From positions 1 through 64,000 of the IMG/VR virus record IMGVR_UViG_3300025867_000014: a stretch of DNA of 64,000 bases. One strand, given 5' to 3'. Shown piece after piece: positions 1 through 64,000 of the stretch (positions within the stretch are counted from its first letter, which is position 1; each line of letters starts with the position of its first letter). The notes beneath the pieces were generated by a model that made no database searches, had not been told where the DNA came from, and saw only the letters and a program-made list of their open reading frames with translations. This DNA is from a virus (taxonomy: Duplodnaviria > Caudoviricetes). The position numbers and the translations under genes are program-made.

Positions 1-24
1 TTTTTTTTTTTGGAATTTTCCTAA

Positions 25-127
25 CTAGTATGATACTAGTATTTTTCTTATTCTAGTATTAATTCTTCTAGTATTTTACTGTTCTAGTATTTATTACTGT
101 ATTCTTAGGTACTAGTATATACTAGTT
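25..127. repeat. Cluster of CTAGTAT heptamers in AT-rich intergenic DNA
   Basis: Exact CTAGTAT at 25, 36, 53, 68, 84, 112; CTAGTT at 122; non-coding, upstream of tube gene. Confidence 0.8.
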
Positions 128-224
128 CTGGATACTGGGTCAGTAAAAAAATAAAGAAAATTTATGACATTATCAACAAAAAGTGAAAATAATTTTTGAA
201 AAGTCAGTTTTTTTAAAAAAGGTA

Positions 225-231
225 TATTTAT
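225..231 (+). promoter_or_regulatory. Putative late promoter motif TATTTAT (representative copy)
   Basis: Same heptamer 11-52 nt upstream of starts at 225, 834, 2907, 5094, 15874, 18162, 23432, 26062, 27109, 29446, 37110, 47717, 51000, 53747, 60423, 62024. Confidence 0.7.
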
Positions 232-270
232 AATAAAGAAAATAAACACTAAAATTAAAAATTTTATCAA

Positions 271-759
271 ATGGCAGATTTACTAATGAAAATGCCGGTT
301 CCTTACGAACCAAAAAGAGTTAACAGATTTATCGTTAGATTTCCTTCTTCTTTAGGTATCAACGAGTGGTATGTCACATCAGCCGCAAGACCAAGTGCAA
401 AAATAAATTCAGTCCCAATTCCGTTTTTGAATACATCAACATATGTTGCTGGTAGATTTGAATGGAACGAATTAAGGGTGACATTTAGAGACCCAATCGG
501 GCCTTCAGCTGCACAGGCATTGATGGAATGGTTCAGATTACACGCTGAATCTGTTACTGGTCGTATGGGTTACGCTGCCGGTTACAAGAAAGATATTGAG
601 CTTGAAATGCTCGACCCAACTGGAGTGGTAGTTGAAAAATGGATTCTTCAAGGAACATTTATCACCGATCTTAACTTCAATGAATTGGATTATTCAAGAG
701 ACGATTTGGCAACTATCACCGCTTCATTGCGTATGGATAGATGTATCCAAGTTTATTGA
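271..759 (+). CDS. Tail tube protein (T4 gp19-like)
   Basis: 162 aa; YEPKRVNRFIVRFP...GRFEWNELRVTFRD...EKWILQGTFITDLNFNELDY pattern of myovirus tube proteins; precedes chaperone and tape measure. Confidence 0.85.
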   Translation: MADLLMKMPVPYEPKRVNRFIVRFPSSLGINEWYVTSAARPSAKINSVPIPFLNTSTYVAGRFEWNELRVTFRDPIGPSAAQALMEWFRLHAESVTGRMGYAAGYKKDIELEMLDPTGVVVEKWILQGTFITDLNFNELDYSRDDLATITASLRMDRCIQVY

Positions 760-822
760 TTTGGTAATCAATTAATTATATTTTCTTTAAGAAAAATATA
801 TCTGTCCATTTATAGTTAACTT

Positions 823-866
823 AAATTTCCATATATTTATTATAAAAAGTAAGTATATGGAAATTT
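823..866 (+). promoter_or_regulatory. Hairpin containing TATTTAT and sequestering the ATG of the endonuclease gene
   Basis: Arms aaatttccatatat (823-836) / gtatatggaaattt (853-866), 13 WC + 1 G-U; ATG 857 in 3' arm. Confidence 0.7.
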
Positions 867-1750
867 TTGTTTGTAAGATATGTCAAAAAGAATGTAAAAG
901 CATATTAAGCTTAAGAAGTCATTCAGCGTTAGCACACGGAATAAATTCTGAAACTATATATGTTGATTATGTATTAAACGGTAACAGACCGAAATGTGTT
1001 TGCGGGTGTGGACAAGAAACATCATTTATTTCGATAAGAAAAGGGTTTTCAAAATTTATTCAGTCACATCATAACCGAATTCCAGGAAAAAATAATTTTC
1101 ATAAAAATCCAAACACACATAAGAAAGCAATTGCAACACAAAAAGAAAATTGGAAATTAGGAAAGTACAAGGGATGGTGGGAAAATGATAATGAAGAAAC
1201 AAGGCAAAAAATAGAAGGAATAAAAGAAAAAATTAGAAATGATAAAGAAAGAGGAAATAAAATTTCGAAATCATTAACAGGGGTATTAAAAACAAAAAAA
1301 TGTAAAGAGAAAATATCCAAAACACAGAAAGAAAGGTTTAAAAACAACCCACAAATAAAAGTTGAACTGTCCAAAAAAAGAATAAATTGGTTAAAAAGAA
1401 AACAAAAGAAAGATAAAACTGAATTAGAAAATAAATTCGAATCTATATTAGATTTACTTAACATTAGAAATGAATTTCAATATGAGTATAAACATAGATT
1501 GTTCGACTATTATTTAAACGATTATGATATAATTGTAGAAGTTGACGGTGATTTCTATCATTGTAATCCAGAAAAATATCCAATCCCAATATATGAAGTA
1601 CAAAAAATAACATTAAAAAATGATAAATATAAAGATACTCTTTGTAAAAAACACAATAAAACTTTATTACGGTATTGGGAAAAGGATATAAATGAAAGAC
1701 CTGAATGGATTATTGCAGATTTAAAAGAGAAGATAAACTTTACTTTGTGA
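857..1750 (+). CDS. Free-standing putative homing endonuclease: C2H2 Zn finger + CxCGC + Vsr/DUF559-like nuclease
   Basis: CKICQKEC..H..LAH, PKCVCGCG; C-terminal FDYYL..IIVEVDGDFYHCNP..NDKYK..LLRYWE. Confidence 0.7.
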   Translation: MEIFVCKICQKECKSILSLRSHSALAHGINSETIYVDYVLNGNRPKCVCGCGQETSFISIRKGFSKFIQSHHNRIPGKNNFHKNPNTHKKAIATQKENWKLGKYKGWWENDNEETRQKIEGIKEKIRNDKERGNKISKSLTGVLKTKKCKEKISKTQKERFKNNPQIKVELSKKRINWLKRKQKKDKTELENKFESILDLLNIRNEFQYEYKHRLFDYYLNDYDIIVEVDGDFYHCNPEKYPIPIYEVQKITLKNDKYKDTLCKKHNKTLLRYWEKDINERPEWIIADLKEKINFTL

Positions 1751-1767
1751 TAATTATTAATTAGAAT
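1739..1767 (+). promoter_or_regulatory. Sigma70-like promoter TTTACT-N17-TAGAAT
   Basis: -35 1739-1744, 17-nt spacer, -10 1762-1767, upstream of ATG 1785. Confidence 0.55.
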
Positions 1768-1784
1768 TTCAAAAAAGAAAAATT

Positions 1785-1985
1785 ATGGAACTTACAGCTT
1801 ATTGTCTTAAAACTAAAACAAAAAATGTCCCGTTCAATGGAAAACCTGTTCTTGAGCAAACATCAAAAGGTGGTTATATCCTGAAAGGTGAAGATGAGAA
1901 TGGAAATAAAATGAGCGCAATTATATCAAAGTCAACAGCCGAGGAAGCGATAAAACTTAAATTGGTTGTTGATAATACAAAATAA
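1785..1985 (+). CDS. Small basic protein, DUF5679-like
   Basis: 66 aa; AYCLKTK..KGGY.LKGED..GNKMSAI resembles the DUF5679 layout with most Cys lost. Confidence 0.45.
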   Translation: MELTAYCLKTKTKNVPFNGKPVLEQTSKGGYILKGEDENGNKMSAIISKSTAEEAIKLKLVVDNTK

Positions 1986-1988
1986 AAT

Positions 1989-2774
1989 ATGAATGGTGAA
2001 GAATTAAGAATCGACCCAACAATCGCGTATGATGTAGTCGAACTTCCAAGTAGGGGTATTCATTACGCGAATAAAAAGAAATCAGTAAAAGTTGCGTATC
2101 TAACCGCATCGGATGAAGATATTCTTAGCGCGCCTAATTTAGTTCAATCTAAATCAACAGTATCGGAGCTTTTAAAAAGAAAAATTTTAGACAGGGATTT
2201 ACCGTTTGAAGAAATTGTTGAAGAAGATAAGGAAGCAATTTTAATTTTTCTACGAAATACCGCGTGGGGAACGCAATATAAAATGTATCTGTACGACCCA
2301 AAAATAAAAGAGGGTTATGAATATCTTGACAAAGAAGGTAAATTTGAATATATGGTTGATTTATCAACCGTAAAAATGAAAGATTTTAATTTAAAAGAAG
2401 ATTCAAATGGGGAATATTCTTATTATTTAGATAAATCCAAAGTTAATATTACATTTAAATTTTTATCTAAACCACAAGAAATTGAGATTTCAAAAATTAA
2501 AGATAGTTGGAATGGAAATGGGGTGCCGCCATTAAAAACAAAGGAACTTGAAATGATGATAAAATCGGTTGGTGGAATTAGAGACCCAATGCAGATTAGA
2601 TCCTTTATTGTGGATAAAATGCCAATTAAAGATTCACAAGATTTTAGAGCATTTGTTGAAGAAAATAAACCGGGGTTAGATTTAACCCAAAAAGTAATTG
2701 CCCCATCTGGAGAAGAAATTACCGCGTATATCGGTTTTGGGGTCGAATTTTTTCGCCCTTTCTACGGATTATAA
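1989..2774 (+). CDS. Tail assembly chaperone / T4 gp26-like hub assembly protein
   Basis: 261 aa; VVELPSRGIHY..VKVAYLTASDEDIL..D.EAILIFLRNTAWG; lies between tube and tape measure. Confidence 0.7.
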   Translation: MNGEELRIDPTIAYDVVELPSRGIHYANKKKSVKVAYLTASDEDILSAPNLVQSKSTVSELLKRKILDRDLPFEEIVEEDKEAILIFLRNTAWGTQYKMYLYDPKIKEGYEYLDKEGKFEYMVDLSTVKMKDFNLKEDSNGEYSYYLDKSKVNITFKFLSKPQEIEISKIKDSWNGNGVPPLKTKELEMMIKSVGGIRDPMQIRSFIVDKMPIKDSQDFRAFVEENKPGLDLTQKVIAPSGEEITAYIGFGVEFFRPFYGL

Positions 2775-2904
2775 AAAAATACAATTAGACGAAATTTTAT
2801 TCCTTATAAAACGAGGATTTTCATATTCCGATATTCGATCTATGCCAATATATATTCGAAGATATTTCATTCAATATATACACGAGAGAGAAAATGAAGG
2901 ATAA
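2755..2904 (+). CDS. Frameshift extension (GT-like) of the chaperone, +1 frame
   Basis: ALSTDYKKIQLDEILFLIKRGFSYSDIRSMPIYIRRYFIQ reads as real protein only from the TTTTTTC site onward; no plausible own start. Confidence 0.6.
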   Translation, partial: ALSTDYKKIQLDEILFLIKRGFSYSDIRSMPIYIRRYFIQYIHERENEG

Positions 2905-2931
2905 TCTATTTATATAAAAACATAGATAACG

Positions 2932-4773
2932 ATGGCTCTCAGTACGCTAGAAAAAGCAGCATTAAAAGGTATTAAAGAATTTGAAGAAGCATATCTTGAT
3001 GAAGTGTTTGGTAAAACACCATTAACAGCATCAACTGCCGAACATAGTGCGGCTACCGCGGCATATTCTGGATATTTAGCGGCGGCAAAAAGTGGTGGGA
3101 AAGCTAGCGCAGGTAGTAGTGGGGGAAATGAAGGGCCGTTGGATTTACCAGCAATAATAAAAGATGCTATTAAAGGTCAAACAATTACTGGAAAAGGGAG
3201 TTATGACAAAGAATTTGTTGAAATTGAAGACCTATACAATATGGTTACTAATAAAGCAACTGGAAAGTTAAAGAGCGTTGCTGACATTGCCTTATCAATC
3301 ATAGATCAGGGTCTTCGCGGTTTAGCCACATACTATACAGAACAAGCCAGTTTACAAAATATGATTAACGAAAAAACATCGTTAACTGGCGATATGTCAA
3401 AGGATTTCCGTGATAGTATAATGGAAGCCTCTGTATATGGTAATCGTTTAGGAATATCCTTTGATACGATTGCCGATGGTATGGTTCAATTAATTAAAGA
3501 ATCAGGAAGATTTAAATTAATTAGTGAATCTACAATCAACAATATTTCATTACAAAGTAAAGTATTTTTTGACTCGTTTGCGGATGCAGTAACATCAATT
3601 GAACAATTTCAGAATGTTGCAAGAGGTGCTGATGATACAATGAGGGCAGTCGAAAAGGCTGGAAAATCAACATTAGAACTTGGATTAAATGCAAAAACAA
3701 CCGTTAGCACACTTGTAACCAACATAGACAAATTAAATCAATTCGGATTTAAAAATGGAATCGAAGGATTGACTAGAATGGTTCAAAAGGCACAGGCGTT
3801 AAGAATGGATTTAAACTCAGCATTTAATTTGGCGGAAAAAGTTATGGATCCTACCAACGCATTATCATTGGCGGCAAATTTACAGGTAATTGGTGGTGCA
3901 TTGGGTGATTTTAATGACCCTATAAAGATGATGTGGATGGCAACAAATAATGTCGAAGGATTACAGGACGCATTAGCACAAAGTGCTGAAAGTTTGGCAA
4001 CATTTAATTCCGAATCGGGGGCATTTGAAGTCGTTGGCGCGGATTTAAGAAGGGCGAGAGCAATGGCTGACCAATTAGGAATGAGTTTGAAGGATGTAAC
4101 CAATTTAGCGGTTCAATCGGCACAAAGAACATCAGCCGCCGCTGATTTAATGTCGAGCGGTATTGTAATGAAAGAAGAAGATAGGGAATTTTTAACCAAT
4201 ATTGCTCAAATGAAGGGTGGAAAAATGGTTATTGAAACTAAAGACCAAAACGGGCAAGCCGTTCAGGTTGCGTTGGATTCTTTAACACAAAAACAAGCAG
4301 ATTATTTGTTGTCACAAAAGGAACAATTTAAAGAAATGTCCACAATGGATATAGCAAAACAACAAGTGAGTTTGATTGAAAATGTGAAAAGGGATGTATC
4401 ATTCTTGGCTGCCGCCGCTAGAGTTCAATTAGGTAAAGGATTTACACAAGTATTTGAAGCAGGTGGATATGATCCAATCGTAGCAATGAAAGCAAATAAG
4501 GAATTGGCAGATGAAACACAAAAAGGAATGGCAGAATTTTTTGGTCAAGGAATCGATGAATTAAAAACTTTGGTTTCTGGTAAAGAAGAACCAAAATCAC
4601 GAAGACCTGATTATTCAACACCACCAACTACAACAGGGAATATGAATTTTACATATACTTTTAAATCTGGCGGCCCAATGTTTGACGATTTTATGAGATA
4701 TGCAATGAATAATCCAGAATTTAAGCAAGTATTTGAAACAAATCAAAGATCGTATTTGAATTCATTACAATGA
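2932..4773 (+). CDS. Tape measure protein
   Basis: 613 aa Ala/Gly-rich helical; position directly after chaperone genes. Confidence 0.7.
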   Translation: MALSTLEKAALKGIKEFEEAYLDEVFGKTPLTASTAEHSAATAAYSGYLAAAKSGGKASAGSSGGNEGPLDLPAIIKDAIKGQTITGKGSYDKEFVEIEDLYNMVTNKATGKLKSVADIALSIIDQGLRGLATYYTEQASLQNMINEKTSLTGDMSKDFRDSIMEASVYGNRLGISFDTIADGMVQLIKESGRFKLISESTINNISLQSKVFFDSFADAVTSIEQFQNVARGADDTMRAVEKAGKSTLELGLNAKTTVSTLVTNIDKLNQFGFKNGIEGLTRMVQKAQALRMDLNSAFNLAEKVMDPTNALSLAANLQVIGGALGDFNDPIKMMWMATNNVEGLQDALAQSAESLATFNSESGAFEVVGADLRRARAMADQLGMSLKDVTNLAVQSAQRTSAAADLMSSGIVMKEEDREFLTNIAQMKGGKMVIETKDQNGQAVQVALDSLTQKQADYLLSQKEQFKEMSTMDIAKQQVSLIENVKRDVSFLAAAARVQLGKGFTQVFEAGGYDPIVAMKANKELADETQKGMAEFFGQGIDELKTLVSGKEEPKSRRPDYSTPPTTTGNMNFTYTFKSGGPMFDDFMRYAMNNPEFKQVFETNQRSYLNSLQ

Positions 4774-5078
4774 AATATATCTATTTAATAAAAAATTCTG
4801 AAGACGACACCTATAAAATTGGTGTGGCAAAAAATCCTAGAAAACGAGTTGGACAACTTCAAACGGGTAATTCCTCGGAATTATTATTAATTGATACATA
4901 CGAAACAGATAATGCTCATAAAATTGAAAAGATATTACACAGGCGTTACTCACATTTACGAAAACAAGGTGAATGGTTTTCTTTTTCTTTAATCGAACAA
5001 TTTAATTTTCTTAATGATTGTAAAAAAATAGAAGAAACAATTACAATTTTACGAGAAAATGGGAATGTTTTTGCGTAA
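4770..5078 (+). CDS. GIY-YIG-like (T5orf172/MUG113) nuclease-family protein
   Basis: YIYLIK..YKIGVAKNPRKRVGQLQTGN..EKILH..GEWF; ATGA overlap with TMP stop. Confidence 0.8.
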   Translation: MKYIYLIKNSEDDTYKIGVAKNPRKRVGQLQTGNSSELLLIDTYETDNAHKIEKILHRRYSHLRKQGEWFSFSLIEQFNFLNDCKKIEETITILRENGNVFA

Positions 5079-5115
5079 AATTCAGTATATACCTATTTAT
5101 TTATAAAAGAAAATA

Positions 5116-8100
5116 ATGCCAACCTATTTAGATTTTAATTCAACAAAGAATTTTAGGGATTTTATGATAGGTAAAACCTTGAATGTCCCAAATGGGCCTC
5201 AAACCTTTACCAGTCAAAACTATATCATTCAGGGCACAAATGACTATGCAAATGTTGACCCTGGCGATGTTACAACAAATAGGGATCAAGAATTATTACA
5301 AACACAAAATTCAAATATATTTAAACCTCTTGAGTATTGGGTAACAGAAAGTTTAAATACCCTGCCAAGACGAGCCAATTTGAATTTGTATCCATATTTC
5401 GTTCCGGGCGAATATTCATTGGTTAGTATTATGGCCACCGACAATTACGATACCGAATCGGTATTAATGCAATTTGCTGCATATAACATCAAAAACAATG
5501 AAAATGGGCCTGTTTTTGCAAGAATTCAACAAAATCTATACGCAGCAACGGTTGGTAGAGTAAGATTAATCGATGCAATTGAAGGTAATTTGGCAACCGC
5601 TCTGAATATTATTATGGGTAGGGAGCCTTTGATTGAATATAACACCAAAATCACTGTTGCAAAGACAACACTTGGTAAAGCGGTTGACTTTTTACAAACA
5701 GTTTCAGGTACAGAATGGCCGTTTAGTGAAATTCCGGGGGATTATTTATCAAATCCAATACACCCAATTGTAAACAGACCAGCAGCCGAAACAGAAGGTC
5801 AGGCGTTTATGCAAGACCTTACTGGCGCACTTGGTTCAATGATAGGTATTCAAAGAAGACCATTGGAAAGTAGAAAACCTTCTGATTTATTTATTGAGTA
5901 TACAGGTTCAGGGCCAAGACAGGCATTATTTGATAGTTTATCATATTCAAAATATGCACCAAACTATACCACAACGGCAAGGTCACAAAATACATCAAAA
6001 GTATTCAATTTTATTGACAAGGTAGGCGCGAGCGTTAATAAACTTTTCGGTTTAGAAGCGCCAGCAGGCGTTGCATATATCGGTGATGATAGAGGGGAAG
6101 ATGTGAAGTATGCAATGGGTGATTTTAATGATAATTTGATAAAAAGCCCGTGGTATGTAAGTTTAATGTTCGACCCTATCCAAACAAGACTATTTCAAGG
6201 TGAAAAGAATGTTGGTGAAGGTGGAGAACTTGGCGGTAGATTAGTATGGATTAGTAAAAATTCGAAAAATAAACTTGGAGCAAATAATGCGGAGTATTCG
6301 GATGAAGCACCTGATATTGAGAATGGGTTATCAACCAAATTTACATTTAGGGACGGGTCTATTTTACGAAAAACCCAAGATATTTTAAATACATTACCAA
6401 CAAACGGTGGTGAATCCCGCTCACATGTGGCGAACGCAATAGACCAAACAAGTAGAGTATTCAGGGAAGGTGATATAATGTTGTCTAGGGGGTCTGCAAT
6501 CAAGTATATCGACCAATTTACCGGGGAAGAAAGTGGTGTTGAGTATTGTAGGGTATGGACAAAAGATAGGTCATACTTCAATATGTCCGATTTAATGAAA
6601 AATACTGAATTAATCAGAAACCAAAACATTCCTGAAGCAAATGGTTCGGTATTAGATAGGTCATATAACTTAAACATATACCCAAATTCCAATGGAAATA
6701 AAGATTTTCAGGGGTCTACTAATATTGTTGAAGGAGCAAATGGTTTCTTTGCGAAGAAATATATGTTTTCAATTGAAAATCTGGCTTGGAGAACATCAAA
6801 TGTCCCGGGGTTTACCTATGCGGATTTACCATATTGTGAAAGAGGCCCAAATGGTGGCCGTGTTATGTGGTTTCCACCATATGATTTGAAGGTAACAGAA
6901 CAAAATAGTGCCAGATGGGAAGAAAATACCTTCTTGGGAAGACCCGAACCCGTTTATACATACCAAAATACAACAAGAAATGGTACGGTTTCATTTAAAG
7001 TTATCGTTGACCACCCAAGTATATTAAATTTACTAGTTCGTGACCATTTTAAAGATATGTCGGACGAGGAAGCCGATAATTACATCAATGCGTTTTTTGC
7101 TGGATGTGAAAATGTTGATTTTTATGATTTAATCAGAAGATATACAACCTTAACAAAGGATGATGTACAAAGAATACAAGCATATTTGAATGCTGGCAAG
7201 GATCCTAAAACAATTACAATGTATAAATCGGTTCTTGAACCTGTTAAAGATGATAATAAACCGGGAACGCAAAATCAAAGTGGGGGGAATACACCAGAAA
7301 CGCCAACAAGTGGAACAGGATCACCAATTAAGGTATCATTATACTTTAAAAACGATTTTCCTGACCCCGGAACTAAATCAAAAACAAGTAGTGCCAATTA
7401 TACATCATTATATAATGATTATTCATCAACAGAAGGTGAATTAGCATATACAAAAGACTTGGATGAAGGGTTGCACATATTATTCAATCACAGTTCAGGT
7501 ACAGGAAAAACAAACGATATTTCTTTATTGTATGGTCAAACAACAATAGACCCATCAAAGATAAGTGCAGCAACTGGAACAACATCAATCCAAATATCAG
7601 ATGCGTTTGATAAGTTAAGAGCAAATTATGCAATATATGATAGTAAATTAACTGAGATAAAAGGACAATTAGGGGAGAAAAAAGTAAAAGAAATAAAAGT
7701 AAAGTTGGAATCGTCCTGTTCTTCGGTTGCTGAAACGGATTATAATGTAAACTTATCATATAGAAGAAGCCACTCAATTATTAAAGACATATTAACTAAA
7801 TTAGCGTCAGGGTCAACAATACCAACGGTTTCTTGGCCAGTAAATGGTACGCAAATTGACCCAATAACATTTAAAAGTCTTGGATATGACTTCGATGGAC
7901 AAATTACATTTGAAAAAATCAATAATGTAGGTGAGACACTAACAGAAGGAAACACAATATTTCCTTCAACAGTACCGACAACATCAAATGGAAGTGGGTG
8001 TTTTAATAAAAATTTTTATACATCAAAAAACCTAAAAAGAACCGCCCCAATTACATTCTTTTGTCGCGAAACATCTGTTGAAATTACTCCGACAATAATA

Positions 8101-9852
8101 AGCACAAACGAAACCACATCCAATGTTGTTCCTAACACGACAACGAACATACCAAAGGTAATATTAACACCAGTTAATACAATACCGCCACCAAATAGGA
8201 AACCACCAATGGATGAGTTGAAAAGGATTATAATGAAAACCTTATCTGAGTGTTATTATTTTAAGAAATTCGAAGAAGATTCACCTGTGGCGTTCAATTC
8301 ATTAAGGGAAAAATTTAGATATTTCCATCCAGCGTTTCACTCGATGACACCTGAAGGATTAAATGCTAGATTGACATTCCTAAATCAATGTATTAGACCG
8401 GGTGACACTATTCCAATCAAAGGAATAAGTGATGTAAACGATTTAAACGCAAGAAACACAACATTCGGCCCTCCGCCAATTTGTGTTATGAGAATTGGTG
8501 ATTTTTATCATTCTAAAGTGGCAATCAGGGATGTTAATATATCATTTGAAGATAGTCCGTGGGATTTAAACCCCGAAGGAATCGGTATTCAACCAATGAT
8601 TGCGAATGTAACATTACAAGTTAGTTTCATTGGGGGTCACGGGCTTGAAAAACCTGTTGAGTTATTACAAAATGCGTTGTCATCTAATTTCTATGCAAAT
8701 ACTGAAATGTATGATTATAGAGCAACCGCAACCGAAGACAGAAGTAAGTTCACCAAAGAGTTTTTGGAAGAATTGATGAAAGAAGCAAATAAAGTTCCAA
8801 CGCCAGACCCAAACACCAATACTGCTAATAATAAAAAGACCGGTGAGTATATTGGTGTTAAAACAACAAATGATACAGGTGGAACATTAAACTACACAAA
8901 GTATGTGACAGATGTTTTTGAAAATACTAAAAAATATTTCAATACACATAGGGACGCATTGAGCGTTATTAGTGCAAACTATGGTGGTGTTGTTGCATCG
9001 ATGTTCTTTTCATCAACATATAGAACCGTTAAGGACTATACCGTTCAAACTGGAGCAGGAACAGAAACTATTGAGATTTTAGGTGAGTATACTAAACAAA
9101 AAGATTTTGGTTCATTTATACAAAACTTCGAAGCAATAATGCTGGATAAGACAAGTAGTACAAATATCAGTACATTAATGAAATTGGATAAGGAATTAGG
9201 TACAGATTTACTTGCAAAATCAGAAACATATCTTAAAACTTTTGTTAGCGACACAATAACACAAATTAGCGACGCATTACTTGCAAATCAATCAATAAAA
9301 GATGTTGAAAGTGCAAGAAATAATCTGATATCCACATTGGACAGATTAAATTTTATAATCCAATGGGAACACGATGGAACATTAACAGACACAGGTTCAA
9401 CTGGAGTTAATTTCACAGGGTACACATCATTTTATGACAAATATGATAATTGCATCGAATATATCAAAGACCATTATGATAAATTGACTAACGATCTTGA
9501 TTTATCATTTGTGTTCACATCTAATGCGACAATGACAGACCAAATATTTTCTGATTTGTTATCAAACTTATTATTTCCGTTCTATCAACAAATTTTAGAT
9601 TTGTATAAAAAAGATGCAGCGTTCAATAACTACATAACAAAAATAGAAAAAAGGGTGGATAAATTTCTTGTTGTGCCAGAGGAAATTGCGGCTGACCTTA
9701 AAAAATTCCCAACCCAAAAAGACACAAATGAAGTGGTGTTTACTATTCAAGATGAAAACTATACCTTTACAGCACAGGAATTAGAAGAATTCACGAAAAT
9801 AATGTCTGCAAAAGTACCATTAGGTTCAACTTTAAATTTTTATAAACCATGA
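5116..9852 (+). CDS. Large baseplate / tube-initiator protein with internal OmpA-like segment
   Basis: 1578 aa; WEENTFLGRPEPVYTYQNTTRNGTVSF and PPICVMRIGDFYHSK tube-initiator-like segments; YF.ND.P...SSCSS...YNVNLSYRRSHSI OmpA-C-like. Confidence 0.55.
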   Translation: MPTYLDFNSTKNFRDFMIGKTLNVPNGPQTFTSQNYIIQGTNDYANVDPGDVTTNRDQELLQTQNSNIFKPLEYWVTESLNTLPRRANLNLYPYFVPGEYSLVSIMATDNYDTESVLMQFAAYNIKNNENGPVFARIQQNLYAATVGRVRLIDAIEGNLATALNIIMGREPLIEYNTKITVAKTTLGKAVDFLQTVSGTEWPFSEIPGDYLSNPIHPIVNRPAAETEGQAFMQDLTGALGSMIGIQRRPLESRKPSDLFIEYTGSGPRQALFDSLSYSKYAPNYTTTARSQNTSKVFNFIDKVGASVNKLFGLEAPAGVAYIGDDRGEDVKYAMGDFNDNLIKSPWYVSLMFDPIQTRLFQGEKNVGEGGELGGRLVWISKNSKNKLGANNAEYSDEAPDIENGLSTKFTFRDGSILRKTQDILNTLPTNGGESRSHVANAIDQTSRVFREGDIMLSRGSAIKYIDQFTGEESGVEYCRVWTKDRSYFNMSDLMKNTELIRNQNIPEANGSVLDRSYNLNIYPNSNGNKDFQGSTNIVEGANGFFAKKYMFSIENLAWRTSNVPGFTYADLPYCERGPNGGRVMWFPPYDLKVTEQNSARWEENTFLGRPEPVYTYQNTTRNGTVSFKVIVDHPSILNLLVRDHFKDMSDEEADNYINAFFAGCENVDFYDLIRRYTTLTKDDVQRIQAYLNAGKDPKTITMYKSVLEPVKDDNKPGTQNQSGGNTPETPTSGTGSPIKVSLYFKNDFPDPGTKSKTSSANYTSLYNDYSSTEGELAYTKDLDEGLHILFNHSSGTGKTNDISLLYGQTTIDPSKISAATGTTSIQISDAFDKLRANYAIYDSKLTEIKGQLGEKKVKEIKVKLESSCSSVAETDYNVNLSYRRSHSIIKDILTKLASGSTIPTVSWPVNGTQIDPITFKSLGYDFDGQITFEKINNVGETLTEGNTIFPSTVPTTSNGSGCFNKNFYTSKNLKRTAPITFFCRETSVEITPTIISTNETTSNVVPNTTTNIPKVILTPVNTIPPPNRKPPMDELKRIIMKTLSECYYFKKFEEDSPVAFNSLREKFRYFHPAFHSMTPEGLNARLTFLNQCIRPGDTIPIKGISDVNDLNARNTTFGPPPICVMRIGDFYHSKVAIRDVNISFEDSPWDLNPEGIGIQPMIANVTLQVSFIGGHGLEKPVELLQNALSSNFYANTEMYDYRATATEDRSKFTKEFLEELMKEANKVPTPDPNTNTANNKKTGEYIGVKTTNDTGGTLNYTKYVTDVFENTKKYFNTHRDALSVISANYGGVVASMFFSSTYRTVKDYTVQTGAGTETIEILGEYTKQKDFGSFIQNFEAIMLDKTSSTNISTLMKLDKELGTDLLAKSETYLKTFVSDTITQISDALLANQSIKDVESARNNLISTLDRLNFIIQWEHDGTLTDTGSTGVNFTGYTSFYDKYDNCIEYIKDHYDKLTNDLDLSFVFTSNATMTDQIFSDLLSNLLFPFYQQILDLYKKDAAFNNYITKIEKRVDKFLVVPEEIAADLKKFPTQKDTNEVVFTIQDENYTFTAQELEEFTKIMSAKVPLGSTLNFYKP

Positions 9853-10172
9853 GCAATCAATATTTTGATAGATATCAATATTTCGAACAGGACGGGACAT
9901 TTAAGATAGTTCCCGGGCTTGAGATACCCATTAAAGGAACTGATGAGTATTATCAATATAAGAAAGGTAAAGATAGACTTGATAAAATATCGGAAGATAA
10001 ATACAATAGTCCATTCTTTGGATGGTTAATATTGCAGGCAAATCCATTAGCAGGAAGTATTGAATTTGAAATTCCGGATAATTTTATGTTAAGAATTCCA
10101 ATGCCACTTATATCAACATTACAAGATTATAAGCGGGCTGTAGAAATGTATCAATTATATTATGGCCAGTAA
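9849..10172 (+). CDS. LysM / gp53-like baseplate wedge protein
   Basis: 107 aa; KGKDRLDKISEDKYNSPFFGWLILQANP...LRIP. Confidence 0.65.
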   Translation: MSNQYFDRYQYFEQDGTFKIVPGLEIPIKGTDEYYQYKKGKDRLDKISEDKYNSPFFGWLILQANPLAGSIEFEIPDNFMLRIPMPLISTLQDYKRAVEMYQLYYGQ

Positions 10173-13100
10173 AAAAACAACATCAAATGATATTTTAGTA
10201 AAAGTCGATCACAATAATCTTATTTATATCGACCCAAATACTGTTGTGTCCAACGGTATTATAGAACAAAGGCAAGTCGAACCTGAAAATCTGGTAATGT
10301 ATGTTAATTTGGAAGCAGATTTGATTCCAAGAACAACACTTATTTCTGGAAAGGAAAGTAATACTCTTGTTTCTATTGCAAAGGGTACATTAAATTTTTT
10401 ACAAAATCAAAACGGTAAAAATTATGATTCAACTTGGACAGATGCGTTTACTAATATAACGGAAAAAAAAGTTATTGATTTACATACATTACCAAATGAT
10501 GTTGCTGGCCCGCCTCAACCGCCAACAGAAAAAGGAACAGGTGAATTTGGATATGATGGTTCGTCACAAACATTTGGAATTGATAACATAAGCATAAGAA
10601 TTTCTGGAATGAATTTTATTCCACAAATATCAATAAAATTTATAGATGTTAGAGGAAAAACATTATTTGAATCTCCAGAAAACTCACCATATAAAGCGTT
10701 TTTCCATTTACCTTGGCCAATATTTTATCTAACAGTTAAAGGTTATTATGGTAAGGCTATAAAATATAGATTACATATGGTCAGTTTTAATTCTTCTTAT
10801 AACTCGTCCAATGGTAATTTTGAAATTGATACAACATTTGTTGGTTCAACATACGCATATTTAAATGACATTCCGTTATCTGGTATTTTAAATGCCCCGT
10901 ATATGTTCGGAATTGAACAAGCCCCCGAAACAAAATTTAACGAAAAAACGGGGTACTATGAAAAGACTTTAAAGAAAACGAGTTTGGGTTATGTAACCTT
11001 AAAATCAGTATATGACGAATACAAATCAAAAGGTTTGTTAGCAAAGGATTTTCCTGTTAAAACATTAAGGGAAATTGTGGTTATTGCTCGTAGATTAAAT
11101 AAGATTTTGGAAAATGAAATCTTTCGTGAAATTGTTGACCCAAAAGTATTGGCGGGAGTAAAAGATTTCGAAGATTTGATTCAGGGATTGTATAAATCGG
11201 TGGATATATGGAAACAAAAACATCTTAGCGGAGGTTATACAACAATCATTGAGCCACCAAACACATCTGTTAGGTTATATAAGTTATCAGATAAAGAAAA
11301 AAATTCATATGCAAATATTACAGGTCAAACATCTGGAACGCTTGAAGAAATTATCACCAATTATACAAAACAGTTAAATGGTAATCAGGCATTTGGTAAA
11401 GACCGAGACGAAAAATTAATCAAAAAAGAGAAATTAGATATTAGAAAAATATCATTAAATAATCTTCAAACAATTAAGGATTTTTATACCGAAGTAGATG
11501 GTAAGGTTTTAATATACTATGATAAGTTAGTAACACGAATCGATGATATAAGAAGGGATTTTGTTGAACAAAGAACGAAACTGGAAGAAACCCTTCAAAA
11601 GAAAATGAACGAGATTGTAAAGAAGCCAGACACAGGATTTGGTTTTGAACCTACAATACGAAATATTATTGGGGTAGTGTTGGCAAATGCCGATACATAC
11701 ATCCGATTAATGAAAGATGTCCATTCCAAAGCGTTCAAAGCGGCTGAAAGTAGAAAAAAAATATTACAAGGAGTACCGACAGATAGTATTGGGGACGATA
11801 ACATATATCCTTGGCCAGAAGTTAAGGAAAATGCGGCAGGAACTAAACAAAATATTTTAGTTTATCCGGGGGCCAGCGATATGGTTAAAAAATTACAATC
11901 AGATGACCGAACATTATGGCCAGAAGTTGCGTTCGTTGAGGAATATAATTCAGTATCAACCTATAAAGTTGACCCATTAACAGAAAAAGAAGGAACATCC
12001 GACATTGTTAGTTATATTTTCGAGTCGAATACGGATGTATTAAGTAAAAATGAATTAAGTACATTCACATATTTGACTGATATCGTACCTTATTATGATA
12101 AGGCGATGAGCAATATATTATATGAAATTTGGGAAAGAGCGAGATATATCACAGGATTGGACACATTCAACACCAATTCAGTAAAAGAGTTAGCTCTACT
12201 GGAATTTGAAAATCTACAAAGTCAAATTAAAGAGGATTATGAAACCCTTGAAATATTGAAAACGCAAGTTCCAAATACCATAGAATTAGAAAAATTGATG
12301 TACGGATATTCACCATTCGAAAGATGGCCATACTTTGAAAGTCAACTACCAACAGTATCATACATATCAAGTACATTGGGTAGTGATTTTGGGGTTGAAA
12401 AATTTGATGTAACATCAAAAACAATTGATTATGGGGACAAATATAAAGATTTAAGTCAAGAATTATCGGATTATGTATCAGAAACATATAGAAGAAACAT
12501 ATATCCATTTAATTCAACCACATACAAAACTTATTTATCTTCCAAAAAATTCGGAAAAGATGAATTACAATTATATGGAATATTGGGGTTAAGGACAAAC
12601 GATGCTTTCATATCATCGCCAATAGATTCAAAACAATGGGTACAAGATGGGTTTACAACCAATATGTTTCTCAATACTATGTATATCAATAATACTGATA
12701 AACATATATTAAACACGCCATATTTCCATAGACAATTATACAGTGATTTCATAAACGCAAAGGTAAGTGGTAAGTATGCATCATCTGCCTATATTTTATT
12801 AAACTCATTACCATTTAAGGATTTGGATGACACGGTTACTTACAATGGAAAACAAGTATTAATGTCGTCAATTTTTAGGGAAATCGGGGCATCGCATTTT
12901 ATTCCATATCATTTGATGTTAAAGTGGGGTGCAATATACCATAGATATAAAACATATATTTTGGACGGGGTTGATATTATTTCTGGAATAGAAACGCCAA
13001 TCGATCCTGATATGTTATTCGATAATATGTTGGGTAGAACATATACCGTGGGAACTGTTAATGTTGATAGAGCAAGTAAAAACAACATTGGGTTATATCC

Positions 13101-15855
13101 ATTTTATCAATCCATATTTCATCAGATTGTTCACGATTATACATTTTATGACCCGACAAACGCCAATGCTCCAGCATTATACAGCGCGGCGGTTACAGCG
13201 GGGAACATCAGAGACCTATCAAAAAATATTACAAACGGAATCGGGTGGACATCTTTCATCGATAACTCAAAATACGATTCAACACAAACAGGATATACAT
13301 TTTTACCTTGTAATGGTGACTACAACTATTATGATATGGCCGACTATCTTGTATCGGAACAAGATAACCTTCGAATTCTATGGGATGTAAAGACACTTGG
13401 TAGTAAAATTATTAGTTATAGTGGGCAAACATTCCCGACATATGACCAATATTTTAAAAGTACGGGTAATACATATTCGTTAAGCGCGAATAATAAGAAA
13501 GTAATTGATTTGATTGCAACATTCAAACCAGATATTTTGGATGTATTCGAACAGGCGTTTTTAGAATTTGCGTCAGAGAATTTAAACGATGAAATTCCAT
13601 ATTCACCATATGGCGTTAATTACTCATCATTCCAAGATTTATTGAAAGAATTGGTATATGTTAAGAAAGAAAGTACCGACCCAACAGACACAGCGTTATT
13701 AATTAATACATTAACGCAAAAACAAAATCAAAATCTAGTAAACATAACGACAGGTATTTTGAACAATACCAATTTAATAAAACTTACATTATCGAACCCA
13801 AAAGAAATTGACCATTATAGTTTATATGGAATAACGGGGGTAAATAGTAAAAATTTCGATGTAGGTGAATTTTCAGCAGGACAAATAACACAAGATAATT
13901 TGGACTACATTAAACTATATCTTGGTGAAGATATGGAACAATATTATCTTGATTTCTTTGTATCGAATAATATTGCGTTAAATGAAGATAACATTAAGAA
14001 TTTAAGGTTCTTAATTTATACATACGCGGGGGCGAAGGCGGCTGGTATTAGTTTTACTGGAACATCAACATATACAAAGTATTTGGTTGATAATGTTGTT
14101 ACTCCAACAACAGATAGATTGAGCTTCTTTTTAAATACTTTAATCGGTAAATTTGCGGGGTTAAAACCAGTAGAAACAGAAAACACATTAACTATGAGTC
14201 GAGGTTATAATGATGACCCAATCAAACTTGAATTATATGATTATTTTAAATCATTCAATGATAAGTGGGTTGCTGGGAATTCATTAGGACAAAGAACATT
14301 AATGGAAGAATTTTTGTTTTTAGATAAGGCGAATAAGGATATTGGGGATCAGGTTTATTTAAGTATGGATAGATTGATGTCCCTTTTAGACCAAACAGAT
14401 TTAAATAAGGTGACTTTATATTCCGCTATTAATCTTTTAATCAAAAATACTGGGTTTGATATTAGACCTTTACCAGCATATGTAAATTTCTATGGAACAA
14501 ACTTCTCGAATACGAAAAAGATAGTTCCGTCAAAGAATGTTGCAAAGAATTTGTTTGGTACATTTTTAGAAGTTGATTATCAAGAATCATCGCCAAAAAT
14601 TATATTACAATATATGGGGCCGGCATCAAAACACCTTGAAATGTCGGACATTGATAAAAGTTCGAAATATAAGAACGACTCATTTGATATGAGTAATGTC
14701 AATAATAACCCGCTCGTTGTTGCACCTGATGTTTTCAGAAATATAGACTTTGCTAAGTCGAATAAGGCGGTAGCATTTGAAGTTAGTTTCGGGGATCAAA
14801 ATCAAGCAATATTCAAGGGATTGGAATTGAATCAAAACACAATAAAAAACACATCTGAATCATTTCAGGTGTTGGAAAGATTAGGTAATGCGGAAACCGG
14901 TTCAAGTACCGCCCAAATAGATATTGGGTTGTTCGATATATACAGAACAGCATCGTATAGTTGTACAGTCACATCAATGGGTGATATGATGATTCAACCA
15001 ACGATGTATTTTTATTTGAAAAATGTTCCGTTATTTAGGGGGTCATATTGGATTACCGAAGTAAATCACACAATAAGAAATAATGGTATCGAAACATCAT
15101 TTACAGGGAGTAGAATACCATTACAGTCATTACCTGACCCCAAAGATTCGTTCTTGGCAAGTTATCGTTCATTGTTCGACCAATTAACCAAGACTGCAAT
15201 TGCTAAGGTACAACAATCTGTATTGACACCGACAGGAATAACGCAATATGAAGAAACAATATTGGATGAAAAGAAAAACAAGTTGTTCACAGTTAATATG
15301 GGGCCAAAGAAAATAGGTGGAGAAGAATTAATAAAAGAAAGTGGCATCAAAGAATATGGAATACCATATAATGGATATAACGATGAAAAATATATCCAAT
15401 TTGTAAAATATCGAACAAAATATAATGATGAGTGGTTAAGAGCAACGGTTGTTGAAATGGGTGGGCCTCGTTATAGTGCAGCGTCAAGTCGTTTTAATGA
15501 TGATACTCATATGGCGATAATCAGTTCGTATATAAATAACGATCAAAGTCAAACCAAAACAACTTGGGGAGAAATTAAAGATACCAGTAAAACTCAATCA
15601 TTTTATTGTTCCAGATTTGATTTAGGAGTTGCAACGGCAAATAAAATTACCGATTATTTTGGAAAAACTGAATTTTATAACCCACAAAATAATAAACAGT
15701 TAATACTTAGTACAAATTTCAATAATACCACAAAGAAGTATAGCGGGCCTATTCATCGAGGGCCATCACTAGATGGTTTAGGTATGTCGAAGAAATTGAT
15801 GTCAGAATTAGGACTAGTTGATGGTGATGTGGTTTATTTTCGTTTAACATCATAA
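10162..15855 (+). CDS. Very large baseplate hub protein (gp27/gpD-like termini)
   Basis: 1897 aa; C-terminal CTVTSMGDMMIQPTMYFYL..FRGSYWITEVNHTI..IETSFTGSR hub signature. Confidence 0.55.
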   Translation: MASKKTTSNDILVKVDHNNLIYIDPNTVVSNGIIEQRQVEPENLVMYVNLEADLIPRTTLISGKESNTLVSIAKGTLNFLQNQNGKNYDSTWTDAFTNITEKKVIDLHTLPNDVAGPPQPPTEKGTGEFGYDGSSQTFGIDNISIRISGMNFIPQISIKFIDVRGKTLFESPENSPYKAFFHLPWPIFYLTVKGYYGKAIKYRLHMVSFNSSYNSSNGNFEIDTTFVGSTYAYLNDIPLSGILNAPYMFGIEQAPETKFNEKTGYYEKTLKKTSLGYVTLKSVYDEYKSKGLLAKDFPVKTLREIVVIARRLNKILENEIFREIVDPKVLAGVKDFEDLIQGLYKSVDIWKQKHLSGGYTTIIEPPNTSVRLYKLSDKEKNSYANITGQTSGTLEEIITNYTKQLNGNQAFGKDRDEKLIKKEKLDIRKISLNNLQTIKDFYTEVDGKVLIYYDKLVTRIDDIRRDFVEQRTKLEETLQKKMNEIVKKPDTGFGFEPTIRNIIGVVLANADTYIRLMKDVHSKAFKAAESRKKILQGVPTDSIGDDNIYPWPEVKENAAGTKQNILVYPGASDMVKKLQSDDRTLWPEVAFVEEYNSVSTYKVDPLTEKEGTSDIVSYIFESNTDVLSKNELSTFTYLTDIVPYYDKAMSNILYEIWERARYITGLDTFNTNSVKELALLEFENLQSQIKEDYETLEILKTQVPNTIELEKLMYGYSPFERWPYFESQLPTVSYISSTLGSDFGVEKFDVTSKTIDYGDKYKDLSQELSDYVSETYRRNIYPFNSTTYKTYLSSKKFGKDELQLYGILGLRTNDAFISSPIDSKQWVQDGFTTNMFLNTMYINNTDKHILNTPYFHRQLYSDFINAKVSGKYASSAYILLNSLPFKDLDDTVTYNGKQVLMSSIFREIGASHFIPYHLMLKWGAIYHRYKTYILDGVDIISGIETPIDPDMLFDNMLGRTYTVGTVNVDRASKNNIGLYPFYQSIFHQIVHDYTFYDPTNANAPALYSAAVTAGNIRDLSKNITNGIGWTSFIDNSKYDSTQTGYTFLPCNGDYNYYDMADYLVSEQDNLRILWDVKTLGSKIISYSGQTFPTYDQYFKSTGNTYSLSANNKKVIDLIATFKPDILDVFEQAFLEFASENLNDEIPYSPYGVNYSSFQDLLKELVYVKKESTDPTDTALLINTLTQKQNQNLVNITTGILNNTNLIKLTLSNPKEIDHYSLYGITGVNSKNFDVGEFSAGQITQDNLDYIKLYLGEDMEQYYLDFFVSNNIALNEDNIKNLRFLIYTYAGAKAAGISFTGTSTYTKYLVDNVVTPTTDRLSFFLNTLIGKFAGLKPVETENTLTMSRGYNDDPIKLELYDYFKSFNDKWVAGNSLGQRTLMEEFLFLDKANKDIGDQVYLSMDRLMSLLDQTDLNKVTLYSAINLLIKNTGFDIRPLPAYVNFYGTNFSNTKKIVPSKNVAKNLFGTFLEVDYQESSPKIILQYMGPASKHLEMSDIDKSSKYKNDSFDMSNVNNNPLVVAPDVFRNIDFAKSNKAVAFEVSFGDQNQAIFKGLELNQNTIKNTSESFQVLERLGNAETGSSTAQIDIGLFDIYRTASYSCTVTSMGDMMIQPTMYFYLKNVPLFRGSYWITEVNHTIRNNGIETSFTGSRIPLQSLPDPKDSFLASYRSLFDQLTKTAIAKVQQSVLTPTGITQYEETILDEKKNKLFTVNMGPKKIGGEELIKESGIKEYGIPYNGYNDEKYIQFVKYRTKYNDEWLRATVVEMGGPRYSAASSRFNDDTHMAIISSYINNDQSQTKTTWGEIKDTSKTQSFYCSRFDLGVATANKITDYFGKTEFYNPQNNKQLILSTNFNNTTKKYSGPIHRGPSLDGLGMSKKLMSELGLVDGDVVYFRLTS

Positions 15856-15895
15856 TATTTACATTTTTTTTGATATTTATATAACAAAATAGAAT

Positions 15896-16102
15896 ATGGA
15901 ACAAAAAGTATCTCGAACTCTTGACGATTTTCTTGAAAAAGATAAACTCATCAAGAAGAAGACATCAGAAGATGGTAAAGAAGAAGAGGTTTGTGATTTA
16001 ACCACAGGGGAGTGCTATATTATCCGTTCAAAAGATGGGATAGTCGAAAGAATAAATAAAAAATACATTACCGAAGACGGTAGACAATTATTAGAAGATT
16101 AA
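15896..16102 (+). CDS. Hypothetical protein
   Basis: 68 aa ORF with TATTTAT upstream; coupled to next gene. Confidence 0.7.
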   Translation: MEQKVSRTLDDFLEKDKLIKKKTSEDGKEEEVCDLTTGECYIIRSKDGIVERINKKYITEDGRQLLED

Positions 16103-16106
16103 TACT

Positions 16107-16799
16107 ATGAACGACATCGAAAAGAAATTGCACGAAGAAGTTACTCGCTATAAGGAAATCAGCAAGTATGCTTTAAACTTAATGGAACAAGCAGAACCCG
16201 AACCAACACCATTAACACCACCACCGGGACAAGAAGCCCCACCAATGCCCGGAGCAGAAGCAGGTGTACCACCTGTACCGGGAGCTGAAGGTGAAGTTCC
16301 GCCAGTGCCGGGAGCAGAAGGTGAAACACCACCTGAAACAGAAGCAGGAGCGACAACACCGCCGGCAACAGATGATACAACAGAAGACATCGATGTTACC
16401 GAATTGGTTAATATGACAAAAAATATTAAACAAGAATTGGAAGCGTCTAAAACAGATAACTCTGGTGTAATCGAAAAAATGGACGGTGTATTCAATAAAT
16501 TATCTGAATTGGAAGGTAAGTTAGCAGAAATGGATAACATCATTTCTAAAATTGATGAACTTGGTTCAAAGGTTGACCAAATGAAACCACCAACGCCTGT
16601 TGAAAAACTGGAAATGAGAAGTTTAGATTCATATCCGTTCAATCAAAAACCCGATGAATTTTTTGCTGAAAAACAGCAACAAATGAAACAAAGCGGTAAA
16701 AATGAATATGTGTTAACGAAAGATGATGTTCAAAATTACAACAAAGAGAACATAAAACAATCCTTTAATGACAGATTAGACGATGCAACTCAGTTCTAA
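16107..16799 (+). CDS. Acidic Pro-rich / coiled-coil protein (possible scaffold)
   Basis: 230 aa; PGAE(A/G)(G/E)VPPV repeats then heptad-like region. Confidence 0.65.
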   Translation: MNDIEKKLHEEVTRYKEISKYALNLMEQAEPEPTPLTPPPGQEAPPMPGAEAGVPPVPGAEGEVPPVPGAEGETPPETEAGATTPPATDDTTEDIDVTELVNMTKNIKQELEASKTDNSGVIEKMDGVFNKLSELEGKLAEMDNIISKIDELGSKVDQMKPPTPVEKLEMRSLDSYPFNQKPDEFFAEKQQQMKQSGKNEYVLTKDDVQNYNKENIKQSFNDRLDDATQF

Positions 16800-17154
16800 C
16801 ATAAAGTTTCTTTTAGAAACACAAGTCCAATTTAAAATTTTACATTGGCAAACCAAAGCATTTGCAAGACATCTTGCATTTGGTGGAATCTATGATTCAT
16901 TAGACGACCTTATTGACAAATATGTTGAAGTTGCTATGGGTAAGTACGGAAGACCCGTTTTAAAAGATGATGATAAGACCATTAAACTTATTAATCTTTC
17001 TGAAATGAAGTTAAATCCGTTTATGAAAGGAATTCAAACGGAATTGGCAAAATGGTCATCAGATTTGGATGAAAAGGATACAGACCTATTAAATATAAGG
17101 GATGAAATTTTAGCGGAGGTAAATAAATTATCCTATCTACTTACATTAGAATAA
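16783..17154 (+). CDS. Ferritin/Dps-like four-helix protein (DUF5856-like)
   Basis: KILHWQT..ARHLAFGGIYDSLDDLIDKYVE...RDEILAEVNKLSYLLTL. Confidence 0.7.
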   Translation: MQLSSNIKFLLETQVQFKILHWQTKAFARHLAFGGIYDSLDDLIDKYVEVAMGKYGRPVLKDDDKTIKLINLSEMKLNPFMKGIQTELAKWSSDLDEKDTDLLNIRDEILAEVNKLSYLLTLE

Positions 17155-17180
17155 CTTAAAAAATATTTTCAAAAAAGATG

Positions 17181-17208
17181 AGCCGGATTTCACTATTCGG
17201 CTTTTTTT
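17181..17208 (+). terminator. Intrinsic terminator overlapping a sigma70-like promoter
   Basis: Stem agccgga/ttcggct + T7 run; TTCACT(17189)-N17-TATATT(17212) upstream of SSB. Confidence 0.6.
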
Positions 17209-17255
17209 GTTTATATTTTCAATACCAATAATAATTAACTTAAATTTTAAACACT

Positions 17256-18116
17256 ATGAGTGACATTGCAAAATCAGTTCTTGCTCAGTATGAGAAGAAC
17301 AAAGCCGCAAGCGGCAGTTCAGGTAAATTTTCCAGTTCAGAAGAAAGGATGAAGAAGTATTTTACCACGGTATTACCGAAAAATGTAACATCAGAAGAAA
17401 GACGAATTCGTATTCTTCCGACTAAAGACGGATCTTCACCGTTCAAAGAAGTAAAATTCCACGAAATTCAGGTGGATGGCGAATGGACAAAGTTGTATGA
17501 CCCCGCACAAGAAGGTAAAAGATCCCCTCTTAATGAGGTAAAGGAAGCCTTGGAAGCCACGGGTAAAGAAGACGACAAAGAATTATCGAAGACTTATCGT
17601 TCTCGTAAATTCTATATCGTGAAAGTCATCGACAGAGACAAAGAACAAGACGGGCCAAAATTCTGGAGGTTCAAGCATAACTCAAAAGGGGAAGGGGTTA
17701 TGGATAAAATTTTCCCAATCTTCCGTAACAAAGGTGATATCACCGATGTTGAAAAAGGTCGTGACCTTATTCTTAGCCTTTCATTGTCAAAATCTAACAA
17801 TGGTAAGGATTACACAACAATCAGTTCAGTTATCCCTGAAGATGCAGGGCCACTACACGAAGACCCAGCGAAAGTTAAAGAATGGGTGGACGATGAATTA
17901 GTATGGAGCGATGTATATTCCAAGAAATCGGAAGAATATCTTGAAATGGTCGCCAATGGTGAAGTTCCACAATGGGACAAAGAAAATAAGAAATGGATTT
18001 CAAAGACCTCTGGTGAAGTAACTATCGGTGGCGGAAATTCCGAACATGTGGATGAACCAATTATTGAGGATCCACAAGCCGAAGTACAAGAGCCAGATGA
18101 GGATTTGCCCTTTTAA
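17256..18116 (+). CDS. Single-stranded DNA-binding protein (T4 gp32-like)
   Basis: RRIRILP..FYIVKVIDRD...KGRDLIL; acidic C-terminal tail ending DEDLPF. Confidence 0.8.
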   Translation: MSDIAKSVLAQYEKNKAASGSSGKFSSSEERMKKYFTTVLPKNVTSEERRIRILPTKDGSSPFKEVKFHEIQVDGEWTKLYDPAQEGKRSPLNEVKEALEATGKEDDKELSKTYRSRKFYIVKVIDRDKEQDGPKFWRFKHNSKGEGVMDKIFPIFRNKGDITDVEKGRDLILSLSLSKSNNGKDYTTISSVIPEDAGPLHEDPAKVKEWVDDELVWSDVYSKKSEEYLEMVANGEVPQWDKENKKWISKTSGEVTIGGGNSEHVDEPIIEDPQAEVQEPDEDLPF

Positions 18117-18148
18117 AATGGTAAACTTGTAAAAAAAATCTACCTTTT

Positions 18149-18188
18149 TAACTTTCCTAGATATTTATTATTATATTTAGGAAAGTTA
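18149..18188 (+). promoter_or_regulatory. Hairpin containing TATTTAT and sequestering the start of the HNH gene
   Basis: taactttcctagatat (18149-18164) / atatttaggaaagtta (18173-18188), 15 WC + 1 G-U; last base is the A of ATG. Confidence 0.75.
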
Positions 18189-18745
18189 TGAAGGAGATAA
18201 AAGAAAAAAAATGTTTTAAATGTGAAAAAACATTACCTATAGAGGATTTTTATTTACATAAAAAAATGCTAGATGGCCACTTAAATAAGTGTATATCTTG
18301 TACTAAAAAGGATGTAAGAAAGAGAGAAACTGAATTAAAAAACGATAAGGATTGGTTGGAAAAAGAAAGAAAAAGATGCCGAGACAGATATTACAGGCTT
18401 GGGTACATAAACAAAAAACCAACTAAAGAAAAAAGACGAGAAATTATAAAACGGAATATACAAAAATATCCTGAAAAGTATATGGCAGCAAAATATACTG
18501 AGATATTTTTAACTAAGGTTCCGGGTATGAATTTACACCATTGGTCATATAATCAAGAGGATTGGTTAGATATCATAGAATTAACAATTAAAGATCACCA
18601 TTTTTTGCATAGATTTCTGGATTATGATCAAAATTTTATGATGTTTAGGGATAAAAATGGAAATTTATTAAAAAATAAAGATGAACACATAAAATTATTA
18701 GAAAAATTGAAATTAGAAAATGAAAATTATAGACATTATATATGA
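18188..18745 (+). CDS. Free-standing HNH-type endonuclease with N-terminal Zn ribbon
   Basis: CFKC..CISC; LHHWSYN..IIELTIKDHHFLHR. Confidence 0.7.
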   Translation: MKEIKEKKCFKCEKTLPIEDFYLHKKMLDGHLNKCISCTKKDVRKRETELKNDKDWLEKERKRCRDRYYRLGYINKKPTKEKRREIIKRNIQKYPEKYMAAKYTEIFLTKVPGMNLHHWSYNQEDWLDIIELTIKDHHFLHRFLDYDQNFMMFRDKNGNLLKNKDEHIKLLEKLKLENENYRHYI

Positions 18746-19025
18746 ATTAATATCAAATAAACTACCATCACAAAATAATCAACCACAAATACTTAATACT
18801 AAAAATGGCACGATTAATCTAAATACATTTAGTGATGATGTCATTTACGGGGAAGAATTAAGACTATTCAAAGATAAATTATTGGAATGTGATGAATTCA
18901 AGGATTGTGAAATGCTTGAATTTCTTCCATTACCAATTGTCCAAAATAAAGAAGGTAAACCAATATCTGCAGTATCTATATTACTTGGTGAAGGTAGGAA
19001 ATTTAAGGGAAGATGTTTTTTATAA
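18720..19025 (+). CDS. Hypothetical protein, possibly interrupted at its 3' end
   Basis: 101 aa; ends KFKGRCFL-TAA; protein-like reading resumes in +1 frame 19057-19209. Confidence 0.55.
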   Translation: MKIIDIIYELISNKLPSQNNQPQILNTKNGTINLNTFSDDVIYGEELRLFKDKLLECDEFKDCEMLEFLPLPIVQNKEGKPISAVSILLGEGRKFKGRCFL

Positions 19026-19095
19026 TGCCCGTCAAAGAAAACAACTACATCTTTAGTGTAGTAGTAGTTCATTATCGTTAGCATTAACACCAACG

Positions 19096-19209
19096 ATGTA
19101 CGAACCCGTAAAAGAAAAGTTTTTGAAACGATTCGAGGGTAGGGCAATTATTTTGGAAGAAGAATTAAATAAATTTTTACAAGAAAACGGAGCAACAAAT
19201 GGCAATTAA
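19096..19209 (+). CDS. Small ORF or distal fragment of the 18720 gene
   Basis: MYEPVKEKFLKRFEGRAIILEEELNKFLQENGATNGN; stop overlaps the recA start region. Confidence 0.4.
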   Translation: MYEPVKEKFLKRFEGRAIILEEELNKFLQENGATNGN

Positions 19210-20191
19210 GAAAAAAGAAATTCCTGATTACAAGGAAAAATATTCATCAAAGACAAAGTATAAACCAATTAATTATTATTACTGCGGCGAAGCATTTGCA
19301 AACGCTTGCGGTTTACCCGGCCCTATTATGGGTGGGTTAAATATGTTTCTTGGTCACAGTGACACGGCAAAAACAAATGCAATGATTATTGCCGCAGCAG
19401 ACGCACAAAAAAGAGGGGATTTACCTGTTTTTGTAATAACCGAAAAGAAATGGTCGTGGGAGCACGCGGTTGATTTAGGATTGCAAGCAGAAAAAAATGA
19501 AGATGGTGAATGGGTCGGTGATTTTATTTTTAACGATTCGTTTGATACAATTGAGCAGGCAACAGATTTCATTAATTTGATATTGGATGAACAAGAGAAA
19601 GGTAACATTCCACGAAATATACAATTCTGTTGGGATAGTATTGGTTCAATTCCTTGTCAAATGACATTTGAAGGTAAGGGTGGCCGTATGCATAATGCAG
19701 CGGTGCTGGCAGAAAGAATCGGAATGGGACTTCACTCAAGAATATCAAAGTCGAAAAAAGAAGATTATCCATATTACAATACTATGATAATTGTCAATCA
19801 ACCGTGGGTTGATTTACCAGATAACCCATTTGGTCAACCTGAAATTAAACCTAAAGGTGGTGAAGCATTATGGTTAGCATCGTCATTGGTTTTCTTATTT
19901 GGTAATCAAAAGAAAGCTGGAATCAACAGGCTTGACGCAACAAAAAATGGCCGAAAAGTATTATATGGAATTAGAACAAAAATTTCCGTTTTGAAAAATC
20001 ACATGACAGGTATAAGTTTTATGGACGGAAAAGTTATTGCAGTACCGCAAGGATTTATTATGGATACAAAAGAAGCCATTGAAGAATACAAGAAAAAATA
20101 TTCCGAGTATTGGAATAAAATTCTTGGCGGAACTGGTGATTTTATTGTGACTGAATCCACGGTGAACGAGGATGATGATGACGATGAATAA
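19199..20191 (+). CDS. recA: RecA/UvsX-like recombinase
   Basis: P-loop GHSDTAKT, WDSIGS Walker B, IIVNQ, PKGGEAL. Confidence 0.85.
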   Translation: MAIKKKEIPDYKEKYSSKTKYKPINYYYCGEAFANACGLPGPIMGGLNMFLGHSDTAKTNAMIIAAADAQKRGDLPVFVITEKKWSWEHAVDLGLQAEKNEDGEWVGDFIFNDSFDTIEQATDFINLILDEQEKGNIPRNIQFCWDSIGSIPCQMTFEGKGGRMHNAAVLAERIGMGLHSRISKSKKEDYPYYNTMIIVNQPWVDLPDNPFGQPEIKPKGGEALWLASSLVFLFGNQKKAGINRLDATKNGRKVLYGIRTKISVLKNHMTGISFMDGKVIAVPQGFIMDTKEAIEEYKKKYSEYWNKILGGTGDFIVTESTVNEDDDDDE

Positions 20192-20273
20192 TTTTTCATC
20201 AAAAGTTTGGGTATATCCGAAAATTTCGGTATCTTTTAGAAAACAGATTGTGTAACCATTTAATAAATGAAAA

Positions 20274-21293
20274 TTGAAAACAAATACTTTACTTGTTGAT
20301 GGTGACAACTTATTAACTATCGGTTTTTTTGGGTTAAAGAATCATTTTTATAAGGGTCAACATATAGGTGGTATATATCACTTTCTGAATACTCTTAGAA
20401 GAACTTTCGATACATACTTTTTAGATAAAATTTGCGTTTTTTGGGACGGGGATGATTCTGGTTTTCAAAGGCGCAAATTTTACGCGCCATATAAACAGAA
20501 CAGGAACAATAGGCTTAAAAGTGAAGAAGAAATAAATGCTTATAATAGGCAGAGAAACAGGATTAAACAATATCTCGAAGAAATATATGTTAGGCAGGGG
20601 GAATATGAGCATTGTGAAACGGATGACTGCATTGCATACTATGTACAAAACGCCCCCAATGAAAAGATTACCATATATTCATCCGATAGGGATTTAACCC
20701 AATTGGTCAGAGAAAATGTCTTTATTTATAGTCCGTCACATCAAAAGGTTTATGGCCCGGGTAGTGTTATGGAATATGACCACGAGGATATTTTAATCGA
20801 AAATGTGAAACTTGTTAAAATACTATGCGGCGACCAATCGGATAATATTCACGGAATTCGAAATATGGGAGTAAAAACCCTTATTAAGTTATACCCAGAA
20901 ATACAAACGAATGTTTTAACACTTGAAGATATTATAGAAAAAACCAAATTATTATTTGAAGAAGACAAGAAAAGTGTAATCATCCAAAATCTATTGACGG
21001 GAGTTAGCAAATTAGGGGTGTTTGGTGACGAATTTTACGAGATAAATTATAAGTTGATAGATTTATCCACTCCGCTATTAACTGACGATGCAAGGTCAGG
21101 AATTAACGATTTAATACATGAAAATTTAGACACGGAAGGGAGGTCGTACAAAAACGCAATGAAATTAATGCAAGATGATGGTTTATTTCTTATATTACAA
21201 CAACAACACATTGATTTCGTAAAATATTTCACACCATTTTTAAGGCTGACTCAAAAAGAAAAAAATAAACATTACCATAAAGCAAAAAAATAA
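20274..21293 (+). CDS. 5'-3' exonuclease (PolI N-terminal / T4 RNase H family); TTG start
   Basis: LLVDGDN, ETDDCIA, SSDRDLTQL, LCGDQSDNIHGIRNMGVKT. Confidence 0.9.
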   Translation: MKTNTLLVDGDNLLTIGFFGLKNHFYKGQHIGGIYHFLNTLRRTFDTYFLDKICVFWDGDDSGFQRRKFYAPYKQNRNNRLKSEEEINAYNRQRNRIKQYLEEIYVRQGEYEHCETDDCIAYYVQNAPNEKITIYSSDRDLTQLVRENVFIYSPSHQKVYGPGSVMEYDHEDILIENVKLVKILCGDQSDNIHGIRNMGVKTLIKLYPEIQTNVLTLEDIIEKTKLLFEEDKKSVIIQNLLTGVSKLGVFGDEFYEINYKLIDLSTPLLTDDARSGINDLIHENLDTEGRSYKNAMKLMQDDGLFLILQQQHIDFVKYFTPFLRLTQKEKNKHYHKAKK

Positions 21294-21297
21294 AACT

Positions 21298-21759
21298 ATG
21301 ACAAACCAAGATTTAATAAAACTGGAATTCCTTTTAACACTTGAAGGGAATATCATTATTCAAAGGTTCTTCAATGTAAAGGACTTTAACCCGATGGCGG
21401 TATACTCAACCGAATTGTATGAGACCGTAAAAGAAATTTGTGATGAAATTTCATACGATTTGAAAATGAAAACCATCGATTATTTACTCGAAAATCAAAA
21501 TTATTATTACGATTTCGAGAATGTGGAAAGCGAAACAGAAATTGCGGAAGAATACTTCCTGCTAGAAGTTAAGCTCGATAACCATATATTTATTTCCAGA
21601 ATATTCCCAGCACATGTGTACCATCCAAAGGTTAGATATACAGTTGATATCCGCCCGAAAGTGCGTGGCATACTTGCAATGCTAACCGATGTGTTATCTT
21701 CTAGTGAACTGGAAACTACAGATATGGGGTACGAATTAAACATACAGAACAGGAAATAA
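21298..21759 (+). CDS. Hypothetical protein
   Basis: 153 aa ORF tightly packed between exonuclease and helicase. Confidence 0.75.
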   Translation: MTNQDLIKLEFLLTLEGNIIIQRFFNVKDFNPMAVYSTELYETVKEICDEISYDLKMKTIDYLLENQNYYYDFENVESETEIAEEYFLLEVKLDNHIFISRIFPAHVYHPKVRYTVDIRPKVRGILAMLTDVLSSSELETTDMGYELNIQNRK

Positions 21760-21762
21760 AAT

Positions 21763-23385
21763 ATGGCAGAAGAGAAAAATTTTGGTTATTTGGGGACGAG
21801 TTTCCAACAATCATTGATTAAAATTATCATTGAGGATAAGAAGTTCGCCACCACCATTTTAGATGTCATTGACCCTCATTATTTTGAGGGAGCGTCATTT
21901 CGGTTCATCGTTCAAAATATCAAGGAACTTTATCAGCAATATAATGAAATTCCCGGGTATAAGAACATATCCTACAAGATAATGGAGGAGAACCAGAATG
22001 ATACGATGTCTAAAATGCATATGGACACCTTAAAAGGTATTGAAGATTATGAATTAACAGGGGTAAATCAAATAAAAGACAAAGCCCTTAATTTTTGTAG
22101 ACAACAAGTCCTTAAAAGGGAACTTAAAGTAGTACAATCGATTATTGACCAAGGCGATTTCGACTCGTATAAGAAAATTGAGGAAATTATTCAAAATGCG
22201 TTGCGTGTTGGTGCAAATACCAATGATGTAAAAGATGTATTTGAAAATGTACGAGCCGTTTTACAAGTAGATGCTCGAGTACCAATCCCAACGGGGATAG
22301 ATGGTCTTGACAATATGTTAGACGGTGGACTTGGTATAGGTGAATTAGGTGTTGTACTAGCCCCAACAGGTGTTGGTAAAACAACAATGTTAACAATATT
22401 TGCAAATACTGCATATAATGTTGGATTTAAAGTTTTACAAATTGTTTTTGAGGACAATGTAAATTCAATATTAAGAAAGCATTATACTCGTTGGACTGGG
22501 GTTGCACCGAATGAATTACCAACCGAAGCAGATACTATCGTTGAGATGCTTGGTGAAATTGAAAAGAATTCTAAAGGTCAACTTAAAATTTGTAAATTAC
22601 CAAGTGATTCAGTTACCGTATCCGAGCTTAAAGGAATGTTAAGAAAGCTTGCAATGGAAGGGTTTGTTCCCGACCTATTATTAATTGACTATGTTGATTG
22701 TATTATACCAGAAAAAGCAGCATATGGCGAAGAATGGAAAGGTGAAGGGTCAATTATGAGACATTTGGAAGCAATGACAAGTGAATTTAATATCGCGATA
22801 TGGGCGGCTACACAAGGTAATCGTGAGTCGATAACAACAGAAATTGTAACATCTAATTTAATGGGTGGGTCAATTAAAAAGGCTCAAATAGCACATGTTG
22901 TTATATCGGCGGGTAAAACACTCGAACAAAAAGAACATAAATTAGCGACATTAACACTTTTGAAATCTAGAATTGGTCAGGATGGTATTGTTTGGCAAAA
23001 TTGTCATTTCAATAATGAAATGTTACAAATCAATACGGAGGCACAGGAAACAATGCTTGGCCACGAGCAAAATGAGGAAAAAAGGAGAACACAACGAGCC
23101 ATTGATGTATATAAAGAAAGAAAAAGAAAGGAATTGGAAGAACTTTCTGGTAAACTATCTTTTTCTGAACCACCATCCAGTGCAATAAAACCAAATACCT
23201 CGTTTGATACGCCAAAGGAAAAAGTAGTACATCAAACAACAATAACAGAAGCAAAGGAATTAGCAAAAGTTGATAAAAAACTTGAAAATCTCAAGAAAAA
23301 CTTGGAACGAAATAAGAAAATCGCGGAAGAAAAACTTCGATTAAAACAAGAAAAAGTTCACGAAGAATCAACGATATCTACTTAA
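21763..23385 (+). CDS. dnaB: Replicative helicase (DnaB / T4 gp41-like)
   Basis: LAPTGVGKTT, LLIDYVD, ATQGNRES, KSRIG; charged C-terminal extension. Confidence 0.9.
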   Translation: MAEEKNFGYLGTSFQQSLIKIIIEDKKFATTILDVIDPHYFEGASFRFIVQNIKELYQQYNEIPGYKNISYKIMEENQNDTMSKMHMDTLKGIEDYELTGVNQIKDKALNFCRQQVLKRELKVVQSIIDQGDFDSYKKIEEIIQNALRVGANTNDVKDVFENVRAVLQVDARVPIPTGIDGLDNMLDGGLGIGELGVVLAPTGVGKTTMLTIFANTAYNVGFKVLQIVFEDNVNSILRKHYTRWTGVAPNELPTEADTIVEMLGEIEKNSKGQLKICKLPSDSVTVSELKGMLRKLAMEGFVPDLLLIDYVDCIIPEKAAYGEEWKGEGSIMRHLEAMTSEFNIAIWAATQGNRESITTEIVTSNLMGGSIKKAQIAHVVISAGKTLEQKEHKLATLTLLKSRIGQDGIVWQNCHFNNEMLQINTEAQETMLGHEQNEEKRRTQRAIDVYKERKRKELEELSGKLSFSEPPSSAIKPNTSFDTPKEKVVHQTTITEAKELAKVDKKLENLKKNLERNKKIAEEKLRLKQEKVHEESTIST

Positions 23386-23397
23386 CAATAATAAACT

Positions 23398-23446
23398 ATA
23401 TAGAGCGGGCAGGGTAATACTGTTCGCTCTATATTTATCTTTTTTT
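23398..23446 (+). terminator. 15-bp hairpin + T tract between dnaB and nrdJ
   Basis: atatagagcgggcag / ctgttcgctctatat (two G-U), 7-nt loop, then ttatctttttt; TATTTAT at 23432. Confidence 0.7.
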
Positions 23447-23453
23447 AATAATT

Positions 23454-26024
23454 ATGGACAAAAATACACTAAAAACTTACACTAAACAAGAAGTAGAAAA
23501 AGCAACTCTCGAGTATTTTAATGGCGACACATTAGCCACCGATGTTTGGATAAAAAAATACTGTCTCAAAGACGAAACCCATTATTATGAATTAACGCCA
23601 GATGATATGCACAGAAGACTTGCAAAAGAACTGGCAAGAATCGAAAAAAAGTACCCTAACCCACTTTCAGAAGACGAAATTTACGAAACAATCAAAGATT
23701 TTAAACGAATTATTCCACAAGGATCCCCAATGTCGGGAATAGGGAATGATTTTCAGATTGTTTCCTTATCGAATTGTTTTGTTATCGGTAATGAAAGGGA
23801 TTCAGATTCATATGGTGGAATATTAAAACTTGACCAAGAGATTGTTCAACTACAAAAAAGACGCGGCGGAGTTGGCCTTGATTTATCATTCATACGACCC
23901 AATGGGAGCCCCGTTAAAAATAGTGCAATTACAAGTACAGGTATCGTTCCTTTTATGGAAAGATATTCGAATACCACTAAAGAGGTTGCACAGGACGGAA
24001 GAAGGGGTGCGTTGATGCAAAGTATATCCATTCGTCATCCCGAATCAGAACATTTTATTGATGCAAAGTTGGAAGAAGGAAAAGTTACTGGAGCAAATGT
24101 ATCAATAAAACTACACGATGATTTTATGGAAGCCGCAATGAGCGGAAACCAGTATATGCAAAAATTTCCAATTGATTCAACAACCCCCACATACACAAAA
24201 GAAGTGGATGCGTTGAAACTATGGAAAAAAATCATCCATAATGCTTGGAAATCAGCAGAACCGGGTATTTTGTTTTGGGATACTATCATAAAAGAAAGTA
24301 TTCCAGATTGTTATATAAAATATGGGTTTAAAACCGTTAGTACCAACCCTTGCGGGGAAATTCCTTTGTGCCCGAATGATAGTTGTAGATTACTTGCAAT
24401 AAACATATTCAGTTATGTCGTTAATCCATTTACAAAGGATGCTTATTTTGACTTCGAATTATTTAAAAGCGACGCTCAAAAGGCTCAAAGATATATGGAC
24501 GATATTATTGATTTGGAAATCGAAAAAATTAATAATATATTAAAGAAAATCGAATCAGACCCAGAGGAAGAGTTGATTAAATTATATGAGATTAACTTAT
24601 GGAACAAGATTAAAGAAAAAACCGAACAGGGTCGTAGAACGGGCCTTGGTGTAACGGGTGAAGGTGATATGTTAGCGGCGTTGGGCTTGATATATGGTAC
24701 GGATGAGGCAACGGACTTTAGTGAAGAAGTTCATAGAACATTAAAACTAAATGCTTATCGTTCATCTGTAAATATGGCTAAAGAGCGTGGTGCGTTTCCA
24801 ATTTACTCTGCCGAACTGGAAGATAAAAATCCATTTATTCTTCGAATTAAAAAAGAAGACAAGGTATTGTATGAAGAAATGCAAGAGTTTGGCCGTAGGA
24901 ACATTGCATTGTTGACGATAGCCCCAACAGGCTCGGTATCTATTTTAACACAAACCACATCAGGTGTTGAACCAGCTTTTCTTCCCGTTTATATGAGAAG
25001 AAGAAAAATAAATCCCCAAGAAAAGGATGCAGTAATTGATTTTGTTGATAATGAGGGGATTGCTTGGACTGAATATCCTATTTTTCATCATAATTTCCAA
25101 CTTTGGTTAGAGGTCAATGGATATAATATTGATGAAATCAAGAAAATGCACAAAGCCGAGCTGGATGAAATTGTTAAGTTATCGCCATATTACAAAGCCA
25201 CATCGAATGATGTAGATTGGGTGAAAAAAGTCGAAATGCAGGGTCGTTTACAGAAACATGTTGACCATTCAATATCCGTAACGGTAAATTTACCGAAAGA
25301 AACCACCGAAGATATCGTATCAAAGGTATATGAAACAGGTTGGCGTAGCGGATGTAAAGGTATTACTGTATATCGTGACGGATCCCGTAGCGGCGTTCTT
25401 ATTTCGGAGTCTGAAAAGAAAGATAAAGTGGGAAGTGAATTATATGAAAATCACGCGCCAAAAAGACCAAAAAGATTAAAGGGTGAAATTCATAGATTCC
25501 AAAACAATTCAGAGAAATGGATTGCAGTCGTTGGATTATTGAAGGGTCGTCCATATGAAATTTTCACAGGTAAACTCGAGAACGGATTAAGTAATTTACC
25601 ATTATCGATAAAGGAGTGCGATGTTGTTCAAAATATGGTTGAAACCGAAGAATTAAATGATAAGGGTGAAAAGATAAAGAAGAAAAGGTACGATATTGAA
25701 TATATTGATTCAGATGGGGAAAAACAAATTCATACCGGTTTAAATCACGCTTTTAATCCTGAATTTTGGAACTATGCTAAGTTGATATCTGGAATTTTAA
25801 GGCACGGGATGCCGATGATAAAGGTTTATGAACTAATACACTCATTAAATTTCAAGGAAGATTACATCAACACTTGGAAAAATGGTGTAGAAAGAACCAT
25901 TAAGAAGTATATCAAAGATGGGGAAAAAGCAAGGGGTAGATGTCTTGAATGTGGTAGTGAAGAACTCGAATTCAAAGAGGGGTGTCTTATATGTTCTGCT
26001 TGTGGCCTTTCAAAGTGTCAATAA
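23454..26024 (+). CDS. nrdJ: Class II (adenosylcobalamin-dependent) ribonucleotide reductase
   Basis: LSNCF, TNPCGEIPL, TIAPTGS, TVYRDGSR, C-terminal CLEC..CSAC; no small-subunit gene adjacent. Confidence 0.85.
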   Translation: MDKNTLKTYTKQEVEKATLEYFNGDTLATDVWIKKYCLKDETHYYELTPDDMHRRLAKELARIEKKYPNPLSEDEIYETIKDFKRIIPQGSPMSGIGNDFQIVSLSNCFVIGNERDSDSYGGILKLDQEIVQLQKRRGGVGLDLSFIRPNGSPVKNSAITSTGIVPFMERYSNTTKEVAQDGRRGALMQSISIRHPESEHFIDAKLEEGKVTGANVSIKLHDDFMEAAMSGNQYMQKFPIDSTTPTYTKEVDALKLWKKIIHNAWKSAEPGILFWDTIIKESIPDCYIKYGFKTVSTNPCGEIPLCPNDSCRLLAINIFSYVVNPFTKDAYFDFELFKSDAQKAQRYMDDIIDLEIEKINNILKKIESDPEEELIKLYEINLWNKIKEKTEQGRRTGLGVTGEGDMLAALGLIYGTDEATDFSEEVHRTLKLNAYRSSVNMAKERGAFPIYSAELEDKNPFILRIKKEDKVLYEEMQEFGRRNIALLTIAPTGSVSILTQTTSGVEPAFLPVYMRRRKINPQEKDAVIDFVDNEGIAWTEYPIFHHNFQLWLEVNGYNIDEIKKMHKAELDEIVKLSPYYKATSNDVDWVKKVEMQGRLQKHVDHSISVTVNLPKETTEDIVSKVYETGWRSGCKGITVYRDGSRSGVLISESEKKDKVGSELYENHAPKRPKRLKGEIHRFQNNSEKWIAVVGLLKGRPYEIFTGKLENGLSNLPLSIKECDVVQNMVETEELNDKGEKIKKKRYDIEYIDSDGEKQIHTGLNHAFNPEFWNYAKLISGILRHGMPMIKVYELIHSLNFKEDYINTWKNGVERTIKKYIKDGEKARGRCLECGSEELEFKEGCLICSACGLSKCQ

Positions 26025-26052
26025 ATATTTCCACAATTTTAACTTTTCAAAC

Positions 26053-26084
26053 ATCCTCTGATATTTATTATAATATCAGAGGAT
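26053..26084 (+). promoter_or_regulatory. Perfect 13-bp hairpin containing TATTTAT and the AGAGGA leader of the endonuclease gene
   Basis: atcctctgatatt / aatatcagaggat, loop tattat; ATG at 26090. Confidence 0.75.
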
Positions 26085-26089
26085 TTTTT

Positions 26090-27106
26090 ATGATTAAATG
26101 TGAAATATGTGAACTTGAGTTTAAAAATAATCTCGGTGGAGATTTAACCAAGCATTTAAAATTGATACATCAGTTATCAATGGAAGATTATTATGTGAAA
26201 ACAGTATTAAATAATATCGAGCCCAAATGTAAATGTGGATTATGCGATGAAAGGCCGTATTTTAATAGAGGAAAGTTTAGTAAATATGCGTTAGGTCACG
26301 AAAAATTTGAATGGCAAGAAATGATGTACATAGAATTATATGGTCATCCTAAATGCCAAAATCCTGAATGTGATGAAATCGTAAAATTTCACAGAGGAAA
26401 GCCAAATAAATATTGTTCATTTAAATGTCATCCGAATAATTGGAATCAGAATAAAGTAAAGAATACTGTTAATAAAAAATATAATGTAGATAATGTTTTT
26501 CAGTTACCCAATATAAAACAAAAATTGAAATTGTCTTTAATAAAAAAATATGGTGTCGAACACCCACTACAATCTAATATACTATTAAATAAAATGACTA
26601 GTAACAACATTATTAAATACGGTGTGGAATATCCCCAGATGTTACCAAATATAAGAGAAAAACAAAAAGCAACATTAATAAAGAGATACGGCGTCAATCA
26701 TTACTCAAAAACCAAAGAATTTAGGGAACTTTCATCAAAAAATATGTGTAAATATAATCAAAATATTTTAACTAACCATACGATTAAACGATATAAAGAT
26801 ACAAAATTATATTATCAATCAAAATATGAATTAAAATTTTTAGAGTTTTGTGAAAAAAAGAATATATTAATGTATATCAGTAATTCACCAACATTTAAGT
26901 ATATCAACAAAAATTATGGAAAATGGCATCTACCCGATTTTAAATTTAAAGATAAGTTTATTATCGAAATTAAGTCAACATATTGGATGAATAAACAGGG
27001 TGGGATTGATGTTATAAACGCTAAAAAAGAATCTGTTGAAATAAAAGGATACAACTATATTTTTCTTCTTGATGAAGACTTTGATGATTTCATAAAAATT
27101 ATTTAA
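26090..27106 (+). CDS. Free-standing putative homing endonuclease (C2H2 + CxCG.C + KYG repeats + PD-(D/E)XK); start revised from 25982
   Basis: MIKCEICE..HLKLIH, PKCKCGLC, KKYGVE repeats, YQSKYE..HLPDF..IIEIKS; residues before 26090 overlap nrdJ and look non-coding. Confidence 0.7.
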   Translation: MIKCEICELEFKNNLGGDLTKHLKLIHQLSMEDYYVKTVLNNIEPKCKCGLCDERPYFNRGKFSKYALGHEKFEWQEMMYIELYGHPKCQNPECDEIVKFHRGKPNKYCSFKCHPNNWNQNKVKNTVNKKYNVDNVFQLPNIKQKLKLSLIKKYGVEHPLQSNILLNKMTSNNIIKYGVEYPQMLPNIREKQKATLIKRYGVNHYSKTKEFRELSSKNMCKYNQNILTNHTIKRYKDTKLYYQSKYELKFLEFCEKKNILMYISNSPTFKYINKNYGKWHLPDFKFKDKFIIEIKSTYWMNKQGGIDVINAKKESVEIKGYNYIFLLDEDFDDFIKII

Positions 27107-27119
27107 TATATTTATTAGT

Positions 27120-27569
27120 ATGGCAACTTATGGTATTGAATTTCCATTTCGTGATAGTGCGATTGGTAATTATTTAAAAATGACATCTACCCCTGAACGA
27201 GAAGTTAGGGCAAATTTAATTCATTTACTGTTAACTAGAAAAGGTAGTAGATATTATTTACCCGATTTCGGAACACGATTATATGAATATATTTTTGAAA
27301 TGAATGATAATGTTTCATATGGACATATTGAAGAAGAAATAAGGGACGCAGTTAAGAAATATATCCCGAATTTGGACATCAATAGTATTGAAATTGTATC
27401 AGCAGAGAATGATCCTGATAGGGTTAGGACAATTAGTGATGATGAAGACGAAAGATTGTTTAGATATACATCAGAGCCAGCAAGACCATACACCGCAGTC
27501 GTTAAAATTGACTACACAGTAAATAACGGAGCGTTTTCAACATCCGACTTTATAATTATTAACATATAA
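27120..27569 (+). CDS. Baseplate protein (T4 gp25/GPW-like)
   Basis: NLIHLLLTRKGSRYYLPDFGTRLYEYIFE. Confidence 0.9.
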   Translation: MATYGIEFPFRDSAIGNYLKMTSTPEREVRANLIHLLLTRKGSRYYLPDFGTRLYEYIFEMNDNVSYGHIEEEIRDAVKKYIPNLDINSIEIVSAENDPDRVRTISDDEDERLFRYTSEPARPYTAVVKIDYTVNNGAFSTSDFIIINI

Positions 27570-27570
27570 T

Positions 27571-29403
27571 ATGGGAAAATCAGTTTCATACGCAGTAAGA
27601 GACTTTGCAAGTTTAAGGGACGAATTGGTCAATATGACCAAACAATATTACCCTGATTTAATTTCAAATTTCAATGATGCTTCAATCTATTCAGTATTGT
27701 TGGATATGAACGCGGCAATTTCGGACAATTTACATTTTCATATCGACAGGGTATGGCAGGAAACGATGTTGGATTTTGCGCAACAAAGACAATCGTTATT
27801 TCATATAGCAAAAACATATGGATTACGAATTCCGGGGTTAAGACCATCAATTGCATTGTGTGATTTTAGTATTAATGTACCAGTAAGAGGGGATAAAGAC
27901 GATGAAAGATATGAAGGATTATTAAGGTCGGGAGCGCAGGTATCTGGTGGCGGTCAAATTTTTGAAACTATTGATGATATTGATTTTTCTAGTCCATTTA
28001 ATAAAAAAGGTGAACCAAATAGATTAAAAATTCCAAATTTTGATAATAACAATAAATTAATTTCTTACACGATTACAAAGAGAGAAGCGGTTGTTAATGG
28101 TGTTACTAAAATATACAGAAGAGTTATTACCGAATTAGACCAGAAACCATTTTTGAAACTTTATTTACCTGAAAAAAATATTTTAGGGGTAACAGCGATA
28201 ATACATAAAGACGGAACAAATTATGGTTCAAATCCAACCTATGCTGAGTTTTTAGACCCAACGAATAAGTGGTATGAAGTAAAATCGTTAATTGAGGATA
28301 AGGTTTTTGTTGACGACCCGACAGCAATTTCTGATGATGATAATTTCATCGCGGGGAATTACCTACCAGTAACGAATAAATTTATCACCGAATATTCACC
28401 TGAAGGGTATTTTTCGGTTACATTTGGCTCGGGTAATGTTGACCCAATGGATAATTTGGACAATTATATGACAGGAACAATGAAAGTTAATCTTGCAACA
28501 TTCCTGAATAATATGTCATTAGGTAATGTGCCTAAAGCAAACACAACATTATTCATCAAATATAGGATTGGTGGTGGTAAAGATTCTAATACGGGGGTAA
28601 ATGTAATTACATCTGTGGATTCAATTGATTTTGCAATAAATGGCCCGAACACGGCAGTTAATGATAAAGTATATCAATCATTAACAGTTACAAATATTAC
28701 ACCCGCAATCGGTGGAGCAAATGCCCCATCCATTGAAGAAATCAGGAATATGATTACTTACAATTTTGCAGCACAAAACAGAGCGGTAACTTTGAATGAT
28801 TATAAATCACTTATCGAAAATATGCCATCGACATACGGAGCACCTGCAAAGGTTAATGTAATGGAAGAAGATAACAAAGTTAGAATTAAACTTGTGTCAT
28901 ATGACGCAGAGGGGAATCTAACAGATTTGGTATCTAATACATTAAAGTCCAATATATTAAACTATCTTGCAAAATACAGGATGTTGAATGACTATATTGA
29001 CATTGTAGCGGGGGAAGTTGTGGACTTGGCGGTTGAAGTTGATGTAATTATCAATAAGAATGAAAGTCAAACTGATATTGCGAAGCAAGCAATTACAACA
29101 ATTACCGACTTTTTTGACATTTCAAAAAGAAAAATGGGGGATCCATTATTTGTTGGTGACTTAAAAAGAGAAATTGGTAATGTTGCTGGCGTTGTTAATG
29201 TCGTAGATGTTCGTCTTTTCAACTTAATAGGTGGAAAATATTCGTCAGCAGAAGTTGCTCAACCATATGTCGATGATACAACAAAAGAGATATCACAAAC
29301 TGATATGACTATCTATATGAAGTCAAATCAAATATTCCAAGTAAGGTATCCATCGTCAGATATTAGAATTAGAGTTAAAACACTCGCATCCACTACATAT
29401 TAA
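27571..29403 (+). CDS. Baseplate wedge protein (T4 gp6 / J-like)
   Basis: RDFASLRDEL..YRIGGG..GGANAPSIEEIR..AQNRAVTLNDY. Confidence 0.85.
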   Translation: MGKSVSYAVRDFASLRDELVNMTKQYYPDLISNFNDASIYSVLLDMNAAISDNLHFHIDRVWQETMLDFAQQRQSLFHIAKTYGLRIPGLRPSIALCDFSINVPVRGDKDDERYEGLLRSGAQVSGGGQIFETIDDIDFSSPFNKKGEPNRLKIPNFDNNNKLISYTITKREAVVNGVTKIYRRVITELDQKPFLKLYLPEKNILGVTAIIHKDGTNYGSNPTYAEFLDPTNKWYEVKSLIEDKVFVDDPTAISDDDNFIAGNYLPVTNKFITEYSPEGYFSVTFGSGNVDPMDNLDNYMTGTMKVNLATFLNNMSLGNVPKANTTLFIKYRIGGGKDSNTGVNVITSVDSIDFAINGPNTAVNDKVYQSLTVTNITPAIGGANAPSIEEIRNMITYNFAAQNRAVTLNDYKSLIENMPSTYGAPAKVNVMEEDNKVRIKLVSYDAEGNLTDLVSNTLKSNILNYLAKYRMLNDYIDIVAGEVVDLAVEVDVIINKNESQTDIAKQAITTITDFFDISKRKMGDPLFVGDLKREIGNVAGVVNVVDVRLFNLIGGKYSSAEVAQPYVDDTTKEISQTDMTIYMKSNQIFQVRYPSSDIRIRVKTLASTTY

Positions 29404-29457
29404 TTTGTTTTTTCTTTATCTTATACAAAAAAATAGATTGGTTTCTATTTATTGTAG

Positions 29458-32400
29458 ATGGAACAAAAACAAAGAATCAGAACAGAAATTGGTAAAGACC
29501 ACAAAATAAATGTTCAACTCAAACAAGAGTTTGGATTATTAGAAATTTTATCATTAAAATTATCGCAACAAGATATATACACATCATTATGTGCTGATTA
29601 TGGCGTTGTATGTGGAAGAGTTACCGTCAATAATGGATATGGTGTACCAAACGCCAGAGTGTCCATTTTTATTCCTCAATTAACAGAACACGAAGAAGAC
29701 CCGGTTATTTCTGCGTTATATCCGTATAAATCATATGGGGATAAAACAGAAGAAGGGTTTAGATATAATCTATTACCCGCTCGAAGACAACATAGCGGGC
29801 ACGCAGCAACTGGAACATTTCCAGACCAAAATGATATACTATCAAGGGAAGATATACTTGAAGTGTATGAAAATTACTACAAATACACTGTAAAAACAAA
29901 CGATGCTGGCGACTTTATGATTTGGGGTGTTCCATTAGGTGAACAACTAATTCATGTTGACTTAGATGTATCAGATATGGGTTGTTTTTCATTAAGGCCA
30001 GACGATTTCATAAGAAAGGGGTTTGGAATTGATGATTTTAAATCCGCATATGAGTTTAAAACAAGTGAAGACCTTGATTCATTACCACAAATTATAACAT
30101 TTGATAAAGGAATAGAAGTTTATCCATTCTGGGGTAGTGAAGATTTGTGTGAAATCGGAATTACAAGGGTGGATTTTGACTTATCTGAAAGAGGATTAAA
30201 AGTTGAGCCAAGCGCAATGGTAATTGGTGGAACATTTACCGATGACGGAAAGAATTCAATAAATAAAAACTGTAAACCACGAAAGAATATGAGTAAAAAA
30301 TGTTCTTTTGTGACAAATGCGGGAAATATTGATGCAATTCGATTTAGTGATAACTATGATATACATAATCTACCAGTATTGGAAGAATATACGGTTACGG
30401 ATGAAATTAATGACGATGGTTCATTCGCAATCAGGCTTCCAATGAATAGGGATTTTTTATACACCACAGAATTTGGTGAAAATGACTATACGAATGACCC
30501 AAATAAAGGTATTCCAACATCTTCGTGCTATCGATTACGATTTACCTTAACCGATGAAGGACTTGAAAGAGTAAGGGCAAGGGCGTCGTATCTCGTTCCA
30601 AACATACGAGAATTTGAGGGGGATGAAGATAGATCATATGCGTGGTCATTACAATTTTCTGGTTATCCACAAGATGCTCAAGGAATGATATTAAATAATG
30701 TGGATGGTGATTACTACCCGCAAGACTATTTTTATAGATTTCAATATGGTAAAGTTTATACCGTATCGTCATTTCAAAGTATGTTATTTGATTCCCCAAA
30801 AAGAATGTTGGGAATAAATGATATTGTACCATCAGAAGATAAGGATTGTAGTAGTAGTGTGGTAACATTTCCAACAAATATGGGAATTAAGAACACATCA
30901 TTTAATTTTCAATTATTATTGTCATTGGTATTAGCATTTTTGCAATTTGTGTTCTCATCAATATCATTAATTGCATACGAATTTATAGGTTCAATTTTAA
31001 AAACAATTAGCAATGTTATTAATATCGATATTTTTGGATGGAAACCATTCGAAACATTATCTGAACAAATATTAGATGCAGCGTTTAATGTTCAAGCAGC
31101 GGGACAAATAGAATTACCATTAACAATATATGATACTTGTGATTTATGTTCAAATGATGATGAAACAGTTACACAAGGATTTGACCCAAATGCGTTTTGT
31201 AAAATTGCTGAACTTGGAATTGATGTCGTTGGCGTAACAGGCGCAACGGGATACACATACTTTATATTACCAACAAATGTGGGGGCAACGGGTATTAATG
31301 AATCAACAGACCCCGGAACATCAATATATAATCCATCGGGTGGCGCAAGGGATTGTGATGGAAATTCAGAGTGTTGTGGATCATATAAAATATCAACAAG
31401 CGGATATTTGGCAATGAATTCATTATCAACACCTAATTCTTATGGTACAATTTATCCAAGATTTTATATCTATATGGGTGGTCATACAGGTGCTCCAATT
31501 GGTTCAACCGACTTTTATATTACAGGCACCACTGTTGATTTCTCACGATACCCAATAGGAACTTATACGGTTAATGCAACGCCAATTACAGGATTTTGTT
31601 TTACAGATACACAAGTAAAATCATTATTTGGTATTGAAAGCGGCTCAACATATTTTCAAAATAATCAAATAACAAGTGGATATTATGGTTATATAATTGA
31701 TAGAGAATTTCCAAAAATTCCTGTTGGTTCGTATACCGGTATAACCGTTGAAGAAGGTTGTGAAATGTATGATACCGTATATAATGAAAAACATATCAAG
31801 CAGTCATATTTGTGGATAAGCGGTACAACGAAGTATGAAAATCCAGAATTACCAGATATTTCACAACGATTGAATAATAGTATTACACCCGGAATCGAAG
31901 AATCGACAACAAAGCCGACATTCGGAAGTGAGTGGTCAATAGGTGCAACTGTTTTCTATAAACCCGGACAAGGAAGATTACCCCGTTATTACGAATTTAG
32001 TAATATATCTGACCAAAGATATAATAGAAAAACAAAAACCGGATATTCCGAATTTAGGGACGGTGTATTTTTAATAGTTCCATCAATTGATGGTCACTGT
32101 AGACAAAACGCATTTGCATTAAGGGAATGGTATAGAAGAAAAGTTATTGGATTGAATTTTTGTGGTGGTGTTGTTAATTTTGCATTTATAGATAATTGGT
32201 TATCTGGAGCATTATATTTCTTCCAATTTAAGGCGAAAATTAAAGATAAAAAAGATGGCCAGAAAGTAAAAGCTTGTCAAACTGTTGTTAGATATTCAGC
32301 AGAAGACGAAAGGTTTTATTACAGGTCTTGCCCATACCGTTATGATTTGAATCCAAATGCTGAGGTTTGGGGTACGGATAACGAAAAAGGTAATTTAAAA

Positions 32401-33546
32401 TACATTGCGCATCCAACAACATTTGTTGATTTAGGGCCAAGGGATGAATTTATTAAAGAAATATGTTTTGATCCATCGTTAGATCCAAATTGTTCCGTTT
32501 CTCGCTCAATCGGGCCAACATCATTTAAAACATTTGGCGAGTTAGTGGCATTTGCTGTTAACTATAAAATGGATGTTAAAGATTCGGATATGCAAATTAG
32601 GGATTTCTTCAAAAATGATGGATTTTATGCACAGTCAAGTAATGGCTTTAGAGGAAAAATATTTAATGGCGATATTTCACAATTAATTTCAGTAAATAGT
32701 GAAGTGGGAATAGATGGATTTGATTTACAAAATCAAAAATATGCTGGATATAGTATATCAACATTAGATCCGGAAGCGCCAGGAGATATTGATGTGTTTC
32801 AAAATTTTACAGGAACATATGGGCCAACACCCATAACATTAAAATATGAAGATGATGGTGTGCGAATAAGACAATGTTTAAATGCTCCGGGATTTCTTAC
32901 CGAATGTTCACAAAAAGTGCCATTTTATCTATGGGATAAAAAAGGTACAGGATTTGGCCCTCACGATATAACTCAATTAGATGACCAATGTTGGGATTAT
33001 AGTCGTATACATACATCATTTTTACAGGGTATGACATATAACTATAAATGGAATCAATTTATACCAAACGGATTAACTGATCCTGATGACCCATACTTAT
33101 TACCACCAATGAGTTATGATTTTCCAGGTTATTTAGTAACAGGAATAACAGCAAGCGCCCCCGGAGCAGAAGAATTTGATGTTGTTGTTTTAACTTCAGA
33201 TCCAAATTATAGTTCAGATGCTAACACAAAACAAGTTTATCAAAGTATGAATCACGGATTTACACTTTTGATTGCGACGGGTGGTACTATAATGGATCCA
33301 ACAGGTGGTAGATTATATATTAGATTGGGTGAGGGTGGAGATTGGTCAAATGCATTTAATGTGACATCAGATTGGACGCCAGATCGATCATATAGTATAA
33401 TGGCAAGTCGTGATCCGTATATTGATAATAAACAAATTCTATCAACGCCATTTATGTTTTATTTTGGGTTAAGGCCAGGTAAAACAGGTTTGGATTTATT
33501 AATACAACGATTTGGCCCTAAAGGGGCATTTAAACCTATTGAATAA
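29458..33546 (+). CDS. Large baseplate/tail-associated structural protein
   Basis: 1362 aa; N-terminal GVVCGRV..GVPNARVSIF transthyretin/carboxypeptidase-regulatory-like segment; Cys-rich middle; late motif upstream. Confidence 0.6.
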   Translation: MEQKQRIRTEIGKDHKINVQLKQEFGLLEILSLKLSQQDIYTSLCADYGVVCGRVTVNNGYGVPNARVSIFIPQLTEHEEDPVISALYPYKSYGDKTEEGFRYNLLPARRQHSGHAATGTFPDQNDILSREDILEVYENYYKYTVKTNDAGDFMIWGVPLGEQLIHVDLDVSDMGCFSLRPDDFIRKGFGIDDFKSAYEFKTSEDLDSLPQIITFDKGIEVYPFWGSEDLCEIGITRVDFDLSERGLKVEPSAMVIGGTFTDDGKNSINKNCKPRKNMSKKCSFVTNAGNIDAIRFSDNYDIHNLPVLEEYTVTDEINDDGSFAIRLPMNRDFLYTTEFGENDYTNDPNKGIPTSSCYRLRFTLTDEGLERVRARASYLVPNIREFEGDEDRSYAWSLQFSGYPQDAQGMILNNVDGDYYPQDYFYRFQYGKVYTVSSFQSMLFDSPKRMLGINDIVPSEDKDCSSSVVTFPTNMGIKNTSFNFQLLLSLVLAFLQFVFSSISLIAYEFIGSILKTISNVINIDIFGWKPFETLSEQILDAAFNVQAAGQIELPLTIYDTCDLCSNDDETVTQGFDPNAFCKIAELGIDVVGVTGATGYTYFILPTNVGATGINESTDPGTSIYNPSGGARDCDGNSECCGSYKISTSGYLAMNSLSTPNSYGTIYPRFYIYMGGHTGAPIGSTDFYITGTTVDFSRYPIGTYTVNATPITGFCFTDTQVKSLFGIESGSTYFQNNQITSGYYGYIIDREFPKIPVGSYTGITVEEGCEMYDTVYNEKHIKQSYLWISGTTKYENPELPDISQRLNNSITPGIEESTTKPTFGSEWSIGATVFYKPGQGRLPRYYEFSNISDQRYNRKTKTGYSEFRDGVFLIVPSIDGHCRQNAFALREWYRRKVIGLNFCGGVVNFAFIDNWLSGALYFFQFKAKIKDKKDGQKVKACQTVVRYSAEDERFYYRSCPYRYDLNPNAEVWGTDNEKGNLKYIAHPTTFVDLGPRDEFIKEICFDPSLDPNCSVSRSIGPTSFKTFGELVAFAVNYKMDVKDSDMQIRDFFKNDGFYAQSSNGFRGKIFNGDISQLISVNSEVGIDGFDLQNQKYAGYSISTLDPEAPGDIDVFQNFTGTYGPTPITLKYEDDGVRIRQCLNAPGFLTECSQKVPFYLWDKKGTGFGPHDITQLDDQCWDYSRIHTSFLQGMTYNYKWNQFIPNGLTDPDDPYLLPPMSYDFPGYLVTGITASAPGAEEFDVVVLTSDPNYSSDANTKQVYQSMNHGFTLLIATGGTIMDPTGGRLYIRLGEGGDWSNAFNVTSDWTPDRSYSIMASRDPYIDNKQILSTPFMFYFGLRPGKTGLDLLIQRFGPKGAFKPIE

Positions 33547-35339
33547 TGGAACAGAAAAGAATTTTACATCCCGAAAAAAGATACGAAAAGGCACCAAGCG
33601 AAGAAATGTCAATTTCTGTAACGCTTCAGGGTAATAGAAAATTATTAACCAACGATGACAGGGATGTTGTATTGAATGTTGCTGAATTATTTAATACAGA
33701 AAGACAAGAAAGTAAAAATTATAAGATATATGGAAAAATAAAAATGGTTTTTCGTAATATGTACAGCGGAGGCACTCAATATGATTATTTACTTCAAAGG
33801 CTTGCTCTTGTTGGTGATGGATCTAATGGAAATTTCGAAGGATATTTACCATATAACGAATTTGCATTTTTAAGGCAAGATGTTCTTCGTGAAACTATAC
33901 CAACGCCAAAAGTAGATGATTATTATGCCTTTACAGGATTTACAACAACAATAACAGGAACAACAGGGTCTACCTTACACAATACAATTACGCCGATAAA
34001 CGCCCCATATTTCAATTGGAATTTACATCTATCATATGTTTATACTCACGACGCTAATTTTCCAATGATGTACACGCTTAGTGGTCACACAGGATTAACT
34101 TGTAACGGTGTTCAATGTATATCTTTTGTTAGTGGTGATGGAATACCATTTAGAGTAACTGAAAATGGTAGTACATATAAATTAACTAGTCCTGTTGAAC
34201 ACGGAATGAATCAGGGGGAATATATTATTCTTGATAATTTTCCATATTATATTAACTATGTTGCAGACGAAACATACAATTCAGACAAATATGTTATAAA
34301 CATAATGAAAAGTCAAATACCATCTGGTGTAACGACATTTTCAAATCTAATAGTAATAGGAAAAAGATGTTTGGATAAGGAAAATATAACAGGAACAACA
34401 TCCCAATATTATGTTCATAAAATGAAAACATTAAGGGGTGTTGATGATTATATTTTGGATAAAGCGGGATTTGAGTCACCAATTTGGAGGGATGAAAAAA
34501 AGATATTATTTGAAAACAGCGAAGGTACAAATGATGTACTTGTTGAAAGAAATCGAATGGAGAGTGTTCTATTTGATATTAAAGAACCGTTTATTTTAAG
34601 TGGATTAACAAATAATTTAGGTTATCTTCCAACGGAAGTTTATATATCCGTAGTATTAAGAAACGGAAACGGATATTTTGTGTATCCACCGAAAGTTGGG
34701 TTTAAATTCAATTTTCATAATTATTGGATTGATGAACATTTTAGTGGAACGGATTCATTAGAAAGCGCATTAACGGGAACACCATTTAGCCGAAATGGTA
34801 ATGGAGAATCGTTTTTATTTACTAGTGGAAATACCATACCAACAGGAACAATATTAACAGGGGCATTCATTGAGTATGTTCCAACGGAAATGAAAGAAAG
34901 AGTTATTTCGGAGTCGTTATATAAATTTTATTGTGATCCTAATAATTTCAATTATGGGCAAACAGGGCAAACCGCAACATTTTCTGGGGCAACCATAGAT
35001 AATCCTTTTGGATATTTCTATCAACCACATTATAGAATAAAATTAAGGGAATTATCACCATATGTGGAGACAACCGATGTTTTAAACATAGAAAACTTAC
35101 CACAAAACGCAAAATATTTTAGTAATGAAAATCTATGGAAATGGCGAGATTTATATGACCACGGATACATCGATGATTTAGGATACGGCACAGATTATCC
35201 ATTCATCAATAATATTCATTATGTTAAGTCTGACATTAATTTTTATTTAAAGAATGAGGAATTATATACAAATAAAGCGGACGGACTATACAGTTTCAAT
35301 GCAACAACCAATAACGGACAAGATAAAATAAATTGTTAA
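33546..35339 (+). CDS. Structural protein (baseplate periphery), [ST]GxT-rich
   Basis: 597 aa; TAATG-coupled within the structural operon. Confidence 0.6.
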   Translation: MEQKRILHPEKRYEKAPSEEMSISVTLQGNRKLLTNDDRDVVLNVAELFNTERQESKNYKIYGKIKMVFRNMYSGGTQYDYLLQRLALVGDGSNGNFEGYLPYNEFAFLRQDVLRETIPTPKVDDYYAFTGFTTTITGTTGSTLHNTITPINAPYFNWNLHLSYVYTHDANFPMMYTLSGHTGLTCNGVQCISFVSGDGIPFRVTENGSTYKLTSPVEHGMNQGEYIILDNFPYYINYVADETYNSDKYVINIMKSQIPSGVTTFSNLIVIGKRCLDKENITGTTSQYYVHKMKTLRGVDDYILDKAGFESPIWRDEKKILFENSEGTNDVLVERNRMESVLFDIKEPFILSGLTNNLGYLPTEVYISVVLRNGNGYFVYPPKVGFKFNFHNYWIDEHFSGTDSLESALTGTPFSRNGNGESFLFTSGNTIPTGTILTGAFIEYVPTEMKERVISESLYKFYCDPNNFNYGQTGQTATFSGATIDNPFGYFYQPHYRIKLRELSPYVETTDVLNIENLPQNAKYFSNENLWKWRDLYDHGYIDDLGYGTDYPFINNIHYVKSDINFYLKNEELYTNKADGLYSFNATTNNGQDKINC

Positions 35340-36181
35340 TGAAAATTGTAACACAAGATAGTGATTTATCTTTGAATTTGAATATTCAAAACGACTTCAA
35401 ACTTGATTTGGGACGAGAAGATAACCTGAAAGATTTCGAATCCGAAACGCTTAGGAATATTATTAACCCAATTGAAAACTATGAAACATCCAGATTCATT
35501 CATAAACCATATTCCGGAATAACAGCCAATCCAAATGATTTACAATCGGATATTTGGTTTGAATTCTATTTTTATAACAATTTAAACACGCCAACACATT
35601 TAGGCGGGATGAATTACGAATTTGTGGGAATCAGTAAATCCGAAAATATGAAGATGTTGAAACAAGCAACCGAAAGTTTCTTCAGATTAGAGTTTTACAA
35701 AGTTCCGAGTGGGCAAAAACCCGAAAAGACAAATAGAAGGTTGGTTTTTGCAAGAAATTTAGCTCTACCATTAGGTGAAAGAATACTTGGAAGAATAGAT
35801 AACCAATATCAATCGATAGAAGATTGGGACTATCTTTTTGTTCCTGTTTTTGTTGGGTCAAACTACAAAAATAAAGAAAATATGTACATATTTTGGTTTC
35901 AAGATGATAGTTCATTCGATGCAGAGCCAATTTTGACAGGAAATACATTTTATATGACGGCAAGATTCTTTAATGCGGATGACGGAACGATACTGAATTT
36001 TTCAAATAAGGATAAAGCAATAACAGATAATATAAATGAAAATGATGATATGTATTTTGAGGTTGAAATAGATAAAACTGATTATTCGTATCAAGTTTTC
36101 AGATATGACGGAGCAAAAGGAGTAAGAATAGGCCAGAGTGGAAACCCAATAAGATTTTATGAAATAGCCGGCGGAGCATAA
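35339..36181 (+). CDS. Structural protein
   Basis: ATG overlaps upstream TAA (TAATG); beta-rich aromatic composition. Confidence 0.6.
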   Translation: MKIVTQDSDLSLNLNIQNDFKLDLGREDNLKDFESETLRNIINPIENYETSRFIHKPYSGITANPNDLQSDIWFEFYFYNNLNTPTHLGGMNYEFVGISKSENMKMLKQATESFFRLEFYKVPSGQKPEKTNRRLVFARNLALPLGERILGRIDNQYQSIEDWDYLFVPVFVGSNYKNKENMYIFWFQDDSSFDAEPILTGNTFYMTARFFNADDGTILNFSNKDKAITDNINENDDMYFEVEIDKTDYSYQVFRYDGAKGVRIGQSGNPIRFYEIAGGA

Positions 36182-36182
36182 A

Positions 36183-37103
36183 ATGGAAGATAATAGATAT
36201 AGAATAGTAAAACCGCTAACAGGGTCAACTATATTCGATTTACCCGTGTTTCTGACGAGCTTTGCAGAGCAGTTAGGGGTAATGGTCGGTTTTGATGGAA
36301 ATGTCGCCCAAGTTGAGGAAACTTCGAATTTCACTTATAGTGGTAATTCTAATACAATAACAATATTCAATACGGTTAATACAAATAAGTTATCATTTTT
36401 GGTAGAGTCTATTTTTACAATTTATTGGGGTGATGGATCATCAAGTGTTTTACCAATGACAGGTATAAATGATTTAAATCTATCGTCAATATCACACACA
36501 TACACGGTAACAGGAGAAACAATAATAAGGGTTACTATTGAATCACCGTGGACGGTAAATGAACTTCAAAAAACCGTTCAAATCCCATTTGTACCATTTG
36601 ATTTTCCAACAGATTTAGGAACATTAACCTTCACGGTTCCATATAGCGACCCACCTGTGACTACATCACAAACATATTTGGTTGACTATAAAACACAAAC
36701 AGGACAAACGCTCGAAACTGTGATAGGATTTCAGGCTGTTGGAAAAAGTAGAGTAGATGAATTCAGACTATATGGAACAGGAAACCAATATTCGGGGATT
36801 ACAATCGTTTCTGGGTACACAGGTTACACGATTGATGGTTTAACATACATTGATACCCCTGACGGGGATACTATCATTACAGGGTCTACAGCTCAATATT
36901 ATGATGATGAGGTGTATAATGGAATGATAACAAGAAATGAACATTTTATTGGATTTGTGGAAGAACCTGACATATATTCCGATGTTTTTGTCGAAAGAGG
37001 AAAAATGGGAGTGATGGAAAAGAATCTTCGTTTAACTGAAATTGATAATACCGGGGAATTAGAAATCTACGGTAATGGATATTTCAATGTACGAAAACAA
37101 TAA
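36183..37103 (+). CDS. Structural protein with PKD/Ig-like segment
   Basis: FTIYWGDGSS...ISHTYTVTG PKD-like motif. Confidence 0.6.
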   Translation: MEDNRYRIVKPLTGSTIFDLPVFLTSFAEQLGVMVGFDGNVAQVEETSNFTYSGNSNTITIFNTVNTNKLSFLVESIFTIYWGDGSSSVLPMTGINDLNLSSISHTYTVTGETIIRVTIESPWTVNELQKTVQIPFVPFDFPTDLGTLTFTVPYSDPPVTTSQTYLVDYKTQTGQTLETVIGFQAVGKSRVDEFRLYGTGNQYSGITIVSGYTGYTIDGLTYIDTPDGDTIITGSTAQYYDDEVYNGMITRNEHFIGFVEEPDIYSDVFVERGKMGVMEKNLRLTEIDNTGELEIYGNGYFNVRKQ

Positions 37104-37161
37104 AAATTATATTTATAAAAAAATACCCGATAAAGAATAAAATTAATTAAATAACAATAAA

Positions 37162-38070
37162 ATGAGTGTTGGTGCATACGGATTAATCAGGCCAGCGGAT
37201 GTTTCACCCGCCGATGTTGATATTATTTTTCACTATGTTGCAAATAGAACAGCAAATTCTCCCGTTACATTGAAGAAATTGACATCAACAGATGTGCTTA
37301 CCCCTGTATTCCACAATGCGGATACCGGTGGAAATGCTGATGTTGAGCTTTTAGGTGGAATGTATAATTTAAAGTTAGATTCTGGGGACTTTTCAGACCT
37401 CGGAATTTACACATTATATATGAGGCCCAAAGAAATAAGAACAGTAATTACAGATTGCGGTGTTTTATCATCTTTACCATCGGTAAGAGGGTTGGTTATA
37501 GATTTAGCCAATGTATCAAGCGATGATAGAAATAAATTTACACCACAAGGATTAGTTGGGTATCGAATTGAATATTTGGATTCAACAACCAACGAAAAAG
37601 TACCAAACATATATAGAATTGTAACATCATCATTTTATTGCGAACCAATTACATCCAATTTATCCAACACAACACAAAAAGCGTTAAGATATAGGTATTC
37701 TGATGTAGCAACGAACTTAATGTTTTTGACATTAACACCAACATCTGCCCCATCATCAAGGCCGAATGTTGTTCCATTTATAGGACAACCTAATCAAAAA
37801 ATTATAATGACAAACACATATTTTAATCCAACAACGATTGAAATAGAATTAGTTGAACACGACTTTACTACATTATCTTACGCATTGTACAGTAATCAAA
37901 GTAAGGCAGTTGCCAGCGGTGTTTACACAGTATATGACAATAATAACAATATCTACAAACAATGGAACTTGTACGAAATTAAAGACGAGTTTAATGAAAC
38001 TCTATATGAAATTAGAGAAAAGAAGACAGATATTGATGAATCATTAAATTTTGACCTTATTACAGAATAA
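37162..38070 (+). CDS. Structural protein
   Basis: 302 aa; late motif upstream; coupled to next gene. Confidence 0.6.
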   Translation: MSVGAYGLIRPADVSPADVDIIFHYVANRTANSPVTLKKLTSTDVLTPVFHNADTGGNADVELLGGMYNLKLDSGDFSDLGIYTLYMRPKEIRTVITDCGVLSSLPSVRGLVIDLANVSSDDRNKFTPQGLVGYRIEYLDSTTNEKVPNIYRIVTSSFYCEPITSNLSNTTQKALRYRYSDVATNLMFLTLTPTSAPSSRPNVVPFIGQPNQKIIMTNTYFNPTTIEIELVEHDFTTLSYALYSNQSKAVASGVYTVYDNNNNIYKQWNLYEIKDEFNETLYEIREKKTDIDESLNFDLITE

Positions 38071-41000
38071 TGGCAACTACAAAAACACCTAATCAATACG
38101 CGAGTGGCGCCGAAACATTTAGTGACAACCTAGTTGGGTTTCAAGTAGTCGATGGTGTAAGTCAAATGACTAACACATCATTTAACATTGATAGAATTAT
38201 ACCAGAAAAGGATAGTAAAACATTTCAAACACAACCTTTTTCTGATTTTTTGACATTGGACACTATTAATCAAGAAGAAAGCCAGCAAGATACCACTAAC
38301 ACAACGACATCATCATCCACAAAAACATCGGATAAGATAAAATTCTACGATGCAAAAGATGATGGGTCAAAATCGTTGTTTGGGTCGCTTAGCCGTAGAT
38401 TAAATGTTGCTGTAAATAATATAATTACAAAATTTCCAGCCGCTTTATATGTTGACATTGATTCACCGATTAAAACAACAAATTTAAGCGCGGAATCGGT
38501 TGTTTATGATTTAAAAACAAAACAAACCACATTTCAAGTACAAAATAGTCTTATTTTTAATCCGTTAGATATTCTTCTTGTTGAACCAAAAAGTAATACT
38601 AAACCAACAACAACAAATACCATAAGAAATTTTTATTCTTCTTATACAAAATATGTTATTGAAATAAGCGGGGCAACTTACAATATTGTAAATTATACCG
38701 AAGTTGATACTACGAATAAAATAACATTACAGGTTAATGGTGATTGTTTTTCAGGTCAAACAGGGTACACAGCAAGTTATTTAATCAGGCCGAATAATGG
38801 TATTGTTGAAGAATTTTATAGTAATCTTGATGAATTAGAAATAATCTTGATGAACAGGGAAACTATTCCAATGTATCAAGCACCGTTCAAAGTCCCAAGA
38901 GATTTAAATGGCGGATCATCAACAGAACTTGTGACTGAAATAGTAACATGGCCGACAACAAAAGACGGGTGGAATCCTCAAATTATGGGGATTGATTTTG
39001 ATTATTATTTGGAGTCATTAGTATCCATTGGGCAAGATATTGACACATATAAATCAAATTTAGTTGTAAGGTTTTTAACAGCACCGCAATTATTTGAATT
39101 TGATACGCCAGAAAACAAGGCCGAAGCAATATTCCAAATATACGGACAAAGTTTCGACCAAGTAAAGAAATTTATTGATAATATTGCGTTTATGCGTAAT
39201 GTTACCTATGATAAAATCAATAATGTACCTGATTTATTGTTAAAGAATTTAGCAACAACATTAGGTTTGTCAACTATTGGATTATTCGATGAAAAATCAT
39301 TACAAGATTCTTTATATACAAGAACTGACACGCAATACATCGGATTAAACATTGGAAAGAATTTAGTTGAAAGTGAATATGAATTTTACAGAAGAATACT
39401 TGTAAATCTGGCTCAATTATTCAAATCAAAGGGAACAAGAATGGCGATTGAATTTTTCTTAAAATTCATCGGCGCACCCGAACCAATGATAAGATTTGAC
39501 GAATACATTTATAGGATAGACGGGCCGCTTCCAAAATCAACATTTGAGGATGATATTAGGGCCGCAATTCAAGGAAACTATGTATCATATAGTGCATTAT
39601 ACACAGGAGCAACGCCTACTGGAAATGTAATTTATGCTCCATTACAAGTTTCTCCACCATTACCACTAGTTGCCCCAAAATATGTTCTTACAGGAACAAC
39701 AGGGTCAACAACATTAACAAGGGATGAGTATCCAGTTGACCCAAATACTGGATTACCAAGAGGAATGCAGTCATCAGATGGATCTGTATTTTTTGAATTA
39801 GGTGCAGGGTGGTATAGAAAAACCATAGACCATAGGTCACACGATATTTTAGATACCGATAATTCAATTCTTACAGGTAGAACAAAAACTATTAAAACGA
39901 TGTCTAAACCATTCACATATGGTGAAGATTATTTTGATTATTACCGAAAACTACCCGGATTAGATTATGGTTATGATTTAACTGCCGAGATTGATAATTC
40001 GAAGACAGAAATAATCAATACTGAAGCAGAATCACGATACATCTTAAACAGAAAAAATATTAATGTATTTTTATCTTCGGATAGGGTGGTTGATTTTGAC
40101 ATTTATACAAAAAGTAGAAATCTTTTATTAACATTTGGAACTATGACCCCGCCAACGGGAATGACATTTGCAGAATTTTTATCCGATTCGATAAGTGATG
40201 TCATTAAAAATAGTAACACGATAAAATATAAGAGATACTATCAATTTTTGGATGAGATATATAACGATTATAAGAATAGTAGTGGATTTACACCATATAA
40301 CTATATCAAAGTAAACGAATTTATTGAAAGAATGAGTCCATATTGGACTGAAATCATCGACCAATTTGTACCAGCAACAACACTTTGGTTAGGTGGTAAT
40401 TTAATTGAAAACGGAACATATAATAGGTCTAAATTCTGGTATCGAAAACCTTGTACTCCAATTGAACTTTCAGAAACACTATATCCCGATTTTAATGCGG
40501 TTATAGAAGAAGATTTGGAAACAATATTAGGTGGTGGAACAACCAAAGGAATAGATACAGCCGAAGCCAATTTAAGGGGTTTATTTACCTTTAGTGGTTT
40601 AACCTATGTATTATATATCGATGTAAATGGACATATTTTTAGTGGTACAACAGACCCTATCACAACCGATTTGTTTACTGGGTTTACTCCAACAGCAGAT
40701 TGTACATCATTAACAAGTTCAACCGAATCAATACCATTGATTTGTGATTATAAAGATTTAATTGAACCAAATATTCCGGGGATAAAAACAATGTGGATAG
40801 CTGGAATACAAGATTTAGTAAATGAAATAAATCTTCAATCAAATGAAACGGGAGTATCAGTACAAGTGATATTCTTTACCGATGAAAATGGTATTGAGAA
40901 AGTCAAATTCATTTTGATGAATGAAGAATGTAAAGAGGGTGAAAATGTTGATTTCTATTTTGAACCTGTTTATAATGTTCCGAAAAGAACTTGTGATTTA

Positions 41001-43532
41001 AGAGTTGAAATAAGAACGCCAAATGTAAAATACACAGGAGATATTGATGCTTGTAAACTAAAAAGTGATGTTTTTATTACTGTTGTTGATGAAAACTATG
41101 ATGGGCGTGGTGGGTTTGTTACAGGTATTGAAGATGGTAATCCTTTAAACTTACCTGTTAATATCTATGTGACTAGTGGAACAACTTGTTCAGGTGCAAC
41201 ATTATGCGCTGATTGTGGAACAGGATATACACCATATGATGAAAATACTTGTTATAAAATTAATATAACAGGGGCAACGGCGCCTGTATCACCTATTAAC
41301 TTAACGGGTACAACATATCAATATTGGAGTCAATTCGGAACAAGAATATTTGACAAAATATATGTTGATGGCGGATACTTTGGGACGCCACCAATACAAA
41401 TTCTATCAACGCCTTACTTGTGGCAATGCACGACAATTGCCCCATACCTAGATAATGGCCCGCTAAATAGATGTGGGGTTTGGACGGCTGGTAGTAATTT
41501 ACCGTATAACACTTGGATTGGATTTGGTAAATGTTTAACAGGAATTACAGAAACAAAAACATATTATATTGGTCTTGGTGCTGATAATCATTTTAGATTG
41601 GTATTGGATGGTACTGAAATTCTTAACACAAAAGTTGCATCACATTCGGAAAATATAGACCGACATTTTAAATATTGGAACATGTACCCACTTGAAATTG
41701 GGGCTGGCGACCATGTTATTGAAGTTTATGGATTAAATGAAGTCTCAGCGGCGGGATTTGGTTGTGAAATATATAATGCAACACTTGCCGAATTAACGGG
41801 AGCAACAACATATAATGATATTGCAAGTAAAGTAATATTCACAACAAGTGGTCAGACACAAGCAACGATTGTACAAGATTTAAATGGAACATACATAAGT
41901 TCTGGTTATACTTGTCCAACTGGATATGTATATTCAGAATGTAGTGGAAATTGCGTTGAATATGTGTTCTGTGAAACAACAGCAGTAACAGGTGAAACAG
42001 CGGGTATTTGTACAAACTGTGGTTTTGCTGAATTAGATATAACACCAATAGAAGCAACAGCGTCTGGTTGTACATATTTGATTTCAGGAATGACAGAAAC
42101 CGACATATATGACATTATTATTTCGGATGCGGCAAACTGTGAGCAAAAATTTAGAATAGAAGGATTAGAACCAAAAATTGAAAATATTAATGGGGTTAGT
42201 GGATATACGATATATCCAAAAGTTCAATATAAAACGACACACAATTTCGGAATAAAACAAGGGACAGTGGTTTATAAAGAAGTAAATTATGTTCCATTGA
42301 TTGTATGGGAAGATTTAGATAATGCACTAACTAACGGTGATTATGTTGATGTTGCAATTGAAGATGTTAAAGTTGGTGATATTTTATTGTCAATTACCCC
42401 AAAAAGTTTGTCACAAATTTCAATATCACAATTACAATATGCGTTTCAAAATAACGATAGTTTTGATTTTACATTTGATTACAACCGAATAACAGTAACT
42501 AATGTTGAATGTTTAAGCTCGATAAAAAGAAGTATTGTTAATGATGAATTTGTAATTTTACCAACAACAAAATTGTATGTATATTCAAGTATGAATGAGA
42601 ACTTGGATAAAGTTCCCCGTCATTTCACATACAAATATCCAGAGGATTTATTTATCAAATCAGCAAATCAACCTGATCCTTGTTGTGGGTATCCATTAGG
42701 ATATTATGAAGAAAGTGATTATTTAGTTGACCAATATGGTTTCCTTATTGAAGTAACTAGTGTAAATTTAAATTATTGTGATGGTGGTATCTATTATCAA
42801 ATTGATTTTGTAGAGACGCCAACACCCGGGCCATTATTTTCCATACCTCCAACACCAATAGCGTCAACGAGGGTGGTATTGTTTAATGGTTCATTAACAG
42901 GTACTACAAGAATAATTGTGGGATACAAGTATCAACATTTTGAATGTTTGGATATGAAAACACAACAATATTTCATTAATAGTATTTGTACAGATGTGCC
43001 AACAGTTGAGGAATTGGAAAGAACACCTTGCGATAATCCTGATTGTTCACAAACAGATTGTTATTTTGATGCAGAGTTTAATAATTACACTACTATGGAA
43101 TGTTTATCAGATATACAAATAATTGCAATTTATGATACCGCTGAGGTTGATTCGATTGGTGGACATAAATGTGATACTGCTAAATTCATAGTAACCGCAA
43201 ACGACATCACAATTGGAACAATTAATTTGAATAATACGGGTGTTGATGATTACTTTAATTATCCTCCGGGCGAAGATGCTGATACATATTATCCAGAACC
43301 TAACTACAATAGATATTCTGTAATTACAATGTCATCAGACCAAGCAAAAACAATATCAGACGCAGCGTTAGATGGAATAGTTGAACTCCAATTAAATTGT
43401 GCATACGCAGAAGGATGTCACGAAACGATAACTCATATTCAAATTGTAAGAAATAATGAGGTTATATATGATGGATATCCAGTTGGTGGAATATTAAGAA
43501 TGAATCCTTGTTCGGGACAAATATTTGAATAA
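38070..43532 (+). CDS. Large tail/baseplate protein (P2 gpI-like wedge segment + PA14-like module)
   Basis: 1820 aa; VPDLLLKNLATTLG..LFKSKGTRMAIEFFL gpI-like; 256-aa module at 41205-41972. Confidence 0.6.
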   Translation: MATTKTPNQYASGAETFSDNLVGFQVVDGVSQMTNTSFNIDRIIPEKDSKTFQTQPFSDFLTLDTINQEESQQDTTNTTTSSSTKTSDKIKFYDAKDDGSKSLFGSLSRRLNVAVNNIITKFPAALYVDIDSPIKTTNLSAESVVYDLKTKQTTFQVQNSLIFNPLDILLVEPKSNTKPTTTNTIRNFYSSYTKYVIEISGATYNIVNYTEVDTTNKITLQVNGDCFSGQTGYTASYLIRPNNGIVEEFYSNLDELEIILMNRETIPMYQAPFKVPRDLNGGSSTELVTEIVTWPTTKDGWNPQIMGIDFDYYLESLVSIGQDIDTYKSNLVVRFLTAPQLFEFDTPENKAEAIFQIYGQSFDQVKKFIDNIAFMRNVTYDKINNVPDLLLKNLATTLGLSTIGLFDEKSLQDSLYTRTDTQYIGLNIGKNLVESEYEFYRRILVNLAQLFKSKGTRMAIEFFLKFIGAPEPMIRFDEYIYRIDGPLPKSTFEDDIRAAIQGNYVSYSALYTGATPTGNVIYAPLQVSPPLPLVAPKYVLTGTTGSTTLTRDEYPVDPNTGLPRGMQSSDGSVFFELGAGWYRKTIDHRSHDILDTDNSILTGRTKTIKTMSKPFTYGEDYFDYYRKLPGLDYGYDLTAEIDNSKTEIINTEAESRYILNRKNINVFLSSDRVVDFDIYTKSRNLLLTFGTMTPPTGMTFAEFLSDSISDVIKNSNTIKYKRYYQFLDEIYNDYKNSSGFTPYNYIKVNEFIERMSPYWTEIIDQFVPATTLWLGGNLIENGTYNRSKFWYRKPCTPIELSETLYPDFNAVIEEDLETILGGGTTKGIDTAEANLRGLFTFSGLTYVLYIDVNGHIFSGTTDPITTDLFTGFTPTADCTSLTSSTESIPLICDYKDLIEPNIPGIKTMWIAGIQDLVNEINLQSNETGVSVQVIFFTDENGIEKVKFILMNEECKEGENVDFYFEPVYNVPKRTCDLRVEIRTPNVKYTGDIDACKLKSDVFITVVDENYDGRGGFVTGIEDGNPLNLPVNIYVTSGTTCSGATLCADCGTGYTPYDENTCYKINITGATAPVSPINLTGTTYQYWSQFGTRIFDKIYVDGGYFGTPPIQILSTPYLWQCTTIAPYLDNGPLNRCGVWTAGSNLPYNTWIGFGKCLTGITETKTYYIGLGADNHFRLVLDGTEILNTKVASHSENIDRHFKYWNMYPLEIGAGDHVIEVYGLNEVSAAGFGCEIYNATLAELTGATTYNDIASKVIFTTSGQTQATIVQDLNGTYISSGYTCPTGYVYSECSGNCVEYVFCETTAVTGETAGICTNCGFAELDITPIEATASGCTYLISGMTETDIYDIIISDAANCEQKFRIEGLEPKIENINGVSGYTIYPKVQYKTTHNFGIKQGTVVYKEVNYVPLIVWEDLDNALTNGDYVDVAIEDVKVGDILLSITPKSLSQISISQLQYAFQNNDSFDFTFDYNRITVTNVECLSSIKRSIVNDEFVILPTTKLYVYSSMNENLDKVPRHFTYKYPEDLFIKSANQPDPCCGYPLGYYEESDYLVDQYGFLIEVTSVNLNYCDGGIYYQIDFVETPTPGPLFSIPPTPIASTRVVLFNGSLTGTTRIIVGYKYQHFECLDMKTQQYFINSICTDVPTVEELERTPCDNPDCSQTDCYFDAEFNNYTTMECLSDIQIIAIYDTAEVDSIGGHKCDTAKFIVTANDITIGTINLNNTGVDDYFNYPPGEDADTYYPEPNYNRYSVITMSSDQAKTISDAALDGIVELQLNCAYAEGCHETITHIQIVRNNEVIYDGYPVGGILRMNPCSGQIFE

Positions 43533-43553
43533 ATTAAAATTATATAAAGAAAC

Positions 43554-46500
43554 ATGTCACAATATTATTATGTAAAAATAACATCAGGAACAGCCCCCGG
43601 CCCATATAGTGTTTACTATGATTTAGTAGATACTTCTCATTATGCAACTCGTGTATCAACATCATTACCAGCCACGGGTGTTACATATGCCGATTTAACA
43701 ACCGGGGATGGGGTACTAGTAAGTATTCCAGATAGTGCGTTGATTGTTATTTTACATAACGAAACTTGTGATGATAATGACTCATCAAATCCACCCGTTC
43801 CTTGTGAAAATTGCGACCCAAATTATGAATGGTTGCCATATAATCAATACGAGTGTTATAGAGTTGTTTTAACTGGTGCAACCGCGCCAGCATCCCCACT
43901 TAATTTAACGGGAACAACAGGATATACAAGATATAGCGATCTTGGAACGCGCATTTTTAGTACATTTAATGTTGATGGTACGGGTACAGTATCTAATACC
44001 TTAACAACAAATGATGTATGGAGAAATGTTGGTAGTCCGTATCAATTAGTAAGTGGCCCATTAAATAGAAGTGGGTTATGGACAACATTACCTAATGTTG
44101 GAGCAGATATGCAACCAACAGAAGAGTGGGTTGGATTTAGTGTATGTTTAACAGGGATAACGACAGGTAAAACCTATTATGTGGGGATTGCCGCTGACAA
44201 TGATTATAGATTGGTACTTGATGGTGTTCAGATACTTAATACCAGAACAAGGCCATTAGATAGTAATAATCATAGATATTGGAACATTTATCCCATCTAC
44301 ATAAGTGGTGGTGAACATATTTTAGAGTTATTCGGTTTAAATCGATATCATATAGCAGCGTTCGGTTGCGAAATCTATGGTAATACATTATTAGAATTAA
44401 TTTCCGCAACATCTTATAGTCAGTTAGATGTTATATTCACATCAAACGGGCAAACAGAGGCGCCTATTATTCAAACAACAGGTGGAACATATTTGTCATC
44501 GGGATATACCTGCCCAGATGGTTATGTATATTCAGAATGTAGTGGATCCTGCGTTGAATACATTTTTTGTACAGAATTTGAAATATCACCAACACCGACC
44601 CAAACGGTTACACCAACACCCACTCATACACCTACGCCAACACAAACGCCTACACAAACACCGACGCAAACTAATACGCCGACTCCGAGTGAAACGCCAA
44701 CAAACACCCCAACGGTAAGTGAGACACCTACAAATACGCCTACACCAACCAATACATCAACAAACACACCTACTCCGAGTCATACTCCGACAAACACGCC
44801 GGTTCCGTCATCGACGCCGACACAAACCCCAACACCAACGGTAACACCGTCAAATAGTCAAACGCCGAGCGAAACACCAACACAAACCCCAACGCCAACA
44901 AACACGCCGACACAAACAGCGACTCCAACTCAAACGCCTACTAATACACCGACTCCAAGTCAGACGGCTACTAACACGCCTACACCAACAAAAACGCCTA
45001 CGAATACTCCAACAAACACTCGCACACCGTCGCCAACACCGACACAAACTCGTACGCCAACTCAAACACCGACAATTAGTTTGACACCATCACTTACACC
45101 AACTAATACGCCAACAATTAGTCAAACTCCGACTAATACACCTACAATAAGTGAAACGCCAACTAATACACCTACGCCAACACAGACACCAACTATAAGC
45201 GAAACACCAACGCAAACACCAACTGAAACACCTACCAATACGCCAACTCCAACGATAAGCGAAACACCAACACAAACGCCAACTGAAACCCCTACAAATA
45301 CACCTACTCCAAGTGTAACGCCAAGCGAAACGCCAACGCAAACACCCACACCAACCAATACACCTACTGTAAGTGAAACACCAACACAAACGCCAACTAA
45401 TACACCTACTCCGACACAAACACCAACATCAACGGAAACACCGTTATTGTGTATGGGATTATTATATAACTGGTACGCCGCAACCCAAACAGGAACAACA
45501 TCAATTGCAAATACTGGTTGGCATTTAGCAACTAAAGCAGAATGGTTAGCATTAGAAACTTATCTTGGTGGTGCATCCGTTGCGGGTGGTAAGTTAAAAG
45601 AAACAGGATATACATATTGGAATGCTCCAAATACAGGTGCGTCAAATTTAATTGGATATGCCGCTCGTGGCGCTGGTACAAGAAGAGCGGATGGTACATT
45701 CCAAAATATAAAACAGGATCTTAAATTATGGATTGATGACCCAAATGTAATCATATCGGTCAATGGATCAGAACAACAAATTGATTATCATACCGAGGCA
45801 ACCGCTCTTGCATATGCAACAAAATGGTTCGGTCAGTCCGTTAGATTAGTAAAAGACACTCCAAGTGTTAGTCCTAGTGGATATACGGGTAACGATGGTC
45901 GTACTTATGCAACAATTGTTGTAGGATCGGTTGAAATGATGGCAGAGAATCTTGCCGAAACATTATACAGAGATTTAACACCAATACCAGAAGTTACAAG
46001 TAATAGTGCTTGGACAGGGTTAACAACCGGCGCTTTATGTGCATATGAAAATGATTGGTCATCTAATTGTCCAACACCAACACCATTGCCAGGATTAACG
46101 CCAACCCCTACGCCAACTATAAGTGATACACCAACACAAACACCTACGCCAACGAACACGCCAACGCCAAGTATAACTCCAAGCTCAACAACACCAGTAA
46201 TTGGGTCATATGGTGTATTATTTAATGTGGCAGTTCCAAGCGCAGAAGCGTATTATTATGACCCTGTAACAACAAATTCGCAATTATTAACAATTCCAAA
46301 TAACATAAGTAGTCCTGATATTGCACATACGGAAAACAAACTTTGGTTATATGATGAAAATGTAATGATAGAATGGGACATCACTTTAGTTCCATTTACA
46401 GCAACATTTAATAAAAAAATATCTGTACCTGTTACATTATCAGCAGGGCTAACTGCAATAAATGATACAACAGTTGTTGGTGCGTATGAAACATTTGGAA

Positions 46501-47681
46501 CAACAACGATTATTGAAATTGATGTTAGAAATATGCTAGCAACATATATCAATAAATTTTATATAATCGGTAGAACAATTGTTGGTGATATGGTGTTAAC
46601 AACAACGGGTAAATTAATTGTTTCTTTATACGATGGCTCATCATATTATTTAACACAATATGATTATGATACAGGAGATTTGGAAGTTGATATTCCATTA
46701 ACACAAAATAATGTATACGGAATATATGAGTATAACAACGAAATATATTTTGTTAATCAAAATTCAATAACCGAAAGCGAAATATTCCACATTGATAAAA
46801 CATATCCATATGCAATAACATCAGTAGATGTATTACCATATATGGTTATGGGCGCGTCACAAATACCAAGTCAATCAACATCACATTTCGGTTTTTCGGT
46901 TACACCAACACCCACTCCAACAAATACAGTTACTCCAAGTAATACTCCAACGAACACACCTACAATAAGTGAAACACCTACTAATACACCCACGCCAACT
47001 CAAACACCTACAATAAGTGAAACACCTACTAATACACCTACTCCAACTATAAGTGAAACACCCACAAACACACCTACGATAAGCGAGACGCCGACAAATA
47101 CTCCAACCCCAACTAATACGCCAACACCGGGATTAGCACCGAGTTCAACGCCTACGCCAACTCCAACCAATACACCTACGATAAGTGAGACGCCGACAAA
47201 TACACCGACGCCAACGAATACCCCTACAATAAGTGAAACACCGACAAACACGCCTACACCAACTCAAACACCAACGATAAGCGAAACGCCAACTAACACA
47301 CCTACGCCAACTCAAACGCCAACAATAAGTGAAACACCTACTAATACACCGACTCCAACTATAAGTGAAACACCAACACAAACACCTACGCCAACTAATT
47401 TACCGAGCGGAACATATGCGTATATAGTATCAAAAACAATATCTGTGTCAGCATCTGCCGCCTGTAGTCAAACAATGGATACTGTACCATTATATTTGTG
47501 GTCAAATTATCCAATGGCAACATTAGCAACACATAATTTATATACAAACATTAAATTAACCAACATTTATCAACCAGAAAGCAGTGGATATCACAAAATA
47601 ATACAAAATGGGACTGTTGATTATTACTCAGCAGGTATTGCTATTAATGGTACTGTTAATCCAGTTGCTATATGTCATTAA
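43554..47681 (+). CDS. Multi-domain tail fiber/adhesin: adaptor, PA14-like, TP linker, permuted Fib_succ_major, TP, beta-propeller-like, TP, terminal domain
   Basis: 1375 aa; motifs [45 protein letters not shown]. Confidence 0.7.
44586..45440 (+). repeat. Thr-Pro low-complexity coding repeat, block 1
   Basis: ~285 codons of TPT(N/Q)TPT(P/I/V)SE units; further blocks ~46071-46190 and ~46901-47400. Confidence 0.95.
46901..47400 (+). repeat. Thr-Pro low-complexity coding repeat, block 3 ([10 protein letters not shown] units)
   Basis: Near-tandem DNA copies e.g. acacctacaataagtgaaacacctactaatacacc at ~46955 and ~47004. Confidence 0.95.
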
Positions 47682-47731
47682 TAAACGGTTTATAATTTGA
47701 AAAAAAATTGTTATAATATTTATAATTTACA

Positions 47732-48586
47732 ATGACTAACATACAACCGCCACCAGTAGCGAAAACAGGAGTAGTATTAAGATTATATGGAATCGTATCC
47801 CCACATAATTTTAGGGTTTCAATCAAACAGGGTGAAACTGCATATCCATTGGCTAGTGGTTATGTAAACTATAATGGAATATATTCTGGTGGGACAACAC
47901 AAATTGAAATAACGGGAAGAACATTTAATTTTAATACGCAGTATTGGGTTAAATTAACGGATGTTGTTACAGGTCGATATATTATTGAAAATGTATACAT
48001 TAATGATAAAATTGCGTGGGCAGATTGTAATTGTACCGCTCCGTTGATATTATCGGTTGAATGTTATACAGACGAGTTGGATTGCGGCTTATCGTTGTCT
48101 GCAGTATTTGTAAGTGGGCCGCCAGTTACGCCAAGCCCAACGCCAACACATACGCCAACGCCAACACCAACACGAGGGGCAAGTCCAAATCCTACTCCCA
48201 CCCCAACACCAACACCGATTTATTATGATTTAACATATGAATGGGAAAAGATATGTCCGGGTAATAACCTTTGTTCTCGAACATATGGTAATATTAAAGT
48301 AAATGGGGTAACAATTTATTCTTGGACAATATCGGCACCTAATGGTCGGGAAACAGATACCTTATCATTCCCATCAGGGTCAACTATAACTGTTACAGCA
48401 GGAACATATGAGCCAGCTGGTTCTGGATGCGTTGATTATGGTTGTAGTTGTAGCGTTAATATAGAAGATGAAAATTATAGTGATGTGGCAATATCACCGC
48501 CAGATTTTGATACAATAACATATACATATACATTAACACAAGATACAGTAATTCAAATAATGTCGGATTGTTCGTCAATTGCATAA
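47732..48586 (+). CDS. Tail-associated protein: N-domain, TP linker, Ig-like C-domain
   Basis: 284 aa; [12 protein letters not shown] linker; Cys pairs. Confidence 0.7.
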   Translation: MTNIQPPPVAKTGVVLRLYGIVSPHNFRVSIKQGETAYPLASGYVNYNGIYSGGTTQIEITGRTFNFNTQYWVKLTDVVTGRYIIENVYINDKIAWADCNCTAPLILSVECYTDELDCGLSLSAVFVSGPPVTPSPTPTHTPTPTPTRGASPNPTPTPTPTPIYYDLTYEWEKICPGNNLCSRTYGNIKVNGVTIYSWTISAPNGRETDTLSFPSGSTITVTAGTYEPAGSGCVDYGCSCSVNIEDENYSDVAISPPDFDTITYTYTLTQDTVIQIMSDCSSIA

Positions 48587-48598
48587 TATAAATAAGAT

Positions 48599-49438
48599 AT
48601 GGGATATATTTCAGTAACAATAACATTAACAGTAGTTGGAACAGACCTCGGCCCGTTTAATTTATATACGGATGCCGATAATTTTGTTACACCAATTGTA
48701 CAAGGATTGAGCGTGGCACAATTAACAGCTGGATATACCTGTACTGTTGTTCCTGATACGGCGACAATCATAAGGGTGAAATCTATGGGCATTTGTGATA
48801 ATTATATTGATTTACCTATAAGTGGATTACCACAACCAACACCTACGCCAACGCCAACACAAACATCTGCACCAATACCATTAGCACCATCACCAAGTGC
48901 AACGCCAACGCCGACACCAACGAAAGCACCGGGGGTTTATACGGTTTATTTTGACCCAATAATAGTTGAACAAGGATATTATCCGGATTCATCACAACAT
49001 TATAAGTTAAAGATTAAATCATATGTATATACATCGCCAGCATTACCAGCTGGACATAGTTTCAAGATTCATTTCCAGAATAACGCAAATGTAAGTGCAA
49101 GTGAAGCACTGGCACATCCAATATCAGCAACGGCAGAAAGAAAAGTTGAAGGAAATTCAAATAGTTTTGATAAGGCATATGCCTCATTAGGTTGGGGTGA
49201 TACTGGAGCAGATAGTGATGTAAAAACAGGATATATTGTAATTACCGACTCAACTTCAGGTAACGGGTCAGGAAATAGAATATATTTCAACATTGAATCA
49301 ATTGGACACTTAACAAATGATCCTGAACAATATGGTATATTTAGTGGTGTACAAATAACTAGTGTAGAAGAAGTAACGGGTGGAGGTACTTATATACTTG
49401 ATTCAAATGATTATTTAATCGAGTCTTATGTTCCTTAA
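48599..49438 (+). CDS. Tail-associated protein: shared adaptor domain, TP linker, unique C-domain
   Basis: GPFNLY..AQLTAGYTC..PD..IIRVKS.G.C.N. Confidence 0.75.
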   Translation: MGYISVTITLTVVGTDLGPFNLYTDADNFVTPIVQGLSVAQLTAGYTCTVVPDTATIIRVKSMGICDNYIDLPISGLPQPTPTPTPTQTSAPIPLAPSPSATPTPTPTKAPGVYTVYFDPIIVEQGYYPDSSQHYKLKIKSYVYTSPALPAGHSFKIHFQNNANVSASEALAHPISATAERKVEGNSNSFDKAYASLGWGDTGADSDVKTGYIVITDSTSGNGSGNRIYFNIESIGHLTNDPEQYGIFSGVQITSVEEVTGGGTYILDSNDYLIESYVP

Positions 49439-49453
49439 TAAATAAAATAGAAT

Positions 49454-50023
49454 ATGGTAGTATTATTAACAATAACAGCAGGATTAGACACGGGGCCATT
49501 TGATATATACTCAAATGCAACGGGCACATTTGTAATAGTTGAAACAGGAATATCTAAAGCGCAATTGGTTGCTGGATATACTTGTTCAATTATGCCTGAT
49601 GGTACAACTGTAGTACGAGTTAAATCAGTTGGTACTTGTACTAATTTTGTTGATGCTACAATTACATACCCAACTCCGACACCAACACCATCACAAACGC
49701 CTAATTCAACGCCATCACCAACGCCAACCAGAACGCCAACGCCAACGCCTAATCCATCATCACATATGCATCTTGGAACGGCTAATAATTATCCAACAGT
49801 GTTACAGGCTTGTGGTCAAGCATCAAGTAGACCATATTATTCGATAACGCCGGCATTTTATAATGGAATCAGAGTATATGACGATGTTGGTTGTACCATA
49901 CCATTTGTGGGTGCAGGGTTAGGTCATTATTATTTTATTCAAGTACAAGAAAGTGGAAGCACATATAGAGCATATGAAATCGGCGCGACAGGATATATAT
50001 TAACAACGACAGATTGTCCATAA
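49454..50023 (+). CDS. Tail-associated protein: shared adaptor domain, TP linker, small Cys-bracketed C-domain
   Basis: GPFDIY..AQLVAGYTC..PD..VVRVKS.G.C.N. Confidence 0.75.
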   Translation: MVVLLTITAGLDTGPFDIYSNATGTFVIVETGISKAQLVAGYTCSIMPDGTTVVRVKSVGTCTNFVDATITYPTPTPTPSQTPNSTPSPTPTRTPTPTPNPSSHMHLGTANNYPTVLQACGQASSRPYYSITPAFYNGIRVYDDVGCTIPFVGAGLGHYYFIQVQESGSTYRAYEIGATGYILTTTDCP

Positions 50024-50049
50024 AAATAAAAAAAAAACAGAAATAAACA

Positions 50050-50982
50050 ATGGCAGTAATAGTAATGACATGGACACCAACAATAACATCTACGGTTTCG
50101 TATGAGGTTAGATACGCTGTTGCATCACCAAATCCATTCTATACATATTTTTCAACAACATTAACATCAATAACCATTCCCGGGTTAGTGAATGGTGAGA
50201 CATATGTGGTTGGAGTAAGAAGTATATGTGATGGTGGATTATATAGTGAATGGTCGCAACAAATAGTGGTGGTTTGTGACGGAGTTGGCCCATATCATAT
50301 GGAAGGTACTGCAATATACAATAATCAAAATATTGTTGTTTATGGACAATTATATAACTGGTATGCTGGTAATGATGTAAGAATTGCTCAAGCTGGATGG
50401 CATATGCCAACAAACGCCGAATGGAACGCATTAGCAGTTTCGTTAGGTGGGACGGTTCATAACTATCCGACAGCAAATCCGCCGACAGAAAAAGTACAAG
50501 GCCCCGCAGCTGTTGCAATGAAGGGAACAACATTATGGTCGCCGCCGGGTGGGGCTTGTGCTGGAACAAACTCATCTGGTATGAATATACCTCCAAGTGG
50601 TGTTATTACATCGGCAGGGGTGGCTAATCAAAGATTTACTTATGGTAATTTCTGGTGTGCTGACCAACAAACAGCAACATTAGGTAGATATAAGAATTTT
50701 GGCGCAACTAGTTGTGAAATATATAGGTCATTGGTAAATTATGATAAACATTATGGATTTTGCATACGATTAGTTAAAGATAGTGCTGTCGGATGGGTTA
50801 ATGGAACAAAATATACGGATTATGACGGGAATGAATATACTGCAAAATTAATGCCAGACGGTAAAGTTTGGATGACAGAAAATTTAAGAGTATCGAGATT
50901 CAATGATGGTGCAGTAATTCCGGTTGATCCGCCAGATTGGTCAACAACAATATATGGGGCAATGCACACATATAACGGATAA
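50050..50982 (+). CDS. FN3 domain + circularly permuted Fib_succ_major domain
   Basis: MTWTP..SYEVRY..ITIPGLVNGETYVVGVRSIC..SEWS (FN3); YGQLYNWYA..GFCIRLVKD..DYDGNEY..VWMTENL. Confidence 0.75.
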   Translation: MAVIVMTWTPTITSTVSYEVRYAVASPNPFYTYFSTTLTSITIPGLVNGETYVVGVRSICDGGLYSEWSQQIVVVCDGVGPYHMEGTAIYNNQNIVVYGQLYNWYAGNDVRIAQAGWHMPTNAEWNALAVSLGGTVHNYPTANPPTEKVQGPAAVAMKGTTLWSPPGGACAGTNSSGMNIPPSGVITSAGVANQRFTYGNFWCADQQTATLGRYKNFGATSCEIYRSLVNYDKHYGFCIRLVKDSAVGWVNGTKYTDYDGNEYTAKLMPDGKVWMTENLRVSRFNDGAVIPVDPPDWSTTIYGAMHTYNG

Positions 50983-51011
50983 TAAAAAAGTAAAAGGACT
51001 ATTTATAGAAT

Positions 51012-53093
51012 ATGGCATTTTTTAACAACACAGAATCAGAAAATTTATCCGCAAGGATTACCAACAAAGGAAGACAAAAAATTGCGGAAGGTAACTTCAA
51101 TATTGTTTATTTTCAAATTGGAGATTCCGAGTTTGATTATACCTTTCCACAATTAAATGGAACAGATAGGGTTGGAAATCCACCGCAAAAAGTATTTTAT
51201 CCATTGGATAGGGACGCTATTGTTAAATATCCATATAAATTGTCCGAATCAGAAATTACAGGAACAACATTTGGAAACCCAATTCAATCTGCCGAAACAA
51301 CCATATTGACAAACAATATGGGGGCGGCAGGATTTGTAAGCGAATATTCATCAACCGGGGCAACTGTAGGTTGTGATTATGTAGAAATAGATATTACCAA
51401 AATAAGTGGGACGACTACTTTGATTCTTCCAACGGGGGTCACATTCTATGGATGTGAATACATTACAATTGCATACCATCAATTAACAGGTACAGACCCA
51501 GACAATCCGATTATTTCAACATCAGCAAACAGTTTAGTATATAGGGTTGTAACAGGGGTTACGGGTGCCAGTTTTAACACGCTAACATTGGATAGGAAAA
51601 TGCCGGATTTATCCGGATTTTCGGGATATGCAACTGTTATGTGTAATAAATGTAACCCATTTTTTAGAGGAACAAATGTCCCTACGCCTGATTGTGTAAT
51701 AGTAACACAAGACCCTGAAGATAGACAGGATCCGTGGACAATGAATATTGTATGGGGTAAAAAACCTGCGGGTATGGATGTTCCATATGTTATAGATGAA
51801 GAATTATCAGGATATACAAGTAATGTTTTTGTTTCAACTAAAGAATATTTCGGGTACAACTCAATATTAGGTCAACTTACAAATACGGGGACGACAATTG
51901 TTAATTCATTAGGGGATGTAATTGTAGTTCCGCCAGATGAACAACACTCATTAGCAATTGTTCATTATGCTGAAGTAAATAATTCATTAGAACCCGAGAA
52001 GTTTTTCAAATATGAAGATTATATTGCACATACAGATAGTGATGACATAACATATTTCGAAGTTTACATACCATATATCCTTTATCATAGAAATACAGGG
52101 ACAACCATCGGTGCAAGATTCTTTATGGATACCGTTGATTATTATGTTAATTCCGCGGCACAAGATACCAAATTGGATAAAATAAAATACCGTTACTTAA
52201 AAGATGAAAATGGGTTTAATGTGGGAAAAGTTTTTGTTAACCATAAAACCATTATATTTGACGACCAAGAAATTGTTGCGGCGTTAGATTATAAATCAAA
52301 CAGAAAATATACATTACCTATTCCAAGAGTATCACAGATACCTACCGACTTAAAATGTTCAACAAATACTGTCGGTTCAGCGACGCCATTAATGGCAGGA
52401 AATACAGGTGAAACTATGTTTATTAGTTATCTATTTGTGATGACGGGGAACACAGGAATGACAGGAATGCATTGTAATTATTATTCGAAAGTTACGGGTA
52501 CATCTTTGAACGCAGATGTCGCTATTAATTTCTCGACAACCGATTTTGTTTTTATGACCAATAATCTTTCAACATATAAAACAAAATACATAGCAAATAA
52601 ATTCTTTGTTTTGGCTCAAATGGTAAATACGGGCGAACAACCATTACCTGATGGTTGGAAAATAATTGATTTTACCGCAGAAATACCTAATCATACTGTT
52701 GGTACATACATTAATCCTGTTAATATGCGTGGGGCAAGATTTATTCTTACATATGATGATTATGACAACGCAAGTAAGTATGATATTGAAGATTATTTAG
52801 GATTATTCCCAGATGAACCATCAACCGCGCCAGAATTCGGTGATACACAACCATTCCCGGGTAGTATAAAGTTTGTTAGAGCAACCGATATACATACAAT
52901 GAGATTTTTGATTAATTTACCATCAAGTCAATTTATAACAACACAAAATCCTACATATGTTGCAGGAACATCAAAATGGATAACAGAAGTGGCGTTATTA
53001 AATGAAAATAAAGATGTTATGGTAATAGCAAAAACATCAAAACCGGTAAAAAGAACTGGAACGCAAGTTATTGGTGTAAAAATCGACCTGTAA
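51012..53093 (+). CDS. Tail/baseplate protein; termini resemble tail-fiber attachment (DUF3751-like) halves
   Basis: ITNKGRQKIA..YFQIGD at N-end; ITEVALLNENKDVMVIAK at C-end. Confidence 0.55.
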   Translation: MAFFNNTESENLSARITNKGRQKIAEGNFNIVYFQIGDSEFDYTFPQLNGTDRVGNPPQKVFYPLDRDAIVKYPYKLSESEITGTTFGNPIQSAETTILTNNMGAAGFVSEYSSTGATVGCDYVEIDITKISGTTTLILPTGVTFYGCEYITIAYHQLTGTDPDNPIISTSANSLVYRVVTGVTGASFNTLTLDRKMPDLSGFSGYATVMCNKCNPFFRGTNVPTPDCVIVTQDPEDRQDPWTMNIVWGKKPAGMDVPYVIDEELSGYTSNVFVSTKEYFGYNSILGQLTNTGTTIVNSLGDVIVVPPDEQHSLAIVHYAEVNNSLEPEKFFKYEDYIAHTDSDDITYFEVYIPYILYHRNTGTTIGARFFMDTVDYYVNSAAQDTKLDKIKYRYLKDENGFNVGKVFVNHKTIIFDDQEIVAALDYKSNRKYTLPIPRVSQIPTDLKCSTNTVGSATPLMAGNTGETMFISYLFVMTGNTGMTGMHCNYYSKVTGTSLNADVAINFSTTDFVFMTNNLSTYKTKYIANKFFVLAQMVNTGEQPLPDGWKIIDFTAEIPNHTVGTYINPVNMRGARFILTYDDYDNASKYDIEDYLGLFPDEPSTAPEFGDTQPFPGSIKFVRATDIHTMRFLINLPSSQFITTQNPTYVAGTSKWITEVALLNENKDVMVIAKTSKPVKRTGTQVIGVKIDL

Positions 53094-53132
53094 CTATTTA
53101 CAAAACAGGAAAATTTACTTATCAATTAATTT

Positions 53133-53735
53133 ATGGAAAATAATTTAAAAAATTCCCCAAAGATATTGGGGCTGGATATATCAACTAAAACTATTGGATG
53201 GTCGTTGTTTGATATTAATGGTTCTAAATTATTAGAACTAACTCACTTTTCACCAAAGATAAAACCTGAACCCGAAAATAAGATTGAGGTTTTGATAAAA
53301 AAAGCCGATGCGTTCGAAAAACACCTTTTGAAATATAAAGATGTAGGAATAACCAAAGTTATTATAGAAGAGCCACTACTTAACTCGAACAACATTTATA
53401 CTGTTCAGACGCTTCTTCGATATAACACGATGATTATGAAATTGTGTTATGATATTTTGGGGGTTGTTCCAAATTTCATTTCAACATACAATGCCAGAAG
53501 GTATGCTTTTCCTGATTTAGTTGGCGACAATGGTAAAGGAAAGAAAGTATTATTTGGCGGATATCCAAAAGAAATTGACAAGAAACATATTATATGGGAA
53601 CATGTCAATGCGGTTTGCCCTAAAGTTGACTGGTTATATGACAAGAAGGGTAAACTAAGAAAAGAATGTTATGATATGGCAGATAGTGTTACCTGTGTTA
53701 TCGGGTACATCAATATGATTAAACAAGAAAAATAA
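53133..53735 (+). CDS. ruvC: RuvC-like Holliday junction resolvase
   Basis: ILGLDISTKTIGW, VIIEEP, DMADS. Confidence 0.8.
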   Translation: MENNLKNSPKILGLDISTKTIGWSLFDINGSKLLELTHFSPKIKPEPENKIEVLIKKADAFEKHLLKYKDVGITKVIIEEPLLNSNNIYTVQTLLRYNTMIMKLCYDILGVVPNFISTYNARRYAFPDLVGDNGKGKKVLFGGYPKEIDKKHIIWEHVNAVCPKVDWLYDKKGKLRKECYDMADSVTCVIGYINMIKQEK

Positions 53736-53758
53736 ATAATTTCGAGTATTTATTATTG

Positions 53759-54223
53759 ATGAAAATAATAATTACTGAAGGTCAATTGGGACAACTTATA
53801 GTTGAATTACATAGCGATGCTGTATTATTACGAAAAATGGCTCGTAAGTCTAAATTTAATACAGGTAAATATGATGGGGTAACAGTTCAAGAACTTATAA
53901 ACGCAAATAAACAACCATATTTGCGATGGGTTTATTATAATATGTCTATGATAACATTTATGGACGATATATTAGATGAACTTAATATTTGGCCAGATGA
54001 AAGAATAGAAAAACCAGGAAAAAACCCGGAGTTAGGTGAAGAAATTAGTGCAAGAGTAGCATCGAAATTACCACCACACAAAAAACGACGCAGGAAATCA
54101 ATTGAGGATAAATATAAAAATTTACAACTACTAAAAACATACGGAGAACCATTTAGTTTAGAAAAACTAGCATTACAGAATCAGGGGCACTCCATTAGTC
54201 TATATCCAAAAAAGAAATACTAA
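53759..54223 (+). CDS. Hypothetical protein (MKIIITEGQ N-terminus)
   Basis: TATTTAT 12 nt upstream of ATG. Confidence 0.65.
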   Translation: MKIIITEGQLGQLIVELHSDAVLLRKMARKSKFNTGKYDGVTVQELINANKQPYLRWVYYNMSMITFMDDILDELNIWPDERIEKPGKNPELGEEISARVASKLPPHKKRRRKSIEDKYKNLQLLKTYGEPFSLEKLALQNQGHSISLYPKKKY

Positions 54224-54227
54224 AATT

Positions 54228-54255
54228 TTGTATTAACATTTTTTTTCGTTATACT
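54228..54255 (+). promoter_or_regulatory. Sigma70-like promoter TTGTAT-N16-TATACT
   Basis: Upstream of primase ATG 54263. Confidence 0.45.
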
Positions 54256-54262
54256 TAACGAC

Positions 54263-55210
54263 ATGGTAGACGAACACGAAGTTATTTACGATTATGCATC
54301 GATTGTGCGTATTCTAAATGAAATTTTAGGGAAACCTAGAAATCATAATGAATACAGCGGTCAGGTTTCATATGATTGCCCCGTTTGTTCTTACGAAATC
54401 AAAGGGTTAGACCATCCTGACGGGAAAGGAAACCTTGAAATTAACTATAAATTAGAAGTTTTTAAGTGTTGGGCTTGTGGCGAATCACACGGTACACGAG
54501 GAGGATTGCGTTATTTCATAAAGAAACACGGAACAAAGAAACACCTTAAAAAATATGACCTTTTACGGCCTGAAGACTCGTCAATTACCAAGAAAAGGTA
54601 TAACCCTGTCAGATTACCAAAAGAATTTATCTTATTTTACACCGCTAGCCCGGGGTTAAAAATGACCCATTATTATAAGCGAGCAATGTCATATCTGAAA
54701 AGTAGGAATGTTACCGATGAACTAATCAAGAAATATAATATGGGGTTCTGTTATTCTGGCGAATACGCGGATAGAATTATTATACCATCTTATGACGAAG
54801 AATTTAATTTAAATTATTTTATCGCAAGATCATACGATACAAGAACAAAACTAAAATATAAAAATCCGGAAGCGGAGAAAGAAGCCATTATATGGAATGA
54901 ACATTTAATTGATTGGGACGACACGATATATCTGGTTGAAGGCCCATTTGATTCTATTTTTGTTCCAAATTCAATTCCAATGTTAGGAAAGGTATTAAGT
55001 GAGAAATTATTTTCACAAATATACGAGAAAGCAAAGAAAATTGTTATAATTTTGGACGGCGATGCTTGGGATGACGCTGAGAAACTATACCACAAACTTA
55101 ATGGTGGTAGACTATTCGGAAAGATTTGGATAGTCAAATTACCCGTAGATAAAGATATCGCGGATTTACAAGGAAACTTGGATAATTTTGAAATAAAACA
55201 ACTTGACTAA
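54263..55210 (+). CDS. dnaG: DNA primase (Zn finger + TOPRIM)
   Basis: CPVC..CWAC; RIIIP; LVEGPFDS; LDGDA; KDIAD. Confidence 0.85.
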   Translation: MVDEHEVIYDYASIVRILNEILGKPRNHNEYSGQVSYDCPVCSYEIKGLDHPDGKGNLEINYKLEVFKCWACGESHGTRGGLRYFIKKHGTKKHLKKYDLLRPEDSSITKKRYNPVRLPKEFILFYTASPGLKMTHYYKRAMSYLKSRNVTDELIKKYNMGFCYSGEYADRIIIPSYDEEFNLNYFIARSYDTRTKLKYKNPEAEKEAIIWNEHLIDWDDTIYLVEGPFDSIFVPNSIPMLGKVLSEKLFSQIYEKAKKIVIILDGDAWDDAEKLYHKLNGGRLFGKIWIVKLPVDKDIADLQGNLDNFEIKQLD

Positions 55211-56067
55211 TGGATTTAAAACAAATTGCAAAAGAAATAAATGAAGCTCTTGAGAATCGAAGAAAGGAACTGGCGTTAACATTCGTAGAATCGAAGCATA
55301 CATACTTTATGAGGGATGAGACTGGAAAAATAAGAGCAAATTTTCCATCTGTTTCCAAATTAGTAAAAAATTTCCACCCATATTTTGATGCCGATAAGAA
55401 GGCATTGGAAATGTGTAATGGTGATGTTAATAAAGCAAAGAAATTATTGGCAGAATGGAAACTATCAGGTGAAATTTCAACAAATCTTGGTAGTCGCTCC
55501 CACTTTCTGTTGGAACAGGATTTAGTGGGTAGATATGACAATTATAAAGAAGTCAGACAACCTATTTTCAAATGTGATGCCGACCAAATAAGAAAAAGTG
55601 ACCAAATGGTAATTGCTGGAAAGCAATATTTGGATTTGATGCACGAAAGGGGCGCGGTTTTAATTGATACAGAAGCCATTTTAGGGGATCCTGAATTGGG
55701 ATATACAGGACAACCCGATAAGACTTGGTTAATGGAAAATAGAACCAAAACTGGGTTAGGTATCGTAATTACAGACTGGAAAACTAATCAACCTAAAAAC
55801 TTTGAATCACAATATTATACGAAGAAACTATTCCCGCCATTCGAAAAACACGATGATACGGCACTTGGACATTATTTTATTCAAATCCCATTATATGGGA
55901 GACTAATCATCAAAATGTTACAGGGTACAAAATTTTCGGATGTAAAAATGTTGGGCGGGGTTATTGTTTTATTGAAAGAAGATGCTACCTTTGTGGAATA
56001 TAAAGTTCCTTCGGACATAACTAACACAATTTTAACAATGGATTTAACCAAATATACAAAAAAATGA
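55210..56067 (+). CDS. PD-(D/E)XK exonuclease
   Basis: SVSKLV, GSRSH, YTGQPD, ITDWKTN, YFIQIPLY. Confidence 0.75.
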   Translation: MDLKQIAKEINEALENRRKELALTFVESKHTYFMRDETGKIRANFPSVSKLVKNFHPYFDADKKALEMCNGDVNKAKKLLAEWKLSGEISTNLGSRSHFLLEQDLVGRYDNYKEVRQPIFKCDADQIRKSDQMVIAGKQYLDLMHERGAVLIDTEAILGDPELGYTGQPDKTWLMENRTKTGLGIVITDWKTNQPKNFESQYYTKKLFPPFEKHDDTALGHYFIQIPLYGRLIIKMLQGTKFSDVKMLGGVIVLLKEDATFVEYKVPSDITNTILTMDLTKYTKK

Positions 56068-56864
56068 TTAAAAAAATAATACACATTTCTGATATTCACA
56101 TCAGGACATTACAATTGCACGATTTATATCGGGTTCAGTTACAGAAATTTATAGATGATGTAAAGGAAAAAACCGATGAATACGACCACGATGAAATAAG
56201 GATTGTTATAACGGGCGATATATTCGACCAGAAAATTAACATTTCCAACGAGCAGACTATTTTAACATCTTGGTTCTTCAGGGAATTGGCGGATATTGGA
56301 ATAGTAATTATTATTCCCGGTAATCACGATTTTCTTGAAAACAATCAGGAAAGGGTTGATAGTATAACGCCAATTGTGGATTTATTAAGAAATGATGATA
56401 TCAGGTATTATAAAAATTCGGGGGTGTATGAAGACGGAAATGTAAATTGGGTAGTCTACTCATTATATCAAAGCAATCAAAGACCCGAGTTTAAAAGAGG
56501 GAATGGTTTGTATGTTGGGTTATTCCACGGGCAGGTACAGGGAATGGCAACCGATTTGGGATATAAGTTCGAGGATGGATATGATAAGTTGAATTTTTTG
56601 GATTTAGATTTGTTACTTTGTGGTGATATTCACAAAAGACAGGCGTTTGAATTACCAAATAAAAAGAAGGGGTATATGATTGGCTCATATATCCAACAGG
56701 AATACGGGGAAACAATAAATCATCACGGATATGGAATATATGATGTTGATGATGACGAATATATGTTTGTTGACATTAAAAGTGAACAACCGTTTATGCA
56801 TTTCGAAATTAACGACATAAAAGACATTGAAAATGAAGCAGAAACCCTCGTTAATCTTGGATGA
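56064..56864 (+). CDS. Mre11/SbcD-like (gp47) nuclease
   Basis: HISDIH, TGDIFD, PGNHD, GDIH. Confidence 0.9.
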   Translation: MIKKIIHISDIHIRTLQLHDLYRVQLQKFIDDVKEKTDEYDHDEIRIVITGDIFDQKINISNEQTILTSWFFRELADIGIVIIIPGNHDFLENNQERVDSITPIVDLLRNDDIRYYKNSGVYEDGNVNWVVYSLYQSNQRPEFKRGNGLYVGLFHGQVQGMATDLGYKFEDGYDKLNFLDLDLLLCGDIHKRQAFELPNKKKGYMIGSYIQQEYGETINHHGYGIYDVDDDEYMFVDIKSEQPFMHFEINDIKDIENEAETLVNLG

Positions 56865-57162
56865 TGACTTTCTTCAATATTGCCGATTAAATAATGTTGA
56901 AGATATAGAAAAACTGGCAAAAGAAACATTTAAGAAAGGGTTTGATATCCTAAAATACGGAATTGTACCCGCGAAAGTTACTATGGTTGCAAATGAAATA
57001 TTACCAGTTATACCCACAAGTCCGCCAAATGGGCTTGAAACGCTCGGGTATAAACCCCAAAAAGAAGATGTTACGGATACGCAGACGGAGAATAAGGTAG
57101 TTACACCAACTAAGTCCAAAAGTGTTCAGGAAACAAAAAAAAGGGACTTATATGATGAATAA
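56833..57162 (+). CDS. Hypothetical protein
   Basis: ~109 aa; overlaps the Mre11 3' end; ATG 56833 preferred over TTG 56827. Confidence 0.6.
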   Translation: MKQKPSLILDDDFLQYCRLNNVEDIEKLAKETFKKGFDILKYGIVPAKVTMVANEILPVIPTSPPNGLETLGYKPQKEDVTDTQTENKVVTPTKSKSVQETKKRDLYDE

Positions 57163-57232
57163 TTGAAATAAGTGACTTTTTATTTTTTTTGTCAATAAAA
57201 ATGCGTACCTTTACCACAAAAATCAATATAAT

Positions 57233-57583
57233 ATGATGGAAACAATTTTCTTATGGGCTTTTATTGGATATGGAATAACATCCATAATTGTATGGGGAGC
57301 CATTTTTGAAAAACCGCGAAATTGGATTATTAATCACTCGAACTTTTTTGGAGAACTGATAACCTGTGTTCTGTGTACCGGAACATGGGTTGGGTTTTTT
57401 ATGTCAATTTGTTTGGGTGGGTTAGCCAACAAATTTTTTCCGATTGGATGGTTGCCTTCCATATTTTTCGATGGTGTATTCACCGCTGGAATAGTATGGG
57501 CAATAAACTCTGTACTCGAGTTCTTCGAGGAGAGTAGAATTAATATGAATATTAATGGGACACCGAAAAACGAAAAACATTGA
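57233..57583 (+). CDS. Small membrane protein (DUF1360-like)
   Basis: Three hydrophobic segments; ELITCVLCTGTWVG. Confidence 0.65.
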   Translation: MMETIFLWAFIGYGITSIIVWGAIFEKPRNWIINHSNFFGELITCVLCTGTWVGFFMSICLGGLANKFFPIGWLPSIFFDGVFTAGIVWAINSVLEFFEESRINMNINGTPKNEKH

Positions 57584-58070
57584 TTATGACGATAAACCAT
57601 CAAGGACATTTATAAAAAACATTTTCGAACACAAGTTCGGAATAAAATTGAAGGACGGAAAGCACAAGAAAATCGATTTAGTTGGAATTGAAGACGATTT
57701 ACTTGGTGTTGAAGTGGAACACGGGCATTGGGAAGGCGATTTATGGACAAATGACCAATATTCGTGGCTCGCGAAACTAGATTTTAGAACTGTTAACATA
57801 CCAATAAGAAAGGCACCCTATTGGGAAGATTATGTTGACGGTAAACCAAATTTAAGTGCCAAGTATAACATATTTGTTAGGACAAATATGGACTTTACGC
57901 AGTTTATAATCATCAGACCTGAAACGATTAGAGACCCGAAAAAAGTTCATAAGACACGATTCCTAGCAAATAATAACGATGTTGAAGAGGATTGGTTAAG
58001 TTTCAAAAAAATAGATGTGGAAACATATAATTTACAACCAAACGGAGAATTTATACTAGAAAACATATAA
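57555..58070 (+). CDS. Hypothetical protein, possible PD-(D/E)XK nuclease fold
   Basis: KIDLVGIEDDLLGVEVEH pattern. Confidence 0.5.
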   Translation: MGHRKTKNIDYDDKPSRTFIKNIFEHKFGIKLKDGKHKKIDLVGIEDDLLGVEVEHGHWEGDLWTNDQYSWLAKLDFRTVNIPIRKAPYWEDYVDGKPNLSAKYNIFVRTNMDFTQFIIIRPETIRDPKKVHKTRFLANNNDVEEDWLSFKKIDVETYNLQPNGEFILENI

Positions 58071-58071
58071 T

Positions 58072-60408
58072 ATGACAGGGCCATTTATAAAAGTTGAGTG
58101 GAAAGATACGCCAGAAAATATAACCCAAGAAAGGATAAAAAGGGTTAAAACATATTTTCAGAACAAGTATAACACTAAAAATGTAAAAATAAAAACAGTA
58201 TACATTTCCAATGATTCAACTACCAAATTGAAATCATTGGAAGCGAGTGATAGTATATTAGACCACCAGTATCAGAAAAAACTGGTTAAAGAATTTATGG
58301 ATGAAAACGGGATAACCGTTAAATGGGACTTAATTAACAGGCTTGATGATAAGGTAAATGCCGAGATAAATAAAGCGGCCCAAAATGCCATCAGGTATAA
58401 TAAATGGTATATCAAAAGGATTGAATTTTCAAATTTTTTATCATTTGGGGAAGATAATTTCATCGATTTCACAAAATTGGATGGAATAACTGTTGTTGAA
58501 TCTAATCCAAAGAACTTTGGCGGTAAAACCATTGCCACCATTGATTTATTGATGTTCTTATTTTTCAATACAACGACCAAATCAAAGGTCAATGCTGATA
58601 TTTTTAACCAATTTACCGATGTTAACGAAGTAAAGGTAAAAGGTTATGTAAACATTGATGGGGATGATTACATAATATCGAGATTAATTACCAGAAAAAA
58701 ATCAAAATCAGGTGATTATACGGTTAAAAATGACTTGGAGTTCTATAAGAGGGATGAAAGTGGTGAAATGATAAATTTGTCGGGTGAACAAAGAAGAGAG
58801 ACAGAAACAATTATCACATCTGCGATTGGCACGCAGGAAGACTTTTTATCAACAATTTTAACCACAGGAAATAACCTTGAAGAATTAATCGAGTCGAAAC
58901 CAACGGCTCGTGGTCAAATCTTAACCCGGTTTTTGGGGTTGGAAGCCCTTAAACAAAAGGAAGAGATTTGTAAAACAATGTACAGTGAATGGTCTAAAAA
59001 ATTGATTTCGAATACATACAATGTGGCACAGCTCGAAATTGATAACGAGACCTATCAAGGTAGTATTAATACATCGAATGAAGAGATTGGCAAGCTTGAA
59101 ATTCAATTAACAACCCTTGATAAACAATTAAAAACACTTGAAGGTAAACGAGATAAGTTACTTTCGTCTATGAATAACGATATAGATGAAGAACTTATTA
59201 AAACAAATCCTGATGTAGTGAAAAAAGATGTGATAACTTTAACGGCAAAAAGAGACGAAATCAAAGTATCCCGGGATGCGGTTGAAGTTAAAGAACCATC
59301 TGAATATTATTTGGAGGAAGACCACGAAAAACTAAAGAAACAAATTGCTGATTTACAATTAGAAAAGGGGTTAAATACAGATGCCATTCTAAGAAATAAA
59401 AGATTAATCGAGCAGTTTGAAAAAGGAACGATTTGCCCGACTTGTAAAAGACCGTTGGATGAAGCGGATCATACCGAAGAAATCAATAACATTAAGTCGG
59501 AAAATGAAAAACTTGAAAAAACAAGTAAGTCAGTTGATGAAAAACTTGAAAAATTAAATGGGGACGAAAAAAAGTTTGCAATCCTGAAGAAAGAATATGA
59601 CGAATACGAGAAAAACAAACTTCGTAAGTCAAAATTCGAACTTGAATACGAACAGAAGGATTTGGAGATAAATGCAAAGAACCATTTGCTCGAAAGGTAT
59701 GAAAGTTGTAAGAAAAAACTGGAAGAAAACAAGAAAATCGAAGCCGAAGCAATTACTTTAAAGGTTCAAATCGAAAGTACCAATGGTGACATAAAACTTA
59801 CCAACACGGCAATCGACAAACATAAGAATAACATCACAAATATGACCGAGAAAATCGGGATTAACAAGGAATTAATCAAGAAAATCAAGGCGGAAGAGGA
59901 ATATGTGGTGATATTCAAAACCTATCTTACAATATATGGTAAGAATGGTATATCAAAGGTCATTATGAAGAATATGATACCTTTATTGAATCAGGAACTA
60001 CAAAGAATTTTAGCGGATAGTTGTTACTTTTCGCTTGAATTCAGTATAAATGATAAGAACGAACTTGAATTCTTGATGATTGATAATGAAACAAGGGTGG
60101 TTAAATCCGTATCAAGTGGTTCTGGCTACGAGAAAACAATATCGTCATTGGCTCTTCGAAGCATTTTAACCAAAGTATCGTCATTACCAAAACCGAATAT
60201 CGTTGTTATGGATGAAGTATTCGGTAAGATTGCCGATGATAACCTACCATTGGTCGGGGAATTCTTCAAGAAGATAAAGAATTATTTCGAACACATATTT
60301 GTAATATCACATAATCCTTTAATTAGGAACTGGTCGGACAATATAATAATGATAAAAAAGGAAGACAATGTTTCGTCTATCGATTATACGAACACAAAAA
60401 TGTCTTAA
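58072..60408 (+). CDS. Rad50/SbcC-like (gp46) ATPase
   Basis: NFLSFGE, NFGGKT, Zn hook CPTC, SGSGYE signature, VVMDEVFG, ISH. Confidence 0.9.
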   Translation: MTGPFIKVEWKDTPENITQERIKRVKTYFQNKYNTKNVKIKTVYISNDSTTKLKSLEASDSILDHQYQKKLVKEFMDENGITVKWDLINRLDDKVNAEINKAAQNAIRYNKWYIKRIEFSNFLSFGEDNFIDFTKLDGITVVESNPKNFGGKTIATIDLLMFLFFNTTTKSKVNADIFNQFTDVNEVKVKGYVNIDGDDYIISRLITRKKSKSGDYTVKNDLEFYKRDESGEMINLSGEQRRETETIITSAIGTQEDFLSTILTTGNNLEELIESKPTARGQILTRFLGLEALKQKEEICKTMYSEWSKKLISNTYNVAQLEIDNETYQGSINTSNEEIGKLEIQLTTLDKQLKTLEGKRDKLLSSMNNDIDEELIKTNPDVVKKDVITLTAKRDEIKVSRDAVEVKEPSEYYLEEDHEKLKKQIADLQLEKGLNTDAILRNKRLIEQFEKGTICPTCKRPLDEADHTEEINNIKSENEKLEKTSKSVDEKLEKLNGDEKKFAILKKEYDEYEKNKLRKSKFELEYEQKDLEINAKNHLLERYESCKKKLEENKKIEAEAITLKVQIESTNGDIKLTNTAIDKHKNNITNMTEKIGINKELIKKIKAEEEYVVIFKTYLTIYGKNGISKVIMKNMIPLLNQELQRILADSCYFSLEFSINDKNELEFLMIDNETRVVKSVSSGSGYEKTISSLALRSILTKVSSLPKPNIVVMDEVFGKIADDNLPLVGEFFKKIKNYFEHIFVISHNPLIRNWSDNIIMIKKEDNVSSIDYTNTKMS

Positions 60409-60442
60409 ACAAATAATCTATATATTTATATAAACTAAAAAA

Positions 60443-61198
60443 ATGGCAACAATAAATTTTAGCTGGAAAAAGTTGATACCTTATGTGGTAATACTTTTAT
60501 TATGTATAGTCATAGCGATTTTATACAACAGGCAAGAAAATTTTAAAGATAAGTTCCAAGCAGAGGAAAAGTTAAAAATCGCACTGTTGGATACTATTAG
60601 AACCTACAAAAATAGTAGGAATGAATTGGTTAGTGAAAAGTTAACCCTACAGGCGAGTGTTAAGGAATTGACCAAAATGAATGACTATTTAACTGCATCC
60701 CAAAGGGAGTTAATGTCAAGGGTAAAAGAAATCGAGAAGTCGAATAAGATTATTGCGGCGGCTCTAATCCAGACCAATGTAAAGATTGATTCGCTTCGTA
60801 AGGGGACAATTACCGTGGATACAACTGCAGGTAAAATCAATGTAAGTGATAGTCTGCCCGAGATTCAGTATAGTTTTGATTTCTATAAAGTTAAACCTAA
60901 ATTTACGAATCAAGAGCCGATATTCAAAATAAATTACTTATATTTGCCGAATACACAATTTGTAGAATTCCACTGGAAAGATAACAGGAAGGAAGGCTAT
61001 CCTGTTGCTTTTAGTGTTTCAAATAGTAACAAGTATTTTAAAACCGCGAATATAGATAGTTATGTAATACCGGAGATTCAAAAAGATAAAATCAAACCCA
61101 ATTTCTGGCAAAAAACTTGGAAGGGGATTAAAACCGCTGGCCCATATATAATAGGAGGGGCCGTTGGCGCGGGTACGGTATTCCTATTAATGCAGTAA
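60443..61198 (+). CDS. Membrane-anchored coiled-coil protein; candidate spanin
   Basis: N-terminal TM, coiled coil, Gly-rich hydrophobic C-end; DTI/DSL/DTT/DSL motifs. Confidence 0.5.
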   Translation: MATINFSWKKLIPYVVILLLCIVIAILYNRQENFKDKFQAEEKLKIALLDTIRTYKNSRNELVSEKLTLQASVKELTKMNDYLTASQRELMSRVKEIEKSNKIIAAALIQTNVKIDSLRKGTITVDTTAGKINVSDSLPEIQYSFDFYKVKPKFTNQEPIFKINYLYLPNTQFVEFHWKDNRKEGYPVAFSVSNSNKYFKTANIDSYVIPEIQKDKIKPNFWQKTWKGIKTAGPYIIGGAVGAGTVFLLMQ

Positions 61199-61228
61199 AA
61201 CAACGAAATATAAACGAAAACTAAACAT

Positions 61229-62032
61229 ATGAAAAATCACATCATTATTAATTCTGAAGAACTTCAGTATTATCTAAAGGATTTGAGAAAGATTCCTGTA
61301 ATAACACACGAAAGACAGGATGAAATCTTCGCCTTACTTAAAGATGCAACAACATCTGAAGCCCATAAGAAGAAGTTGAAAACAGAACTTGTTCTTGGGA
61401 ATTTAAGGTTTGTTATTACAATCGCAAAAGTTTATCAGAATCAGGGGTTAGACCTAATGGATTTAATATCCGAAGGAAACATAGGTCTACTAAAGGCAAT
61501 GGAAAGGTTTGACCACACATCAGGTGTGAAATTCATATCATACGCTGTATGGTGGGTTAAACAATCAATTATGGCGGGGTTGAATGAATACGCAAGAACA
61601 ATTCGTATTCCAAGTAATCTAGTTCAGGAAGCGCAAAAGCAAAAAAAGGATGATAACTGCGTGGACAAGCATCTGAATTTTGACCCAAACGAATCCGGGG
61701 AAAGTCTTCCATTTTGTATCAGTTTATCCGATGATGTTAATGATGAGGGAGACCAATTGATTGACATTATTAGGGATCCTAACGAAACCAGTCCAGAAAT
61801 TCTTCTTAATTCAAAAGAGGAAATCAAAAAAAGAGTTGATAAAGTTTTAAGTATTTTGGATGAACGCGAAAAAATTATCATCGAGAAATATTTTGGATTG
61901 AATGGTGTTGAAAGTAACTTGGATGACCTTGGCGAAGAGTTCGATTGTACAAAGGAACGAATCAGGCAACTAAAGGATAAGGCCATTAAAAAGTTAAGGA
62001 ATGAAAGTTATTTCCTCCTAAACTATTTATAA
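61229..62032 (+). CDS. Sigma70-family RNA polymerase sigma factor (no region 1.1)
   Basis: NLRFVITIAKVYQNQGLDLMDLISEGNIGLLKAMERFD..KFISYAVWWVKQSI; TKERIRQLKDKAIKKLR. Confidence 0.9.
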   Translation: MKNHIIINSEELQYYLKDLRKIPVITHERQDEIFALLKDATTSEAHKKKLKTELVLGNLRFVITIAKVYQNQGLDLMDLISEGNIGLLKAMERFDHTSGVKFISYAVWWVKQSIMAGLNEYARTIRIPSNLVQEAQKQKKDDNCVDKHLNFDPNESGESLPFCISLSDDVNDEGDQLIDIIRDPNETSPEILLNSKEEIKKRVDKVLSILDEREKIIIEKYFGLNGVESNLDDLGEEFDCTKERIRQLKDKAIKKLRNESYFLLNYL

Positions 62033-62059
62033 ATTACGAAAAAAACCGTATAATATAGT

Positions 62060-62344
62060 ATGAAAAAATTTATAACAGAAAATTTCACAATAATTGTTTT
62101 TGTCTTGTTATTATTAGCTGGATTTAAAAGTTGTAATGACAATAGAAAAATCACTAAAATGTCTAACGAAATTAAAACTTTAGAAACATATATGCGTGAT
62201 AGTTTAGTTAATAAAACGGATTTAATCATCAATGGATTAGAAACGGAAAAACGGATGATTCAAGCGACTGATAGAAAAATTTTGGATGTAAATAGACAAA
62301 ATGAAATTGAAAATGAAATAAAGAGATTAAAAGGTAATAAGTAA
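62060..62344 (+). CDS. Predicted lipoprotein; candidate outer-membrane spanin
   Basis: Hydrophobic leader ending LAGFKS-C; short coiled coil; RDSL motif. Confidence 0.5.
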   Translation: MKKFITENFTIIVFVLLLLAGFKSCNDNRKITKMSNEIKTLETYMRDSLVNKTDLIINGLETEKRMIQATDRKILDVNRQNEIENEIKRLKGNK

Positions 62345-63366
62345 TGAACTGGATTAGAAAACACTTTAAACAAATAATTTATATATCATTTTTGTTTCCT
62401 ATCTTATTGGTGGCATTTGTGTCTATTTCACATGTCACCGCCTGGTATGGAATTGCAAATCCGTTGAGTTGGGCAATTTATTTGTCCGTAGCCGTTGAAG
62501 TGGCCGCCTTGTCATCCTTGGCGGCCATTGTCGCTAAGATGGGTAAAAAAGTGTTTTTCCCATTCGGGATTGTTACATTAATTCAATTCATAGGAAACAT
62601 TTTCTTTTCCTATCAATATATTGATATCAATAGTCAAATGTTTAAAGACTGGGTTGATTTAGTGAGCCCATTAGTAACATTTATGGGTATTGAGCCAACA
62701 GATATGATTGGCCATAAAAGATTATTATCATTTTTAACAGGTGGTATGTTACCAATTATATCATTAACATTTTTAGGGTTATTAGTTAGATTCGAAGAAG
62801 AAGACTGGGATAAAAAAGATGATGTTCCAACACCAAAAGACGAACCAAATCCTGAACAAGTGATAGACGCTAAAGATTTAATGAGTGAGGTCACAAGAAT
62901 TCATCCTTCAGAAGATGAATTAAGTAAGCTGGAAGAAGTATTAAAGAATAAAACATATCGTCCACCATCAATTGCTAATGAACCTGGTGAAATACCAGAA
63001 AACTCAAAAGAGCCAGATGAAATACCAGAAAATCCAAAAGAGATAGAAATAATCGAAGATAAAGACGCGGTTCAAAAAGAATGGGTGCCTGCATTGGGTG
63101 ATGAAGAAATTAGAGAAATGGTTTTGGATGAATATGATCGTAAATACGATATGAAAGATGATGATTATGATTTATTGGTAAATACCGAATCAGTTGCAGA
63201 AGAACCGGTAGCTGAGGAAACATCGCCAGAACCAATTCCATTACCCGTTACGCCAACGCCAGAACCAATTGAAGAAAATAAGATTACACCACAAGATGAT
63301 ATTCCTTTTATTCCTGAAGTTACCGATTATATTCCACCTCAGCAAGACGAGGTAAAAAAAAAATAG
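62344..63366 (+). CDS. Multi-TM membrane protein with acidic Pro-rich tail (holin-like candidate)
   Basis: ~4 TM segments in first 150 aa; ends GTA AAA AAA AAA TAG. Confidence 0.65.
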   Translation: MNWIRKHFKQIIYISFLFPILLVAFVSISHVTAWYGIANPLSWAIYLSVAVEVAALSSLAAIVAKMGKKVFFPFGIVTLIQFIGNIFFSYQYIDINSQMFKDWVDLVSPLVTFMGIEPTDMIGHKRLLSFLTGGMLPIISLTFLGLLVRFEEEDWDKKDDVPTPKDEPNPEQVIDAKDLMSEVTRIHPSEDELSKLEEVLKNKTYRPPSIANEPGEIPENSKEPDEIPENPKEIEIIEDKDAVQKEWVPALGDEEIREMVLDEYDRKYDMKDDDYDLLVNTESVAEEPVAEETSPEPIPLPVTPTPEPIEENKITPQDDIPFIPEVTDYIPPQQDEVKKK

Positions 63367-63542
63367 TGAACACACCCGAAACAGAATCGGAAACTATTTC
63401 TTCATTGATTACTAATAAAGAACAACAAAATAAGGAAAAAGTTCCGAAGGTTGGTTTGATAGATTCTGGGAAGAAGATAATAAATCTACCAGTTAAAACA
63501 TTTATAAGAAATGTTAACAATTCAAGGCGCCAACATTCTTAA
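63363..63542 (+). CDS. Candidate -1 frameshift extension of the membrane protein
   Basis: 59 open codons IVNTPETESETISS..RRQHS in the -1 frame directly after the A10 run; only GTG 63366 as alternative start. Confidence 0.45.
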   Translation: MVNTPETESETISSLITNKEQQNKEKVPKVGLIDSGKKIINLPVKTFIRNVNNSRRQHS

Positions 63543-64000
63543 TAAGAATGATTTGAACATCGTAAAAAATCGAAGTAAAAAAACTCAGATATTTTTATAC
63601 GATACACAAAGAAGATTCGATGAATTTATTATGAAGTTGAAATATCGTCAGAACGGAAAGTATGACGATATTCCGCATTTTATAGTGCTTAAGAATGGTG
63701 ACATTTACCAAATATTTGATACCAAATTCAGTTCCAACACTTTTAATGAACCAGATATTGATAAAAAAATGATAAAAATTGCCCTTGAAAATTTGGGGTG
63801 GTTAAATAAAAATACGATAACTGGAGTATTAAATAATTGGATAAACGATAAATTTCGTTCCAATCCATATGTTAAAAAATGGAGAGGATATTACTTTTGG
63901 GATCCGTATACCGAAGACCAAATGAAATCCCTTGTTAGTCTATGCAGGGAGCTATGTGAAAAAAATAAAATACCATATCAGTCAGTACCGTCACACGGAT
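63511..64000 (+). CDS. N-acetylmuramoyl-L-alanine amidase-like (Amidase_2) protein, truncated by window end
   Basis: PHFIVLKNGDIYQIFD..IKIALENLG..YTEDQMKSLVSLC..SH; not in supplied ORF track because it runs off the edge. Confidence 0.7.
   Translation, partial: MLTIQGANILNKNDLNIVKNRSKKTQIFLYDTQRRFDEFIMKLKYRQNGKYDDIPHFIVLKNGDIYQIFDTKFSSNTFNEPDIDKKMIKIALENLGWLNKNTITGVLNNWINDKFRSNPYVKKWRGYYFWDPYTEDQMKSLVSLCRELCEKNKIPYQSVPSHG

Follow-up and report, generated by a model that had tools for sequence, protein, structure and literature searches.

The window, the whole 64,000-nucleotide stretch analysed here, lies within a 77.6-kb contig from an uncultured freshwater jumbo phage with a genome of roughly 300 kb, such that the window covers about a quarter of the genome and the contig only ~25%. 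The four-residue motif [S/T]-G-x-T is distributed very unevenly over its proteins (motif counts observed and expected; all genes on the plus strand):

5116..9852 (+), 1578-aa protein after the tape measure: 6 motifs vs 1.7 expected (weak, p = 0.01)
10162..15855 (+), 1897-aa protein: 5 motifs vs 1.5 expected (weak, p = 0.016)
27120..29403 (+), gp25-like and gp6-like inner wedge proteins, the motif-free comparators: 0 motifs
29458..33546 (+), 1362-aa baseplate protein encoded immediately behind the gp6-like wedge gene: 8 motifs vs 1.2 expected
33546..35339 (+), 597-aa conserved baseplate protein, the best test case: 12 motifs vs 0.6 expected
35333..36181 (+), 282-aa protein: 2 motifs vs 0.1 expected
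36183..37103 (+), 306-aa protein: 7 motifs vs 0.8 expected
37162..38070 (+), strongly conserved 302-aa protein within the motif-rich block: 0 motifs
38070..43532 (+), 1820-aa fibre-type protein: 26 motifs vs 2.3 expected
43554..47681 (+), 1375-aa fibre with Thr-Pro linkers and a Fib_succ_major domain: 12 motifs
47732..48586 (+), 284-aa protein: 3 motifs vs 0.6 expected
51012..53093 (+), 693-aa conserved virion protein: 11 motifs vs 0.9 expected

Across the ten motif-carrying virion ORFs, the motif occurs 92 times against 14.7 expected from composition (6.3 times). A preliminary description of this DNA had tallied the motif by hand, and its counts for ORFs 5116, 10162, 29458, 33546 (where 12 of 17 [ST]G dipeptides fit), 36183, 38070, 43554 and 51012 are reproduced exactly, as are its zero counts: 0 of 28 [ST]G dipeptides fit in NrdJ, DnaB, RecA and Rad50, and none occurs in the tape measure, the gp25-like and gp6-like proteins, or the small ORFs that precede the tape measure (taken as the tube region). 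Of its carriers, the two giant ORFs, 5116 and 10162, show only a weak enrichment (p about 0.01).

Composition, low complexity, paralogy or a word at the DNA level might produce such an excess artificially, as the carriers are Thr- and Gly-rich, with ORF 43554 reaching 23% Thr because of its Thr-Pro linkers, and as ORFs 38070 and 43554 have in common a 264-aa segment (52% identity). However, the excess survives both global and local shuffling. Shuffles within 10- and 20-residue windows return 16.6 ± 3.9 and 14.4 ± 3.8 motifs, respectively, for the ten ORFs, and in 1000 per-protein shuffles the observed count was never reached for ORFs 29458, 33546, 36183, 38070 and 51012. Even in the Thr-rich ORF 43554, where 12 motifs are observed, 5.0 are expected from composition and 2.6–2.8 from local shuffles. 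Codon use at the motif is mixed, therefore no DNA-level word is at work, and the units of chained copies match at only 3–7 of 9 bases, which leaves a recent 9-bp duplication unsupported as their origin. Beyond the 264-aa segment, no paralogy was found among the carriers, in support of the preliminary view that their folds are unrelated. Refuted by the shuffles, the mixed codons and flat permuted patterns, an artefact is an explanation to which we give almost no credence.

The motif is also specific in its grammar. When all three-residue gapped patterns are ranked, TGxT comes first (z = 19, with 50 observed and 5.4 expected) and SGxT second (z = 11.7, with 27 observed and 3.9 expected); the best pattern after these reaches z = 6.9 only. 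Position 0 is S or T only and position 3 is T only: Ser at position 3 is not enriched in the source genome, nor is G-x-T without a preceding S/T among the three-residue gapped patterns. Permuted or altered patterns occur at 0.5–1.6 times expectation, and [ST]GT at 2.2 times, partly because motifs whose x is itself Thr (TGTT, SGTT) are counted twice. The carrier chains bear their motifs in dispersed positions, with occasional chained forms, such as TGATGYT at 31237–31257 in ORF 29458 and SGYTGYT at 36810–36830 in ORF 36183, and the longest chain is two units. The motif is thus a real and specific protein-level unit. It is distinct, as had been proposed, from the general O-glycosylation motif of the Bacteroidota, D-(S/T)-(A/I/L/V/M/T), which is not in excess on the ten carriers (29 observed vs 41.0 expected); N-[^P]-[ST] is not enriched there either (97 observed vs 121.7 expected), and literature searches found no described [ST]-G-x-T sequon.

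With regard to its distribution, the motif is concentrated on outer tail and baseplate proteins, in keeping with the preliminary description, but “restricted” to peripheral proteins is too strong a word, because the lectin-type tips (ORFs 48599 and 50050; 0 motifs) and ORF 37162 are motif-free and 4 motifs vs 0.55 expected occur in the major head protein encoded by a near-complete relative. Non-virion proteins do not generally avoid the motif, as the non-virion proteome of one relative (G001) is not depleted (55 observed vs 47.7 expected). Among 158 gp6-like clade homologues, about 3 motifs are found vs about 69 expected. Pfam and PHROGs scans of the carrier proteins returned only Fib_succ_major, fn3 and one PHROG of unknown function.

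Comparison with homologues separates the motif from the folds that bear it. In ORF 33546, 11 of 12 sites are absent from 39 homologues at 30–43% identity and a single site is common; seven of the 12 lie in segments absent from the distant homologues, four are replaced by unrelated residues, and the absent sites fall mostly in lineage-specific loop insertions. Because these distant homologues have the same fold, the motif is not needed by the folds. Density is nevertheless kept while positions turn over: a close-clade member of the ORF 36183 family has 8.7 motifs on average and a distant-clade member 6.0, yet only about 4–5 of 26 frequent motif columns are common to both clades. In the ORF 51012 family (119 homologues, median 11 motifs), seven sites are kept in 71–92% of members and motif starts spread over 74 different alignment columns. 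Close-clade homologues of ORF 35333 carry a mean of 3.6 motifs per protein (7.2 times expectation), and those of ORF 29458 reach 4.3 times expectation, against 2.4 times for its distant-clade and 0.2 times for its sister-clade homologues. Within the close clade, the sites are under purifying selection: motif sites are retained at 0.60 vs 0.24 for coil triples, and hydroxyls at 0.77–0.85 vs 0.59–0.60 at other S/T. A protein-level unit in non-paralogous carriers, with positions turning over, behaves like a sequon and not a domain repeat, as was first surmised.

Both the grammar of the motif and its set of carriers change genome-wide between clades in the genomes compared. [ST]-A-x-T is also enriched in relatives G006, G007 and G009, though not in the close clade, and in the sister clade the motif is missing from the inner baseplate proteins and present in other large proteins. 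We rejected this sister clade as a motif-poor natural control for a missing enzyme because its 191-kb genome has motif-rich proteins elsewhere. Three outgroup myophages with a related gp6 module have little or no motif excess, and phage immuto has a weak excess at most (1.8-fold).

The AF2 model of ORF 33546 (pLDDT 81) places 73% of motif residues in coil vs 49% of residues overall, and chained copies fall in stretches with pLDDT below 50. Judged by secondary structure and model confidence, most sites sit in coil or low-confidence loops, so that the motif lies mostly in loops, probably at the surface, that are dispensable for the folds. For the ORF 33546 fold itself, Foldseek against the PDB gave no match at E <= 0.001, VIA-align gave as sole match a small beta-barrel at residues 194–281 (Z about 7; a common arrangement), and a PDB sequence search with the ORF 33546 profile and ORF 51012 gave none. 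Motif sites occur at strand ends and helix starts, their local secondary structure varies from site to site, and a hydrophobic residue precedes 53–74% of them (position -1) in all six genomes.

These features bring in the main rival to a sequon, namely that the motif is a structural loop-building habit, a self-capping turn that nothing reads and to which nothing is attached. ST- and Asx-turns are held by a bond from a side-chain oxygen (residue i) to the backbone NH two residues on (i+2), and either Ser/Thr or Asn/Asp can supply that oxygen. Here, the Ser/Thr would form the ST-turn, the Gly would be left-handed and the second hydroxyl would cap the return, and the lineage would turn to this device each time an exposed loop is added or rebuilt behind a buried residue of a strand. 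Much is consistent with this rival: a small residue next to a Ser/Thr (or Asn/Asp) where strand passes into loop, a hydrophobic -1 residue, a Gly that is nearly invariant at conserved sites, free exchange of S and T at position 0, and several sites positionally conserved in 72–96% of close homologues. Moreover, Asn/Asp are the commonest non-hydroxyl replacements, at 23–63% of replacements at positions 0 and 3 (33–58% at position 0) vs 22% at other S/T, a control that is not loop-restricted. However, the same folds occur without the motif, density is kept while positions turn over, and local structure is unlike between sites. A left-handed Gly would not allow the Ala accepted at position 1 in some clades, and a capping hydroxyl could be Ser or Thr, whereas position-3 Ser is not enriched. 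Turns are also universal and not lineage-specific, and they account neither for the strictness of Thr at +3 nor for the joint appearance of the motif in many unrelated proteins of one clade when the three gp6-module outgroups are not enriched. We regard this structural rival as a serious contender, though one we would not expect to prevail.

As the motif occurs at about six times chance and in dispensable surface loops, it looks like a tag that something reads, and we tentatively take a modification sequon to be its best reading, with a confidence somewhat short of even. Under this sequon reading, (hydrophobic)-[S/T]-G-x-T is predicted to be a short linear recognition motif in exposed loops of outer virion proteins and would most likely mark sites of cytoplasmic post-translational modification. 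The chemistry that we favor is O-glycosylation of the Thr, and perhaps also of the position-0 Ser/Thr, by a phage-encoded GT-A glycosyltransferase, after which the first sugar would be extended by further phage transferases to yield a glycan coat on the tail periphery. Attachment itself, the sugar nature of the attached group, the reading enzyme and the function of the coat are all things we infer, and the earlier interpretation along these lines is partly supported. Several of the observations above weigh on the other side: the near-invariance of the Gly, Asn/Asp replacements such as an ST/Asx-turn would show, a -1 residue that fits a strand-to-loop junction, and a relative whose remaining proteome is not motif-depleted.

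Known systems offer partial parallels. SgtA of Clostridioides difficile, a soluble and Mn-dependent enzyme, adds O-GlcNAc in the cytoplasm to the Thr of G-P-T triplets in BclA3, a surface structural protein, and tolerates Ser (PMC7157674). In BclA3 and Bacillus BclA, the unit is Gly-x-Thr with a Thr acceptor (PMC7157674); G-x-T likewise lies inside every copy of the phage motif, where the Thr would be the acceptor, and the chained phage forms (TGxTGxT) read like two or three BclA3-type triplets. Yet the triplets of BclA3 form a long collagen-like array, which was not found in the carriers. Their motifs stand singly or, at most, in pairs within globular, beta-rich proteins and, unlike the BclA3 G-x-T, need a Ser/Thr just before the Gly. 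Mycobacteriophage virions, as described in the account of Freeman 2023 (PMC10527164) given in PMC12619734, are O-glycosylated by phage-encoded glycosyltransferases on the Ser/Thr-rich C-terminal tails of capsid and tail-tube subunits. In the phages studied here, phage transferases would likewise decorate virion proteins made in the cytoplasm, but the candidate sites, as read from sequence, number about 90 and are spread over loops of the baseplate and fibre proteins; C-terminal-tail placement of the kind in that account was not found in the carriers, and the small ORFs before the tape measure have no motifs.

Neither the window, as already reported, nor the 77.6-kb contig contains a glycosyltransferase. 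All nine of nine larger relatives have 2–9 GT2 matches each (several per gene in places), and one (G004) has a 12-kb glycan operon with epimerases, two FkbM methyltransferases and at least five transferases, an operon found in two closely similar relatives. A conserved 259-aa GT-A protein with an invariant DD pair occurs in seven of the nine and is absent from 50,697 cultured phage records; its gene lies about 10 kb from that of the major head protein, three genes upstream of one for a 649-aa protein that bears the motif. The motif is lineage-specific and selected, and the relatives encode the enzymes for glycan building. On the other hand, the co-occurrence with glycosyltransferase genes that the preliminary description had proposed as a check does not discriminate, as GT2 genes occur in all relatives and also in phage immuto, and phage transferases often act on DNA or host polysaccharide. 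Fold matches of the 259-aa protein are to generic GT-A enzymes with sugar or polyol acceptors, and its link to the motif is confounded by ancestry because it rests on one phylogenetic split.

Two known enzyme families were rejected as readers on their distribution. BAHT enzymes (TibC/Aah acting on TibA/AIDA-I; TIGR04414) perform cytoplasmic O-glycosylation at many Ser/Thr of a beta-rich surface protein through a short strand-loop-strand recognition element. The TIGR04414 heptosyltransferase domain has no match in relatives G001–G008 or G010, two of the negative relatives being 92–93% complete, and exceeds the cut-off in G009 only (294 bits), where it is fused to a GT2 domain; because only G009 has it, this family is not the general reader. 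GT41 (NGT/HMW1C; PF13844) is absent from five relatives, and N-x-S/T is not in excess.

A reader other than a glycosyltransferase, i.e., a kinase from phage or host, some other modifying enzyme, a chaperone of assembly, a decoration protein docking on the loops or a host-surface ligand, would also suit the lineage-wide, multi-protein and position-flexible behavior of the motif, which calls for a trans-acting reader of any kind, and no transferase is tied to the motif. We nonetheless consider such a reader unlikely, as one docking partner could hardly serve about 90 sites in ten proteins whose copy numbers differ widely and as, of the conserved enzyme classes in the relatives, that of glycan building stands out most and is reported to be core in a possibly related lineage (PMC12619734).

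That lineage, the “Moraphages,” comprises large freshwater phages with predicted Bacteroidota hosts, and four putative glycosyltransferase families are among the orthologous groups common to most of its genomes (PMC12619734). The motif-bearing lineage is a large clade of uncultured freshwater jumbo myophages, with hosts that are probably Bacteroidota, and has in common with the Moraphages freshwater metagenomic contigs of 200–330 kb, a glutamine synthetase gene, homing endonucleases and several glycosyltransferases; the likeness is by the paper's description, and the paper does not mention the motif (PMC12619734).

Taken in its fullest form, the sequon reading is that hydrophobic-[S/T]-G-x-T is an undescribed, dispersed sequon through which a conserved GT-A enzyme and lineage-variable glycan operons sugar-coat the baseplate, fibres and capsid in the cytoplasm of an abundant clade, probably of Bacteroidota, with sites that shift in the course of evolution like those of animal-virus glycan shields. 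We offer this fuller model as a possibility, less assured than the sequon itself. To our knowledge, phage virion glycosylation is known from few systems only, and there on terminal tails.

Were the motif purely structural, it would still be useful for marking both exposed loops and this phage clade. If the sequon is true, a four-residue code spread across some dozen virion proteins of a phage lineage that is abundant globally would represent the first phage “glycan shield” that can be read from sequence, would provide a cytoplasmic O-glycosylation tag of potential use in glycoengineering, and would explain the many core-genome glycosyltransferases that these jumbo phages keep.

The 64-kb window lies within a 77.6-kb contig that makes up about 25% of a genome (CheckV), and all of its large genes are borne on the + strand, arranged as follows (ORFs are named by their start coordinate).

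Left part of the window, + strand: tape measure gene and two giant ORFs (5116 and 10162)
Left part of the window: replication genes (RecA/UvsX-like, exonuclease, DnaB, class II RNR, homing endonuclease)
Right of the replication genes: gp25-like and gp6-like baseplate wedge genes
29458–53093, after the wedge genes: large-protein block, with almost no Pfam or PHROG matches

The gp6-like protein shares 25–28% identity with Flavobacterium phage immuto, an uncultured 484-kb phage and Microcystis phage Mel-JY01, and 73–86% with hundreds of IMG/VR contigs (the longest 310 kb), and the phage is therefore recognizable as a piece of a jumbo myophage clade that is abundant but uncultured. Its traits are like those of the freshwater “moraphages” (PMC12619734), with glutamine synthetase, homing endonucleases and many glycosyltransferases in common. 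The window holds two homing-endonuclease-like ORFs (phrog_3339; 857–1750 and 25982–27106) of weak mutual similarity, one of which has the RNR gene on one side and the gene for the gp25-like baseplate protein on the other. Fib_succ_major lectin-type domains occur in a fiber with long Thr-Pro linkers and 23% Thr (43554–47681) and, fused to fn3, at 50050–50982. The tip proteins 48599 and 50050 are peripheral, yet have no [ST]-G-x-T motif, and a 302-aa protein amid the motif-rich block (37162–38070) has neither motif nor family match while retaining 57–72% identity across all three clade groups.

The preliminary description had proposed [ST]-G-x-T as a virion modification sequon, and each of its tallies was reproduced exactly. 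Ten virion ORFs (the carriers) hold 92 motifs where their own composition predicts 14.7, and shuffling inside 10-residue windows, which preserves local T/G richness, yields 16.6 ± 3.9, so that the excess outlasts the compositional controls. Per-protein shuffles never reached the count observed in any of the five main carriers, and in an unbiased survey scoring every three-residue gapped pattern, TGxT (z = 19) and SGxT (z = 11.7) ranked first and second, with the next at z = 6.9. That the excess is an artefact we regard as extremely improbable.

The grammar is strict: position 0 is S or T only and position 3 is T only. Neither G-x-T without the leading hydroxyl nor [ST]-G without the trailing Thr was enriched in the survey, shifted or reversed patterns stood at 1.0–1.6 times expectation, and altered ones at 1.0 ([ST]G.S), 0.8 ([ND]G.T) and 0.6 ([ST]A.T). 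Motif codons are mixed and chained units have just 3–7 of 9 bases in common; the signal is a protein-level one. The preceding residue is hydrophobic at 54–56% of sites (34% background). The grammar drifts between lineages: three distant genomes show a 2.5–4-fold enrichment of [ST]-A-x-T, which the close clade does not share.

The carriers are non-paralogous, the one exception being a 264-aa segment that 38070 and 43554 have in common. ORF 33546 has >1000 homologues, and the 115 at 55–86% identity have a median of nine motifs, with 5 of its 12 sites retained in 72–96% of them; at these well-kept sites Gly is near-invariant while S and T interchange freely. Within this protein, mean retention of the three specified motif positions is 0.60 vs. 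0.24 for coil triples, and a hydroxyl residue persists at positions 0 and 3 in 0.77–0.85 vs. 0.59–0.60 at other Ser/Thr; the motif is thus subject to purifying selection. Full-length representatives at 26–43% identity hold 0–6 motifs each (mostly 0–3), and in an alignment of 39 distant homologues only S74 is in common among the 12 sites; seven fall in segments absent from the distant proteins, and at four others unrelated residues stand instead. In ORF 33546 the sites lie mostly in loops: in its AF2 model (pLDDT 81), 73% of motif residues are coil vs. 49% of the whole protein, and pLDDT around both chained copies is <50. The fold can do without the motif, which arrived with lineage-specific loops. 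A purely structural habit, the self-capping ST-turn, would show the invariant Gly seen here, and the hydrophobic −1 residue and the frequency of Asn/Asp among replacements fit it as well; we consider this explanation possible, if doubtful.

Across 160 related loci, the families of 29458, 33546, 35333 and 36183 are enriched 4.3-, 16.5-, 7.2- and 9.2-fold in the close clade, 2.4-, 5.8-, 2.7- and 8.1-fold in a more distant clade, and 0.2-, 3.1-, 0- and 1.6-fold in a sister clade, and the motif is essentially missing from gp6-like, gp25-like and RNR proteins in every clade. The two motif-rich clades keep similar densities in the 36183 family (8.7 vs. 6.0 per protein), with about 4–5 of 26 frequent motif columns coinciding and TGST or SGVT of one clade facing IANS or NGQP in the other; in the 51012 family seven sites are retained in 71–92% of sequences and motif starts occupy 74 different columns. 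As other large proteins of a 191-kb sister-clade genome have 25, 18 and 14 motifs, the sister clade differs in which proteins carry the motif, not in being motif-free. At G006:C1:30392-35414, in a sister-clade genome with motif-less inner baseplate proteins, 940- and 724-aa proteins have 14 and 25. Three outgroup myophages with a related gp6 wedge module, immuto among them, gave 2 vs. 1.6, 5 vs. 4.5 and 22 vs. 12.3 expected, and T4 baseplate and fiber proteins 4 vs. about 3.6. The major head protein of a relative whose genome is 93% complete has 4 motifs (0.55 expected), and the 335 proteins with <3 motifs show neither excess nor depletion. Exonuclease, DnaB and RecA homologues in loci L001–L080, from close relatives, average ~1.0, 0.8 and 0.7 motifs per protein, so single motifs occur in enzymes too; the window's own copies (20274–21293, 21763–23385 and 19199–20191) are without the motif typical of those homologues.

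The reported lack of a glycosyltransferase in the window extends to the entire 77.6-kb contig. The relatives supplied three features of interest.

L091:4319-16428 (G004:C1:99318-111427), minus strand: 12-kb single-strand glycan operon
L195:5470-6249 (G001:C1:265470-266249): 259-aa GT2-like/GT-A protein, from a local all-vs-all comparison of five genomes
G009:C1:3619-6417, minus strand: 932-aa fusion ORF, TIGR04414 TibC/Aah-type heptosyltransferase (294 bits) plus GT2 domain

GT2 matches occur in 9/9 larger relatives (2–9 each, some genes giving several), but GT2 genes are also in immuto, where the motif excess is weak at most (1.8-fold), and GT2 presence was rejected as a discriminator. The TibC/Aah-type enzyme is confined to one distant relative (G009), and GT41 was found in none of five relatives checked. 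The G004 operon encodes an NAD-dependent epimerase/dehydratase, a UDP-GlcNAc 2-epimerase, two FkbM methyltransferases, at least five glycosyltransferases (GT2, GT-D-like, Glyco_tranf_2_5) and several proteins of unassigned function, with no Wzx/Wzy-type genes recognized in it; glutamine synthetase and two DNA methylases adjoin it.

The best, and a reasonable, candidate reader is the 259-aa GT-A, although its association with the motif comes down to a single phylogenetic split. It is found in 7/9 ingroup genomes (completeness of the other two is 60 and 75%; its expected position in G004 falls past the contig end) and has no match in immuto or any of 50,697 cultured phage records. Its gene in G001 is ~10 kb away from the one for the major head protein, and a 649-aa protein with the motif is encoded three genes downstream of it. 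Among >3000 metagenomic homologues, the best 120 share 70–97% identity; an E-x-D-D-E stretch is invariant, and the modelled structure clearly adopts the GT-A fold (Foldseek 1e-11 to K4CP, TarP and WrtF, with a polypeptide GalNAc-transferase at rank 36). That some other kind of reader recognizes the motif seems unlikely.

Taken together, the specificity of the motif, its dispensability to the fold, its place in loops, the selection on it, and a turnover of positions at maintained density with lineage-level grammar point to a trans-acting agent on many proteins, the simplest being a modification enzyme. Precedents are SgtA, a cytoplasmic O-GlcNAc transferase whose acceptor unit is G-x-T (PMC7157674), and, for phage-encoded modification, the virion glycosylation of mycobacteriophages (Freeman, 2023, as cited in PMC12619734). 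At a little short of even chances, [ST]-G-x-T would be a modification sequon in these phages.
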